A stretch of 59,143 nucleotides of DNA. Origin: Candidatus Omnitrophota bacterium. Lineage in GTDB: Bacteria > Omnitrophota > Gorgyraeia > Aquiviventales > Aquiviventaceae. Positions 1 through 59,143 of the stretch are shown one piece after another. The notes beneath the pieces are model-generated. The model was not told where the DNA came from. It saw only the letters and a program-made list of their open reading frames with translations, and did no database searches. The stretch lies in the NCBI GenBank assembly GCA_016193175.1, contig JACPSR010000044.1:1-59143 (forward strand). Direction: 5' to 3'. Made by a program: the position numbers and the translations under genes. Within the stretch, counting starts at the first letter, position 1, and every line of letters begins with the position of its first letter.

Positions 1-9005: not shown

Positions 9006-12000
9006 TCACCGATCGTCTCCAGTGTCGCACCAGCAATAGCAGGAGCTAAGCGATCTCCCACCGTCTCGGTATATTCGCTCTCGACGACTCCTTGTAGGAG
9101 TACTTGATCCTCCTCGGCAACACCCTGAGTCCCAGCGTGTCGTCAGAAACTCCCGGGCCATGCGCCGATCAACGAGCGCCATCAACTCCACAGTTCGCTC
9201 AAGAGTCGGTGGCGCGACGACCGGCGGTTGTGCAGCGGCTGGCGGGGCTTCAGGCGCCTGGGCTGGCGCTGGGGGGGGCGTTGGCGAAGCGCCATCCGCT
9301 AAGGAGTTGAGGAGTCGCCAGGCCGCCTGGCGCAGATCCGCCACCTCGGCAGCCAGGCCAGCGTCCTCGGCTTGCGCGTCCAGCCCGATCAAGGCCGCCC
9401 AGACGCTGTCGCGTTGGCTGGCCTCTGGCCCTCCTTCCAAGCGCGCAATCGCTGCGGCATACTCCCGGCGGAGCTTCACCAGCACTCGGGTATGCTCGAA
9501 CAACCGCCAGGCCTCGGCGTGGCGCTGCGCCACGTCCTCATCGTCCTTCAGACCGGAGGAGTCGGCTAGCTTGTCCAGCGTGATCAAGGCCTTCCAGACA
9601 TCCTCAAGCGCCTGGGCGTCCGTCACGTGCTTCAACCTCTCGATCGCCTCGCCATACCCTTCAAGCACCTGGGCGCGGAGAGCGTTGGCCTCATCGAGTG
9701 GTGCTGGCTCTGGCGCTGGTCCGGCGGCAGACGCTGGTGCCGGCGCGGGCGGTCCAGGTGGCGCGGTTTCGCCTGCGACAACCGGCGGTGCTGACGCTGC
9801 TACCTCTGCTGCCCTCGGCGCCTCAGCCCCAGCCTGGACGGCTCCGGCGCCTGGCGCAGGTGCAGGAATCGGTTCAGCAGGAGCGGCTGCCGGTTTCGGC
9901 GTGGCTACGGGCTGGGAAGCTGCGCGATCGCGGTGTCGGACCAAGTAGGTGTAGACGAGCAAGACCGCCAAGGCAAACACCCCAGCCGCCACCGCTGGAT
10001 TCGCCTGGATGGTGTGTGACACGGCATCCAAGGCTTGAGACACGGAATCCCATATCGTTGCATGATGTGGTTCTAGTGGCTGGGCGGGCCCGAAGCCGCC
10101 CGCGAACTCGGGGGAAAGCGACGACGTCATCGCGGCGTCGGCAGGCACGCTCACCGTCTCAGCGCCGGAGAGGCGGATGAGCTGGCCCGGATGGATCAGC
10201 TCAGGATTCGTGATCTCCGGGTTGAGTTTGAGGATCTCTTGGACCTTCGCTTGAATCTCGGCGTTGGCGGGTGTGGCCACGCCTTCCTGCTTGAGCAGAT
10301 CCCGCGCGATGCCCCAGAGGGTATTGGCGCTGCCCCCGCGCCAGGTCTCAACCACCGCGACCAACCCCTTGTACGCGCTGGTCAGGGCCGGCGTCCCGCC
10401 CAACAGTGTCGTGGCCACCTGCGCCGCCTGTCTCAGTTGCTCCGACGTGAGGTTCGTGGCGGCGGTGATGACCTGCGCGTCCGCCAGCGCCACAACCCCA
10501 AGGAGCGCCGCCCCGATGAGCAGCGTCGGAACCACAAACGGCAGGACCGACTTCATCCGCTTAACCCATCCCTTGTCTGTTGCAGGTCCAGGCGGCGGCT
10601 CCTTTGGCTTCTTTCTTGCAGCAACCTGGACTGCTTGAATCCACTGGACAAGTTCCGGAGCGCCAATGGTTTCAGCGGCTCTTACCAGTTCATTGAGCGT
10701 ATCTTCAAGTGCCTGCTGCTCCTTCCGAAGCTCGGGTTCGCTCGTGACATAGCGAATTTGCTTGAGGCCCCATTCCTGAAATTGCCTTCGAATCTCCTCT
10801 TGAATTCTCTGTGAACCAGTCTGGTGATACACTGTCCCCAAGGCGATGAAATCAGGAGCTCTGCGACCGTTGAATGCCGCCGCGACCTTGCTGATCAGGG
10901 CTCCTTCCGTGCGCAACCATTCCTCCCGCCATTCCTTCAGAAAGCCCGAGGCTCGCGCGGCTTGCTCACCTGTGACAGGCAACGGCCTGAAAAGATCCGC
11001 ACGCGCCTCGTCCGCATCCCCACCGGCTCGTTCAACCACGCCCATTAGCTCTTGCCACGTGGCATAGAGCGACCATGCCTCGCCGGCCACACCTGCGTAC
11101 GGAATTCTCCGAATATCCTGAATTCTGCTGGCCACTTCCGTGACGTCGGTGGCGTTCCCAAGGTATTGGAAGACACTTCCCTGGAAGAGGCCTCGCAGCA
11201 CGCCGTGATTTCGCAGGATAGTGCGTGCAAGCGATGCTTGATTCGCCTGCGCGAATTGTCTTGGAAACAGCTTTCCAATCAGCTCGCTGAGTTGCTTGCC
11301 ATCCTTGATCAAGGCCTTCCCAACGCTGACCTGCTCCTTCATGAGTTGGAGCGAATCAATGAAGGTGCGATCGGTCATCTCACCAAGCAACGTGTCGGCC
11401 TTCGAGGAAAATGCGAGGAGTGTCACGACCCTACCTGTTTCTGAGTAGACATAGTAGAGCCGGTGGTCCCCAATTCTAGAGCGGGAGAGCCCTTTCGCTC
11501 TCCCATGCATCCCTTCCTTGCCTATCAGGCTAGGTAGCCTCGAAATCATGGTTCGAAGCTCCTCACGTGCGTCTGGGTATTGATCGACGTTCTCGGAGAA
11601 CCCAGGAGTCACTTGCATGTAGAAACCGCTTGGCCAGTTTGGCGGTTCGATGTGCCAGGGTCGAACATGCCCCTTGCCCCAATTCCCCAACGTCGCGGCG
11701 AGGCCGCCGACGCCGAGCGGGCCAAGAGCCGACCAGGCCGCGGCAGTCCCGAGCGAGCCGAAGTGCAGGGACGAGAGGTTCAGCAGGGACGAGAACCAAC
11801 TGGTCCAGTTGCTGCTCGCCTGGTCCAGGTGCCCGGTGAAGCCGATCGCGTCCCCCTGCAGGCCGACGAGCGCCGCGACGGTCATCAGGCCGGCCATCAT
11901 GCCGATCTTCCACGGAATGCGCGAAGGCGTCGGCGGGGCGGACGGAGTCTCTGCGATGCGCTCCGTCGTCCCCGGGTACGCGCGATCCGCGAGGTCCCGG

Positions 12001-15000
12001 GCTCGGGCGGCAATCGCGCTGGCATCCAACTGAGCTCGTTCCGCCAAGCGCTGCGCGTACAGGTTCTGGAACTGCTGGCGCGTGGCCTGGCTGGCTCGCC
12101 CGGCCAGCGCCCGCATCCTCTCTTTGAACCCCTCGGGTTTGAGGACATCCTCTTGCGCCCTTTGCGCGTCCTTGTCCTTGACCCCGAGCCCAACGGAGTG
12201 CTCGATCCGCCGCAGCTCCGGCCTGGCCGCCTGAACGGCCTCTTGGAAGAAGGTGGCGCCCAAAGCCAGCGCGAGTCCTGAGCCGAACCAGCCCGCCCCC
12301 ATCAGGCTCATGGGCATGACATCAGAACCCGGGAGGCCGGCCCACTGGGCCAGCGCAGAGAGGCCGCCGAGGAGCGCGGAGGTCGTCAGGGTGCTGACCA
12401 GGAGCGTGGGGGCAGAGGCGTCTTTATTGTGCACGGCGAGGCCGTTGGCGAAGTAGGTGGGCGTGGGGGAGGCGGTGAGGTTGTAGACCCGGGTGGGCGC
12501 GCGGATGCGCTCGATACTTATGACAGCCACTGGCACAAGCCCTTCGATCTCAAATGCCAAGGGGCTAGGGGCCAGCAGTGCGGCAGGGTTGACAAGATTC
12601 AGAATTGGTGATACAGTTGTCGCCGTGGAGCCGAGACTGACATCATTCTGGACCAAAGGTAGGCGGAAGGCCCTGTCGAGCACGTTGCTCACGATCTTCC
12701 AAATCCTCCTTGCTGAATGAGGGGAGAGGACCCATGTTATTCGCTGTGGTGACGGTGCTCCTGCTTGCGATGGTTGCGGGGGCGTGGCTCTTGATCGAGG
12801 ACCGCCGGCTCCGGAAACACGCCCACTGACTCCTCTGTCAGTAAAGGCTGCATCCACCATCAGTTCCTGCCCCGCCTGCAGGTCCTTCACCTTCACGAAC
12901 GCACCCTCCGGGGTGAAGATCGGATGCTCCCCGGTCACCTCCACCGTCTGGCCGCTGGCTAAGTGCACCTCGTAGTACGCCCCGACCTCCCTCGTGAGCG
13001 TGCGGACGACCTGGCTTGCCGTCAACTCGCCCGTCTCGGGATCAAACGCCCGCACGCGCTCCCCCACCTGCACCTGCTCAATCGGCTTGCTCGTCCCATC
13101 CGCCAAGGTAATCCGCGTCCCCGCCAGGAAGCACTCGTGTTTGGTGAGGCGTTCGAGTTGCCAGCGAAGTATTCCCAGACGTTCGCTGAGCACCGCCCTG
13201 AAACCGGGTTCGGCTGCGACCAGTTGCTCTTCATCGCGCCTGATCTGGCTCCGTAGCCACACTGGACTATTGAACTGGCGAAGGGTTGGCAGGACGACCT
13301 TCAAGTGACCTGGAACGGTTGCAGCCTTTTGCGCTTGGACTGGCGCAGGCGGCGCGGCGGCGGGGCTACCCAAAAGCGTAAGAAGCGTTTGATAGATGTC
13401 TGGCTTGCGGTCCTTTAGTCGTGGCAGGAGCCGCAGGATCTCTTGAATCTTCGCGGCAGCGGCCGCTCCTTTGTAGAAGTGTTTCCGCTGGCCCTGGATG
13501 CGATCTTGACCCGCCTCAAGCACGCGCCCATCCGACAAGACAGATCGGATAGTCAAACTTTCTGGATCGCCTGAATCTGGGGTGCTTCGGTGGCGTAGTG
13601 TTACCGTGACCACTATGGAAGGCTTTGCTTTCCCACCTGGCCCACCCATCTGCGTCAGCCCGACGGCCAGGGCCAGCGCGCTTGCCAGTCCGCCGAGGCC
13701 CACGCCCCCGACCGCTGCCAGCGTACCCCAGCTCGTGGAACTTCCCGGTGACGCAGCGACCTGGGCGACCTCGGCCACCGCGGCCAGCGCGGGATTGAGA
13801 CCGCTCGTGGCGAATACGAGCCCGCCGAGCGCCAACCCTGCGATCGCGAACTTGCCCCACGGTAGCGAAGCGGCGGAGCGGAGCGCCCGTTCGACGATCT
13901 CTCGCACTCGAGGACGTTCCAGTCTCCGTAGTTCTTGACGCAATCCCTCGATGTCTGATAACCGGCCCACGAGTTCCCTATTGGCAGGATGCTGGTCGGC
14001 CTGGAGCGCCTCAAGCTGCTGTATTCGCTCACGGAGTCGTCGCACCGCAGCCGCCTCCTCGACACTCAGCGTCTTCTCGTCCCGCTCGGATACTGCGGCC
14101 AGCCGCTGGGCCATCTCCTCGGCCAGCCTGAGCCGCCGCAGGGTCGCCTCCAGGACGCCCTCGAACAGCGACGCGGGGGCCGCCGGCTCAACCGCAGGCG
14201 ACACAGGGCGCACGTGGCGCTCCCTCCACCACTGGCGCAGGTCCTGCGCGATCTGGTCGTGGGCAATCTTGCCGTCCGGTGTGAGCCAACTCACTGGTCT
14301 ACCCGTCCACCAGGCGAACAACTTGGCCGCGCTCGCGACCAGCGCCTGTGGCCCCATCGTGAACATGAATTGCGCGCCTCCAGATCCTTCTTGACCACGC
14401 TCCTCCTCTGGCCTCAGGCGCTCGAACACGACAGGGAGTCTTACGCCTCGAACTACTGGTTGACCTTCAGCAAGTTTGAACAACCTAGAATTGATGACGA
14501 CCGCAGACACGACTTCCGATTTGTGCCCGCGCCAAAGCTCTGGGAGCTCCTGGATGTTAACCCGTTCACCGGGGGCAAGTCCGGCTAACGCAGCTTGGGC
14601 CTCCTCGATCTCCTCAACTATCGCCCGCCAGTCAAGATTGAGTCGTCTGATCTGTCCCCGCAATGTAGAGTCGGAAGCCAAGATTCCATAGACCTGGACA
14701 TGATCTCCAAGCGGCCGGAAGAGGTGAGACTGCCGAATCTGTTCTAACTGGTTCACCACAGCATCTCGATCCTCAGCAAGCCCTAGCCGTTCACCTGCCG
14801 CAACACGTTCCATTAGGCGATCAAGAGTTCCAGATCGCTCTTCCCCAGTCACGGAGGTTGTTGTTGGAAAGATGCGACCAGCTGTACGTTGCCCGTGTTC
14901 AAATAGCGCATACTCATCAATGTCCTCAATATCCTCTCCACGACTCGTCCGCACCACAAGCATCCTGGCAACATACGTTGCTTCAAACTCTATTCGAAGG

Positions 15001-18000
15001 AGCTCAACCGCACGCTGGAGGAATTGACGGCGCTCTTCGACGTTCAAAGTTGTGTTCCCTGCGATAAGCCGCTCCACTCCAATGAGATCTTCCTGCATCC
15101 ATTGAAGTTCCCTTGCTCGAAACTGAAAGGCCAAGTAGAACATGTCATCCAGCCTAATGCCAAGGTCATCAATGATCTGAAGCTCGCGCAGCTGGATATA
15201 CTCTGGTAATTCCGGCAGGGTGACGAAATAATCATAGAAACTTTGTGGCGGCACACCGCCGGGGCCGCCGTGTCTCAGATGCGCCAGAGCCAAAGCGCCG
15301 AGGAGCGAGGTGAAGAGGGCGAAGGCGGCGAGCCCCAAGGGGTTGGTGAGGAGGGCGGCGGCGTGCTGCAGGATGGGCGGCGCAAACGAGGCCCCCAGCA
15401 CCGGCGACGCGTGGCTACCCAGTATCTGATTGAGTATGAGCGAGCCCCACCCCATCCATCCCACGCCGCCCAAGAGGAGCAGGGTGTTGCGCAACGTCTC
15501 CCCGCCCTCCTCCGTCGGCTCGGCGGCGGGCGACGCCTGCGGCGGCGTGGACTCCTCAACAACCCGACCGATGACGAGCTTGCGGATAGCGCCAGGAGTC
15601 AGCGGATCTGGGCCGATCTCGCGGTGGAGGATGGCCACATAGCGGCCCTCTGAGTGAGTCGCCTCCTGAAGCATTTCGCTGACCTCAGGGAGGGTGGCTT
15701 GCGTGAGCGCGGTGAGATCTGGCCGGTCAACCACGTCCAGCGGAATCGTATGCCCGGCGTTGATGCGCCGCTCAATCTCTGCTCGCTCTGCCTCGCTGAG
15801 GGGCGGAACGGTGCGGGTGAGGTCTCGCGGTTCCTTTGGGTCGTCAATATCGAGTAACGTCCTAACGAGCTCAAGGTCTTGTTTAATCTTGAGGAACTCT
15901 CCTTGTTTAATCTCGAGGGACTCTTTGGAAGAACCCACAAGACCAGGATCAGGGTGCGCGTCGGCTAGAGCTCTGCGGATAGCTCGCTCCAATTCTCGTA
16001 ACGGAGCATCGGTCGGTACCTTGTAACGGTGTCTTAGCCCGAGCACCCCCGGAGCGCCTTCCAGCCGCTGTCGGAACTGCTCTTCCAATCGCTCGCGTTC
16101 CGCTGGACGCAGCCTCCCTAGCAAGAAATCTCGAACAAACGAGGCAAGATATCCCTGTTCGATCAGCCCATCATGATTCGCCACGAGCGAAGCTAACCGT
16201 CTCATGAGTTCAGGCTGATTCTCACGCAAGGCATGGAAGTGATAGTCGATCAAGGCCTTGGTGTAGCTGCGTTCCTCAAGTGCGTTCCACACTATTGTGT
16301 TGGTTAATTGCTCACGCTTATCTGTTGGCACGCCCTGTTGCTCCAGTCGCCTTGAGATAACCCAAAGGAGGGTATCGAAGCGATGGAGGCCTAATCCATA
16401 TTTCAGACCACCGAGAATCTCATTATCAGAAATCTGTGTGGCGATGCCGATGGCTTCATCGAACGTGTAGCCTGCTCCCTTAAGTATCGTCGAGGCTTTG
16501 TCTCGCACAGAGTCAATGTAGCGCTCGCGGGCACGCTGCTCCTTTGCGACTTCAAGCTCCAGGTCCTCTCGGAGCCATTCAATTTGCTGCAGATGGGGGG
16601 CTTTCATCCCCTGTTCAAAGCTGGGATCACCCTGGAGTTCGTCGTAGAGCGCCTGGATTCCTGCAATCCGGGCTTGGATTGGACGTTGAGCTCCTGCAAC
16701 CCCCCTTGCTTCAGACACGCGCCCTGCCAACTGGGCAAGCTGGTCTTCGGCATGGCTCAGTCTCGAAATGAGGGATTGTCGGTATGCTCCATAGAAGGCT
16801 TCTACGACCGGCTGGTCTGAACTGCCAAGCGCTCCAGCGATGGCACGGTACACTGTCAGAGATAGTCCTCCGGTCCCTGAATGCTGCTGGAGCTCTTCGA
16901 GCGGCCTGATCCCGGCTGGACGCTGACTTATCTGGACAAGCGCATTGACGATACTGTTGATTCTCGGGGCCACGAGCGCTGTCAGTAGGTCGTTTCGATG
17001 AGTCTGATAAAAGGCGTTCACCACAGTTACTTCCTGCGTTCCTAGCGCCTCAGCAATGGTCCAGTAAACCGTATGGGACAACACGGCTCTCTGTGCGGCG
17101 AGCAGCTGCTCGATGGCCCTGGGAGCCATTCGCTCTAGCGCAGAGACGACTTGCTGAACCGGTGTTACCTCTGGCCCAACAATGTTGCCGGTTGGATCAA
17201 CCTCAGGCGATGGTTTGGCCTCCCCACCGCTTGCCCCCTCCGGCTCTTGTTGAAGCGTGATGAAATAGAGGGCGGCTTCCTCCCTGAGCATTTCAAGCGG
17301 GAGTCTGGGAATCGCTATCACTAAACCTGATGAATAACCCTGGGGCGGCTTCTGCGCTGCCGCACGATGCATGGCTTCGGAAATTCCTGGTAATGAACCA
17401 GGTCTCGTTTTTTGAAAGATGCCTGGAAGCCATTCTGTGAGGAGAGTATTTGAACCCTGCGAATGCGATACTGACCACCAGCCCTCCCCGGGATGAAAGA
17501 TCAGCCTTACAACCCGAAACAAGGTGAGCCACGCATAAGGAGTTGCGGCAATCTCAACTAAATAAGGACCCCGCTCATCTTCCTGCTGTGGCATGACTGC
17601 GTGGGTGACTTCGTGAGTGATCGTGGTGTACAGATAGCTTTCAAAGTGTTTATTGAGGAAGCGTTGAGCATCCTCGGTCACCTGTGGCCATTGGTTGGCA
17701 AGAAGCAATTTCAACGTGTCATCCACCACCTCATTACCTGTTCGCTTCTCTTCAGGCAACTCGCCGTGGGTTCTTTCCAGGTGCAGCCGCAGGGCGTAAT
17801 AGCCCATCAAATCCTGGGCAAGGGCCTGCCTGCCAACCAGGATGGGGATCGCCTCATTGATCCGCACCGCTGGAATCGCAGCCGCAACGATTGTCCTCTG
17901 CCCTGAGCGGCTTTCCAGATAATCTGGCACAAGGGTTCTTCCGACAAATACCGCAAGCGCTCGTGTCTCCGTCCCCACAATGTTCGCCATCACAGGGTTG

Positions 18001-21000
18001 GTTTGCTCAACCTCATACACCGCAAGCCAGGGCATGTTGCCAATGGCGCGATGGTTGACGACCGCCGCGTGCGTGCCGAATTGGAGAAATCTTCCTGAGG
18101 CGAGAAACGCCTCTGCGAGCGCCTCCATGACGGTTCGTTGCGAGAATCGGCCCTGACGAAGTTCCGCTGCTAATCGGTCAAAGGCAGGGATACCTTGTCC
18201 AACAGCCGCGATCTCTGCAAACAGCGCCTGATAACGATCCCACACATTCTGCGATAATTCGTTGACTTCGCGTGTGCCCTCAGGGAAAGCGGCGATCTCC
18301 TGATCGATCACGGCGTGAATCTCCTCAGTTCTTGCCCTCAGGAGCTCCTCAACTCTTCTGACGATTTGTGCTTGAACGTCAGCCCCCACTGTAACGCCAG
18401 GGCGCGGAGTGAGACGCTGCTGGAAAAATGTGTCCAGCAGTTCTCGATTGGCAAAGATCATTCGGGCATTGGCGGCCCCAAAGACATCGAGGCCAAGGTC
18501 CTTACTAAGCCAATCATCCACCGACTTACCTGAATTGGTCTGCGCGGCTTTCACCCGTTCATAGGCTGCCTGTATGCCCGGAACGTCTGTGTCCGCAAGT
18601 TCTTTGTCGCGCCCCTGCAAGAGCAGGACAAGAACCCCCCGCACCAGTTGTACATCTTGAATAGGCGCGGGCGGCTCGGCGGCGGTAGACGTAGACGTGT
18701 AATCCCTCACGGGGGTTCGGCCTGGTGTTCGTTCCCGGCGGGAGAGCCGCTGGAGGAGGTCTGGCTGACGCTTACCGTCATGGGCCAACAGGTGCGCCAC
18801 GACCTTAATGAGCCCCTCTTCGACGGTCTGCTGGAGGGAGGCGGTGGCGACGCGCTCCTGTAGCTCCCCTTCGGCGGCCAGGTGTTCCGTGAAGGCTCGT
18901 TCGACGGCAGGATCAACGAGGAGTTCAAGGAGTTTCCGGCGGAGGTACGATTTCTTCGCTTGCTCTTGCTGCCACGCTCGGAAGAGGACTTCGACGGCGA
19001 CGCTGACCGGGTTGGGTTGGCCCATGAACGCGATGAACTCATGGACGAGCCGGGCGGCTTCCTCGGTGGGATCGATCGATGCCTTGGACTTCCAGAACAC
19101 GTGGATGCCACGATCCGAGGCGTGGCCTTTCGGGGGGCCGCGGGCTGGATCGTGGAGCAGCGCGGGGTCCTTGACGGTGATCCGATTGACTTGTGGACGG
19201 ATCTTACGGTCGCCCGGCGTGATCGCGGGGAGTTCCCTTGGCACAAGGCCTGCAAAGATCTGGGAGAAGCCGTCAAGCCCCTTCCAGCCTCGTTGAGGCT
19301 TCCACTCGTCCTCCAGCGCGCGCAGGAAGGCCTGGGCCTCTAGGACCGAGGGGTCTGTGGAAGTGAGCCGATGTTGCTCGATGCGGGAATCCTTTGAGTC
19401 AAAGGCTGGCTTGAGCCAGAACGCGTCGATGGCGGCTTCATGCTGCTCGTACCCGGAGATCCGGAGCTGTCCCTCCCCCACCATCTCGTAGTCCCGCTCC
19501 CCAGCTCCAACCGTCGGCCCGGCGGCGGGCGGCTTGGACGGTTCGGTTCGATGCATCGCGCCAGCGACGGCAGGGACCGTGGGACGGCCGCGCACCGCGG
19601 AGAGCAGCGCATACAGAAAAGCGGAGGCGCTGTAGCCAAGACTGAGGGAGCTGAACAACCACAGGTAGGCGCCCACCCAGAGCAGACCAGGCAGGCTGGG
19701 CGCAACACCGAAGGAAAAGACCCCGCTTAAGACGTACCCCACAGGTAGGGCAGCCAGCCCGAGGATGACGCCGGTGCGAAGCGATTCCCATGGTCGCTGG
19801 TTCAGATCCCCTTCAACGAGCAGGCGCCCCTCGGTAACGAGATCGAACAGCCACACGCGCTGAGCCTCCAGCAGCGTGCGCACAGCCTCCCACCGTTGCT
19901 GGATGATGGACGGAAGGGGTGCTCGCAGGGCTGCAAGGAGACCAACCCGCTCGCGCTCACCGCGCAGGAAGCCTGCGCGCGCTTCTAGCGCCAACGTATG
20001 CGCCTCGTCTTTGCGAAAGCCGCGGCTCCGTAACCTCCACTCCACGACTTCATGGACCACGTCGGCCGCCGCCTCTCGGTCACCGGCCCACGCTTGTGCG
20101 AGGCGCTCCCGGCCCAGCAGGAACTTGCGGTACCCAGTACCTTCAAGGATGAGCGCCGTCAGATCCTTGTTCTTCAGCCACTGCTGAATCCGCTCATCAA
20201 GATCGGCGATGGTGGCGAGGATCACATGCGGCAGGAGCTCCTTCACCTCCGCAGAACTCAGCCCGATTGCCTGAAGCGCCTCGCCGATGCGCTGCCGATC
20301 CTCTTCCGTCATGTCGCGCTGCTGGCGGTCGGCCCATTCGACTATTCCTTCCCCGCTCTTCCCCCGCCTCATCAGCCGATCCAGCAACTTGAATGCGCGC
20401 AAGAGCTGGGCCCCCCGCCGTCCATGATGCATCGCCCCGGTAACCCCAAGCCGGGCTGGTCTCGGCCGAGCTGCATTAGTCGCCACGGGTGCGGCTGGTG
20501 CAGCAGGCTTGGTTGGCGCGGCGGCAGCCGTCTGAGCTTTTTGGTCCAACGACTGGAGTGCTGTGGCGACATGCCTCAGTCTATTCCGTAGGCTGTTGAA
20601 CTGGGCTTGGACGTTGCGAGGCAGTGCCCTGAGAGTATCGGAATCCATCGCGTCCAAGAGGTCGCTCACCTTCTTACGCTCCTCCCATTGGGCATCCAAC
20701 ATCGCCTGGGTGGGTGGTGAGCCTGTCTGCAACGCGCGGAGCCGGGTTTCAATGACGGTGAGCTGCGCCTCTGCCGCTCCGAGAGCAGCGGTCGCTTTAC
20801 CCTCTTCTGGATGGACCGCGGCAGGAGCCACCGCACCGGCAGCAGCACCCGACCCCGGTTGGTGAGGTCGAGGAACAGCAGGCTCGGCTCGCATCTCTTC
20901 GGCTGGACCCCCGGCTTGGCGCCGAGCGCGCTCGTGGGCAACCTCAGCCTTGATCCTCTTGAGTACGTCTATGCCGAGCCTAAACAGGGTGTCCCGAAGG

Positions 21001-24000
21001 ACCGCTTCATACGTGGAGTTCAGATGGTAGCGCTGCGCAAACTTATCGTACTTGCCAAAATGATTGCGGAGTGTTTGTTCAAGAGCGCCGCGCTGCTCCT
21101 GCTCTTGATCATCAGTATGCAAGCTAAGCGCCTGTGCTGTTACCTCATGGAGCTCAGCAGCGACCTCTTTGGCTTTTGCGACTGACGTCCCAATGTCATT
21201 GTCTTGCCTAAAGGCGGCGAATCCAGCCTGCTCCGCATTGGCAAGGATGCGGTTGTAGATCAAAGCTCCAAGGCGCTGGTCCTGTTTCAGGAGCTTCTTG
21301 AATAAGTCGAGTCTTTCTACGCGTAATTGCATTCGTTCATATGCTTCCTCCTCAGAAAGCTCCCCAGCAAGCTCCTCAGGAGAGTAGTTCAAAACGCCGG
21401 CCTCCTCAAGCTTAGCGATTTGCGCAATCATGCCTTGACGGTCTTCGGTTTGAGCCGCTGGAGAACCGGCTGGCGCTGGGTGAGTGGGTGGAACTGCGGA
21501 AACCGCCGCAGCAGAAGCCGCCGAGGCAGCGGCTCCTTCAGTAGTGCGGTACCGGGCTCCTTTCGGAGCGCGGCGCCAGCCGATCCGTCTGAGGTCGTTG
21601 CCATACCGCTCGACAACCCCAGCCCCGAGCCGGAGCGTCAGATCCCGCTGATCCTGCTCATCAGCTTGCCGCGGGGCATAGGCCAGCACGATCCGGTCAC
21701 CCTCCACCTCCATGACCACGAACACGACAGACTCTCCGATCCAGACATCTCCTGGCTGCACGTCTCTGACGAGATCGGCTCGGCCGGCCGCCACCGCGGC
21801 CCGGGCGCGTGCGCCAATGGCCTCCATGAGCGTCTGATCAAACACGCTAAACTCCGGCTGCCGCCGACTCGCGCCAAACGCCTCACGCCGCGAGCGCCGC
21901 TTAACTTCGTCTAGCAACACCTCGTCTGGCGCGGTCCCCAGGTCAACCTTCGCGATCGCCGCTATCTCCTGGCCAACCTCCTCCAGCACCCATGGTTGCG
22001 AGGCCATGGCCTCCTCAAGATTCTGTGCGGTCTTTCCTGACGCAAATTCAAGGTGGTCCTTCGTCGTTCCCCTGGGAGATGTGAGGCGGACTCCATGGAT
22101 CAGGTCTTTCTCGATCCCGAACCTCACATCAGCAACGAGAAGGAATTCTCTCAACCCCTCGCCTGAGGATACTGCCACCTCGACGACCCGGGGCTGGCCA
22201 CCGCCATCAGAAGCAGCGGAGGCGTCGAGGATTGCCATCGCCTCGTCTTTGGTCAAAACTCTCCTGCTGCTCGCGGGCGCAAGCCGGCCTGATCCCGTTG
22301 TCGTCGCCTGGCCTCGGGCTCCCGAAGCAACGGGAGCTGGCGCGGCGGGCTGGGCGCTTGCGAGTTGTTGCGCCGCATCGATATCAGCCTCGGAGATCGC
22401 CACGCCGAACGGGACCCACTCTCCACGAGCGTTCTTCAGCGCAACTTGATACCCATACCGACCGTTGGTCTCCGGGTAACGCCCCGGCTCAAAGACCTGG
22501 ACAATTCTTGCCTCTCGAGGAATCGCGTCGGCAGGCACCTGCCCTGTCGTTGGGTCTACCCATCGAGACGCAAACCCGCCACTGGGCAGGGGAGCCATCA
22601 AGATATGAACGGGTTGCTTCGAGTCTGTATACGGTTGATACCGAGGCGGCGTGGGCGCAGCAGTGGCCGAGCGTCGTCCTAATGCGACCCGTGCCTGGAC
22701 GGGGTGCGCGATCAAGGGCGCATGCGTCGCCCCGCGCCTGATGGTCCGGGTGACCTGGAGACCCACCCCCTCCACGGCGGCCACGACGTCCCCAGCAGCC
22801 CCCTCAACCGCCTTCATCGTCTTTGGATTGAAGGCATCGCCCACCGTGGGTTCGACGATCTGGCCGGCCTGCTCGCGCGTCAGGGTCTCCACGGCGGCTC
22901 GGAGCTGCGCATACACGGTTTGATGCGCCACGGTCCGAGCCCGGTGTCCGAAGAGCAGGTTCACGAGGCGCATCAGCTCAATGGCGAACTGCTCATCGGA
23001 TTGCTCGCCGCTGAACCGCAGGGTTTGCCGTAGCTGCGTCCAGACCGCATCAAGCGTCCGGGTCGTCTCGGCCTCGGCCGTCACCGCGGGATCCTGCCGC
23101 AGCCGTTGGAGGGTTTCCAGGGCCGGCGCCAGGAGCTTGGCATGGCGCTCCACCCCGTCCAGTTCTGCATCAGGCAACCCATCAAGTGAAATCTCGAACC
23201 GCTCTAACAGGACTCGTGGGTCGGTGGCCGCTTGTGGCGCGGGCGCAGCTGGGACGGCGGCGGCTGGCGCAGTGGTGCCTCGAGGCCCAGCCAGATCCAT
23301 CAACAATGCCTCGACTTCGAGTTCTACTTGCTTCTGTCGGATCGCCGCGAGGATCGCTCGCTTGATCGGCTCGGTATCTTCAGGAGTCAGACGCAGGCTG
23401 CGATCCGCTGGCACAGTGATCGAAATGCCACCGATCAAGGAGAAGGAGACGGTTACAAACGATCCTCCGGGATCGATGGCGACCGTTGGCTGGAGTTGCT
23501 CGTTGCGCTCCCCATTCATACCGATACCAAGCAGATATCCAAGTTGTGTGATGAGAAACCCCAAGCGCTGAGGGGTGGGAGGAAGTGACTGCCGGTCGAT
23601 CATCCTCGTAATGCTGCCCATGACCTGCGTGACGACCTCGGCTGTCAGATCTTTGAGGCCTTGCGGTGGAGGACCAGCTTCCCCGGGCTTTGATCCTGGG
23701 GCGGCTGGTCGAGCTTCAGCGGCAGAGGAGCGAGGAACTGCACGCCCGACAGGGATCGCGATGGCCGCAGCAGAGATGTCGTCCGGCTTGCGGTAGCGCT
23801 GTTCACCCTCATTGAGCTGATCGCGCGGGGTGGTGGCGATGCGCATAGCCTCATCGACCAGCGTGTTGACCAGCGCGTCGGGGGGTGCGTGTTGCGCCGC
23901 GATTTCCCTGATGTTCTTCTGCCCCAGATTGTCTGAGACACCATCCGACATCGCCACGATCACATCGCCTGGGTCGAGCCGTAGACGGATTTTTTGACGA

Positions 24001-27000
24001 TCCTGAAGCGCCTCGGCTCCCTCAAAGCCCAATGCGGCAGTGATCTCGTTGCGTTGAGGATGGATCTCGGCCGCTTCTTGCGAGATTTCCCCTGCGTCCA
24101 CGAGGGCTTGCACGAGCGAATCGTCTTGGCTCACCTGGATCATGTCGCCAGCAGCCGTCCGGCGGTAGAGCCGGCTGTCACCGATGTTCGCCCCAATCAG
24201 CCAGCGTTGACCGACCCCATCCGTCCACACAACGGCCACCGAAACCGTCGTTCCCATGCCCTCCTTGCCGGAGTCTTCTTGAATCTCCACAAGAATTGCC
24301 TCCTGCGCCTCAGCTATCGCCCGGTGAAGAAGTCCCTCAACGTCTTCGAGAGAGGAGGCCGCGACAAGACCCTTCGAAACGACTTCAACGATACGCTGCT
24401 GCGCTAACCGACTAGCCACCTCGCCTGCCGCGTGCCCGCCCATCCCGTCTGCTACTAAGATGAGACCGAGGTTCGCATCCTCGTAGACCGTGTCCTCGAT
24501 GGTCTCTGGAGTGGGGCGTCTTCGCTTGTCATAGGCTGTCTCTTGCCGAGAAGCGACGACATAGCCGGCGGCAGATGGCATGGCAGCGGCAATGGGCGCT
24601 GGCGCAGGTGGAGCGCCTGGCGCAACGACGGGCGGCTCACCAGGTGCTTCAGAGGAGGGTTGCTCTTTGCGGCGAATGAGCTTTGACGCGGCCGCCACAA
24701 AAACGGCCTCGTGGGAGGTTACGGCGTACACCGTGCCGGTTTCCGCTCCACGATCATCAAGCACGATAAGGAACTGACCATCAAACCGCAAGTGTGTTTG
24801 AGCTCCGTGCTCCAAGACATCCCCCGGCCGCAGCGAGTTAAGGATCGCCTGGCCAGAGGCTTTGGCTTCTGCCAGCTCAATGTCCGACGCCTCTTGATGA
24901 GTTTTGCCCGCCGCAAGGAGCTGCTGGCGTCGGGTTTCGCCTGGCCGTTGATACCGCGCGGGCTCATTGCTGGCGGCATCAGCGTACCGGGTCCCTTGCG
25001 TAACATCGGACGGCTCTGGCGCGGCAGGCGGCACGGGAGGCAAAGGAGGAGTCATTGGGGGCGCTTCAGGCGCCGGGGTGGGCGCGGCGGGCGCAGCGCC
25101 ATGCGGGGCGGCCGGCGCAGCAGGTATGGACGCTGCTGGGGGGGCTACATCCCCTGCTGCGGGCGCTTGAGGTTCAGGCGCAGGGACCGCAGCCATCTTG
25201 GCTAGAAGGGTCAGGATCTGCTGGCTGAGTTTTGCCGTCTCCTCACTGAGACCATAGGAGTCAGCCTGCTCATCCAACGTCTTGAGATCACCAAAGATTT
25301 CATCATGTGCAGCGTCATCGAGAACGCCTGGTTGCAAGCGCGTGATCACCTCGAGATATTGCGGAACGAGACTGGAGAGGAGCCCTGCCTTCTCATGCAG
25401 TTTCCTCACTTCTTCATCATCACCGAGGCCAAACGACTTGGCCTGCGCATCTGCGGCGATGAGCGACTGTTGCGCCGCTTCAAGCGCCTGATCATCCGCC
25501 ACGCCCTTCAACGCCTCGATGACCTTAACATACTTCTCGATCGCCTGGGCACGTCGGGCCTGAGCTTCGTCCACAGACGCGGCAGGTGGGGGGGGCGTGG
25601 CCCCGGCTGGGGCTGGCGCAGGAGCCACCGCTTGGCCGTCTACAGCCTGCGCTCGCTGCGCTCGTCGGCGCGCCCGGACGCGGCGGATCACATAGGCTGC
25701 TGCCAGGGCCATTGCAAGAGCGACGATGACGCCAACCACGATCGCGAGATAGGGATGCGCGTGGATCGCCTGGACCAGCGAGTCAAAGAGGCCGCTTGCT
25801 CCCGTCGTTGCGTGCTCGCCGCCGCTCGAAGTCGCGCTCGGCGGCTGTACCACATGCTCATCAACGCTCCAGGACGGTGGTGCGCTCGGCAAGGACTGGC
25901 CAGTGAGCTTGGCGATGACCTCTTGAGTCGCGAATTCCTGTGGAATCTGAATTTTTTGTCCAACCTCGATGATCTCCGGATTGCTGATGGCGTTGGTCTT
26001 GGCGATCTCTTGAACGAGATTAGCGATCTGGGTATTCGTCGGCTCGACCCCCTTGGCCTTCAGGATGTCGCGCGCAATGCCCCACAGGGTGTTCTGGGAG
26101 GGATTCGCAAACGTCCAGCGATCCGGCACGGCCAGGAGATTCGACGCTTTGGTAAGGAACTGATGCGCCAGGGCCACCCCGGGCCCAAGAAGGACCGCTC
26201 CCACCGCCACCACGCCCATCATGACAAGTTTTGGCCAGGCCTTCCGAATCATCCCGCGAAGGAAACTGCGCGAGACCCGTTGTGTGCCCGCCGTCGGCTC
26301 GGCGGGCAGCTCGGCAGATGCGTGAGGCGCGAACTCAGCGGACAGCTCTACAATTGGGTTGCCGGCATGCCAACCGTCCCAGGCGTTGCCCTCCTCGTCG
26401 GGCATCCACAATTCAATGGGCGCTATTCCAACAGCGGGCTGGCCTCTGAACGGAATAGGATGTTCTCGGTCGTACTGGGTTATTCCCCACGGTTTCTCGC
26501 TGTCGGTACGTCCAACGAGGTGGAGTCTGTCGCCACGGAACACCACGCGTACCTCACCGCTGAGCGTACCGTGGAGGCCAATGCGTTGAGCGTCTTCAGG
26601 CGAGACGTACACCGTGCGGACGCTCGGCGGCTTCACACCGACGTCGCTGGCAGGGTGGCCGGGGTGTGGTGTCTTTGTGCGGCGCGTCCGCCCTCGCTCG
26701 TCTACCTCATACGTGGATCCCTGGGCTGTGACCAAGACTTGCGTCACGCGCCCAAAGGGGCCAGGGCTCTCTGATCGTAGTTTCGATGGTTCGCTGGGCG
26801 GCTGGGGTCCCGTCGTCAAGGGGTGGAGACGCCAGCGGCGCAGGAAGCGCGTCAGATTGGAGAGGCCGTTCCAGAGCAACCCGTGAGCGGTGGCTTCCGG
26901 CCGCGTCGCCTCGGTCATCAGGCTCGGCATCCCCCCGCGCGGCGTCCCGGAGGGCAGCGGGCCTAGCGCACCCGCTTTTGATACCTCCGGAACCGCATTG

Positions 27001-30000
27001 AACGCGCGAGCAGGAACCTGATCGGCAAGACGATCCGTCCCCGGTCGTTTAAGCGCAACATCCCGACTCGCCTTTTCATCTGTCACCTCCTGTTGAAACC
27101 AGCCTCGGGACTTTCCAAAAAGGGCGATTCCGCCGAACAGCCAACTGGAGAGCAACCCAAGCGCGCCGTCCGGGGCAACGCCGGCCACCGTCGGCATCCC
27201 GGCGCCAATGGGTACCGCAGGCGTCAGCGACGCCAACCAAGTGCCTACCGCTTGGAGCGCCGGCGTCACAAACGGCGCCACCGCCTGGAACAGAAGGTAC
27301 GCCAGTCCCATGAGCACCATCGCTTGCGACGCCGGTGAGACCTCCTTAAAGAAATCCCTCATCATGCCTTTGAAGATGTTCTCCTGCTTAGGCGTGAGCG
27401 GTTCCGGCGTCCGTTCAATGGCTGGCCCGGATGTGCCGGGCACTGATGGCTCGACGGGCGGAGCGGGCGACGCTTGCTCAGGCTTGGCCTCAGGCGCTTC
27501 TGGTGGGGCGGCTGACGGCGCTGGCTTGGCTTCAGCAGCCGGCGCGTGACGCGCAGCGCTTGCGGCCGCCGTTTCGGCTACGTCTGGCGCAGCGGGTGCA
27601 GGCGTAGCGGCTGCTGGCACAGTGGCTGGAATTGGCGCGGTGGCGTTGGACTGCCGGACTTGGGTGGTAGCGGCCGGAGTCGCAGGTCTGGCGGCTGCCC
27701 CTGGCTGTGCGGCTGGCGCAGGCGCTCCCAAGGCCTGTCTCAGCCGGGTAAGCGCGAGATTGCGCCGAAGCTCGTTGCTAAATTCAGGATCAGTTCCTGG
27801 ATCGGCGCGCTGGGCCGCTTCGAAGTGCGCGAGGGCGTCTTGATATCGGGCCTCGTTCCAAGCGCGAATTCCCTCGTTGGCATGGCCGAGCGCCACATTG
27901 TATTGAGCCGCTGCAAGACGGTGTTGAACGGTCTGGGCGAGTTCGGCATCCTCCGCATCCTCCGATGAGACGCGCCCAAGGGCCTTCTGATAGCTGTCAA
28001 TCGCATCCCCATATCGCTGTTCCTCAAACGCGGCGTTTCCGATCATGGCATAGGCGCCCGCGTCCGTAATCTTCGACGCCGGATCAAACAGGAGGAGATG
28101 GCGTATGATTTCCTTGGCCCACTCATCGAGACTGACTGCTCTGGCGAGTTGCACAATAGGCTTCGGCGCAATCTTCAGAACCTGCCGCTTCTCTTTCTCC
28201 TCGGCGCCTGGCACTTCAACCTCAACATCTTCCACCGTGGACTGCGCCATGACAGCGGATCGTCTCTTCGCCGCTTCCGGCAAGGAGAGCTCCCTGATCA
28301 GATCGTGGTCCACCGCGGCGAGGATGCGTGCCGTCTCGAGGTCGATCTGCGAATCCACCATAAGAAAGAAGAGCCACGGGTCGCGGTCCATCTGAGCGGC
28401 CGCCTCCTGCACCATCCCAACCGTCGGCTGCTTGCCCTCCAGCCCTCGCAGCTCCCTGAGGCGATCTCTGGCTGCCTGGGACGTGCGATGGAGGTTCGCC
28501 AAGATCAGGAGCGGGGGAACCGGCGGCTTGCCTTCCTGGGTCTTCGCCTGGCTGCTGAGCGCGCTCATGAGTCGCGCCCAGGACATCAAGGCCTGATTGC
28601 GTGCCAGTGAGATGATGTCACCAGCAGACGGCATGGTGGGAGCGGCCAGGTGCCGCACATCGACCCCTTCGGTCAACTTCGGGTTCACGTCATTCAGAGC
28701 TGTCACCAACGTCTCAACCCCCTCCAGCTCAGCTTCCGTCGTGCCCAACCCGAGGAAGAACTGGGCGACGACCAGCGGCGAAGCCTTGTTCGTCTCGGCG
28801 AGCTTCTGAACCGCTTCGAAGGTCACCGCCTCGTTGGGCTTGAGGATCCCCTCGATCGCTTCTCCCTCACCCTCGTACAATTTCTTGACATCCAGCGCGG
28901 TCTCATAGGCGCCGGCAGATGCAGGCGCTTTCGGCGTATCGTATTTGGTGATGAGGTTCGCGACATCGAGCGGCGTGCGCGCTGCCATCGCTTCCTGGAT
29001 CGGCACCGCCGACGCAATGCCGAGGGTCTTTAACCCCTGCCACACGGCTCTGATTCGCTTGCGCTTCTTCTCATCGGCGTCCGGGAAGAAGAGAGGAATG
29101 AACATGGCGCTGGTGATGGCCGCTGAGCGTGGAGTCTGAGGCGCGGGTTCAGGGGCTCGCGGGACGCCACCGCGACCTCCTCCACCAGGCGGGCTCGGAG
29201 GAACGCCGATACCGCCCCCGGTCCCTCCACCGCCTCCAGGGCCGCCACCGGAGATACCTCCACCACCGCCCCCGGTCCCTCCACCGCCAACTCCACCACC
29301 ACCAGGAGGCACCGGAGGAACAACACCACCACTCCCGCCACCAGGAGGCGCAGGTTCAGGACCTCGCGGGACGCCACCGGCACCTCCACCAGGCGGGCTC
29401 GGAGGAACGCCGATACCGCCCCCGGTCCCTCCACCGCCTCCAGGACCGCCACCAGGAGGCGCAGGAGGAATCGTGCCGCCACCAACAGGAGGAGATTGGG
29501 GAATCATGCCTGAGCCGCCACCTGGTGGGATACCGCCGCCCCCAACTGGCGGCGTCGGAGGAACAGCGCTGCCACTGCTCGGCATCGATGGAACGCTGGG
29601 CCCTTCCACGCTCGTTGGCGGTGTGGATGAGACGCTACCGCCGCTAGGAGGCATGGGAGGAACAGCGCCACCTCCGCTACCAGCCCCGCTGCTCCCTGAA
29701 CCTACACTTGAGGATTGATCTCGGCGCATCGCCTCCGCCAGGCGCTCTAACGTCCCAAACGTGACGGCGGTGTTCTCTAAGGCGCGCTGCGCGCGGGTTA
29801 TTCGTTTTCCATCGAGAGCTCCTACTTTCACTTGCTCTCCACCTTGCTGCTTCTGTTGCACTCGCTCAACGATCTTTCGTGCCTTTTGGGCCTTCTTCTG
29901 GGCGGACGCTTGCCCTTTAATGATGTCGCCAAGCTCCCGATACAGCGTCGGGTAGGCCGAGGCGTCAATCCGATCCCGAATGAACTTGGCCAGGATCAGC

Positions 30001-33000
30001 GGATCGGATGAGGTGCGTAGGCCACGGATTTCCTCAGCGGTGACCTGAGTCTCTCCAATGGCTGACCAAAAACTATTCAATGCCTGGCCAATAACAAGCA
30101 GTCCCTCAAGCGACGAAAGCCTATGGTCATCGAGATCCACGAGCCCCACGTTCAGCAGATGTCTCGCGGTTTCAAAGGCCTGCTGGGTGGACAGTTCTCC
30201 TAAGCGATGTTCCGCGTTATCCGCTTGACTGGGGAACACCCCTAGACCCAAAGCCGCAGCCAGGTTACGTTGTTCATCATCGTTGGCATTGGCGATCCCC
30301 AACACGACGCTTAGGAATCGTAAGCCACGATAGTTCAATTCATCAGTACCTGGTTTCACAAGCCCATTGCCTGGGTCTCTCAGCCAAGCAACCAGGGCTG
30401 AGTCTTCAAACACCGCTTTCCCGTCTCGTGGAACGCCACTCCCCTCAGTCGGTGGCGCCGGAGAAACCGTGCTGCCATCGCCGCGTTCCAGTTGTTGAAG
30501 CTCTGTGACGGTCTTCGGAACGTCGTCCATTGACCTTGTCAGCACAGCGCGAGGGGCTTGCACTTCCGATACAAGCTTTGGATAGCTCTCAGCACTTCGG
30601 CGAGCGTTGATCAGCTGCACCAACTGAGCCGGGGTCTTGGCATGGACCGCAGCGCTTTGCATGATCGGTTGGTCAACGCTGGAGCCTCCGAGACGCACCT
30701 CCAGCGCACCAGGCTCCTCTGACTCGCCGATCCATCGCTCAATCTCTGCGCGACTGAGGCCATCGAGCTTGTCCAGAAGTGGGACGAGGTTTTCCCGAAC
30801 CCACGCAACCTCTAACTTCGCAAGGGCCGTTAAATTGGGCCCAGGCTCTTGCTGTTTGCCGATACGCAACGCATTATTAATAGAATCAAACTCCTGCGCT
30901 TGATATGTCAACTTGCCAATGACATCCGCGATCTGCGGATTCCGAGTCGCCATCCTATTCAATAAGGCGTGCTTCAAGCGCGTCATGTTACCAGCGTCGC
31001 GTTCAAAGGCCAGTTGTTGAAGGATAGCGCGCTGCCGGGCTTCTGCGTGGCGTTCCAAACTTGCCATCGGATTCCCACTCATGACGATCTCGCGAGCCCA
31101 TCCACCCTCGTCAATGAGCACGACTTGCATAGAGATTGGACGCTCAAAATCAACTGGATCGCCCTCTCCACGGAACCGGCCCTTGGCTTGTTGAAGCTCC
31201 CACCGTGGGTTGTCTTTACCTCCGATCAGGACCGGCTGTGTCCGATCGTCAGCGCGCGGATCCATGCCCCGGTTGCGAGGTCGCAACCAAAGCTCCACCA
31301 TCCCCTTGTGTTTTTCGTCCATACGCATGGTTTTTACCTGAGGCAATTCCTCGCCAGTCCTAGCAGACCGCCTTGGGCTCTGGCCTTTTCCAACCTCAAA
31401 GAGAAGCTCTTCCGGGTTGTTCATCTCTCCTGGTCTATAGTAGTTATTGTCTCCGTTGGCCTCGAGGATGACGCGTTCATGGTCTTTGAAAAGCTCCAGG
31501 AATGCGGCCCGAGCCTCGCTCTCCGGCGTCCTGCGATCAATCATTACAAATACCACATTCGTTTTGCCTGCCAGAGCCAATGCGCCCCTTTCCAGAGATT
31601 CTCGAGTCTCCAGCATCTCCTCCCGAACACTTGGCGCGGTCTCCAGTTCTTCAGCTCGGAATGGATGACGCCCCCCAAAGGGCGTCTCCCCGCGGCTTCG
31701 AACTGAGACTCCAAATTCAAAGCCGAGATGCTCAGCGACCAAATCCAAGTCAGAGGCGGAACCAAGGAAACTTTTGGCATGGGTTAACAACTCCTCCATC
31801 GCATCGGCGGCGCTCACTCGTTCCAAGTTCTCACTAATGCGAAGTTCACTGGGATCAAGGCTCCACGAGGACACATCAACGCCCGCTGCTGCATACCGTT
31901 CGATAATCCGCGGCTTCACAAGGTTGTTCAGTACAAGCAGTTCGATCGGATCATTGAATCTCACCCGCTCGTTCCGGGTCCCAGACCTACGCACAGGCAC
32001 GAGGTCTCCCGCCTTTGCATATCCTGTGGTCTTAAGGACAGTTGAAAACTGGGTTCCTTCTCCAGCCCACCAACCCATGGAAGCCTTTCTGAAGTACGCA
32101 AGGAGCATTCGCCCTTGAGGATCCTTCTCCATCTGCTGGATCGAACCAAATTCGTTTTGAAATTCCTGCTCGAACCGTTTTTCCACAACTGGATCCCAGT
32201 AAGGTTTTTCGACGTCTTCCTTGACAAGATGATCCGCCAGCTGGACGCTTTCGGCTTCGAGTCGCCGTAGGAATTGGTCCACACGTTCGCCTGCTTTCAC
32301 AAGCCTTGAGGAGATGGGAACGCCTTGTTCTCCGCCTTGCCCTGTCGCAAGTTGGAGGTCCTCAGCTTCCAACACGGTGTCTAGCTCATCTACTTGCGCG
32401 TGTCTTCTTAACAGGTTTTCTTTGATTCGGGTCCATGCGCCACCAAAACGGCGATCGTTTGAAACGAGGAGTTGCAACTCGTGGACATCCTGCAGAATCG
32501 CAAAATCTAATCGCCTCACAGCTCCTTCAACTGCGGCTAGGGCGATAGGATCGTTGGCCTTGGCTGTCAATTGCGACCCATCAGCAGCCTGGATAGTAAT
32601 CACGCCTGGGCCGATTTCGAGTAGGCCGGTGACAATGCCCTGCTGAAGCAAACGAGGCCCGAGCTTACCGGCAGTATCCTCGGCTACCCACCGTTCATGT
32701 GTTAGCAGGAGCGCTTGCCCTCCCGCTCGATGTGTATCCAAAACGTAAGTCGCGGTGAGGAAAGTTGTCTTCCCGCTCCCTGTCGGCCCCGATAAGCCAA
32801 TCAGAACCGCTTGTGCTTGTTTGGTTCCTGATGAGAACAGTTGTGGTTTTTCGGCATCATAGTCGACCATCATGGCTCTCTGATCTCTGCCGCTGTAGGT
32901 CGCTAGTTCACCCTCCTTGGCATGACCAAGGACGCGTGCCGTCTCGATGTGTTCCGGATTTGTGATAGGGATGCGCTCAGCGACTTTGACTTGCGCTCCC

Positions 33001-36000
33001 CGCCGGCCACCGATGGGATGTCCAGAGGCATCGAGGACCTGCGCTTTTGGACGGCTTCCAACGCGATCTCCGTAGGCATCGAATAAGTTAGAGGGCCTCT
33101 CGGGCGATCGGATGCCTGGCGGAGGCTGCGAGGGATCAAGGTTGAGGGTGTGAGTCCTGCCGCCTGAAGAAGCTTGTGGAGCGCCCGCTTCCTTCGCGGC
33201 TTGCGCGGCGATTTGCGCCTGGAGTTCCGCTTCGAATTTCGCGTCAGCGCGCGCCTGTTTCTCCGCCGCGATGGCTTGCCTTGCAGCCCGCTCGACGTCA
33301 AGAATGATCCGATTCGCCTTAGGAGACGGATGAGGAGCTTTATTCCAGTTAACCTCAGCGGGATCCTTGCCTTGGGTCACGAATTCCTTGACTTTTAGTA
33401 GTGTGAGCCCATTGGCAGCTTGAGAGCTATCTTCGCTTTTGGCGAGCAACTCTGTGACGTCCGGACGCTCGTAGAATGCTTTGACGCGGGCTTCGAATGC
33501 GGCAGGGTCTGAGAGGGGAGCTTCGGCTCGTGGCTTGGCCTGGGTCAATTCCGGAGGCGCACGGGGAGCCTGCGACTCAACCACAGGAGCCTGACGAATC
33601 GGTGGTTCGGAGGAAACCTTCAAGCCTGTCCCTGGTTCCATGGGCGGCACGGTTAGTGTGGGAGGTGCTGTCACTCCATGAGGCCCATTCAGCCCGCCGT
33701 ACCGCTCTTTGATAATCTCGCCAGCGAGAAGCCAAGCGCCCTTATACCTGCTTTCGGTGGCCATCCGATCGACGTCTGCGGCAGGAACCCCGTGCGTCTT
33801 TAAGAAGTTGCTCAAATGGCTTGACATTGCAGCGAAGCCCAAACCCTTTTCTGCTGCACGGATTCCGTCGATGATCAGGGGATCGACGGTTTCAAGCCCT
33901 TGATATCCGGGTTCCCCAGGTCGAGGCGCCCCGCCGCCGATCGGACGGACTGCGCTGAGGCTCCCATCCGGCTGCTGCTCCACGATGAGCTGACCGGCGC
34001 GCGCCGCTGCGATAGGATCGTTGGGAATCGCACCGCCTAGAAAGCGAATGGGCTTACCGGGATTCGCTTCAAGCAGGCGCGCAGCCGCCTCGCCTTCTAT
34101 AACCTGAGACTCAGCGCGACCAAACTCGAACGCCGCATCCCTGGTTTGACTCAAGCGCCCCAGCAATCCCCCCGGCATCCCGACGTCGCCAGAAGCTGTC
34201 CGTTCCATTCCAAACACCGGCGCTTCCTGAAAACTCATGTAGGCAATGGGACCTGGGCCACCCAAGGACACTGGTGGCGCCGCCATATCCGCCGTCGGAA
34301 TGCGAGGCTCAAACACCAGGCGATCCCCAGGCCGCAACGGCGTGTCCAAGCGGCCGACGTCTAACACCTCGACGCGGTCGTCAGGGCCGATGCGCCGCAG
34401 CTCAACGCCATCACCAAGCACGCCGGTGTATGGGTTGAAGACATGCGGGGGCATCGCGCCGTTCACGCTGAGTAATGCCGTCAGGGCGGTGTGGCCTGTT
34501 CCGGTCAAGGAAAGACCCTCTCCAGGGCCAGGGACCATGATCGTGACCACCGGGCCTAGATCCACCTCTGGCTGGGGTGTCGTGATGGCCAGAGGGGGTG
34601 TGGTTGGCAGGCTGGCTGGAAGCGCGATGGGACCGATCCTGACTGGAGCCACTTCGGAGAGCAGGCTGGGACCGGATGGTGCGGGGGTGGCTTCCACTGG
34701 CGTCGGTAGCGCGAGTCGTGGCATCGCAACCTCGGGCGCCAGCACCGGTGGCGAGGCAAGGCGTGCGCCTCCCACTCCACTCGCAGCGCCCGCAGTGTCC
34801 GAGGCTGTCCCGATAAGAGCAGGCAGATCGGGCCTGAGCACCCCTGTTGTGGCGACCGGCTCAGCAGAGACTTGCGCTGGCAAAGCTGAAGACGTGCCAA
34901 GCGCAGGATTGGCGGCGGTCTCTGCTGCGAGCCGTCCTGGAATCTGACCCGGATCCTGTGACAACCTAAGTTCCGGTAACGACGCAGGCCGTGTAGCTCC
35001 AACCCCGGTTGCTTCCGAGGCTGCCGCGACAATATCAGCAGGCGCCGGCGGCAACGCCAGCCTTGAAACTCCCATTCCAGTGGCTTCCGGTGCATAGGCC
35101 GTCGTCGGTTGCACGGCTTCCCTACTACCCCTGAACCACTCGCTCACTCCGGTTGCGAAATCCCCCACCCAAGCCCCTACTCTATAGGCAGTCCCTGGAC
35201 CGTTTTCGACGAAATCATTCAACACGTGTCTTGCCTGGTCGATTTGGTTTAGCTTCTCTGTCGCTTTGAGAAACTCTGCGTGATAAGGGCTGCCCGGATT
35301 CACGTCATCAGCGTATCTAAGAGTATCCCGCCGATACGGACGAGCAGCTTCTCTACCCGCATCGGCGATGGATTCTACGGTGGCGGCTAAAGGATTTTCG
35401 ATGCCGAGGGTCTGGGCAGCCGAAGTGACTTCAGAAGTCAGCTCTCGAGGAGACATCCCACGCACACCCGCGGTAAACTCTCGAGCGCTGGAGACGAGAC
35501 CTCGACTCAACTCTATCGTGCCTCCGAGATTGCCAACCAGCATACCCGCGACATTACCCACCCCCACAAAGGTTGCATAACCCCCGCTGTCCTTGGGGTA
35601 ATTAAGAAACTCAGCAACCTGTCCCCCTGCATAGGAACCAATGACCATTCCACCAAATGCACCCAGATGGCCAGGCATCGCTGCAGTCACAGCCTCCGCT
35701 GTCTGTGACAATGCCAATCCAACGTCTCCGGCCGCTGCGCCCCTGGCAAATCGTGGGATTCCCGTTGTGAAAACTGGGAGAAGCGCCAAAGTAGTAAGCT
35801 GTACCGCAGCCATCATCGGATTGGCATCTATGAGAGTCATGAAGTCGCTCGCCATGTTGGAGAAGCTGGCGATTGTCTCCCTTGGAGCAATTACCGCGTG
35901 CAATGGTAATCCCACGAAAATTCCCGTTAACAATTGTCCCACGTATAACGGCACGCCGGCCCCGAGTGCTGTTTCGCTATACGACGTGTTGACGGCTATC

Positions 36001-39000
36001 ATCTGACTCAAAGCCACTCGATTGAGCCCTGCCGTCTGAATCGCTCGTGCCGCCTCGTTCCATGAGCTCGAGGAAGGAGTCCAAGCAGACACCGCAGTTC
36101 CGAGCCATGCCTCGCCATACCCCATGAGCAGGTGGCCCGCTGTTTCACCAGGGCTAACATCACGGACTGACCCTGAGGCGAGATCGTGGACTTTGACGAC
36201 ATAGGTGGTTTGGTTCTGCTGCATCCTTTGCAGGTAACGTTGTCGTTCCGCTCCCTCAGACATCCACGACGGCATACTCATCTCCGGATGATTCTGCATA
36301 TATTCCCGCATTCGCGCATGGAGCGCCCGGTCAGTTGTATCCAACGTATCCAGGCTTGGTTGCTGGCGAATCTCTCTGTAATATTCTTTCCCGTTCATGG
36401 TGACGACGGGGGAGAGGTCTCCGGAACTGAGGTGCGGGTTCAGGGCCGGGTCGAGCTGACCAGTCGCCACATCGAGAAACGCGTTGATGCGGCTGTTGGT
36501 CATGTTCTTGAGGTTACCCACCTTCTCGCCGGGCTCGATGTTCGGAAGCTCCACGTTGACCTCTCCGGGTTTGAAGGCGAGAGCGTTCATGAGATGGCCC
36601 TGCTTGTCGAACATGAGGGCAACCGGGCGGTCGGCGGTTGAGGTATAGTTTCTGTGCGAACCGCCTGGACCTAAGATGACCAGTGGCGCCACACCGGCAG
36701 CGGCAAGCTCAGGGGCAAAGCGCCCTTGGCTGTAGACGATCTCTGGCGCCTTCACGGTGATACTCCCGTCTTCGTTTCTCTTGATGTCGAGTTTGGAGTA
36801 CTGCCAAATATCGACGGGGCTGCTGCCGCCTGGTGTATAGGTAAACGTGAAGGAGGTCTTCTCTCCTGCCACCTGCCCCTCCAGAGTCCCATAGAGCTTG
36901 CCATCCTTGATCGTGAACGATGGATAGAGGGCGCCGCTGACAGCCTGCTGCTGAGCCGTGCCGCTGCCTGAGACATTCGGGTTCTTGTAGAATTCCGAGA
37001 GCGTGATATCGCGGACGGCGATGCCGTTTTTGGTCCGCTCGAGTGTCAGCTTCGCAGGGATCTCGCCGCTTGGCGCCATCGCGGTGTACGCCCGCTGATC
37101 GCGGAGGATCTCGGACACGGGCACGCTCCCGCCATCCCGTACCAGGTTCTTGGCGGGGATGCTGACGTCAACGGTGAAGCGCTCTCCGACCCGACGGCCT
37201 TCGAGCGCCCCCGCGGGGATGAGCGCCGTCAGGTTCAGGGGCGTTGCCTGGGACGCCGTGCGCCCCTCCATCGCTTTCAGAGTCTGAGAACCGATCTTGC
37301 CGTCCGGTGTCACGCCCAGGCGTCTCTGCAGCTCTTTGGCCTCGGCAATATGGGCGGGTTGCGTGTACTCGAAGTATCGAACGCCGCCCTCCTGATAGGT
37401 GATGAGGATGGGCTTCTTGTCGGGTGACCTGTCCGTGTCAGGAAACTTTCCTTCAAAGGGCTCGAGTTGTTCCCCGTTCCGGCGAAAGATCCCGATTTGC
37501 TTGTTTCCATCCATGACCCGAAACTTGTCGCCGGTTTCTCCCATACGCTCGACCGTGTAGTTCCGCCCTCCCATCGTCACGGTGGACGTCGTCCCCGTCC
37601 CCAGGGCGGGGGTCTGGGTCGCCCCGACCACGCGCTCGCCCGGGCTCAGGGAGAGCGGCTGGGTGAAGCCCTGCGGCCCGCGAGCGGTGGCGCTGCCTTC
37701 AATGAGGCGCATCTGTCCGGCATCCACGGTGAACGTCGCGACCGGGGCGGTGGCGGTCAGGGTGAGGGTGCCCCCGGCCTTCAGGGGCAGGTCATGCGTT
37801 TGGCCTTCGGTGAGGAGGAGCCGGGTGGGTTGCCCCCCGGGGCCGAGGAACTGGACGGTGCCCTTGTTATCGTCCAGGAGAGTGATCTGCTGGGTGGCGG
37901 GATCCACCCCCACGTAGCGGCCATCCTGGAGCCGGAAGAGATTCACCCGGATGCTGCCGGAACCGGTCGCGCTGGTCGGATACTCCACCACGTCGGGGGT
38001 CACGGCCCCGGCGGGGGTCACAGCCTCGGCGGTATAGGTCTTGCCGCCGAGGGTCACGGTGTACGTCGTCGTCCCCGTCCCCAGGGCGGGGGTCTGGGTC
38101 GCCCCGACCACGCGCAGGCCTGAACCGCCGGCGACCTGTGCGGCTTGAGGCAGGAGAGATGGCACTTCCCCTGTCCGGGGTGGGAGCCCGGAGCTTAAGT
38201 CATAGCGCCCGTCCTTGGTCATGGGCTGTGTCACATCGCGCACCAAACTTACTTTAGTCCCATCGGTGAGCGTCACTTGATATCCAGCCGGAAATGTCAC
38301 GGTATTCCGGCTGGGATCGATCACCACGCCCGTTGCTCGGTCGACCTGAATACCGTTCTTATCCGCAAAGAAGACTTCTCTTCCAGTGGCGCCATCTCGA
38401 ACCTGGACTCCCGTCCCGTACTTCGGATCAACGACGTTCCAGGTGTAGAAGAGCTCCCGCTCCTCGCCCGTCTTGGGATCCGTGACGTAGCGCCAGCTCG
38501 GACGGCCCGTCTCCAGGTCCCGGCGGCTCGCGTACTGCTCGTAGATCCAGGGCTGACCGGTCTTGTCCGGGGCGACGAGGTCGACAGTCCCGTCGGGCTT
38601 TTCCTCGATCTTGAGAAGACGTTCGTTGCCCTTGGCATCGGTACGGTAGACCCCGCTCAGGCGCAGGCCGTTGCCATCGAGGGTGAGGAGGCGCTCACCC
38701 ACGCGGTTCTCGCCTGGCTTGAGGGCGTGGAGCTGCTGGACCTCGCCGCCTGGCTCCCCGGGGGTCGGGAGGCGTTCGTAGAGCCCGGTGACCTGCAGCT
38801 TGTTGTCGTCGAGCGTGTAGACCAGATCCCCGACGCGGGTGGGGCCGTCACCTTTACGGATGAGCTGGCCATCGACGTAGATCCCGCTCAGGCGCAGGCC
38901 CTTGGCATCGAGGGTGAGGAGGCGCTCACCCACGCGGTTCTCGCCTGGCTTGAGGGCGTGGAGCTGCTGGACCTCGCCGCTCTCTTCCCCGGGCGTGGGG

Positions 39001-42000
39001 AGGCGCTCGTAGAGCCCGGTAAGGGTCAGTTTCTCAGTCTTCGGATCAAAGTGGTAGCTCCAATCACCGATGCGGTTGTTGTCGCCGGCCCGCAGATAGT
39101 GAACGCTGTCGTCATTCAGCGTCACTCGAAAGGTGCCAGGCCGATCCGGAACTTCTTCGATCTTCTTCGCTTGCCGACCATCTTGCAGCGCACTTCCCCT
39201 CGTTGTGGTGACGGCTGGAGGTTCGTTGCCGACGGCTCTGGCGGCGGACGGCAGGTCGGCCAGACCGCCTCTCCCAGCCTCTCCGGGAAATGGAGCAGGG
39301 CCTGGGTATCGAGGAGCGCCGATGGGATCAGGAAGGAGCGGTTGTGGAAAGGCGACTACGTGCTGCGAGATTTCGGAGGATTCAAGCAAGGGGTCAAGCC
39401 TGGGAAGGAGCGTGGGGCTGCCCAGGGTGTCGGCAAACGTTGGGGGCGATCGAAGATCGGTCAGATTGTCCAAGAGTGACGGGAGCTGTCCGAAGCCTGG
39501 GGACGAGAGCGACCAGAAGGGCTCGCCCAGTTCCGGCCTGAGAGGAGGAGCTCCTGGAGGGCTTTCCACACCCAGCGTCGCCGGCCCTGTTGGCGTGACG
39601 CTGCCTTCGAACAGCTTGACCCGCTCCTCAACCGGCGGGTGGGTGCCAAACGCGCTGACGCCGTGAGGAAAGAGCCCTTCGAGCTTGCCCGTCTCCCTGA
39701 AGAAACGCGCAAAGTCCTCCATTGCCGCTGTCGCGTCGGGCTGGAGCTCCAGCGCCCGCTTGGCGAACAGGTCCGCACCCGTCTCACCGAGGCGGCTGAG
39801 GGCCGGCCCCACGAGTTGAAGCCCAAGCGATCGGGCAAGATGCTCGCCGGCCGGAAGGTTCAGGCCATTCAGGTGGTCCTCATAGAGGCCGAGGGCGAAT
39901 GTCCGGTAGGCCCAGAGGCCAGCCGGATCGGTATGGCCGAGGGCAAGGTGGCCAAGCTCATGCGCCAGGACGCCTCTGACTCGCTCAAGGGCTACCGTGT
40001 TGATGCCGCCAGCGGCATCCAGCGCTCCCTCGTAGAGCACGATGACCTTCTGGCCGTTGATCTGGGTCGCAAAAGCATTCGAGAGGCTGCCAGGGATGAT
40101 CAGCACCTTGACATCCTTCACCGCCTCACGTTCCACCTTGCCTTGCGCGACCATCTGCTCAGCCATTTCATGGACCATCTCCTCGGCCTTAAGGCTCAGC
40201 GGCATCCCCCAGATCACGGGATGCACGAGTTTGTCCTCAGGCCTGAACCCGGCCTCCTGCTTGAACGTGCTCAGGAACCGCGAGGTATCCAGCGGGGAGG
40301 AGAGCTGTTTTTCCATCCCCGGGTCTTTCCACGTCAGCTCCGATCCCTTAGGGGTGATCGTGCTGAACATGTAACTGCTGCCGTCTTTCGCCAGGAACCC
40401 GCTCGTCTCGCGATCGCGCCCTGAAGCGCTGAAGAGGAAAAACTCTCCGCGAGCGATCAGCTCGTTGGCGATCCTGATGCGCTCCTTGCCGGCATCCGTG
40501 AGCTGGAAGGGTTCGTACCACACCGATCGCTCACCCGTCAACTCATCAACCCCTTCAACTCTCCGTGGTGGAGCAGCCTGCTCGATCGTGCGGATGGCCG
40601 CGTCCGGCGTCATCGACGCCTCGAATGCCACCTGAACCCTGCTGATTCTGGTGTCGTCGCCCCCCACGCCCATGGCCTGCACGTGGCTCAGGACCGTCTG
40701 ATAGGTCGGATCGGCGGGCTTCATCGGGATCACGTCAATCTGCCCTTTTCCGCCAGGGTGTCCCATGCCCAAGAAATTCGCCTGGAACTCACCGACCAAT
40801 GACGTGGTGCCGAACGCGTACTTTCCAGCCAGCAGCGCATTGAGATCGGCGTTCCGATTGATGATCGTGGGGAAGGTCTCAGAAAATGGGGAGACCTCTC
40901 GCGCGGCGATCGCCGTGCCATCCCGCGCCAGGCCCACCACGGTCCCTGACGGATTCTGGAGATCCAACAGCAAGCCGTCCGTGCGCACCGTGATCCCCAT
41001 GGGCATCGTCCCGGCGTACCGAGCCACCACCCGCCCCATCGCTTCCGCCTCCTTTTCGATCTCACGCTTGGCCACCCGCGGCACGTGCTCAAGCTCAAGC
41101 TGCATCGTCCCGCGCGTGGTGAGGCCCTCCACGTATTGGGCTGCGATCGTCTGGGTAAACTGCCCGGGAAACTGCCCGGCGAACTTCACGCGGCCCAGGC
41201 TATCAAGCCCGACCAGCCGATGCGAGAGGCGATCTTTGCCTGTTTCCAGCTCTGCCTTCCCTGGCGTGCGACTTAAGGCCAAGGTTTCGGTATAGCCGCT
41301 CAATAGCTGTTGCTGGGTTTCGCGGACCCACTTCAGCGTATCGTCAACGCGTTGCGCAAGCAGCTCAGGCTTGCCTGCGTCGATGACTTCCTTGAAGGAA
41401 GGCGCCCCGGTTCGACTGGCGAGCTCTTCCAGCTCCTTGATGTTCTCTTCCTTCAGCTTCGTGCGGAAATGCTCAGAGAGCGCCTCCCGCCCCTCGAGGG
41501 CAGCCTCACGGACCCCCTCCAGGAGCTTGATCTCCTTGTCCGTCAGGCTGTGAACCGTCACGTCTCCAAGAAAGCGGCTCAGCACGAGCGCCCCTCCATC
41601 GAGGGTGTTGGACCGAAACCCATACAGGTTCGACATGTCATGGAGCGGCGACTGATTCGCGACGCCGAGCGCGCTCAGGAAGGCATCCTTGTGCTTGGCA
41701 AACGCGACGGGATCATCGATCAGGCGCTGGACGAATCCACTGGGAAACGGAAACTGCATCGCGACATCCATGAGCGGCTCAGGCTTCGGCAGAAGAGGAG
41801 GAGCAGCCGAAAGCCCATGGAGCTCTCCCCGTCGTTCTTCTTGGCCGAACGAAACGTCAGGGCTCGTGACTCGCTCGGCTGCCGGTGTCAGGCCGGCTCG
41901 CCCGGTGGGCGTCTTGAGCTGCCAGAACGGGGTGATCGAAAGCGCATCCAGAGGGCTGACCCCGATGTGCGACCGCACGATCCAGCCTTCATCGCCGAGT

Positions 42001-45000
42001 CTGGTCCTACGGAAGGGGTCGTCCCTACGGAAGGGGTCGTCCGCAAGGCTGGTCACCTTGATGACCCCGAAGTTGTCGCTGCGAAACGCTGGATCACGAT
42101 AGTAGTCTGCCAGGTCGCGATAGAAGCCTCCGCGGATTGCACCGATCTGCTCTCTTAACTGGCCGGCCACCTCACCCGTGCCCAGTTTGCCGAGGTACCA
42201 GCCGAACGACCGGATGTCGGACCTTGCCTGGGGCTGAAAGATCCCGATGAATCGATCAGGCAGGGGCTGTTGGAGGTCATAGATCCGCCACTCCTTTCGA
42301 TCCTCAACGCTTGGAAGCTCCAGAACCACATAGCGGTCCTTGTCCTGCCCAGCCGTCTCGCGCGTGACGCCCCAGGAGGCGGTCCCGGGGATGGCTCCCC
42401 GCAGGATGGCCTGTTGGTGCGCCTTGTACAGCGCAACGTCGTCGACCTGGCTGAATTCCACCGGACCTTTGTAGTCGCCAAGCGTGTTGAGGTGCCGGGC
42501 CAGGGTGAGCTCGTTCATCTGCGCGAGATGCTGGCCAAGCTCGGCAAACCGTTTGAGCTGTTCGGGCGTCGCGTCTTCCTTGATATAGGCATCTGGGGAG
42601 ATGCCCAGGAGGTGTGTCGACGTTGGCGCCGAGCCGACCGCGGCGGCGAAGTTCTCGTAGTCCTCGTCCGGGAGCTGGTTGACGTAGTTCCTGAAGACCT
42701 CGGCATACACCAGAGACCGCCCGTACTCTTCGCGAGAGAAGCCCAGGAGAACTTTTGGCGTCGGCGTTGAGCCGATCGCGGCGGCGAGGTTCTCGTAGTC
42801 CTCGTACGGCATGTGGTTGATGGCCCTCGCGGAGAGCTCGTCATACGATGGGGTCTTCCGCTGGAACGCCGGATCCATCACCACGCTGCGGCCCACCTCT
42901 GCGAAGCGGTTGGACTCCACAATGGGGATATTGCCGCTGAGCGGATCAAACACCGTGCCCTGAACCGGCAAGCCGGACTTCCTATCAAACGGCACGCGGA
43001 CGTCAAGATACCTGCTGCCAGTCTTCACCACGTCGCGAAACCGAGGTCCGGTATATGAGGTGTCGTTGTCGAGCATGGCCAGCGTCGGGAGCACCTCGGT
43101 GTTCAGGAAGCGGTCCAAGCCCTCACCAGCCCCTCCCCCGCTTGCCAAGGTCTTGAGGTATTGTTCGGTCATGGTGAGGCTTCCCTGGAGCATGGCCACA
43201 TCGATGCCTGGTTGGACACGTTCCTTCTCGAGATAGCTCTGGTAGTCGACAAGGGCGCCGAGGGTGTTCAGCGAGTCGGTGGAGACGAGCCGGCTGCGCT
43301 CACCCACGAGGCCGGCAATGAACGTCGGCGCCAGCGCTGCGTTGATGAGGTTTCTGCTCGCGATCTCCGAGGCAGACTGGGAGTAGAACTCGTAGAGCCC
43401 TCTGCCTGGACGTGGCGAGAAGACGCCCTTGCTCGGATCGATGGCAGACAGCACAAGCCCCCGTTCGCTCTGCCCAAACAGATACGCGTACTCGGCAAGG
43501 TCCGAGTTGGTGCGATTTCTCATGCTCGCCTCGGTGGCACGATAGCCGGCGCCGAGGGTCCCATACGCGGCCTCCAGCAACGACTGAGGCACCATCCCAA
43601 AGGAACCCTGGAGCAGCCCCGAAACGGTGCGCTCCCCGCCTCCAAACATCTGGTGGGAGAGTCCTCTGGCCAACGCGCTGAGGGCCAGCGTCCCCCAGGG
43701 GCTGTCAAACCCGTGGTTCAAGCGGCTGAGGTGTCGGAGGCCGAGGAGTGCCGCGCTCTCAACCAACGTTTTGGGTCCGGTCGCCTTCAGTTGGTCCCAG
43801 TAATACGAGCCAAAGTCCCGATGGATTTTCGGAACATCCATGATGACCCGGTTGTTTTGCAAGACGCTCAGGCTCCAGCCGTCGTCGTTCTTGGAGTAGA
43901 TCGTGGTCTTGCCGTATCGATCGGTCGTCCGAACGTGCGTCAGTTGGCCGTCGCGAAGGAGGTACTGCGCGCCACCGAGGTCCGAGGTGAAGACGCTGGT
44001 TGGGAGTGCGGCTCGTCGCTCCTCGATGTCCAGCTTGCTGCGGTCCGTCGGTTGGAGGATCCCCTGCTGAATGATCCGGTTCCCCCTGAGAAAGGTCCAC
44101 CGATTGAGCCCATCGCCAAGCGGCTGCTCCGACAGCGTCACCCCACCTGAGAGCGGCCGATCAAGCCCCATGAGTTGATTGTTGAGGTCGTAGTACGCCC
44201 GTTCCCCGGTCGGCGTTGTCAGGAGTTGCGTGGCTGGGTACGCGGACGGGTCGAACTGGACATCGCTCAGGTCGATTCGAGATAGGTTGCCGATGAACCT
44301 GTCGTTCTGGATGACCGACACGGCGTCGCCCATCGCCGAGGGGAAGCGCACCAGCGTGCCGTCCTTGAACGGCTGCTCGATGTGGCTGATTCCTCCATCA
44401 GCCGAGAAGTAGGTCTTGGTGCCGGCCGCGTCGGTGAGCATGGACTGGGGCAGGCGCACCACATCAAACGGATCTGTCAGGCTCTGATCGAGCGCCTGGA
44501 GCTGACTCCCAGCAAAAGGATCTACGAAGCGTTCAATGTCCCCGTCCCCACCGCCAAGCGACTGCGGAAATAGGGTGGAGGGGGTTTTGAGCGCCTCATC
44601 CCACGGCAGTCTCATCGGCACCGTGGGCCCCCGATCCACGGCAAGCCAATTGATGGCTAGTTCAACGAGCCTCGTCCCAACGTGCGCAAGCGCGCCGGCG
44701 TATTCCGGCCCGAGGTGCTTCGAGGTGAGATCGGCGATCTCGATGCGGATCGCCTGCCTGGCAAACTCATCCCAGTTGCGGCTGAAGGCGCCCAAGCCCC
44801 CCTCTCCGAAGTTCTCGAGGCTTTTGAACGGTTCAGGAGCGGTGGAGGGTGCGAAGCTTTCCGGAAAAGGAAAAGATCCACCCACCAGAGGTCTTGGAGC
44901 AAACATATTGGTGAGCCCGCTCATGGCCACATACCCTGAGGTAAAGCCGACAAGCGAAGCCAGCCCCCGATCCACGCCGCTTTCCACCAGTTCGTTGGTC

Positions 45001-46421: not shown

Positions 46422-46481
46422 CGTCGGGTCCGGCGTAATCGTGAGGGTGGGAGCAATTGTGATCGGCTCGACAGCAGCCGG

Positions 46482-46560
46482 CTCGACGGTTCGACGGTTC
46501 GACGGTTCGACAGGTGACCTCGTCTGTCCTACTGCTGTCGAGCTGTCGAGCTGTCGAGCG
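46482..46560. repeat. Hairpin built from octanucleotide tandem repeats: (ggttcgac) x3-4, a loop, then (ctgtcgag) x3.
   Basis: gctcgacggttcgacggttcgacggttcgacag-gtgacctcgtctgtcctact-gctgtcgagctgtcgagctgtcgagc. The arms pair with G:U wobbles when read as plus-strand RNA. It lies where two minus-strand frames are simultaneously open. Confidence 0.8.
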
Positions 46561-46574
46561 GATAGGTTCCGGCT

Positions 46575-46893
46575 GGCGGAGTCGCCACCGGGACTCCGGG
46601 GATTGAACGAGGCGTTCGATCACGTGGGCGAGCTGGGGGGAGCGTTTCAGGAACTCGAGCGCCTCGTTGAGCTCTTGCTCCGTCGGGGCGCGGCCGTAGA
46701 GGTCGTCATACATCGTCAGGATTGCGCCCCGGTGTTGCAGCTCAAGCTGGCGCTGCAGCTCGCTTGAGAGCTGCAAGGCCTGGAGGGCGTTGGCGTCGGC
46801 GCCCCAGACCGCCTGCTCCGCGGCGAAGAGGGTCGCGAGTGCGACGCAGAAGGCTTTTGTGCGTTTAAGTGCCAACCACCGATCGATCCGCAT
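46575..46893 (-). CDS. Signal-peptide/TM anchor plus DUF4214-like segment, the probable true 5' end of the giant gene. It is out of frame with ORF-1 as assembled.
   Basis: ATG 46893 lies 4 nt after the tadC stop (aagTAGaggcATG). The N-terminus is MRIDRWLALKRTKAFCVALATLFAAEQAVWG, followed by MYDDLYGRAPTEQELNEALEFLKRSPQLAHVIERLVQSPES (DUF4214-like). Track ORF 46180..46893 turns junk-like after about 46570. Confidence 0.6.
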
Positions 46894-46897
46894 GCCT

Positions 46898-47815
46898 CTA
46901 CTTCCCGAATGGATTCTGACGCATGAACTGGAGGAAGATCGGCGCCCCCACGATGAGCGCCACGCAAGGCATGATGCAACAGATGAGCGGAATGAGGATC
47001 TTGATGGGGGCCTTCAACGCGGCCCGCTCGGCCCGCATGAACCGCTCGAACCGGATATCTTCGGAATGGATGGAGAGGACCTCGGCGATCGGCGTCCCCA
47101 TCCGGTCGGCCTGCACGAGCGTCCGCACGAAGGAGGAGACCTCCGGGACGTTCAGCCGTTTCGCCGCCGACCTAAGGGCTTCAAATCGACGCTTGCCCAG
47201 CTTGATCTCCTGCAAGACGACCAACAGCTCCTCGATGAGCGGTTCCTTCTGAAAGGGCCTGACCAGCACCACTTTGTTGAGGGCCCCAAGGAAGTCGAGC
47301 CCCGCACCGATGCAGAGGGAGAGCAGGTCAATGACCTCTGGCAGCAACCTGACAATCGCCCGTTGTCTGCGCCTCACGCGGCCTTTCAGCCAGAGGTCAG
47401 GGAGGATGACGCCGAACACCCCAGCCAGCGCCACGATGAAGGGCGGAACCGGTCCCACCTCCCTCGCAATGGTGAACGCGACGACGGCACACCCAAGCGC
47501 CGAGAGCGCTTTGATGCCGACGATCTGCTCCTGCGGGAGGGGCATACCGGTCGCAACCAGCCGCCCTCCAACCGCATCCCGCCGTCGGCTGAGCCTGGGG
47601 ATCAACCTGCCGAGCAGCCTGCCCATGAGGGCGAGCACCGAACGGAAGCGATCAGGCCACGGGCTTGTGAGCCGGGGTACCGGCGACCTCCACGGGCTGA
47701 CCGTCGAGTCCACGATCGTCTGGAGGCGCGGCCACGAGACCGACGGCTCCGGCATCAGGGCCCACAGGGCGCAGACGATGCCCCCCACGATCAGGAGGTA
47801 GACGGCGACGATCAT
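46898..47815 (-). CDS. tadC: Type II secretion system F-family inner-membrane platform protein, TadC-like.
   Basis: It has the T2SSF-like pattern (LPEVIDLLSLCIGAGLDFLGAL ... MGTPIAEVL) and TM segments at both ends. The start was moved to ATG 47815, which forms an ATGA overlap with the tadB stop. Confidence 0.85.
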   Translation of the reverse strand: MIVAVYLLIVGGIVCALWALMPEPSVSWPRLQTIVDSTVSPWRSPVPRLTSPWPDRFRSVLALMGRLLGRLIPRLSRRRDAVGGRLVATGMPLPQEQIVGIKALSALGCAVVAFTIAREVGPVPPFIVALAGVFGVILPDLWLKGRVRRRQRAIVRLLPEVIDLLSLCIGAGLDFLGALNKVVLVRPFQKEPLIEELLVVLQEIKLGKRRFEALRSAAKRLNVPEVSSFVRTLVQADRMGTPIAEVLSIHSEDIRFERFMRAERAALKAPIKILIPLICCIMPCVALIVGAPIFLQFMRQNPFGK

Positions 47816-48696
47816 CAGATATCCACCCGACTCAGCTTGATGAGCAACACCATCCCCACGACCCACAACCCGGCGGCGGCCATCAAGATCACCTGGCCCG
47901 TCGCGTCCCTGAGCAACAGGTCAAAATAGTGCGGATTGGACGAGCGGACAAAGGCCGCAAAGAGGAAGGGCAACCCGCTCATGATGTAGGCCTGGAGACG
48001 CCCCTGGAGGGTTAAGGTGGTGACTTTGTCTTTCAGCTTCTTCCGCTCACGGATCGTCGCGATCAGTTGCGTGATGATGTGGGTGATATCGCCGCCGGAT
48101 TCGCGGGCCACCAGCACCGCCGTCGTGATCAGCGTCATCTCCTCACTCGGCATCCGCTCGTTGAGCCGCTGGAGCGACTCCTCAAGCGTCAGCCCGAGGC
48201 GATGCGCCTTCATCATCAGGCCAAACTCCTGAGATGCCGGTGGGCCGATTTCCGTCTCGAGCTGTTCGAAGGCCTGCGTCAGCGAGAGGCCTGCCCGCAG
48301 GCCGCTCGAAAGGATGAAGAGCGCGTCGACCAGTTGGTCATGGAACCGTCGCTTCCTGATCGCCTTGACCCGCCTGACCAAGAGATCCGGCACGAGCGCC
48401 CCAAGGACCATCCCGAGGAGCGCAAGCCCAGCGCGGTTCAAGACAAGGTACGCCAGGAGCCCGGCGCAGAGCGGGCCGAGGCCATAGGCGACTTTCAGCC
48501 ATCGCGGCGGGACATCCACAAAGAGCTCGTCCAGCACCTTCGCGGTCCGCTCCACCTTCACCTGTTGAAGCTGTTCGATCCCTCCGGCGAGTCGGCTCCA
48601 CACGCGAGCCACGAACGGATAGCCGGCCACCGCGGCGCACGCCGCGGAGCCAATCGTGAATCCATAGATCGGCAACTCGTCATAGATCATGGTCAC
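47815..48696 (-). CDS. tadB: Type II secretion system F-family platform protein, TadB-like.
   Basis: LVDALFILSSGLRAGLSLTQAFEQL ... LGLTLEESLQRL ... ESGGDITHI is the T2SSF signature. The start is GTG 48696 (overlapping the upstream stop) or ATG 48690. Confidence 0.85.
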   Translation of the reverse strand: MTMIYDELPIYGFTIGSAACAAVAGYPFVARVWSRLAGGIEQLQQVKVERTAKVLDELFVDVPPRWLKVAYGLGPLCAGLLAYLVLNRAGLALLGMVLGALVPDLLVRRVKAIRKRRFHDQLVDALFILSSGLRAGLSLTQAFEQLETEIGPPASQEFGLMMKAHRLGLTLEESLQRLNERMPSEEMTLITTAVLVARESGGDITHIITQLIATIRERKKLKDKVTTLTLQGRLQAYIMSGLPFLFAAFVRSSNPHYFDLLLRDATGQVILMAAAGLWVVGMVLLIKLSRVDI

Positions 48697-48869
48697 TGCC
48701 CGTTGACCACGGTCACCCCGTGCTCATACTGCCGGCCATAGCCAAAAGCGTCGGCCACCATCCGCCATCTGCCGGCAAGCGCCCGTTGGGTATACACCGA
48801 CATCGCCACCAGCATCGCGACGGCCACCGCGATCAGGACCGCGTATTCGATCGCACTCTGACCCTGCAT
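48693..48869 (-). CDS. Flp-like pilin paralog (58 aa).
   Basis: MQGQSAIEYAVLIAVAVAMLVAMSVYTQRALAGRW... carries the G-x-x-x-x-E-Y prepilin motif plus a hydrophobic helix. The N-terminal 72 codons of track ORF 48693..49085 run through a repeat element and were trimmed. Confidence 0.7.
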   Translation of the reverse strand: MQGQSAIEYAVLIAVAVAMLVAMSVYTQRALAGRWRMVADAFGYGRQYEHGVTVVNGQ

Positions 48870-48880
48870 CCGCGGAGGAC

Positions 48881-48950
48881 GCTTCAGGCTACAGGCCACA
48901 GGCTGCAGGCTTGAGCTCGGAGCTTGCAGCTTGCAGCTTGCCGCTTGCCG
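48881..48950. repeat. Heptamer-tract hairpin: (gctNcag) x5 followed by (agcttgc) x4.
   Basis: gcttcaggctacaggccacaggctgcaggcttgagctcggagcttgcagcttgcagcttgccgcttgccg fills the intergenic gap between 48956 and 48869. Confidence 0.7.
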
Positions 48951-48955
48951 TTGGA

Positions 48956-49402
48956 TCACTGCCATTGGATGGCCTCGAGCTTCTTTGATCCTGAGGCCGG
49001 CAGGCTGATGAGGAGGGTTTTCCCTTTCGCCGCATAGTCCGCCGCCACAACGATCCGTCTCTCCGAACGCTGGTGGACGCGCCACCGGCGGAATCCTCCT
49101 GCAACGCCCCCGGCCTGCCGGAAGCCTCTCGAGAAGTGCTCCACAAACGCCCGTCGGTACTTGTCCCGCTCCTCCTGGCTGGAGAGCTGCGTATAGGCTG
49201 CGCCCACGTTCACGTCCAAGGCCGTGAGGTGCTCCCAGTCAATCCACCGCTTCACGGAGGGTCTGCCGTCGATCAGACCGCTCAAGACCTTTTGGCAGAA
49301 TGCCACGTCACGGTTCCCTACGCGCACCACCCCCACCGCCACGGCGGCGGCCACGGCGACCAACATGATCGATCCGATGACCGGGGGACTTGCTCTCTCC
49401 AT
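48956..49402 (-). CDS. Small membrane-anchored hypothetical protein.
   Basis: It has the N-terminal TM helix VIGSIMLVAVAAAVAVGVV. ATG 49402 is preceded by gaggtgagtgag (SD-like), 6 nt after the upstream stop. No family was recognised. Confidence 0.6.
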   Translation of the reverse strand: MERASPPVIGSIMLVAVAAAVAVGVVRVGNRDVAFCQKVLSGLIDGRPSVKRWIDWEHLTALDVNVGAAYTQLSSQEERDKYRRAFVEHFSRGFRQAGGVAGGFRRWRVHQRSERRIVVAADYAAKGKTLLISLPASGSKKLEAIQWQ

Positions 49403-49407
49403 CTCAC

Positions 49408-51624
49408 TCACCTCATCCCGGAAAGCTGGACCGAATCATAGTCAAAGGAGACCCTGGACATCTTGGTCACTGCGCCTCCATTCGAGCTCCAGGGGTTCCA
49501 TCTCCAGAGGAACCCGATGTTGCTGCCCGTGGGGTTGTTCTCCTCCGGTTGGTCTCGCCGGGTGATCCCCACCCAGGTGTTGCTGCCGTCATCCGCGTAA
49601 TCCTCGAGGCGCATGCAGATCTTCTTGTTGAAGACCCCCCCGGATTTCCTCGTTTGGATAGAGGGGACCTTAAAAGGCCCTACCTCGACCGTCACGCTAT
49701 GGCGACCCCTGGAGTCCGTCCACGGATAGGTGGCTGGGTTGGACCCGCTGATCCTCCCGCCAGAGACAGTCGCTCCAAGCTGATCTTCAGCGGCCCTCAT
49801 CTCGTCGTAGAACTCCTTGATCTTGTCGCGGAAGTGCCGAACCTGCCCGACCAGCCCATCGAGGTGGCCTCTGACCTGGCCGAACTCGTCGGCGAAATCC
49901 GCATCAGTGCTGCCGCCGCTGACTGGAACCTGCGTGCCATCGCCCCGGCAGGAAGGGTTCTGGACCGCCACCGGCACACAGTGGCGCGTCACCCGGCTCT
50001 GGCCGGATGATTCCGATCCGCCCCCAGGGGTGGGCGGGCTCCCCGTCGAGGAACTGGGTTGAACGACCCACCCCCCACCAGGCCCGCCGGCGGTGGACCT
50101 TGGCCGTTCAGGATTGTCGGCCAACTCTTCGCAGACCTCCTCATACGTGCAGAGCGCCAGCCCCCTTCGGATCGTCTCGATCTCATCCCTCCATGAGGGC
50201 ATTCCCCCAAGGCCATCCCCTCCGACCACAATCATCCCGAGCCGGTCGTAGAAGTCTCCCTGATTGTCCGGATCGTAGAATGATCTCACCCACGTCTTCC
50301 ACCCGCTCACGACTTCCTCGATGGGTTTCTCCCTGATCCCCCTGTGCGTCCCATCGTCGCTCCCAGCGGAGGTCTCCACGATGTCCTGAAAGGCATCGAT
50401 CGTAAAGTCGATCTCGTCGTACCACGAAGGGGCGTCACAGTTCCTGCAATCGTGCTCGTGCCAACCCTCCAGGTCAGCCCGTGTGGGACCCGGCGTCCAG
50501 AACCTGAGATTGAAAACGCGCTCGAGTGCGCGCACGAGCTCCACCACCTCTCCGTCAGCCCCTTCGACCTCTAGCCGCGAAAGGATCCCACCCGGGGAGG
50601 TCGCGTTCCTTGCCACAGCCTCAAACGCCGCTAACTCATTGAGGAAGCGGATCGTCGCGGGTCTCATCCGATCCTCCACCGTCCCTGCCATGTCCTCTTT
50701 TCTGGCCGCCCACGCGACTTGAAACGCGGGGACCTTCTCCCCTCTATCCCCATCCTCGTCAGAGTCCGCGGCATCCGCTTCCTCGTTGGGATCATCCACC
50801 GTCTGGAGGAACGCCTGGAACATGACGCTCTCACGGAACCGTTCGTGCTCAGGCAGGCCGTTGAGGGCTTTGCCCGCCTGCGTGACGGCATCGGCTCGAA
50901 TCTGGTCCTGGACCACGGCGGTGTAGACACTCGACCCGGCGGACAGCGCAGCACCGCCGATCCCACCGGCCGTGGTCCCGGCGGCGATGAGGGACGCTCC
51001 AGCCCCCTCGAGTATCGCTGCGGAAGCGCCCATAGCACTCACGGCCATGGAGGCGCCGATCTTGGCCCCCGCCGCGGCTCCGGCGGAGACCCCGAGCCCC
51101 AGCGAGGCCCCGACGAGGGCCCCCTGCAAGGCTCCAGACAACGCCCCTTGGCCTCCCCCCGTAATGGCGCCCCCGATCGCCCCACCGACCGCGCCGCCGA
51201 TCGCGCCAGCGATGACTCCGGCCGCTCCAGTAGCCACGGTGACGCCGGCCACCGTCGTCACCATCGTCCCCACAAGCGCCGGGGCAAGATACGGCGCAAG
51301 CACCAGCATAGCGATCGCAAAGGGGATCGCCAAAAACGAGGAGAAGAAGTTTGCCTTCTTGCACTTTTCGGTTTGATGCTCCATGCTCTCCCATAAGACT
51401 TTCGATTTGGTGGCGAGCTGCGAGCCTAGGAGGAGCGCGGAGGCGTCCGCGGCGTTCGAGAGCCTCGTGGCGGTCATCGAGAGCTGCCCCAGGTTCGCGG
51501 TCATCATGACGAAGCTGAGCACGACGACGATCATGAGGAGCATGAGCGTGGTGATCTGCCCCTTCCGCCGCCCCGTGCGGTGCCTCAGGTTCGCAATTGA
51601 GAGGAGCTTCCGCAACCGATTCAT
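49408..51624 (-). CDS. TadG-like pseudopilin / Flp pilus-assembly protein with a large extension (738 aa).
   Basis: The N-terminus RKGQITTLMLLMIVVVLSFVMMTANLGQLSMTATRLSNAADASALLLG matches the TadE/G-like N-terminal domain (PF13400-type). A ~150-aa Gly/Ala glycine-zipper-like hydrophobic tract follows (about 50900-51330). Confidence 0.6.
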   Translation of the reverse strand: MNRLRKLLSIANLRHRTGRRKGQITTLMLLMIVVVLSFVMMTANLGQLSMTATRLSNAADASALLLGSQLATKSKVLWESMEHQTEKCKKANFFSSFLAIPFAIAMLVLAPYLAPALVGTMVTTVAGVTVATGAAGVIAGAIGGAVGGAIGGAITGGGQGALSGALQGALVGASLGLGVSAGAAAGAKIGASMAVSAMGASAAILEGAGASLIAAGTTAGGIGGAALSAGSSVYTAVVQDQIRADAVTQAGKALNGLPEHERFRESVMFQAFLQTVDDPNEEADAADSDEDGDRGEKVPAFQVAWAARKEDMAGTVEDRMRPATIRFLNELAAFEAVARNATSPGGILSRLEVEGADGEVVELVRALERVFNLRFWTPGPTRADLEGWHEHDCRNCDAPSWYDEIDFTIDAFQDIVETSAGSDDGTHRGIREKPIEEVVSGWKTWVRSFYDPDNQGDFYDRLGMIVVGGDGLGGMPSWRDEIETIRRGLALCTYEEVCEELADNPERPRSTAGGPGGGWVVQPSSSTGSPPTPGGGSESSGQSRVTRHCVPVAVQNPSCRGDGTQVPVSGGSTDADFADEFGQVRGHLDGLVGQVRHFRDKIKEFYDEMRAAEDQLGATVSGGRISGSNPATYPWTDSRGRHSVTVEVGPFKVPSIQTRKSGGVFNKKICMRLEDYADDGSNTWVGITRRDQPEENNPTGSNIGFLWRWNPWSSNGGAVTKMSRVSFDYDSVQLSGMR

Positions 51625-51668
51625 GGATCACTCAAGGCCCGAGTTGAAGGTTGCTCGTTTCATATCGA

Positions 51669-51983
51669 TCACTGCTGGTCGCTCGTTGTCAGAGAACTGA
51701 TGGGATCGAGGATCCGAAGGGGCTGGGACGGCTCCCTCCACCACACCATGGCAGCCGTGCGTCCGGCCTGGACCCTCCCACCCACCCCGGTCGGTGGGTC
51801 CCCCTGCTCATAGGCCACCTGCCGTGCGACTAACCGCTCGTTGATCCAGAGGAACACCTTCACGCTCCCGAACAGAAGGAGGAGCGCACCCATGAGCGCT
51901 ACCGTCATCTCGAGTGACGCTTGACCCACACCACGACATTGCGAATGGCGAATCGGTTCAGTTAGTTCCATGGGGTCGTCCAC
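51669..51983 (-). CDS. TadE-like pseudopilin (start uncertain).
   Basis: GQASLEMTVALMGALLLLFGSVKVFLWI matches the TadE N-terminal motif (G-x-x-x-x-E + hydrophobic helix). Confidence 0.6.
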   Translation of the reverse strand: MDDPMELTEPIRHSQCRGVGQASLEMTVALMGALLLLFGSVKVFLWINERLVARQVAYEQGDPPTGVGGRVQAGRTAAMVWWREPSQPLRILDPISSLTTSDQQ

Positions 51984-52789
51984 GTGACGTCGTTTGGCGC
52001 AACGTCTTTTGGGGTCGTGGCGATCTCTTCGGTTCCGACCCTGCCGCTCTCATCCCCCATCCTCCGGCTCACCACCCTCCTCGTGATCCGATCCCTCCAC
52101 GACTCCATATGGGTGGTCGTCCTCAACGCGGAGGGGCTCTCTTCCTTGCGCAGGGAGGCGTTCACCCGCGCCTCTCGCCTCATCCCCGGCTGGACGCTCA
52201 TCTTGTTGATTCCTTGGAAGAGCTGGTCGAGCTTGCTACAGTACCATGGGCTGGCATCTTCTCGACATCGAGCTCTGCAGAGGTCAGGATCCATGATCTC
52301 GCCTTCACAGGGGTCCACCTCCCGGCTGCTTCCGCTCCGAAACCCTTCGGTGGTGTAGCTCCTCGTCGGGGTCTGGCTCTCAGGCCGGGTATTCACAAAC
52401 AGGCTGAGCCTCGGGAGTTCCTCGACGGTGTCAGCGGTCTCATGCATCCGTGGATCTTTCGTCACCCTCGCAGAGACGGCCACCGGGTATACGGACCCGA
52501 GCGCAAAGGGGTTCGACGGGTTCGGGATGTACCGATCCCTGATGACCGTCACCGACGATTTGCCAGGCCCTGGGGCCAGGCTCAAGGCCCTCCGGAAGGC
52601 CTCCATCATGGCCTGCTGGTTGTACTCGGCGTTCAGGCCATAGTTGAGCAGGACGCCGAGCAGGAGGAGGAGTACGGAGCCAAAGACAGCCAGCTCGACC
52701 AGGGCCTGACCTCTGCTGAGAGCGCGCGGGGCTCGGGGTTCTGCGCTCTGGGCTCTAGAACCTAGATCAGGGTGAGCGCGCTGAGCCAT
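51962..52789 (-). CDS. TadE-like pseudopilin.
   Basis: RGQALVELAVFGSVLLLLLGVLLNYGL. The start was moved to ATG 52789, which is preceded by ggaggcgagacgaac (GGAGG SD). Confidence 0.65.
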   Translation of the reverse strand: MAQRAHPDLGSRAQSAEPRAPRALSRGQALVELAVFGSVLLLLLGVLLNYGLNAEYNQQAMMEAFRRALSLAPGPGKSSVTVIRDRYIPNPSNPFALGSVYPVAVSARVTKDPRMHETADTVEELPRLSLFVNTRPESQTPTRSYTTEGFRSGSSREVDPCEGEIMDPDLCRARCREDASPWYCSKLDQLFQGINKMSVQPGMRREARVNASLRKEESPSALRTTTHMESWRDRITRRVVSRRMGDESGRVGTEEIATTPKDVAPNDVTWTTPWN

Positions 52790-53207
52790 GTTCGTCTCGC
52801 CTCCATAGCTCCCTCCGGAGGGGCCCCACCCATTCGTCCCCACTCCTCTCCGTGCTGCTCTCATTGATCGTGGTCTTCGTGACCAGGACATCCGCGGTCT
52901 CACCGCCGCCGATCGGCCGGTCACGCTCCATGGACGACTCGGTCGTCGTATCCGTCCTCACCGTCAGCGTGACATTGGAGGTGGTGTTGCTCGGCTCATA
53001 CGGCATGCCGACAGAGTCCGCCGAGGTCCGCAGCCTTCCTGACAACCCCCGTTTGATGTAGGTCTGCATGGCGACCAGCGCCGCCACCACGATGGCCAAG
53101 AGGACCGCGTATTCCATCACGCTCTGCCCTCGAGAGGCAGATGATCGCCGGTGGGAACGCGGATCGCCGCCGAGTGGTCTGGGCCTTTGGGTGACACCTG
53201 TGTCCAT
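52767..53207 (-). CDS. Extended Flp-like pilin paralog.
   Basis: RGQSVMEYAVLLAIVVAALVAMQTYIKRGLSGRLRTSADSVG, followed by a Thr/Ser-rich tail. Confidence 0.7.
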   Translation of the reverse strand: MDTGVTQRPRPLGGDPRSHRRSSASRGQSVMEYAVLLAIVVAALVAMQTYIKRGLSGRLRTSADSVGMPYEPSNTTSNVTLTVRTDTTTESSMERDRPIGGGETADVLVTKTTINESSTERSGDEWVGPLRRELWRRDEHGSARSP

Positions 53208-53209
53208 CG

Positions 53210-53785
53210 CTAGTCCCCCCCCTGCACCGTCGAAGGTGGACCGCCTGGGAAGCTTGGAGGGCCGCCGAGAAACGGCGATCCTGGTGGTGGCGACGACCCT
53301 GGAGATTCTGGCCGAGGAAGCGGTAGGGGCCCGGCCGGAGGGGGCTGGATGGAGACCTCCTTTGGCGTGGCCCCCACGACCTCTGAGTAGTCTGAGACGT
53401 TGGGACCCAGGGTCCTGCCGCCGAGGTTGGGATCAAGGGCCCCCTCCGTCCTTGTCGTATCGGTGAGGGTGGTCGTGCGGGTGCGCCCATCGAGGAGAAG
53501 GCGGGTGTTGGTCATTTGACGGGACACCGCCCGGGTCTTGGACTGCCGCTCGAGGACGGTCCCGGCCGCCACCACCCGATCCTGCCGATCCCTCGATTCG
53601 TAGCGGATGCCGGCGCGCTGGGCGCGCTCGCCCCTCGGGTCGTTGGGGTAGGGGCTGAGGCGATCCGCCATCGCCTTGATCCCGGCCTGGAGGCTGCGCT
53701 TCGTGTAGGTCTGCATGCCGAGGAGGGCGGCCGTGATGATCCCGATGAGGATCGTGTACTCGATGATGGCCTGGCCGTTCTTCAT
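53210..53785 (-). CDS. Extended Flp-like pilin paralog (short leader MKNG|QAIIEY).
   Basis: MKNGQAIIEYTILIGIITAALLGMQTYTKRSLQAGIKAMADRL, with a Pro-rich C-terminus. There is an ATGA overlap with the upstream gene. Confidence 0.7.
   Translation of the reverse strand: MKNGQAIIEYTILIGIITAALLGMQTYTKRSLQAGIKAMADRLSPYPNDPRGERAQRAGIRYESRDRQDRVVAAGTVLERQSKTRAVSRQMTNTRLLLDGRTRTTTLTDTTRTEGALDPNLGGRTLGPNVSDYSEVVGATPKEVSIQPPPAGPLPLPRPESPGSSPPPGSPFLGGPPSFPGGPPSTVQGGD

Positions 53786-59143: not shown

Follow-up and report, generated by a model that had tools for sequence, protein, structure and literature searches.

The reading frame at 9006..46421 on the minus strand of the window (the whole 59,143-nt stretch of DNA analysed), termed ORF-1, is confirmed as a single open frame of 12,471 amino acids and is most of one ~16,000-residue multi-pass protein of a class already described in the Omnitrophota. 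The best explanation is that it is probably a giant membrane protein of an uncultured bacterium of this phylum, encoded by the last gene of a Tad-like operon, with module-bearing loops on both sides of the membrane and a role at the cell surface. The class consists of giant proteins with many transmembrane (TM) helices, an N-terminal C39 peptidase, often a divergent SecA_DEAD domain and a secretion locus upstream (West-Roberts et al. 2023, bioRxiv 10.1101/2023.11.21.568195; Nielsen & Lui 2026, bioRxiv 10.64898/2026.06.07.730766). The first-pass annotation knew of no described single polypeptide with such a combination; proteins of this kind are already in both preprints, where alternating modules and numerous TM helices are combined with a C39 domain at the N terminus, a domain like that of SecA and a secretion locus upstream.

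The part of the giant gene that lies in the window occupies 2..46893 (minus strand), as traced with the sibling contigs L070 and L069, and is divided into three frames (46893 to ~46572, 46421 to 9006 and 9142 to 2) open over 131, 12,471 and 3,047 codons, respectively. The GC1/GC2/GC3 pattern is of the coding type along the full ORF-1 and likewise in all three frames. The sibling contigs are 99.8-100% identical to the window and keep a single frame across both breaks, and the comparison shows that ORF-1 begins and ends where it does only because the window carries out-of-frame deletions. The apparent GTG start at 46421 is caused by an 83-nt deletion relative to L070 (46572..46573, minus strand), the lost codons encoding LNPERVKSRKAEAGRIAQAVSRVVGQFL, which is conserved among relatives, and the apparent stop at 9006 by a 50-nt deletion relative to L069 (9135..9136, minus strand), the lost codons encoding TIEELKATRASLLELI. 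The true start is at 46893 and the gene runs past the left edge of the window to a stop 1016 nt beyond it, which gives a restored length of 46893 + 83 + 50 + 1016 = 48042 nt or 16014 codons, an exact multiple of three; the product amounts to ~16,013 codons after counting the two deletions and the off-window end. Because of the two out-of-frame deletions the gene copy in the window could be inactive, or the assembly of the window could be wrong. The gene that follows the true stop on L069 is at least 651 amino acids long and is cut by the contig end, with no Pfam match, PilZ included, on record.

The true N terminus (46501..46893, minus strand), recognized from relatives and L070, comprises a segment resembling a signal peptide (or signal anchor), MRIDRWLALKRTKAFCVALATLFAAEQAVWG/AD, which reads MRIDRW...AVWG/AD and lies upstream of the C39 domain, and a conserved domain of ~130 amino acids that is 59-66% identical to the starts of giant open frames in loci L001-L004 (L002 among them), L035, L036 and L049, where, as in L070, it lies in frame with the C39 domain. 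The peptidase C39-like domain (45495..46379, minus strand; Pfam PF03412, 36 bits against a cut-off of 22) is split by a low-complexity insert and has its catalytic residues in place, with the cysteine in SNCAPNALAPML (46314-46349) and the histidine in ADHYVVV (45606-45626). The N-terminal ~500 amino acids, C39 domain included, are 37-74% identical in seven loci.

Upstream and on the same strand lies a Tad/type IVc-like pilus operon (46898..59080, minus strand) composed of a CpaF/TadA ATPase (57311-59080; T2SSE, 2e-63), a DUF192 gene (56896-57522), small Flp, class III signal and TadE-like genes (51669-56053), a TadG-like gene (49408-51624) and two T2SSF genes that are TadB-like (47815-48696) and TadC-like (46898-47866), all on the minus strand. 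The TadC-like frame stops at 46898 and the giant gene, the last of this Tad/type II-like operon, starts at 46893. The closest relatives of the TadC-like neighbor are from Omnitrophota MAGs, followed by Myxococcota, and in 12 Omnitrophota MAG loci a giant open frame follows the TadC relative on the same strand, the N terminus and gene order being conserved in Omnitrophota MAGs. Parts of the ORF are matched at 100% identity by two NCBI proteins (P0001 and P0002) from 'Candidatus Omnitrophica bacterium' MAGs (GCA_016192565.1 and GCA_016187645.1).

TM helices were called from hydropathy alone. Uncharged hydrophobic runs are present at all 12 positions at which clusters had been marked by eye, with a 19-residue Kyte-Doolittle maximum of 1.63-2.79 in 10 of the 12, 1.49 in the run at 11660-11920 and only 1.03 in the weak run at 44950-45300. 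Windows with a Kyte-Doolittle value of at least 1.6 show no excess in ORF-1 (13 observed, 17 expected in composition shuffles); uncharged runs of at least 20 amino acids with a Kyte-Doolittle core of at least 1.5 number 13 against 3.5 in shuffles (maximum of 11 in 200 shuffles), and the longest uncharged run spans 79 amino acids (shuffles: mean 33, maximum 52). The clusters, all on the minus strand, include four uncharged segments providing 2-4 possible TM helices (35514..35972), a 57-amino acid uncharged run that is probably a helical hairpin (27171..27341), uncharged runs of 61 (19593..19775) and 71 amino acids (15276..15488), a hydrophobic hairpin (13632..13850) and a pair of clusters (12243-12419 and 11676-11822, together 11676..12419). 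Further hydrophobic runs occur in the continuation frame beyond ORF-1 (203..4306, minus strand) at 4154-4306, 3887-4024, 3389-3451, 2753-2926 and 203-274.

The orientation of the chain is most readily followed around the LysM domains. LysM1 (25941-26090; 24.8 bits, cut-off 20.9) forms an outside loop between TM helices at 26151-26228 and 25686-25781 (unit 25686..26228, minus strand), and the Lys plus Arg counts drop from 6 to 2 across the first helix and rise from 0 to 7 across the second, which fits, by the positive-inside rule, a path in which amino acids 6732-6757 cross from inside to outside and 6881-6912 return, leaving PP2C inside. The same TM-LysM-TM pattern recurs at amino acids 11958-12161 (9939..10550, minus strand; TM 10482-10550, LysM2 ~10170-10328 with LysM matches on four overlapping tiles, TM 9939-10025), with counts of 6 and 1 at the first helix and 0 and 4 at the second; this unit is a duplicate of the LysM1 module, the internal duplication aligning over ~400 amino acids. 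Both ends of the hairpin at 13632..13850 are placed inside because it has five Lys plus Arg residues before and four after it. At the unambiguous single helices the charge bias places LysM on the outer and PP2C on the inner side, which supports the proposed stitching of the chain through the membrane. These charge patterns make it very probable that the chain passes through the membrane many times, its envelope-type modules facing outward and its cytoplasm-type modules inward. How many helices the Gly/Ala-rich clusters contain is ambiguous, so that no definite side can be assigned to the P-loop, J-like and M48 regions.

Several modules are recovered by profile searches (all on the minus strand), both LysM domains among them. 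The peptidase M48 domain (39615..40184; Pfam, 44.1 bits, cut-off 20.3) contains HELGH at 39948-39962 and is closest among NCBIfam models to the periplasmic LoiP type (LoiP 1.7e-8 versus HtpX 1.4e-4). The PP2C Ser/Thr phosphatase (23850..24506; PF13672, 43.6 bits, Pfam 3e-11), predicted to be cytoplasmic, also matches PstP/PppA in the PDB (1e-20) and Stp1 in NCBIfam (4.7e-42), and its metal-binding motifs DGMGGH, GDSR, SDG and DD are intact. TPR repeats are found at 27768..28061 (PDB HOP/STIP1 2.6e-6; TPR_2 3e-7 on tiles). In the continuation frame an SLT lytic transglycosylase with E-S and GLMQ motifs (7355..7693; Pfam SLT, 66.5 bits, cut-off 21.3, 2e-18) comes after a further TM helix (8522-8587), and the positive-inside counts fit an outside location. 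The claimed peptidoglycan-binding repeat (37245..37331) scores below the cut-offs (PG_binding_3, 21.3 bits against 24.6; PG_binding_1, 18.5 against 23). About 85-90% of the giant chain has no detectable family, and its middle has no homologue at all. The C39 peptidase, the SLT transglycosylase and the Hint domain described below were all overlooked in the first reading.

On the favored reading, the chain begins with a signal peptide or anchor and the C39 domain and continues as a long, largely unannotatable and non-repetitive polypeptide crossing the inner membrane many times, probably inserted co-translationally by the ordinary Sec/YidC machinery. Modules that bind and cut peptidoglycan are placed on its outside loops: the two LysM domains and the SLT transglycosylase, and probably the LoiP-type M48 domain and the peptidoglycan-binding-like repeat. 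The inside loops are predicted to carry those for regulation or processing, namely PP2C, the TPR repeats, the Hint/BIL autoprotease, the unassigned P-loop NTPase and perhaps a fold like that of RelE/ParE. The C39, M48 and Hint modules may cut the chain into pieces. Domain content and the literature on the class suggest a joint role for the protein and the neighboring Tad-like pilus at the cell surface, where they could bind the wall of a host or prey cell and open it.

The same wall-directed modules could be turned on the cell's own envelope, in a housekeeping scaffold that opens or holds peptidoglycan for pilus assembly or anchors a surface coat, with no prey involved. SLT and LysM are the usual partners of trans-envelope machines, for which the wall must be opened locally, the pilus operon ends with this gene, PP2C and TPR suggest control from inside, and, as cited in PMC10066038, an extracellular 'coat' has been proposed for the 39,678-amino acid giant protein of V. 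archaeovorus. This scaffold role appears unlikely, as the transglycosylases dedicated to secretion systems are small, leaving 16,000 residues unexplained, and members of the class evolve rapidly and are mostly singletons, a better fit to interaction with changing partners.

A second alternative arises from the Hint/bacterial intein-like (BIL) domain at 12426..13145 (minus strand; Pfam Hint 39, Intein_splicing 36 and PT-HINT 31.6 bits, the last against a cut-off of 27.7; PDB 2lwy BIL, 8e-8). Cys1 (ECFLAGT), TGEH (TxxH) and the terminal HN are intact, and as HN is followed by Lys the +1 nucleophile is absent, so that cleavage rather than splicing is predicted. Downstream by 260 amino acids is the RelE/ParE-like segment (11397..11642, minus strand; IGDHRLYYVY...VVTLLAFSSKAD), and a weak TIGR02574 'addiction module component' motif is present at amino acids 10202-10224. 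These features, together with the contact-dependent killing mediated by Tad-like pili in Myxococcus, would suit an effector polyprotein related to polymorphic toxins, from which Hint, C39 and M48 free pieces, including a RelE/ParE-like nuclease, for delivery via or alongside the pilus. In the AF2 model of the segment the order of secondary structural elements, alpha-alpha-beta-beta-beta, would fit such a fold, at a pLDDT of only 36-51; the ParE_toxin match is below threshold, covering the C-terminal half of the profile at 14 bits (cut-off 23, E=0.077), and RelE1 (9g12_B) ranks 22nd in Foldseek at E=0.44. The segment is also not C-terminal, ~4,300 residues following it, and it is flanked by hydrophobic clusters and predicted to be cytoplasmic; an immunity gene is not apparent, and BIL-type Hint domains occur in non-toxin proteins as well. 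An effector polyprotein is therefore rather unlikely.

The built-in SecA-type motor of the first-pass annotation corresponds to 31119..32822 (minus strand). This stretch encodes a P-loop NTPase module, unassigned to any family, with a Walker A motif, GPTGSGKTT, at 32763-32789 (0.002 occurrences expected by chance), LLLTHERWVAEDTA at 32670-32711 and a Walker-B-like LDFAILQDVHE at 32478-32510. On these motifs the Walker A is genuine and the Walker-B-like motif is degenerate, with QD in place of DE. Profile matches are only generic (T2SSE, 0.0012-0.004; DEAD, 0.007-0.03). SecA_DEAD (PF07517) and SecA_PP_bind (PF01043) were not recovered with the pieces searched whole, with the region in isolation (E<=10) or with 83 tiles, NCBIfam SecA models and PDB chains gave no match at E<=10, phmmer --max against Escherichia coli SecA gave nothing in either direction, and no homologue or family was found among 1.84 billion representative proteins. 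The AF2 single-sequence model has a mean pLDDT of 34 and is unusable. The second half of a SecA-type motor and its arginine finger are likewise without signal, amino acids 4931-5110 aligning to SecA residues 401-620 no better than shuffles (z=0.08).

Compared with SecA, the module shares a GxxGxGKT type Walker A, a hydrophobic strand with an acidic residue ~93 amino acids further on, a motif-Ia-like LTHERWVAEDTA against VTVNDYLAQRDA in SecA, and a position within a long, possibly cytoplasmic stretch that is free of TM helices. It differs in the absence of profile, PDB and pairwise similarity and in its Walker B, and the preprotein-binding insert, second RecA-like domain, arginine finger and scaffold and wing domains are undetectable. 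Most such giant proteins are reported to contain a SecA_DEAD domain, to which the module may correspond in extremely diverged form.

The Hsp70 co-chaperone assignments did not withstand the searches. In the 'J-like' segment (15850..16035, minus strand), modelled as a helix, an HPD loop (15942-15959) and a helix, DnaJ (PF00226) had no match at E<=10 in Pfam, NCBIfam or PDB sequences, the Foldseek top 50 held no J-domain and nothing at E<=0.001, and the single HPD of the chain is at the level of chance (0.73 expected). The 'GrpE-like' segment (22650..23230, minus strand) has an N-terminal part predicted as a helical bundle (pLDDT 70-82), the rest being unmodelled; GrpE (PF01025) gave nothing at E<=10 in the same three databases, and the Foldseek top 50 contained copper-storage proteins and bromodomains at E>=0.14, no GrpE and nothing at E<=0.001.

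With SecA_DEAD, DnaJ and GrpE all missed by profile and structure searches, the idea of built-in translocation and folding helpers, in which a SecA-type motor drives export of the protein's own outside loops and J-domain and GrpE-like modules recruit and recycle DnaK, is very unlikely. It draws on the Walker A, on an hhhhQD motif at an SF2/SecA-like spacing, on the resemblance of LLLTHERWVAEDTA to VVTVNDYLAQRDA of SecA, on the weak DEAD match over motifs I-Ia, on an alignment to E. coli SecA NBD1 that reaches z=2.3 with the Walker A masked (32 of 1000 shuffles as good), on the helix-HPD-helix model, and on the divergent SecA_DEAD and SecA_PP_bind domains reported in most Omnitrophota giant proteins, for which self-export has been proposed. 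No homologues were found in which conservation of these motifs could be compared. That the P-loop, helix-HPD-helix and GrpE-like segments are remnants of a SecA-type motor and Hsp70 co-chaperones diverged past recognition is most improbable; if true, the export of a giant membrane protein's outside loops would be both powered and chaperoned from within its own chain.

That the long frame represents a pseudogene in decay or a chimera of the assembly, its modules not made as one chain, is hardly credible: the 83-nt and 50-nt deletions in the window, and the indels (123 and 136 nt) and N-run of the sibling assemblies, favor it, but each break is intact in another assembly with indel flanks 99.8-100% identical, all three frames stay open with a coding GC pattern, the restored length is divisible by three and the catalytic motifs are intact.

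The giant proteins of the Omnitrophota are among the longest polypeptides known and almost wholly uncharacterised. The copy described here is comparatively short, with intact recognizable modules (C39, M48, PP2C, Hint/BIL, LysM and SLT) and an in/out pattern that is coherent by simple charge rules, making it a workable case for asking how chains of this kind enter the membrane, whether proteolysis divides them and what they do beside a Tad-like pilus.

The Hint domain resembles BIL and pretoxin-HINT domains (PDB code 2lwy) in its fold signature of Cys1, TxxH and terminal HN, in being embedded in a large, variable, surface-associated protein and in lacking the +1 nucleophile, a trait of those BILs that undergo cleavage and not splicing. 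In a noticeable difference it lies mid-chain in a 16,000-residue multi-pass membrane protein with thousands of residues after it in place of a short C-terminal toxin. The neighboring operon resembles the Tad-like Kil pilus, which serves contact killing in Myxococcus xanthus (PMC8460266, PMC12075869), in its CpaF-type ATPase, TadB/TadC platform and TadE/TadG-like and Flp-like pilins, and TadC relatives in Myxococcota rank directly after those of Omnitrophota. The Kil system includes no giant protein, and a killing role of the Omnitrophota locus is putative.

Within the Omnitrophota class, the protein is shorter than the 'Archaeovorin' and 'Dockerin-type' proteins of >30,000 amino acids, has no glycosyl transferases, dockerins or TSP3 repeats, is encoded at high G+C (62%) and shows a P-loop alone in place of the Pfam-detectable SecA_DEAD and SecA_PP_bind domains, which are reported in most members, not all. 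PilZ genes are reported downstream of most members, and sugar-uptake genes are also listed there for the class; no PilZ was seen here, the true 3' end being outside the window. The protein carries PP2C, LysM, Hint/BIL and SLT domains and a RelE/ParE-like stretch, the first three of which go unmentioned in the 2023 preprint (10.1101/2023.11.21.568195). It agrees with the class in phylum, in a length of >10,000 residues, in numerous TM helices (roughly 2% of residues), in a C39 peptidase (C39 or S8 in the class) at the N terminus beside a signal peptide, in few annotated domains within mostly unique sequence, in its cell-wall-directed modules, and in a type II/Tad-like secretion-pilus locus immediately upstream.

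Most of the giant gene is read in the window as one minus-strand open frame of 12,471 codons (ORF-1, 9006..46421). GC1, GC2 and GC3 lie at 0.63-0.73, 0.44-0.52 and 0.57-0.77, respectively, in each 3-kb slice, so the frame is coding over its entire length. Comparison with near-identical assemblies nevertheless marks both ends as artefacts relative to these siblings. At the 3' end, an NCBI 'Candidatus Omnitrophica' protein (P0001) follows the ORF-1 frame down to 9135 and a different frame from 9136 to 4382, and at this break the sibling contig L069 (JACPTW010000026.1) holds 50 nt, coding for TIEELKATRASLLELI, that are absent from the window. The apparent stop at 9006 is thus due to a 50-nt deletion relative to L069. 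The continuation frame is open for 3,047 codons (2-9142) to nt 2, and the stop codon in L069 lies 1016 nt past the left edge of the window; the NCBI annotation splits the gene in L069 because of an N-run (L069 12082-12120).

At the 5' end, the true start is placed at ATG 46893 (minus strand), 5 nt past the stop of the TadC-like gene, where a signal-peptide-like N terminus and a conserved domain of ~130 amino acids are encoded (46501-46893). The 131 residues from this ATG are conserved and in relatives share one frame with the C39 peptidase domain. A second sibling contig, L070 (JACPJH010000090.1), has 83 nt at 46572 that code for a conserved peptide and are missing from the window; given this loss and the conserved N terminus upstream, GTG 46421 is not the true start. 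Just 3' of the deletion, the coding strand carries two tandem repeats with octanucleotide units, (TCGAACCG)x4.1 at 46479-46511 and (TCGACAGC)x3.2 at 46534-46559. They were considered as a phase-variable cause of the 5' frame break and rejected, as the break is the 83-nt deletion just upstream and their copy numbers are the same in L070.

With both deleted pieces restored, the gene measures 48,042 nt, exactly 16,014 codons. Conversely, 136 nt of the giant gene (window 44117-44251) and 123 nt of the TadG-like gene (window 49423-49545) are missing from L070, and the near-identical assemblies (99.8-100%) each show private indels at the giant-gene locus. Judged from the contigs, these indels could be either recurrent local mis-assembly or genuine structural variants within the population. 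Plus-strand ORFs of up to 489 amino acids inside the giant gene (9160-45800, e.g. 25305-26774) are antisense shadows, a chance product of a coding strand with 62% G+C. The ten ORFs tested, at 289-8694 (nine on the plus strand, one on the minus strand), had no family match, and no tRNA genes are present within the window.

Several modules of the chain are recovered above curated thresholds. Peptidase_C39 covers aa 222-309, with the catalytic Cys at aa 27, and Peptidase_M48 covers aa 2080-2269 with the motif HELGH, its best NCBIfam match being the periplasmic LoiP. LysM scores 24.8 bits when isolated, and PP2C is matched by Pfam (3e-11), NCBIfam Stp1 (5e-42) and PDB sequences (1e-20). The M48, LysM and PP2C modules had been named in the first-pass annotation; of the peptidoglycan-binding repeat it also listed, a match exists but falls below threshold. 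C39 was absent from that annotation, as was a Hint domain (Hint/Intein_splicing/PT-HINT, aa 11093-11332, above curated thresholds; PDB BIL domain 2lwy, 8e-8). The Hint domain carries Cys1, TxxH and HN, and because Lys occupies the +1 position it would cleave rather than splice despite these motifs. TPR repeats are found at aa 6121-6218, and an SLT lytic transglycosylase (66.5 bits) lies in the continuation frame at 7355-7693 on the minus strand. The catalytic motifs are intact in C39, M48, PP2C, Hint and SLT, and scanning the chain as 83 overlapping tiles of 300 aa returned the same families and nothing further of note.

Self-BLASTP of ORF-1 found no internal repeats at E ≤ 1e-3. A module of ~400 amino acids composed of LysM, a transmembrane helix, a Pro-rich linker and a helical region is duplicated at aa 6740-7100 and aa 11970-12400 (window approximately 25194-26204 and 9200-10510), the copies being about 40% identical; this duplication is the sole repeat in an otherwise non-repetitive chain. 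In base composition, the segments 30001-34000 and 16001-18000 stand at 0.55-0.57 G+C compared with 0.60-0.66 in the other 2-kb windows. One of the low-G+C stretches contains the P-loop module and the other a second HExxH (THEVTH, 17601-17615) without a family match, and the dips hint that the modules are mosaic in origin.

Uncharged hydrophobic runs are present at all 12 positions where recurring hydrophobic clusters had been listed by eye. The 19-residue Kyte-Doolittle maximum is 1.63-2.79 in 10 of these clusters, 1.49 for the run at 11660-11920 and only 1.03 for the run at 44950-45300. Because Ala, Leu, Val and Gly are abundant in the protein, simply counting windows with a Kyte-Doolittle value of at least 1.6 does not exceed chance (13 against 17 in composition shuffles). 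An excess does appear for uncharged stretches of 20 residues or more that contain a hydrophobic core, 13 compared with 3.5 in shuffles (maximum 11 in 200), and the longest uncharged run extends over 79 residues (shuffles: mean 33, maximum 52); from this excess the clusters are therefore real. At least six further hydrophobic or transmembrane clusters occur in the continuation frame (2-9142).

Topology was read from the Lys plus Arg counts in the 20 residues on either side of the hydrophobic runs. These counts are 6 before and 2 after the helix at aa 6732-6757, 0 and 7 for aa 6881-6912, 6 and 1 for aa 11958-11980, and 0 and 4 for aa 12133-12161, which places each LysM domain in an outside loop flanked by two single helices. 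By the same counts PP2C and the RelE-like segment are predicted on the inside, and Hint is placed inside because both ends of the hairpin at aa 10858-10930 lie there. With a signal-peptide-like true N terminus, the chain would begin outside with C39, M48 and the PG-binding-like repeat, and an inside position of the P-loop module would require an odd number of helices in the first hydrophobic cluster. Repeated threading of the chain through the membrane, as proposed at first pass, is thus supported by the charge counts around the clear helices, where it can be judged.

The stretch at 31119..32822 (minus strand) had been described as a built-in SecA-like motor. It contains a canonical Walker A motif, GPTGSGKTT (aa 4545-4553; 0.002 occurrences expected by chance), and ~93 residues further on LDFAILQDVHE, a Walker-B-like strand with QD in place of the acidic pair DE. 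The Walker A-to-B segment aligns colinearly with E. coli SecA, placing LLLTHERWVAEDTA on VVTVNDYLAQRDA and LDFAILQDVHE on LHYALVDEVDS. The alignment score (z = 4.7) derives mostly from the P-loop; with the P-loop masked it drops to 2.3, with 32 of 1000 shuffles equally good, and the putative second domain gives z = 0.08 against SecA. SecA profiles in Pfam and NCBIfam were not matched at E ≤ 10, generic P-loop families only being returned (T2SSE 0.004, DEAD 0.026, ComGA, ABC and others), and the PDB sequence search of the region at E ≤ 10 was empty. Phmmer --max with E. coli SecA gave nothing in either direction against the giant protein and 1,512 background ORFs, nor did tblastn of SecA against 67 related loci. 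No homologue of aa 4450-5250 was found in a word-indexed search of 5.8 billion proteins, none of aa 4400-5400 at E ≤ 0.001 in an exhaustive phmmer search of 1.84 billion representatives, and none in a scan of the region against genome contigs. The single-sequence AlphaFold2 model (pLDDT 34) is useless for fold comparison. The Walker A motif is real, and the SecA assignment finds no support in the profile, PDB, phmmer or tblastn searches; on its motifs the stretch reads as a real P-loop NTPase module, unassigned to a family and possibly degenerate.

The co-chaperone segments fared no better. DnaJ and GrpE profiles in Pfam and NCBIfam have no match at E ≤ 10, and PDB sequence searches with the J-like (15850..16035), GrpE-like (22650..23230) and RelE/ParE-like (11397..11642) segments at E ≤ 10 returned nothing relevant and no J-domain or GrpE chain. 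The single HPD compares with 0.73 expected by chance. The three segments were folded as one artificial concatenation (overall pLDDT 49), within which the J-like part is modelled as helix, HPD loop and helix (pLDDT 57-78), the GrpE-like part as a helical bundle (pLDDT 70-82) followed by an unmodelled tail, and the RelE-like part with the fitting α-α-β-β-β order at a pLDDT of only 36-51. Foldseek of the concatenation against the PDB gave nothing at E ≤ 0.001; its top matches were copper-storage proteins and bromodomains, with one RelE toxin at rank 22 (E = 0.44) and neither a J-domain nor GrpE among the first 50. The J-domain and GrpE labels are unsupported. ParE_toxin (Pfam) matches the RelE/ParE-like segment below threshold (14 bits compared with a cut-off of 23; E = 0.077), and together with the modelled strand order this makes a RelE/ParE-like identity possible. 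Shortly after the J-like segment, TIGR02574 ('putative addiction module component') matches weakly and below cut-off at 15750-15818 (E 0.0017-0.022); the RelE/ParE-like segment follows ~1,400 residues further, which may be coincidence.

The giant gene is preceded on its own strand by a Tad/type IVc-like pilus operon, with a CpaF-type ATPase (T2SSE 2e-63), DUF192, small Flp, class III signal and TadE-like genes, a TadG-like protein of 738 amino acids and two T2SSF platform proteins. Because the small genes are packed so tightly and the clusters are Gly/Ala-rich, a phage structural module or tape-measure protein had been a candidate; it is discarded as the neighbours are Tad genes. Omnitrophota MAGs, some of which carry the label Planctomycetales, supply the closest relatives of the TadC-like gene, and Myxococcota the next closest. 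A giant same-strand open frame comes next in at least 12 Omnitrophota loci and runs off the retrieved DNA, and the first ~500 residues of ORF-1 share 37-74% identity with the giant frames in seven loci; proteins of two NCBI 'Candidatus Omnitrophica' MAGs match parts of the ORF with 100% identity. The Myxococcota loci (L041-L067) show no same-strand frame of at least 1,200 codons starting downstream of the TadC homologue.

Heptanucleotide tandem repeats occur inside coding sequence at 45782-45810, 46199-46229, 48881-48948, 57085-57156 and 57363-57394, some within the Tad operon and others in the 5' linker of the giant gene, whose remainder in the window yielded none with TRF. They code for linkers such as GSGLRAQGSG and also occur in the related loci L002-L005, L017, L035, L036 and L049, the tracts being mostly about 31 nt (4.4 copies) with differing units. 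Across the 67 loci and the window, periods 7 and 12 count 54 tracts each, far above periods 4, 5, 8, 10 and 11. Copy numbers do not differ between the window and L070, so nothing points to phase variation.

The analysis shows the domain content, the intact motifs, the gene order, the taxon and an in/out pattern for the clear helices, beside which a working scheme may be set. The chain would be inserted via the ordinary Sec/YidC route, could be processed by C39, M48 and Hint, and may act on a cell wall jointly with the Tad-like pilus. The wall could belong to a host or prey cell, as proposed in the literature and suggested by the Tad-like Kil pilus of Myxococcus, which mediates contact killing (PMC8460266, PMC12075869), or to the producer itself.

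Omnitrophota giant proteins have been described with numerous transmembrane regions and N-terminal C39 peptidases near signal peptides, most carrying divergent SecA_DEAD and SecA preprotein-binding domains suggested to serve the protein's own export; their genes follow a conserved type II/IV-like secretion locus and precede PilZ genes (West-Roberts et al., bioRxiv 10.1101/2023.11.21.568195). The central idea of the first-pass annotation, a built-in SecA for self-export, had thus already been proposed for this class. [quoted passage not shown] Seymour et al. (PMC10066038) also remarked on the giant ORFs and on how poorly these are conserved. From these accounts, the giant protein is therefore a smaller, high-G+C member of the described Omnitrophota class, and it differs from the 2023 description (bioRxiv 10.1101/2023.11.21.568195) in carrying PP2C, LysM and Hint domains, which that preprint does not mention.

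Follow-up and report, generated by a model that had tools for sequence, protein, structure and literature searches.

A predicted self-cleaving Hint domain within a giant Omnitrophota-type membrane protein

The window analysed here (59,143 nt of contig JACPSR010000044.1, assembly GCA_016193175.1) comes from Candidatus Omnitrophota bacterium, an uncultured groundwater bacterium. It contains a giant protein gene that immediately follows a Tad/Flp pilus locus and appears as two long minus-strand frames, ORF-1 and ORF-2 (Table 1). The N-terminus of ORF-1 is C39 peptidase-like; domain searches place Peptidase_C39 at aa 222–309 and Peptidase_M48 at aa 2080–2269, followed by a LysM-like domain (∼aa 6778–6827) and a PP2C domain (∼aa 7315–7500), the LysM-like domain being N-terminal to a Hint domain. 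Besides a lytic transglycosylase (SLT) domain, ORF-2 encodes a strong transmembrane (TM) helix (aa 188–206) and other TM clusters by hydropathy.

The protein does not naturally end at the stop codon of ORF-1. We compared the window with contig JACPTW010000026.1 (GCA_016192565.1), a public, independent NCBI assembly that is 99.9% identical. Relative to this contig, a 50-nt deletion precedes the ORF-1 stop; it shifts the frame and produces a 42-codon out-of-frame tail that ends at 9006. In the comparison contig the frame runs through the deletion site without a stop and joins ORF-1 to ORF-2, ORF-2 extends 339 codons beyond the edge of the window, and the resulting hybrid ORF gives an intact protein of ∼15,829 aa. 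The preliminary description had proposed a released part of ∼1,100 residues, plus ORF-2 if contiguous. The contiguity holds, and therefore ∼4,500 residues, not ∼1,100, follow the Hint, including the LysM-like and SLT domains. The Hint itself lies ∼70% along a multi-pass membrane protein of ∼15,800 residues. If the 50-nt deletion is real in the window's strain, the giant locus may be decaying there.

Table 1. Features of the giant gene, with residue numbers from ORF-1 unless marked otherwise.
Feature	Position	Strand	Residues	Evidence or remark
ORF-1 (giant gene as present in the window)	46421..9006	minus	12,471 aa	
Hydrophobic cluster upstream of Hint, ∼2 TM segments	13647..13865	minus	10853–10925	Kyte-Doolittle scan
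Hint autoprocessing domain	12426..13133	minus	11097 (Cys1) to 11332 (Asn); 236 aa	Pfam/NCBIfam above cut-offs
Hint block A, CFLAGTRITLADGT	13092..13133	minus		Nucleophile Cys11097; motif reading/alignment
Hint block B, TGEHPIF	12915..12935	minus	11163–11169	TxxH motif, Thr11163 and His11166
Hint insert, ∼100–110 aa	12522..12854	minus	∼11190–11300	Between N- and C-terminal Hint halves
Hint blocks F and G, RVYNLTASPTPTYFANGLAVHN	12426..12491	minus		Penultimate His11331, terminal Asn11332
+1 residue	12423..12425	minus	Lys11333	No Cys/Ser/Thr nucleophile here
Hydrophobic cluster 1 after Hint, ∼2 TM segments	12246..12407	minus	11339–11392	Starts 7 residues past Asn11332
Charged linker, probably helical	11919..12245	minus	11393–11501	Direct sequence reading
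Hydrophobic cluster 2, 2 or 3 weak Gly/Ala-rich TM segments	11676..11918	minus	11502–11582	
RelE/ParE-like (BECR-fold) domain	11379..11640	minus	∼11594–11681	AF2, Foldseek, sub-threshold Pfam ParE_toxin and Gp49
Helical partner domain, ∼245 aa	10647..11378	minus	11682–11925	Conserved in relatives, AF2 model
Strong single TM helix, RelE-like module/LysM-like boundary	10482..10547	minus	11959–11980	KD 2.48
LysM-like domain	10170..10325	minus	12033–12084	NCBIfam SafA/LysM-type 7.7e-4, below cut-off; internal duplication
Strong TM helix	9939..9995	minus	12143–12161	
50-nt deletion junction vs JACPTW010000026.1	9135..9136	minus		Absent segment encodes TIEELKATRASLLELI
ORF-2 (continuation of giant protein)	2..9142	minus	3,047 open codons	Exits the window's left end
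SLT lytic transglycosylase domain	7355..7693	minus	ORF-2 484–596	Pfam SLT 2e-18

The Hint domain is complete, as the preliminary description held. The N-terminal cysteine (in ECFLAGTRI, aa 11096–11104; Cys11097 codon at 13133–13131), the TxxHP block, the terminal VHN (in GLAVHN/K, aa 11327–11333; Asn11332 codon at 12428–12426) and the lysine at +1 were all located. A 239-aa segment passes three Pfam thresholds: Intein_splicing (2.8e-11, 43.9 bits against a cut-off of 35.8, profile positions 1–155 of 155), the Hedgehog-type module Hint (PF01079; 8.7e-11, 42.3 bits against 29.7, and 3.3e-10 when a longer segment is searched) and PT-HINT (PF07591; 3.6e-10, 40.7 bits against 27.7). NCBIfam intein_Nterm likewise scores 30.4 bits against 24.5. 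By sequence, these family matches are far beyond chance.

Comparison with known structures and relatives indicates which kind of Hint this is. The PDB sequences that match it best are 8w20_A (9e-12), named by its depositors ‘Intein C-terminal splicing domain-containing protein’, and 2lwy (1e-9), a bacterial intein-like (BIL) domain of the C. thermocellum type. The C-terminal YN..TY..VHN block aligns too, and the pattern YN[LF]..TY is common to 2lwy, the nearest PT-HINT relatives and this Hint. Many inteins have acidic or His residues in block F, whereas here these are replaced (VYNL..SPTPTYF). In database searches the Hint comes closest to a Streptomyces ‘polymorphic toxin-type HINT’ protein (41% identity) and to an RHS protein. 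Cleavage is the main activity of type-A BILs, which carry Cys1 and a C-terminal His-Asn but no +1 nucleophile (Mills, Johnson & Perler 2014, PMC4031507). Its sequence features identify the present domain as a type-A BIL/PT-HINT domain rather than a splicing intein. With a full set of autoprocessing residues but no nucleophile at +1, the domain would be expected to cleave rather than to splice in the classical way, in line with the earlier proposal. The Hint is kept in the comparison contig, where the sole change is Q11182H; database searches found no orthologue distant enough to show conservation of Cys1 and Asn.

At 236 aa, the Hint owes its length to an insert that splits its two halves, located where inteins have an endonuclease or linker. 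The insert is Pro/Ser/Gly-rich with one predicted helix, a search for a family match returned none, and its GC3 is low (0.52–0.56, vs 0.8–0.9 in the flanking Hint halves). The AlphaFold2 (AF2) model of the Hint is poor (mean pLDDT 45, and below 50 in the insert and C-terminal half); a proper Hint fold assembled across the insert is predicted from sequence alone.

Hydrophobic clusters and TM segments were called solely from Kyte-Doolittle hydropathy in 19-residue windows, and the TM clusters described earlier after the Hint are recovered. The downstream LysM-like domain belongs to a TM-LysM-TM-Pro-rich-helical module duplicated from aa 6756–7076. It lies exactly two strong TM helices from the SLT domain, and the hydropathy is consistent with both domains being outside the membrane, facing peptidoglycan. 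Since one strong TM helix divides it from the LysM-like domain, the RelE-like module is predicted to lie inside, in the cytoplasm of the producer. There is precedent for such an arrangement in ToxM, a cytoplasmic BECR-fold domain that is TM-tethered to a periplasmic domain (Gerdes 2025, PMC11980606).

Structure prediction supports a RelE/ParE-like fold downstream of the Hint. The AF2 model, built from a five-sequence alignment, has the topology beta-alpha-alpha-beta-beta-beta (pLDDT ∼80–85). In a Foldseek search of the PDB, ranks 1–19 are all RelE, HigB2 or YoeB toxins (probability ∼1.0, target TM-score 0.52–0.67, E 0.016–0.1), with ParE and YafQ further down. Sequence support is sub-threshold (Pfam ParE_toxin E=0.035–0.054, 14.5–15.1 bits vs a cut-off of 23). 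The preliminary description placed the RelE/ParE signature ∼270 codons downstream; this distance fits the domain start (∼268 codons past the Asn) but not the C-terminal signature motif itself (aa 11646–11676), which lies 314 codons past it. Alignment with relatives reveals no counterparts of RelE Lys52 and Tyr87, and the basic positions that align with RelE are not conserved among the relatives. A conserved ∼330-aa module begins with the RelE-like domain and continues with the helical partner domain. This module recurs in three stand-alone 1.4–1.9-kaa proteins, all without a Hint and one fused to an SF1 helicase. In P0004, P0005 and P0006 it is conserved at 24–28% identity over ∼320 aa (library-wide E 1e-6 to 7e-6); P0007 has the helical domain without the RelE-like part. 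We regard the RelE/ParE-fold domain as a conserved accessory module, possibly with an RNA- or ribosome-related activity, rather than as a classical C-terminal polymorphic toxin.

We favour Hint-mediated fission of the giant protein into two membrane-anchored pieces, with a probability of about 0.5. A rival reading is a polymorphic toxin device, in which a PT-HINT frees a downstream RelE/ParE-type RNase toxin, equipped with membrane-insertion helices, to be delivered to competitors or prey. PF07591 is above its cut-off, the nearest Hint relatives sit in polymorphic toxins, the predicted fold is of the BECR class that is widespread among them, and giant proteins of Omnitrophota are suspected of a role in predation (bioRxiv 10.1101/2023.11.21.568195). 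In polymorphic toxins, however, the HINT immediately precedes a toxin at the extreme C-terminus (Zhang et al. 2012, PMC3482391), whereas here ∼4,500 residues follow the Hint, ∼270 residues that include both hydrophobic clusters separate it from the toxin-like domain, and ∼4,150 residues lie between that domain and the true C-terminus. The domain is also predicted to be cytoplasmic, lacks the RelE residues noted above and belongs to a module found in Hint-less proteins. Domain searches of the giant protein found no RHS, FHA, PAAR or LXG-type trafficking domains or repeats, and no polymorphism is seen downstream of the Hint between the two strains available. No cognate antitoxin or immunity gene is evident, as reported earlier; the next gene in the comparison contig encodes a product of at least 651 aa, not a small immunity protein. 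Toxin release is improbable; the region as first described is confirmed and its interpretation partly supported, the polymorphic-toxin-like architecture being the part without support.

Less doubtful, though still unlikely, is that the Hint is a relic without activity, or serves a purely structural role, and the giant protein stays uncut here. It could, for example, be a mini-intein in decay or an acquired PT-HINT cassette whose +1 nucleophile was lost and whose fold was disrupted by the 100-aa insert. The lysine at +1, an insert without family match and with codon composition unlike the rest of the Hint, and the C-terminal half that AF2 did not assemble all fit such a history, and there are no diverged orthologues to reveal purifying selection on the catalytic residues. 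But none of Cys1, TxxH, YNLT..TYF and His-Asn has been lost, while relics usually lack some of these; the insert sits exactly where inteins tolerate large insertions; and type-A BILs without a +1 nucleophile cleave in experiments (PMC4031507). An assembly artefact or pseudogene without functional product could be suspected from the frameshifting deletion and the strongly mosaic GC3 along the gene (0.34 to 0.96). This is very improbable given frames open for 37.4 kb and then 9.1 kb with in-frame domain matches along the full length, the independent assembly that is open over the deletion site, and a neighbouring Tad gene present on contigs of three separate sequencing runs. Least probable is a Hedgehog-like reaction, in which a nucleophile other than water (a membrane lipid or cell-wall amine) resolves the Cys11097 thioester. 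The N-terminal fragment of 11 kaa would thereby be anchored covalently, with the hydrophobic segment right after the Hint standing in for a sterol-recognition region. PF01079 is among the best Pfam matches and that segment begins 7 residues past the Hint, but the match is limited to profile positions 9–90 of 213, which make up the generic N-terminal half of the Hint, the retained His-Asn points to an Asn cyclisation step that Hedgehog lacks, and there is no evidence of an adduct-recognition region.

Fission by the Hint would proceed as follows. After folding, Cys11097 would undergo an N-S acyl shift aided by Thr11163 and His11166, and the thioester at Glu11096-Cys11097 would then be hydrolysed. 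Asn11332 would cyclise with the help of His11331 and break the Asn11332-Lys11333 bond. Because Lys11333 cannot carry out transesterification, cleavage should be the main outcome; a ligated product would be at most minor and would arise via aminolysis, as in type-A BILs. Previous work has described giant Omnitrophota proteins that combine an N-terminal C39 domain with many TM segments and flanking Tad cassettes, and has suggested that they are processed into smaller polypeptides (bioRxiv 10.1101/2023.11.21.568195; 10.64898/2026.06.07.730766). For this C39-headed, Tad-linked protein of the Omnitrophota type, the predicted cleavage would leave an N-terminal piece of ∼11.1 kaa with the C39, M48, LysM-like and PP2C domains, and a C-terminal piece of ∼4.5 kaa with a TM hairpin at its start, in which a membrane-tethered, probably cytoplasmic RelE/ParE-fold and helical domain would be followed by the LysM-like and then the SLT domain.

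The giant minus-strand gene that carries the Hint domain extends well beyond the frame first read in the window. ORF-1 comprises 12,471 codons (46421..9006, minus strand) and is a single frame around the Hint. An exhaustive representative search with aa 11558–12007 retrieved P0003, a 3,870-aa protein encoded on contig JACPTW010000026.1 of assembly GCA_016192565.1 (locus L084). P0003 shares 99.8% identity with ORF-1 aa 10162–12429, and its next 1,585 residues share 99.9% identity with a second minus-strand frame, ORF-2 (9142..2; 3,047 codons, open past the window's left end). DNA alignment against L084 (7278–7325) shows that the window lacks 50 nt at 9135/9136 (minus strand), where the missing segment encodes TIEELKATRASLLELI. 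This loss shifts the frame and thereby produces the Cys/Arg-rich 42-codon tail of ORF-1 and its stop at 9006; the deletion may be genuine or may have arisen in assembly. In turn, a stretch of 39 N in L084 is spanned by uninterrupted open sequence in the window, and the two sequences combined give one ORF of 15,829 codons that ends 1,016 nt past the window's left end. The preliminary description had counted about 1,100 residues of ORF-1 past the Hint and had allowed that ORF-2 might be contiguous with it. P0003 and L084 read through the deletion site, which establishes the contiguity: the Hint lies at ∼70% of the protein length and ∼4,500 residues follow it, the ORF ending outside the window. 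At the other end, the first ∼80 codons of the ORF overlap with a 237-aa ORF in a different frame (46180–46893, minus strand), so that it is uncertain which start codon the giant gene really uses.

The Hint domain matches several families of its superfamily. In Pfam, a 239-aa segment aligns with Intein_splicing end to end (2.8e-11, profile positions 1–155 of 155) and scores above the gathering cut-offs of both Hint (8.7e-11) and PT-HINT (3.6e-10); PT-HINT (PF07591) scores 40.7 bits (cut-off 27.7) and the NCBIfam model intein_Nterm 30.4 bits (cut-off 24.5). The N-terminal Cys, the TxxHP block and the C-terminal VHN on which the preliminary description had based a complete Hint were all located, with three Pfam profiles above cut-off. 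By its sequence the domain is complete, and HINT-superfamily profiles match across its N-terminal as well as its C-terminal subdomain. Position +1 is taken by Lys11333 and not by Cys, Ser or Thr, as had been noted; Lys at this position makes the canonical branched intermediate impossible, in agreement with the earlier view that classical splicing is unlikely. Among PDB sequences the best match is 8w20_A (9e-12), which its depositors named 'Intein C-terminal splicing domain-containing protein'. The likeness to BIL domains that had been proposed is borne out by 2lwy, a bacterial intein-like domain matched at 1e-9, and includes the C-terminal block: ..VYNLTASPTPTYFANGLAVHN of the Hint aligns with ..VYNFKVDDFHTYHV..VLVHN of 2lwy, and likewise with ..IYHIQVENNHNFFANGVLAH of the 6y75 intein.

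Among the nearest database proteins is one from Streptomyces named 'polymorphic toxin-type HINT domain-containing protein', with 41% identity. The others are an RHS-repeat protein and two more, and the PT-HINT relatives (Streptomyces, RHS) fall at 33–41% identity. When the giant protein is aligned with four relatives, the residues F-AGT--L-DGT-K-IE in block A, T--H in block B and the Tyr of YNLT in block F are invariant. The VHN of block G is common to the giant protein and three of the four relatives. At the nucleophile position of block A, Ser replaces Cys in the relative P0008, and the other four sequences have Cys. A Pro/Ser/Gly-rich insert of ∼100 aa, without family match, occupies the endonuclease position of inteins and accounts for the 236-aa length of the domain. 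An AF2 model built on the five-sequence alignment was of too low quality for use, with a mean pLDDT of 45; the N-terminal half reaches 60–83, and values are <50 from residue 98 onward (the insert and the C-terminal half).

Features of the giant protein and its neighbourhood. Residue numbers refer to ORF-1 unless ORF-2 is named; residue n of ORF-1 corresponds to window position 46421-3(n-1).
Feature	Residues (aa)	Window position	Strand	Basis or remark
Peptidase_C39	222-309		minus	
Peptidase_M48	2080-2269		minus	
LysM-like	~6778-6827		minus	below Pfam cut-off
PP2C	~7315-7500		minus	
Hydrophobic cluster	10853-10925			Kyte-Doolittle
Hint	11097-11332		minus	Pfam and NCBIfam above cut-off
ECFLAGTRI	11096-11104	13133-13131 (Cys11097 codon)	minus	
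TGEHPIF (block B)	11163-11169		minus	Thr11163 and His11166 form TxxH
GLAVHN then Lys	11327-11333		minus	His11331-Asn11332 is the C-terminal pair
Hydrophobic cluster	11339-11392			Kyte-Doolittle; starts 7 residues past Asn11332
Hydrophobic cluster	11502-11582			Kyte-Doolittle
Strong single helices	11959-11980; 12143-12161; ORF-2 188-206			Kyte-Doolittle; more beyond
LysM-like	12033-12084		minus	SafA/LysM-type NCBIfam match, below cut-off
SLT lytic transglycosylase	ORF-2 484-596	7355-7693	minus	Pfam 2e-18
Tad/Flp pilus locus		46898-59080	minus	same strand, upstream of giant gene

Self-comparison of the giant protein revealed neither another Hint nor a paralogue of the Hint flanks, and the only homologue of the flanks found is the 99.9%-identical copy, which also bears a Hint. 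A word-indexed protein search with aa 11058–11724 or with the Hint alone returned two matches each, all via the Hint, and aa 11333–12007 found no relatives among GTDB genome contigs and JGI metagenome contigs. With no Hint-less flank homologue found, there is no identifiable conserved 'extein' site. Composition changes at the domain boundary: GC3 is 0.78–0.96 in the Hint halves and the next TM block (aa 11097–11599) and 0.52–0.56 in the insert, and the step coincides with the Hint's first codons. Over the whole gene (9006–46421, minus strand), GC3 is a mosaic of 0.34–0.96 with a mean of 0.67 in 50-codon windows. We did not adopt the high-GC3 Hint and TM block as a foreign cassette, since the mosaic is gene-wide and the signal no more than suggestive; the block may have a modular or foreign origin, judging from a GC3 pattern that is not unique in the gene. 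A long Gly/Pro-rich low-complexity tract of PPGGG-type repeats lies at aa ∼5710–5900 (approx. 29300–28700, minus strand), and in this part GC3 jumps from 0.38–0.44 at aa 5651–5750 to 0.84 at aa 5851–5900. An antisense plus-strand ORF (11580–12281) has no family match, and Rfam and tRNA scans across the region found nothing.

Pfam matches over the whole protein are confined to C39, M48, LysM, PP2C, Hint and SLT domains (see table), of which the SLT and LysM-like domains point to a cell-wall-directed role. Hydrophobic clusters were called by Kyte-Doolittle scans. The segment at aa 12013–12374 (10385–9300) duplicates aa 6756–7076 (26154–25194), both on the minus strand, at 40–51% identity and in the block order TM-LysM-TM-Pro-rich-helical, which suggests that units with like endings were fused or duplicated as the giant gene grew. 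A separate tandem duplication of ∼75 residues lies at aa 2443–2592 (39093–38646, minus strand; 72% identity, 88% over a 42-residue core). LysM-like and SLT domains have to reach peptidoglycan. Here exactly two strong TM helices separate them, consistent with both lying outside, and one strong helix (aa 11959–11980) separates the LysM-like domain from the RelE-like module that precedes it; by hydropathy, this module should therefore be cytoplasmic in the producer. The membrane side of the Hint depends on whether the cluster at aa 11502–11582 holds two or three spans.

The RelE/ParE-like segment begins ∼268 residues past the Hint, in accord with the ∼270 codons first estimated; the string originally singled out corresponds to aa 11646–11676. 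Its sequence matches all fall below threshold. Pfam ParE_toxin gives E=0.035–0.054 (14.5–15.1 bits against a cut-off of 23), and phmmer and profile searches of the segment against PDB returned no significant match. An hhalign comparison with what we take to be the E. coli RelE sequence gave a probability of 0.4 with the register as expected. The corresponding module of the distant relative P0006 has a sub-threshold Gp49/HigB-like match (E=0.07) in the same Pfam clan as ParE_toxin. An AF2 model of aa 11584–11920 on a five-sequence alignment has a mean pLDDT of 71.9, with ∼80–85 in the RelE-like domain (a prediction from a shallow alignment) and the topology beta(18-21)-alpha(25-30)-alpha(33-52)-beta(63-67)-beta(70-77)-beta(82-90). 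In a Foldseek search of PDB with the 337-residue query, ranks 1–19 were all RelE, HigB2 and YoeB toxins (probability ∼1.0, target TM-score 0.52–0.67, E 0.016–0.1), followed by ParE, YafQ and others. Because the sequence tests are non-significant, the fold assignment rests on the predicted structure and the two sub-threshold same-clan matches, and on these we consider a RelE/ParE-like fold probable. The RelE/ParE-like fold of the preliminary description thus holds up in the AF2 and Foldseek predictions, but not at the sequence level. Catalytic competence is doubtful. Measured against the catalytic set of E. coli RelE (K52, K54, R61, R81 and Y87), the low-confidence hhalign register places an Arg opposite R61; its extension by hand pairs K54 and R81 with basic residues and leaves K52 and Y87 unpaired. 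In the same low-confidence alignment these positions vary among four relatives, and P0004 lacks them all. Neither an antitoxin gene nor a fused antitoxin domain was recognised for the RelE-like domain, and the helical domain that follows it has no significant fold or family match.

The RelE-like domain and this helical domain form a module of ∼330 aa that also occurs elsewhere. The representative search yielded four distant relatives, P0004–P0007, with library-wide E values of 1e-6 to 2e-5. P0004–P0006 span the RelE-like part and the ∼245-aa helical domain with 24–28% identity over ∼320 aa, and the P0007 match is limited to the helical part. The giant protein, P0005 and P0006 share the motif KG(L/M)..(I/S)R..(D/N).(R)L(Y/F)(Y/F)....(V/L)(T/K)LLAF. 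P0004–P0006, all three complete, are stand-alone proteins (1,395–1,893 aa) from ordinary loci and contain no Hint, so the module constitutes an evolutionary unit of its own rather than Hint-specific cargo. In P0006, TM segments directly precede the module, as in the giant protein. In P0004 (JGI 3300078620; 1,893 aa), an SF1 helicase with kinship to MkoA, the Mokosh defence helicase (8e-42), lies directly before it (helicase and module at aa 283–717 and 761–1077), a fusion that hints at an RNA-related role of the module. PADLOC gave no match for the module itself, and a word-indexed protein search with the module alignment found nothing. We regard the module as an undescribed multidomain branch of the known RelE/ParE superfamily.

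The Tad/Flp pilus locus upstream encodes a CpaF ATPase, two T2SSF proteins (TadB/C), a Tad-domain protein of 738 aa and at least six paralogous Flp-like pilins whose C-terminal extensions are long. Its genes recur on contigs from SRR12113422, SRR12113425 and SRR12113390. A c-di-GMP-I riboswitch within the cassette (56633–56772, minus strand; 53.6 bits, gathering score 35) lies directly upstream of a Flp-like pilin ORF (56512–56057). The top genomic matches of CpaF are in Omnitrophota MAGs (62% and 59% identity), and many other phyla follow at 52–60%; GC is 62% in the window versus 43–45% in the CpaF-matched Omnitrophota MAG loci. The window contains no marker genes, and its assignment to Omnitrophota is tentative. 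No giant ORF lies within 10 kb of CpaF in the retrieved Omnitrophota loci, so these provide no comparative context for it. A literature search with the assembly accession gave no match. The gene after the giant ORF lies past the window's left end (L084 17532–19485, plus strand) and encodes at least 651 aa, of which aa 484–537 give a borderline MraZ/AbrB-like ('antitoxin-like') match (5e-5, 23.6 bits versus 23).

The preliminary description proposed a polymorphic-toxin-like architecture, in which the Hint releases a RelE/ParE-like toxin. Polymorphic toxins carry a HINT domain just before an extreme C-terminal toxin, with an immunity gene next (Zhang et al. 2012, PMC3482391). The PT-HINT relatives P0002 and P0008 have ∼110–125 residues after VHN. 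In the giant protein, the RelE-like domain lies ∼4,150 residues from the protein end and is no extreme C-terminal toxin. An immunity gene had not been evident, and none is recognised now: the window ends inside the giant gene, no small cognate immunity gene lies directly downstream in L084, and the next gene there is the one of at least 651 aa. A Pfam scan of the entire protein found no N-terminal trafficking domain and no RHS or filamentous repeats. L084, the one further copy available, is 99.9% identical on both sides of the Hint. The polymorphic-toxin model thus fails several of the defining features (PMC3482391) in toxin position, immunity gene and trafficking, and we consider it unlikely. 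The Hint may also be an inactive relic, and no diverged Hint orthologue was found that would speak otherwise. We favour another reading. The combination of Cys1, TxxH and His-Asn without a +1 nucleophile is the definition of a type-A BIL domain, so the Hint is best read as a putative autoprocessing domain of the BIL-A/PT-HINT type. Such a domain would split the giant precursor at either or both of the Hint junctions, into products of ∼11.1 kaa and ∼4.5 kaa that would both be membrane-anchored.

We further conjecture, tentatively and with a probability of roughly 0.3 for the scheme as a whole, that giant genes of this class encode polyproteins with an internal Hint as the cutter. The Hint and a flanking TM hairpin would have been acquired as one cassette, and the ∼15.8-kaa precursor would be cut co- or post-translationally into two stoichiometric membrane-anchored machines. 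The C-terminal machine would join a cytoplasmic RelE/ParE-fold sensor or effector, across the membrane, to the cell-wall-cutting LysM-like and SLT domains.

Type-A BIL domains, reportedly described by Amitai et al. in 2003 and Dassa et al. in 2004, are represented among solved structures by 2lwy and share with the Hint the Cys1, TxxH, block F YN[LF]..TY and His-Asn signature and the lack of a +1 Cys, Ser or Thr. They too are housed in large non-conserved bacterial proteins rather than in housekeeping enzymes; the host here is a lineage-specific giant with almost no database relatives. By analogy, the expected chemistry would be N- and/or C-terminal cleavage, with ligation minor at most; type-A BIL domains mostly cleave and splice only inefficiently, via aminolysis (PMC4031507). 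Unlike type-A BIL domains (∼135–150 aa), the Hint measures 236 aa with its ∼100-aa insert and sits between two TM hairpins of a ∼15.8-kaa protein. It resembles PT-HINT (PF07591) in scoring above the family cut-off and in having PT-HINT domains of Streptomyces and RHS proteins as its closest sequences, but the ∼4,500 residues past it include many TM segments as well as cell-wall domains. With class 1 mini-inteins it shares blocks A, B, F and G, the end-to-end Intein_splicing match and a passing intein_Nterm score, but not the +1 residue, which is Lys, and it has no homing endonuclease.

The RelE-like domain shares with RelE/ParE (BECR) toxins a predicted beta-alpha-alpha-beta-beta-beta fold and the motif (K/R)G..R.R..D.RL(Y/F)Y....(V/L)TLLAF. 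Unlike these toxins, it lies ∼11,600 residues into a giant protein, is sub-threshold in Pfam, is always followed by the matchless ∼245-aa helical domain and has no recognised antitoxin; in the low-confidence alignment it also lacks counterparts of the RelE residues Lys52 and Tyr87. Its predicted order of a BECR-type domain, a TM segment and an extracytoplasmic domain, which follows from hydropathy, recalls ToxM, in which a TM segment links a cytoplasmic BECR domain to a periplasmic one (Gerdes 2025, PMC11980606).

The whole protein resembles the C39 giants of Omnitrophota in its length (>10 kaa), N-terminal Peptidase_C39, many TM segments, LysM-like and SLT domains and a Tad pilus cassette immediately upstream. 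For Omnitrophota giants, C39 or S8 peptidases have been proposed as possible processing enzymes (10.1101/2023.11.21.568195; 10.64898/2026.06.07.730766). The main texts of West-Roberts et al. 2023 and of the 2026 complete-genome preprint mention no intein or Hint domain; the only text matches to 'Hint' are taxon names starting with 'Hinthiali-'. Unlike in the published giants, the processing candidate here is an internal Hint. A further analogy may be drawn with MARTX and large clostridial toxins, likewise very large precursors whose own internal autoprotease yields separately acting parts (Zhang et al. 2012). Those toxins carry a caspase-like, inducer-dependent CPD in soluble secreted precursors, whereas the Hint fold is unrelated to the CPD and the protein here is a multi-pass membrane protein.

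As a domain, the Hint adds a member to a known family, and Hint domains within large variable bacterial proteins are unsurprising per se; what is unusual is where it sits, in the interior of a giant protein with TM hairpins on either side, and the large insert that it carries. The case also cautions that a Hint followed by a toxin-like fold does not amount to a polymorphic toxin where domain order and position do not fit. Whether bacterial proteins of 10,000 to >100,000 residues remain single polypeptides or are cut is an open question, and to our knowledge C39 and S8 peptidase domains are the only processing enzymes suggested so far for giant proteins. The value of the present finding lies in a corrected gene model, with ORF-1 and ORF-2 forming one ∼15.8-kaa protein, and in a concrete, testable processing site within it, provided by a putatively intact, cofactor-independent Hint autoprotease. 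If the polyprotein reading is right, no processing site in a giant Omnitrophota-type protein would have been defined before this one, and a multidomain branch new to the RelE/ParE superfamily would come with it.

Follow-up and report, generated by a model that had tools for sequence, protein, structure and literature searches.

Two short stretches within a giant gene of a Candidatus Omnitrophota bacterium each carry a predicted promoter and two small open reading frames (ORFs) on the strand opposite the gene. On balance, we consider it probable that these stretches, called cassettes A and B, are paralogous antisense cassettes (roughly 0.25–0.3 kb) for small membrane peptides, nested in one giant gene, whose RNA would also be antisense to the giant mRNA. 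Both lie in the 59,143-nucleotide stretch of DNA analysed here (the window). Judged from sequence, a small nested gene cassette that also serves as a source of antisense RNA is a reasonable reading of these elements; calling them type I toxins or mobile elements is conjecture.

The host giant ORF occupies positions 9006–46421 of the minus strand (12,471 codons in the window), with a Tad pilus operon upstream. A continuation of its frame at positions 1–8602 of the same strand is open for at least 2,867 codons and includes an SLT domain; it runs past the window edge and for that reason is missing from the program-made list of ORFs. In an independent assembly (L018) the 9006–46421 ORF and the 1–8602 frame are fused, and cassettes A and B share a single frame that exceeds 15,000 codons. 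In the contig analysed here an apparent difference of 48–49 nucleotides at 9135/9136 splits the giant frame. The resulting gene, with its Tad operon linkage and its SLT and PT-HINT domains, lies directly downstream of the operon and is of the kind described previously as Omnitrophota giant genes beside Tad-like systems (West-Roberts et al. 2023, bioRxiv 10.1101/2023.11.21.568195). Intein or Hint domains, antisense, promoters and nested ORFs go unmentioned in the text of that preprint and likewise in a complete-genome preprint from 2026 (10.64898/2026.06.07.730766). A relative with 77% CpaF identity carries the same Tad operon, in a comparison of 10-kb flanks outside which the giant gene lies.

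Cassette A is located in a Hint domain (PT-HINT or intein-like) of the giant ORF (12426–13133, minus strand). The domain extends from Cys11097, the block A nucleophile (Cys1, in CFLAG), by way of the block B TxxH motif TGEHP at residue 11163 to the block G His-Asn pair in VHN (residues 11330–11332), and its blocks F and G read VYNL...VHN. The Pfam profiles Hint (3.4e-11), Intein_splicing (9.1e-11) and PT-HINT (9.1e-10) all match above their cut-offs, and the Intein_splicing profile aligns in full (1–155 of 155), spanning the region of cassette A. The +1 residue is Lys11333, where a splicing intein needs Cys, Ser or Thr, and the domain is therefore better classed as an autoprocessing domain of the PT-HINT or bacterial intein-like type.

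The original prediction described a patch of locally lower GC between Hint blocks B and F, through which the giant ORF stays open with a junk-like translation. The patch indeed has TGEHP on one side and VYNL...VHN on the other, and corresponds to an insert of about 306 nucleotides at 12537–12842 (102 host codons, T11194 to L11295; boundaries approximate). Its order among the motifs places copy A in the Hint loop that holds the homing endonuclease in inteins. One of the three minus-strand frames is open across insert A, namely that of the giant gene, and its translation there is of low complexity. The drop in GC is real but mild (0.58 overall versus about 0.64 around it). It is sharper by codon position: host third-position GC falls from 0.87–0.93 in both Hint halves to 0.37–0.50 in the insert, and host position 2, which is position 3 of the second small ORF described below, rises to a GC of 0.77–0.83 there.

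The homologues found for the Hint region are three distant PT-HINT proteins (P0001–P0003), and the insert is absent from all three. This comparison with Hint domains lacking the insert had been proposed as a check, and it supports reading the patch as an insertion relative to other PT-HINT domains. The suggestion of a small inserted element thus stands to that extent; the repeats of a mobile element were not found at its ends. Nothing in Pfam, including any homing-endonuclease domain (LAGLIDADG, HNH or GIY-YIG), matches the 102-amino-acid host-frame translation of the insert at E values up to 1. When the Hint domain and its insert are modelled with AlphaFold, pLDDT is 23–39 over the insert, although the model is poor throughout (mean pLDDT 42.5).

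The plus strand of insert A carries what looks like a real transcription and translation unit, and its parts are those originally listed. Promoter A (12589–12617) consists of a −35 hexamer TTGACA (12589–12594), a 17-nucleotide spacer and an extended −10 element, TGaTACAGT, with TG at 12609–12610 and TACAGT at 12612–12617; 10 of the 12 hexamer positions match consensus in addition to the TG. A GTG seven bases past the −10 hexamer opens a putatively leaderless ORF (A-ORF1, 12625–12720) that encodes the 31-amino-acid peptide MEPRLTSFWTKGRRKALSSTLLTIFQILLAE, which includes the motif KGRRK. Its TGA stop adjoins or overlaps the predicted ribosome-binding site of the next ORF, the Shine-Dalgarno-like sequence GGGGAGAGGA (12721–12730), which ends three bases 5′ of an ATG; other genes of the window have ribosome-binding sites of the GGAGG type. 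This ATG begins A-ORF2 (12734–12829), a 31-amino-acid peptide with one predicted transmembrane helix and a basic tail, MLFAVVTVLLLAMVAGAWLLIEDRRLRKHAH. A weak hairpin, ACTGAC-TCCTCT-GTCAGT (12825–12842), spans the ORF2 stop and ends at the insert boundary, and it lacks a U tract. A terminator scan did not call this hairpin, nor did it find a terminator after the predicted transcript of either cassette.

A diverged second copy had also been proposed, and it is real: cassette B, at about 3599–3893 of the plus strand, has the same architecture and lies antisense to the downstream part of the giant frame, but in a linker rather than within the Hint domain. Insert or replacement B (3599–3886) corresponds to about 96 host codons between transmembrane-like segments. 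Promoter B (3651–3679) combines TTGACA, a 17-nucleotide spacer and TGcTAAGGT; its −10 hexamer is weaker (3 of 6 matches) but TG-extended, and a stricter promoter scan did not call it. B-ORF1 (3687–3893) starts with an ATG seven bases past the −10, begins MLSKGRRKYIAT and runs for 68 amino acids, KGRRK among them. Overlapped throughout by B-ORF1 in a different frame, B-ORF2 (3763–3864) encodes a predicted single-transmembrane peptide of 33 amino acids, MPFLMPIFLMLGLSVVFAGLLFWDQYQKKHAPR, that ends in KKHA; no Shine-Dalgarno site was found upstream of it. Given its weak −10 element, its lack of an ORF2 ribosome-binding site and its extended ORF1, copy B may be in decay. Descent of copy B from a paralogous linker that follows the Hint domain (residues about 11390–11500 of the giant ORF) was considered and dropped, as that linker is unrelated in sequence to insert B and its internal parts show no similarity. 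The host positions of copies A and B are non-homologous.

Sequences of A and B are too diverged for blastn or BLASTP, which matched almost nothing between them, and the second copy was recovered by alignment and pattern search. The homology of the copies therefore rests on their common architecture. This architecture extends to both promoter and small ORFs: TTGACA and TG, the start codon spacing, KGRRK and the transmembrane segment with its basic tail are common to the two. The pattern TTGACA-N14-TGnTAnnnT has two matches in 118 kb (both strands of the window), where 0.01 are expected, and these are the two cassettes. Both predicted promoters agree exactly with the sigma-70 extended −10 definition (TTGACA, a spacer of 17 ± 1 nucleotides, TGn, TAnnnT). 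The only other site of this promoter type, with an 18-nucleotide spacer, is upstream of a c-di-GMP-I riboswitch and the flp pilin gene, and it is therefore probably a working promoter type of the organism. In both cassettes the start codon (GTG in A, ATG in B) begins at the eighth base past the −10, and the copies are best conserved in the promoter and over the first 25–30 transcribed bases.

The peptides are likewise shared. KGRRK occurs twice in the six frames of the window, once in each cassette. Cassette A encodes it as AAA GGT AGG CGG AAG and cassette B as AAG GGT CGC AGG AAG. The copies differ here at four bases; all of the changes are synonymous in the plus frame, and they alter the host frame (FRLPL versus FLRPL). 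Filtering small ORFs for a transmembrane stretch combined with a basic tail leaves only those at cassettes A and B. The two ORF2 peptides, each with a hydrophobic stretch of about 20 residues, are identical at 11 of 31 positions, an alignment score matched by none of 2,000 shuffles of one peptide, and both end in (R/K)KHA. Substitutions in the ORF2 region barely separate the frames, with 6 synonymous and 19 non-synonymous differences in the ORF2 frame versus 4 and 20 in the host frame. Both cassettes are identical in the second, independent assembly and the cluster members; there is therefore no population variation to analyse.

Codon usage distinguishes the ORF2 windows from the rest of the antisense strand. 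A third-position GC below second-position GC (GC3 < GC2) was dropped as a cassette marker, as many Pro/Ala/Gly-rich linkers of the giant protein have the same property, and because it is unspecific by itself a codon-likelihood test was adopted. Hydrophobic antisense ORFs can also emerge opposite such Pro/Ala/Gly-rich linkers. When the plus frame is compared with the host frame for fit to the codon usage of this genome, the log-likelihood ratio is +0.44 per codon for A-ORF2 and +0.43 for B-ORF2, values reached by none of 1,217 control windows (mean −0.48 ± 0.28 per codon). A-ORF1 scores +0.12, which 0.25% of control windows reach. An unbiased scan ranks A-ORF2 and B-ORF2 each first among the antisense windows of its own host frame, and the value at B-ORF2 is 0.497 versus 0.128 for the runner-up.

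These results bear on the simplest alternative, that no nested gene exists and the patch is a disordered, rapidly evolving part (loop or linker) of the minus-strand protein, opposite which the plus-strand features arose by coincidence. Such a loop would account for the giant frame being open across both patches in a protein rich in low-complexity linkers whose host GC3 is below GC2, and it agrees with the host-frame translations of A and B, which align collinearly at 30% identity, and with a substitution tally almost equally good in the host frame. It does not account for the joint appearance at both sites of the promoter pattern, the start spacing, KGRRK and transmembrane ORFs, which is far beyond chance, or for both sites coming first in the unbiased codon scan. 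The loop is, moreover, missing from other PT-HINT domains, and a host-frame profile of both inserts, searched against 1.84 billion representative proteins, returned the two self proteins and repeat junk with no further protein. We regard coincidence as the least probable of the alternatives considered here.

If the antisense cassettes are genes, a simple expression model can be proposed. RNA polymerase would start at or beside the ORF1 start codon, a site placed from the promoter position, and produce a leaderless mRNA. In copy A, ribosomes would finish ORF1 on the ORF2 ribosome-binding site, and in copy B they would read across ORF2, such that ORF2 translation would be coupled to that of ORF1 as mok couples hok. 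The ORF2 peptide would then insert into the inner membrane in an N-out, C-in orientation. The host frame would pass through both cassettes solely because they lack stop codons, and the 96–102 extra host residues would be a tolerated passenger loop, probably disordered. As the transcript would be fully complementary to the giant mRNA, we propose for it a second role as a cis-antisense RNA; the peptide and the distal, post-Hint portion of the giant gene would consequently be expressed in opposition to each other.

A related alternative is that the promoters are real and their product is a non-coding cis-antisense RNA. It would regulate the giant gene either by transcriptional interference or by pairing with the giant mRNA in a duplex that RNase III cleaves, and the small ORFs would be untranslated or irrelevant. 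The promoters are the strongest single feature of the cassettes, any transcript from them is complementary to the giant mRNA by construction, and the best conservation between A and B, in the promoter and first transcribed bases, would suit an RNA product as well; B-ORF2, for its part, has no ribosome-binding site. Set against this are a strong and correctly spaced ribosome-binding site before A-ORF2, ORF2 windows that are extreme codon-usage outliers in both copies, and KGRRK differences that are all synonymous, which indicates constraint at the level of protein rather than RNA. Nor does either predicted transcript have significant RNA structure (minimum-free-energy z values of −1.2 for A and +0.3 for B). 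A purely non-coding RNA is thus unlikely, though it is the foremost of the alternatives.

The expression of small membrane peptides opposite a complementary RNA resembles hok/mok/sok. There, too, a small single-transmembrane peptide has a charged tail, as do the ORF2 products (31 and 33 amino acids), which fall within the size of type I toxins as hydrophobic peptides of fewer than 60 amino acids predicted to insert into membranes. Just as mok overlaps hok, ORF1 ends on the ORF2 ribosome-binding site in A or overlaps ORF2 in B. Both systems include a fully complementary RNA from the opposite strand and more than one diverged copy per genome. Unlike hok/mok/sok, the cassettes appear to start leaderless and to have no significant mRNA fold of the kind that would hide the ribosome-binding site and no 5′–3′ fold-back (a 17-nucleotide 5′/3′ complementarity of 76% is present in A only), and lack a dedicated small antitoxin RNA: a minus-strand promoter scan in and near both cassettes found no candidate promoter for one, which leaves the giant mRNA of about 47 kb as the sole antisense partner. 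Searches of Pfam, NCBIfam and Rfam gave no match to Hok/Gef, Ldr, Fst, TisB or their RNAs, and we know of no type I systems described in Omnitrophota. The original description of the peptide as type I toxin-like therefore holds for its size and hydrophobicity, and finds no counterpart in a family match or an antitoxin promoter.

A bolder version of this comparison, which we consider rather improbable, is a nested type-I-like module of a new kind, in which the giant mRNA is the antisense partner and the Hint endonuclease loop a safe harbour. Whenever the 3′ part of the giant gene, taken to act in predation or adhesion, was transcribed, the duplex would silence the membrane peptide; when that part was silent, the strong antisense promoter would make the peptide and block the distal, post-Hint effector part. 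Insertion of a gene into the Hint loop would then be a non-endonuclease analogue of intein invasion.

Searches for relatives outside the contig returned little. The strict shared pattern has no match in 185,579 species genomes, and its sole match in JGI metagenomes (L004) is an unrelated promoter with a hairpin. A looser pattern of promoter, start codon and KGRRK gave nine genome and four viral matches, which were rejected as chance because they are low in GC, have no transmembrane ORF and mostly carry KGRRK out of frame. A model of A and B run with nhmmer over all loci collected found nothing new, and the homology search around copy B matched only itself. Exact look-ups recorded none of the small ORFs as called genes; Pfam, NCBIfam, PADLOC and PHROGs have no significant match to the small peptides; and Rfam yields nothing at gathering thresholds or at E values up to 10. 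A weak Pfam TadE match (E 0.0018, below the cut-off) raised the possibility of kinship with Flp pilin or TadE, which was dropped as the peptides lack the G/xxxxEY motif; the genuine flp gene is elsewhere, not at the cassettes.

The low copy number seen so far (one diverged pair in 59 kb, with none in the other sequences compared) invites the view that the cassettes derive from foreign or duplicated DNA that landed in permissive loops and has since decayed, for example a fragment of a promoter-proximal gene region, of an insertion sequence or of a phage. Their promoter and ORFs would then persist as functionless fossils. High divergence, the degraded look of copy B, the failure to find additional copies and a slightly foreign GC content all fit such an origin. 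Furthermore, about 3–5% of shuffles leave the host frame open by chance, so survival of the host after a random insertion is plausible. Fossils would not be expected to keep the hexamers, the TG, the start spacing, KGRRK, the transmembrane segment with its basic tail and the KHA end despite such divergence, and this selective retention points to constraint. Traces of a mobile origin were also sought: a repeat search of both copies found neither paired terminal inverted repeats where the inserts end nor a direct repeat or target duplication flanking them, blastn found no match to plasmids or phages, and no family library shows similarity. Decay without function therefore appears improbable to us, if marginally less so than coincidence.

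Antisense cassettes nested by insertion have partial parallels elsewhere. Intein homing-endonuclease insertions fill the same permissive loop between blocks B and F with foreign DNA and leave the flanking Hint motifs intact, but the cargo here is about 100 codons without a domain match, is coded on the opposite strand and has its own predicted promoter, and its host is a PT-HINT or bacterial-intein-like domain with Lys at +1. Rickettsia palindromic elements are short, non-autonomous, in-frame inserts in protein genes that add a passenger peptide. The cassettes are similarly read through in frame inside a coding gene, but are neither palindromic nor structured, are seen in only two copies and carry an antisense promoter with ORFs. 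Nested and overlapping small genes include comS inside srfA, and antisense cases have been reported in E. coli and Pseudomonas. Like comS, the small ORFs lie wholly within a very large gene; unlike such genes, the cassettes are antisense, form two paralogues and would have arrived with their own DNA by insertion rather than by overprinting.

One practical consequence concerns annotation: gene callers read through both cassettes, and the passenger translation stands in public protein records. Omnitrophota giant genes are thought to serve predation or cell-wall attack. If the cassettes are expressed, these genes hold internal antisense promoters that possibly gate production of the distal effector. 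Expression would also mean that an unrelated gene of opposite orientation can be housed in a Hint domain, in its endonuclease loop, while a frame of about 15,000 codons stays unbroken, and Omnitrophota, an uncultivated phylum, would gain its first candidates for small membrane peptides or type-I-like modules.

Cassette A lies antisense within the Hint domain of a giant minus-strand reading frame (the host frame), and its elements are arranged as originally described. The promoter (12589–12617, plus strand) consists of TTGACA at −35 (12589–12594), a 17-nucleotide spacer with TG at 12609–12610, and TACAGT (12612–12617). ORF1, a 31-codon reading frame containing KGRRK, runs from GTG at 12625 to TGA at 12718–12720 and is directly followed by GGGGAGAGGA (12721–12730), the predicted ribosome-binding site of ORF2. 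The latter (12734–12829) begins with ATG and encodes a single-transmembrane peptide, MLFAVVTVLLLAMVAGAWLLIEDRRLRKHAH.

Codon composition changes sharply within insert A, the extra host-frame codons between Hint blocks B and F. Host-frame GC3 drops from 0.87–0.93 in both Hint halves to 0.37–0.50, and GC at host position 2, which is position 3 of ORF2, rises to 0.77–0.83. Because GC3 below GC2 is also found in many Pro/Ala/Gly-rich linkers, we compared the frames by a codon-usage likelihood test whose training set was the giant ORF minus the cassettes, together with four Tad genes. The plus frame of ORF2 scores higher than the host frame (by 0.44 log units per codon in A and 0.43 in the second copy, B), margins attained by none of 1,217 control windows matched for length and relative phase from the rest of the giant ORF (mean −0.48 ± 0.28). 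For ORF1 the differences are +0.12 (A) and +0.08 (B), attained by 0.25% and 1.2% of control windows, respectively. When every open 32-codon antisense window was scanned without bias, the ORF2 windows ranked top in their own frames (0.476 versus 0.309 for the runner-up in A; 0.497 versus 0.128 in B).

Differences between the copies point the same way for ORF1. KGRRK is encoded by AAA GGT AGG CGG AAG in A and AAG GGT CGC AGG AAG in B, and none of the four base differences alters the plus-frame peptide, while all of them change the host-frame translation. Codon differences in the ORF2 region are less decisive (6 synonymous and 19 non-synonymous in the ORF2 frame; 4 and 20 in the host frame). We consider a product that is a non-coding antisense RNA only unlikely in view of the codon usage, the KGRRK codons and the predicted transcripts of A and B, which do not fold unusually strongly. 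No Rfam family was matched at any threshold.

Copy B, antisense within the downstream frame of the same giant gene, bears out the original mention of a diverged second copy. Although blastn and BLASTP detect almost no similarity between the copies, the architecture of A is repeated point by point. The promoter (3651–3679, plus strand; TTGACA-17-TGcTAAGGT) is followed, seven bases past the −10 element as in A, by the ATG of ORF1 at 3687, then two codons and KGRRK; ORF2 (3763–3864) encodes a 33-amino-acid single-transmembrane peptide, MPFLMPIFLMLGLSVVFAGLLFWDQYQKKHAPR. The textbook extended −10 pattern occurs in the window only at the two cassette sites, against 0.01 expected, and so does KGRRK across six frames. 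Only these two loci passed a general screen for a transmembrane stretch plus basic tail. The ORF2 peptides are identical at 11 of 31 positions, and none of 2,000 shuffles of one peptide equalled their alignment score, a significance that is overstated because shuffling destroys segment order. All four tests were set a priori and speak against chance, and the promoter and small ORFs are kept between the copies. Pure coincidence within a host loop is thus very unlikely.

Copy B looks weaker than A from its sequence: its −10 element matches at three of six positions, its ORF2 has no ribosome-binding site, and its ORF1 extends over 68 codons, crossing ORF2. Such apparent decay might be expected if the cassettes were a fossil of inserted DNA, a reading we judge decidedly unlikely, as both copies have a consensus promoter, identical start spacing and a basic motif kept under synonymous change.

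If the spacer is allowed to vary by one base, the contig contains one further TTGACA/TGnTAnnnT site (56899–56870, minus strand), directly upstream of a c-di-GMP-I riboswitch (56633–56772, minus strand; 53.6 bits) in the Tad pilus operon. The riboswitch terminator hairpin with its T-run (56647–56620, minus strand) precedes a Flp pilin gene (56582–56403, minus strand; 59 amino acids, MVLKIWSQFGKAKG/QVTVEYF…). This promoter type is therefore in use at a bona fide regulatory region here, and the Tad pilin appears, by this arrangement, to be under c-di-GMP control.

The Hint domain (12426–13133, minus strand) is genuine. Pfam Hint, Intein_splicing and PT-HINT each score above cut-off, the whole Intein_splicing profile aligns across the patch, and Cys11097, TGEHP and VHN11332 are intact. 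Lys at +1 indicates a PT-HINT or bacterial-intein-like autoprocessing domain, not a splicing intein. Downstream are more than 1,100 residues without a Pfam match and then a part bearing an SLT domain; the Hint domain probably undergoes autocleavage, which would free a very large C-terminal fragment, instead of splicing. The proposed comparison with Hint domains lacking the insert gave about 19 residues at this site in all three detectable homologues (PT-HINT proteins) versus about 120 here, which places the insert at roughly T11194–L11295 (nucleotides 12842–12537). It contains no homing-endonuclease domain. An AlphaFold model of Hint plus insert (mean pLDDT 42.5; 51–71 in the N-terminal Hint half, 23–39 in the insert) is compatible with, but not strong evidence for, a disordered passenger loop.

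Copy B lies outside any Hint domain; it is flanked by a Gly-rich transmembrane-like segment on one side and a segment reading MLSVAGLMTV… on the other. Their paralogues in the host's upstream part lie after the Hint domain, where an ordinary charged linker that bears no resemblance to cassette B joins them. These non-homologous positions argue for duplication and insertion over inheritance of one ancestral segment. The two cassettes are in one and the same phase with respect to the host frame. In A the other two minus frames contain stops, so this common phase is what survival within an essential frame would enforce; a given frame stays open in 3% of shuffles for A and in 5% for B. Neither copy has terminal inverted repeats or target duplications at its boundaries.

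Neither ORF1 nor ORF2 nor the host-frame insert matches a family in Pfam, NCBIfam, PADLOC or PHROGs; judged by sequence, the cassette belongs to no described family. Two search patterns found no further copy in 185,579 species genomes, JGI metagenomes or IMG/VR, nor was one found with a host-frame profile among 1.84 billion representative proteins, in plasmids and phages, or in loci of a relative whose CpaF is 77% identical. For the Hint and linker regions of the giant gene, the protein collection contains nothing closely homologous; very long proteins may be under-represented in it, as the 3,870-residue self protein was not returned. The cassettes are identical in three assemblies and are thus not an assembly artefact, and these assemblies offer no sequence variation for analysis.

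Pattern searches also led to two Clostridia/Eubacteriales metagenome-assembled genomes (L005, 823–882, plus strand; L010, 1970–2029, minus strand) with a consensus extended −10 promoter, the same spacing and an 8-codon ORF, MKTKGRRK, in low-GC sequence with no transmembrane ORF after it; these loci are probably unrelated. In the Ilyobacter polytropus metagenome-assembled genome SZUA-427, the same promoter-like sequence followed by VPRKRAQQKQRTLRTK lies within about 200 bp of one end in all five fetched loci (L006, L007, L011, L012 and L013), resembling the terminus of a repeated insertion sequence.

The window is one complete contig (59,143 bp) of a Candidatus Omnitrophota bacterium, and its Tad pilus operon, the giant frames and neighbouring genes are all on the minus strand. 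The operon includes the CpaF ATPase gene (57311–59080), whose homologues with source names are all from Omnitrophica or Omnitrophota, a DUF192 gene, small genes, a gene for a 738-residue Tad-like protein and two TadB/C genes. Next come a giant ORF of 12,471 codons (9006–46421) and a second open frame of at least 2,867 codons (about 8602 to 1), which carries an SLT lytic transglycosylase domain at residues 304–416 and is missing from the ORF listing because it runs off the contig end. An independent contig from the same population (JACPTW010000026.1, L018; 99.9% identical) has an extra 48–49 nucleotides (5158–5205) at window position 9135/9136, with a few nearby mismatches, that join both frames; 3,320 stop-free codons cross the junction into the SLT-bearing part. 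In the window, the giant ORF is frameshifted there into a junk tail (…RWDSGCCRGGSS…*) with a stop at 9006, owing either to a deletion in this strain or to a misassembly. The two cassettes thus probably lie in one continuous host ORF that exceeds 15,000 codons. A run of N in the public contig (9962–10000; window 4371–4380) explains why NCBI annotation splits this frame into a 3,870-residue partial protein (MBI3082964.1, an SLT-domain protein of Candidatus Omnitrophota) and a 1,794-residue protein; both records include passenger translations of cassettes A and B. The 9006–46421 ORF is itself uneven in composition (GC3 about 0.9 in and after the Hint domain, 0.53–0.70 just upstream and 0.67 overall; per-kb GC down to 0.54–0.56 at 16–18 kb and 30–33 kb; a Gly/Pro low-complexity block at about 29046–29825), which suggests a mosaic origin of modules. 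Giant genes beside Tad-like systems are already known in Omnitrophota (bioRxiv 10.1101/2023.11.21.568195); the text of that preprint and a 2026 genome survey make no mention of intein or Hint domains, antisense, promoters or nested ORFs.

On balance, we lean modestly towards a genuine, expressed nested small-gene cassette, with genome-typical codon usage in its single-transmembrane ORF2, placed in a permissive Hint loop through which the host frame stays open. Toxin-like identity carries perhaps a quarter to a third of that confidence. The original interpretation, an inserted small element expressing a membrane peptide and/or antisense RNA, is thus partly supported, in the loop insertion, the promoter and the peptide ORF; its toxin aspect found no toxin family and no promoter on the minus strand that could drive a small antitoxin RNA, and no terminator was found 3′ of ORF2. 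Transcription would start at or beside the ORF1 start codon, yielding a leaderless mRNA, and ORF1 translation would bring ribosomes to ORF2, by terminating on its ribosome-binding site in A and by overlapping it in B, a coupling that resembles mok/hok. The peptide would sit in the membrane with its N terminus out and C terminus in. In its working, the cassette would come closest to a type I toxin locus that has a leader ORF, sited where inteins carry endonucleases, and its RNA, fully complementary to the giant mRNA, may hamper transcription, stability or translation of the distal giant gene.
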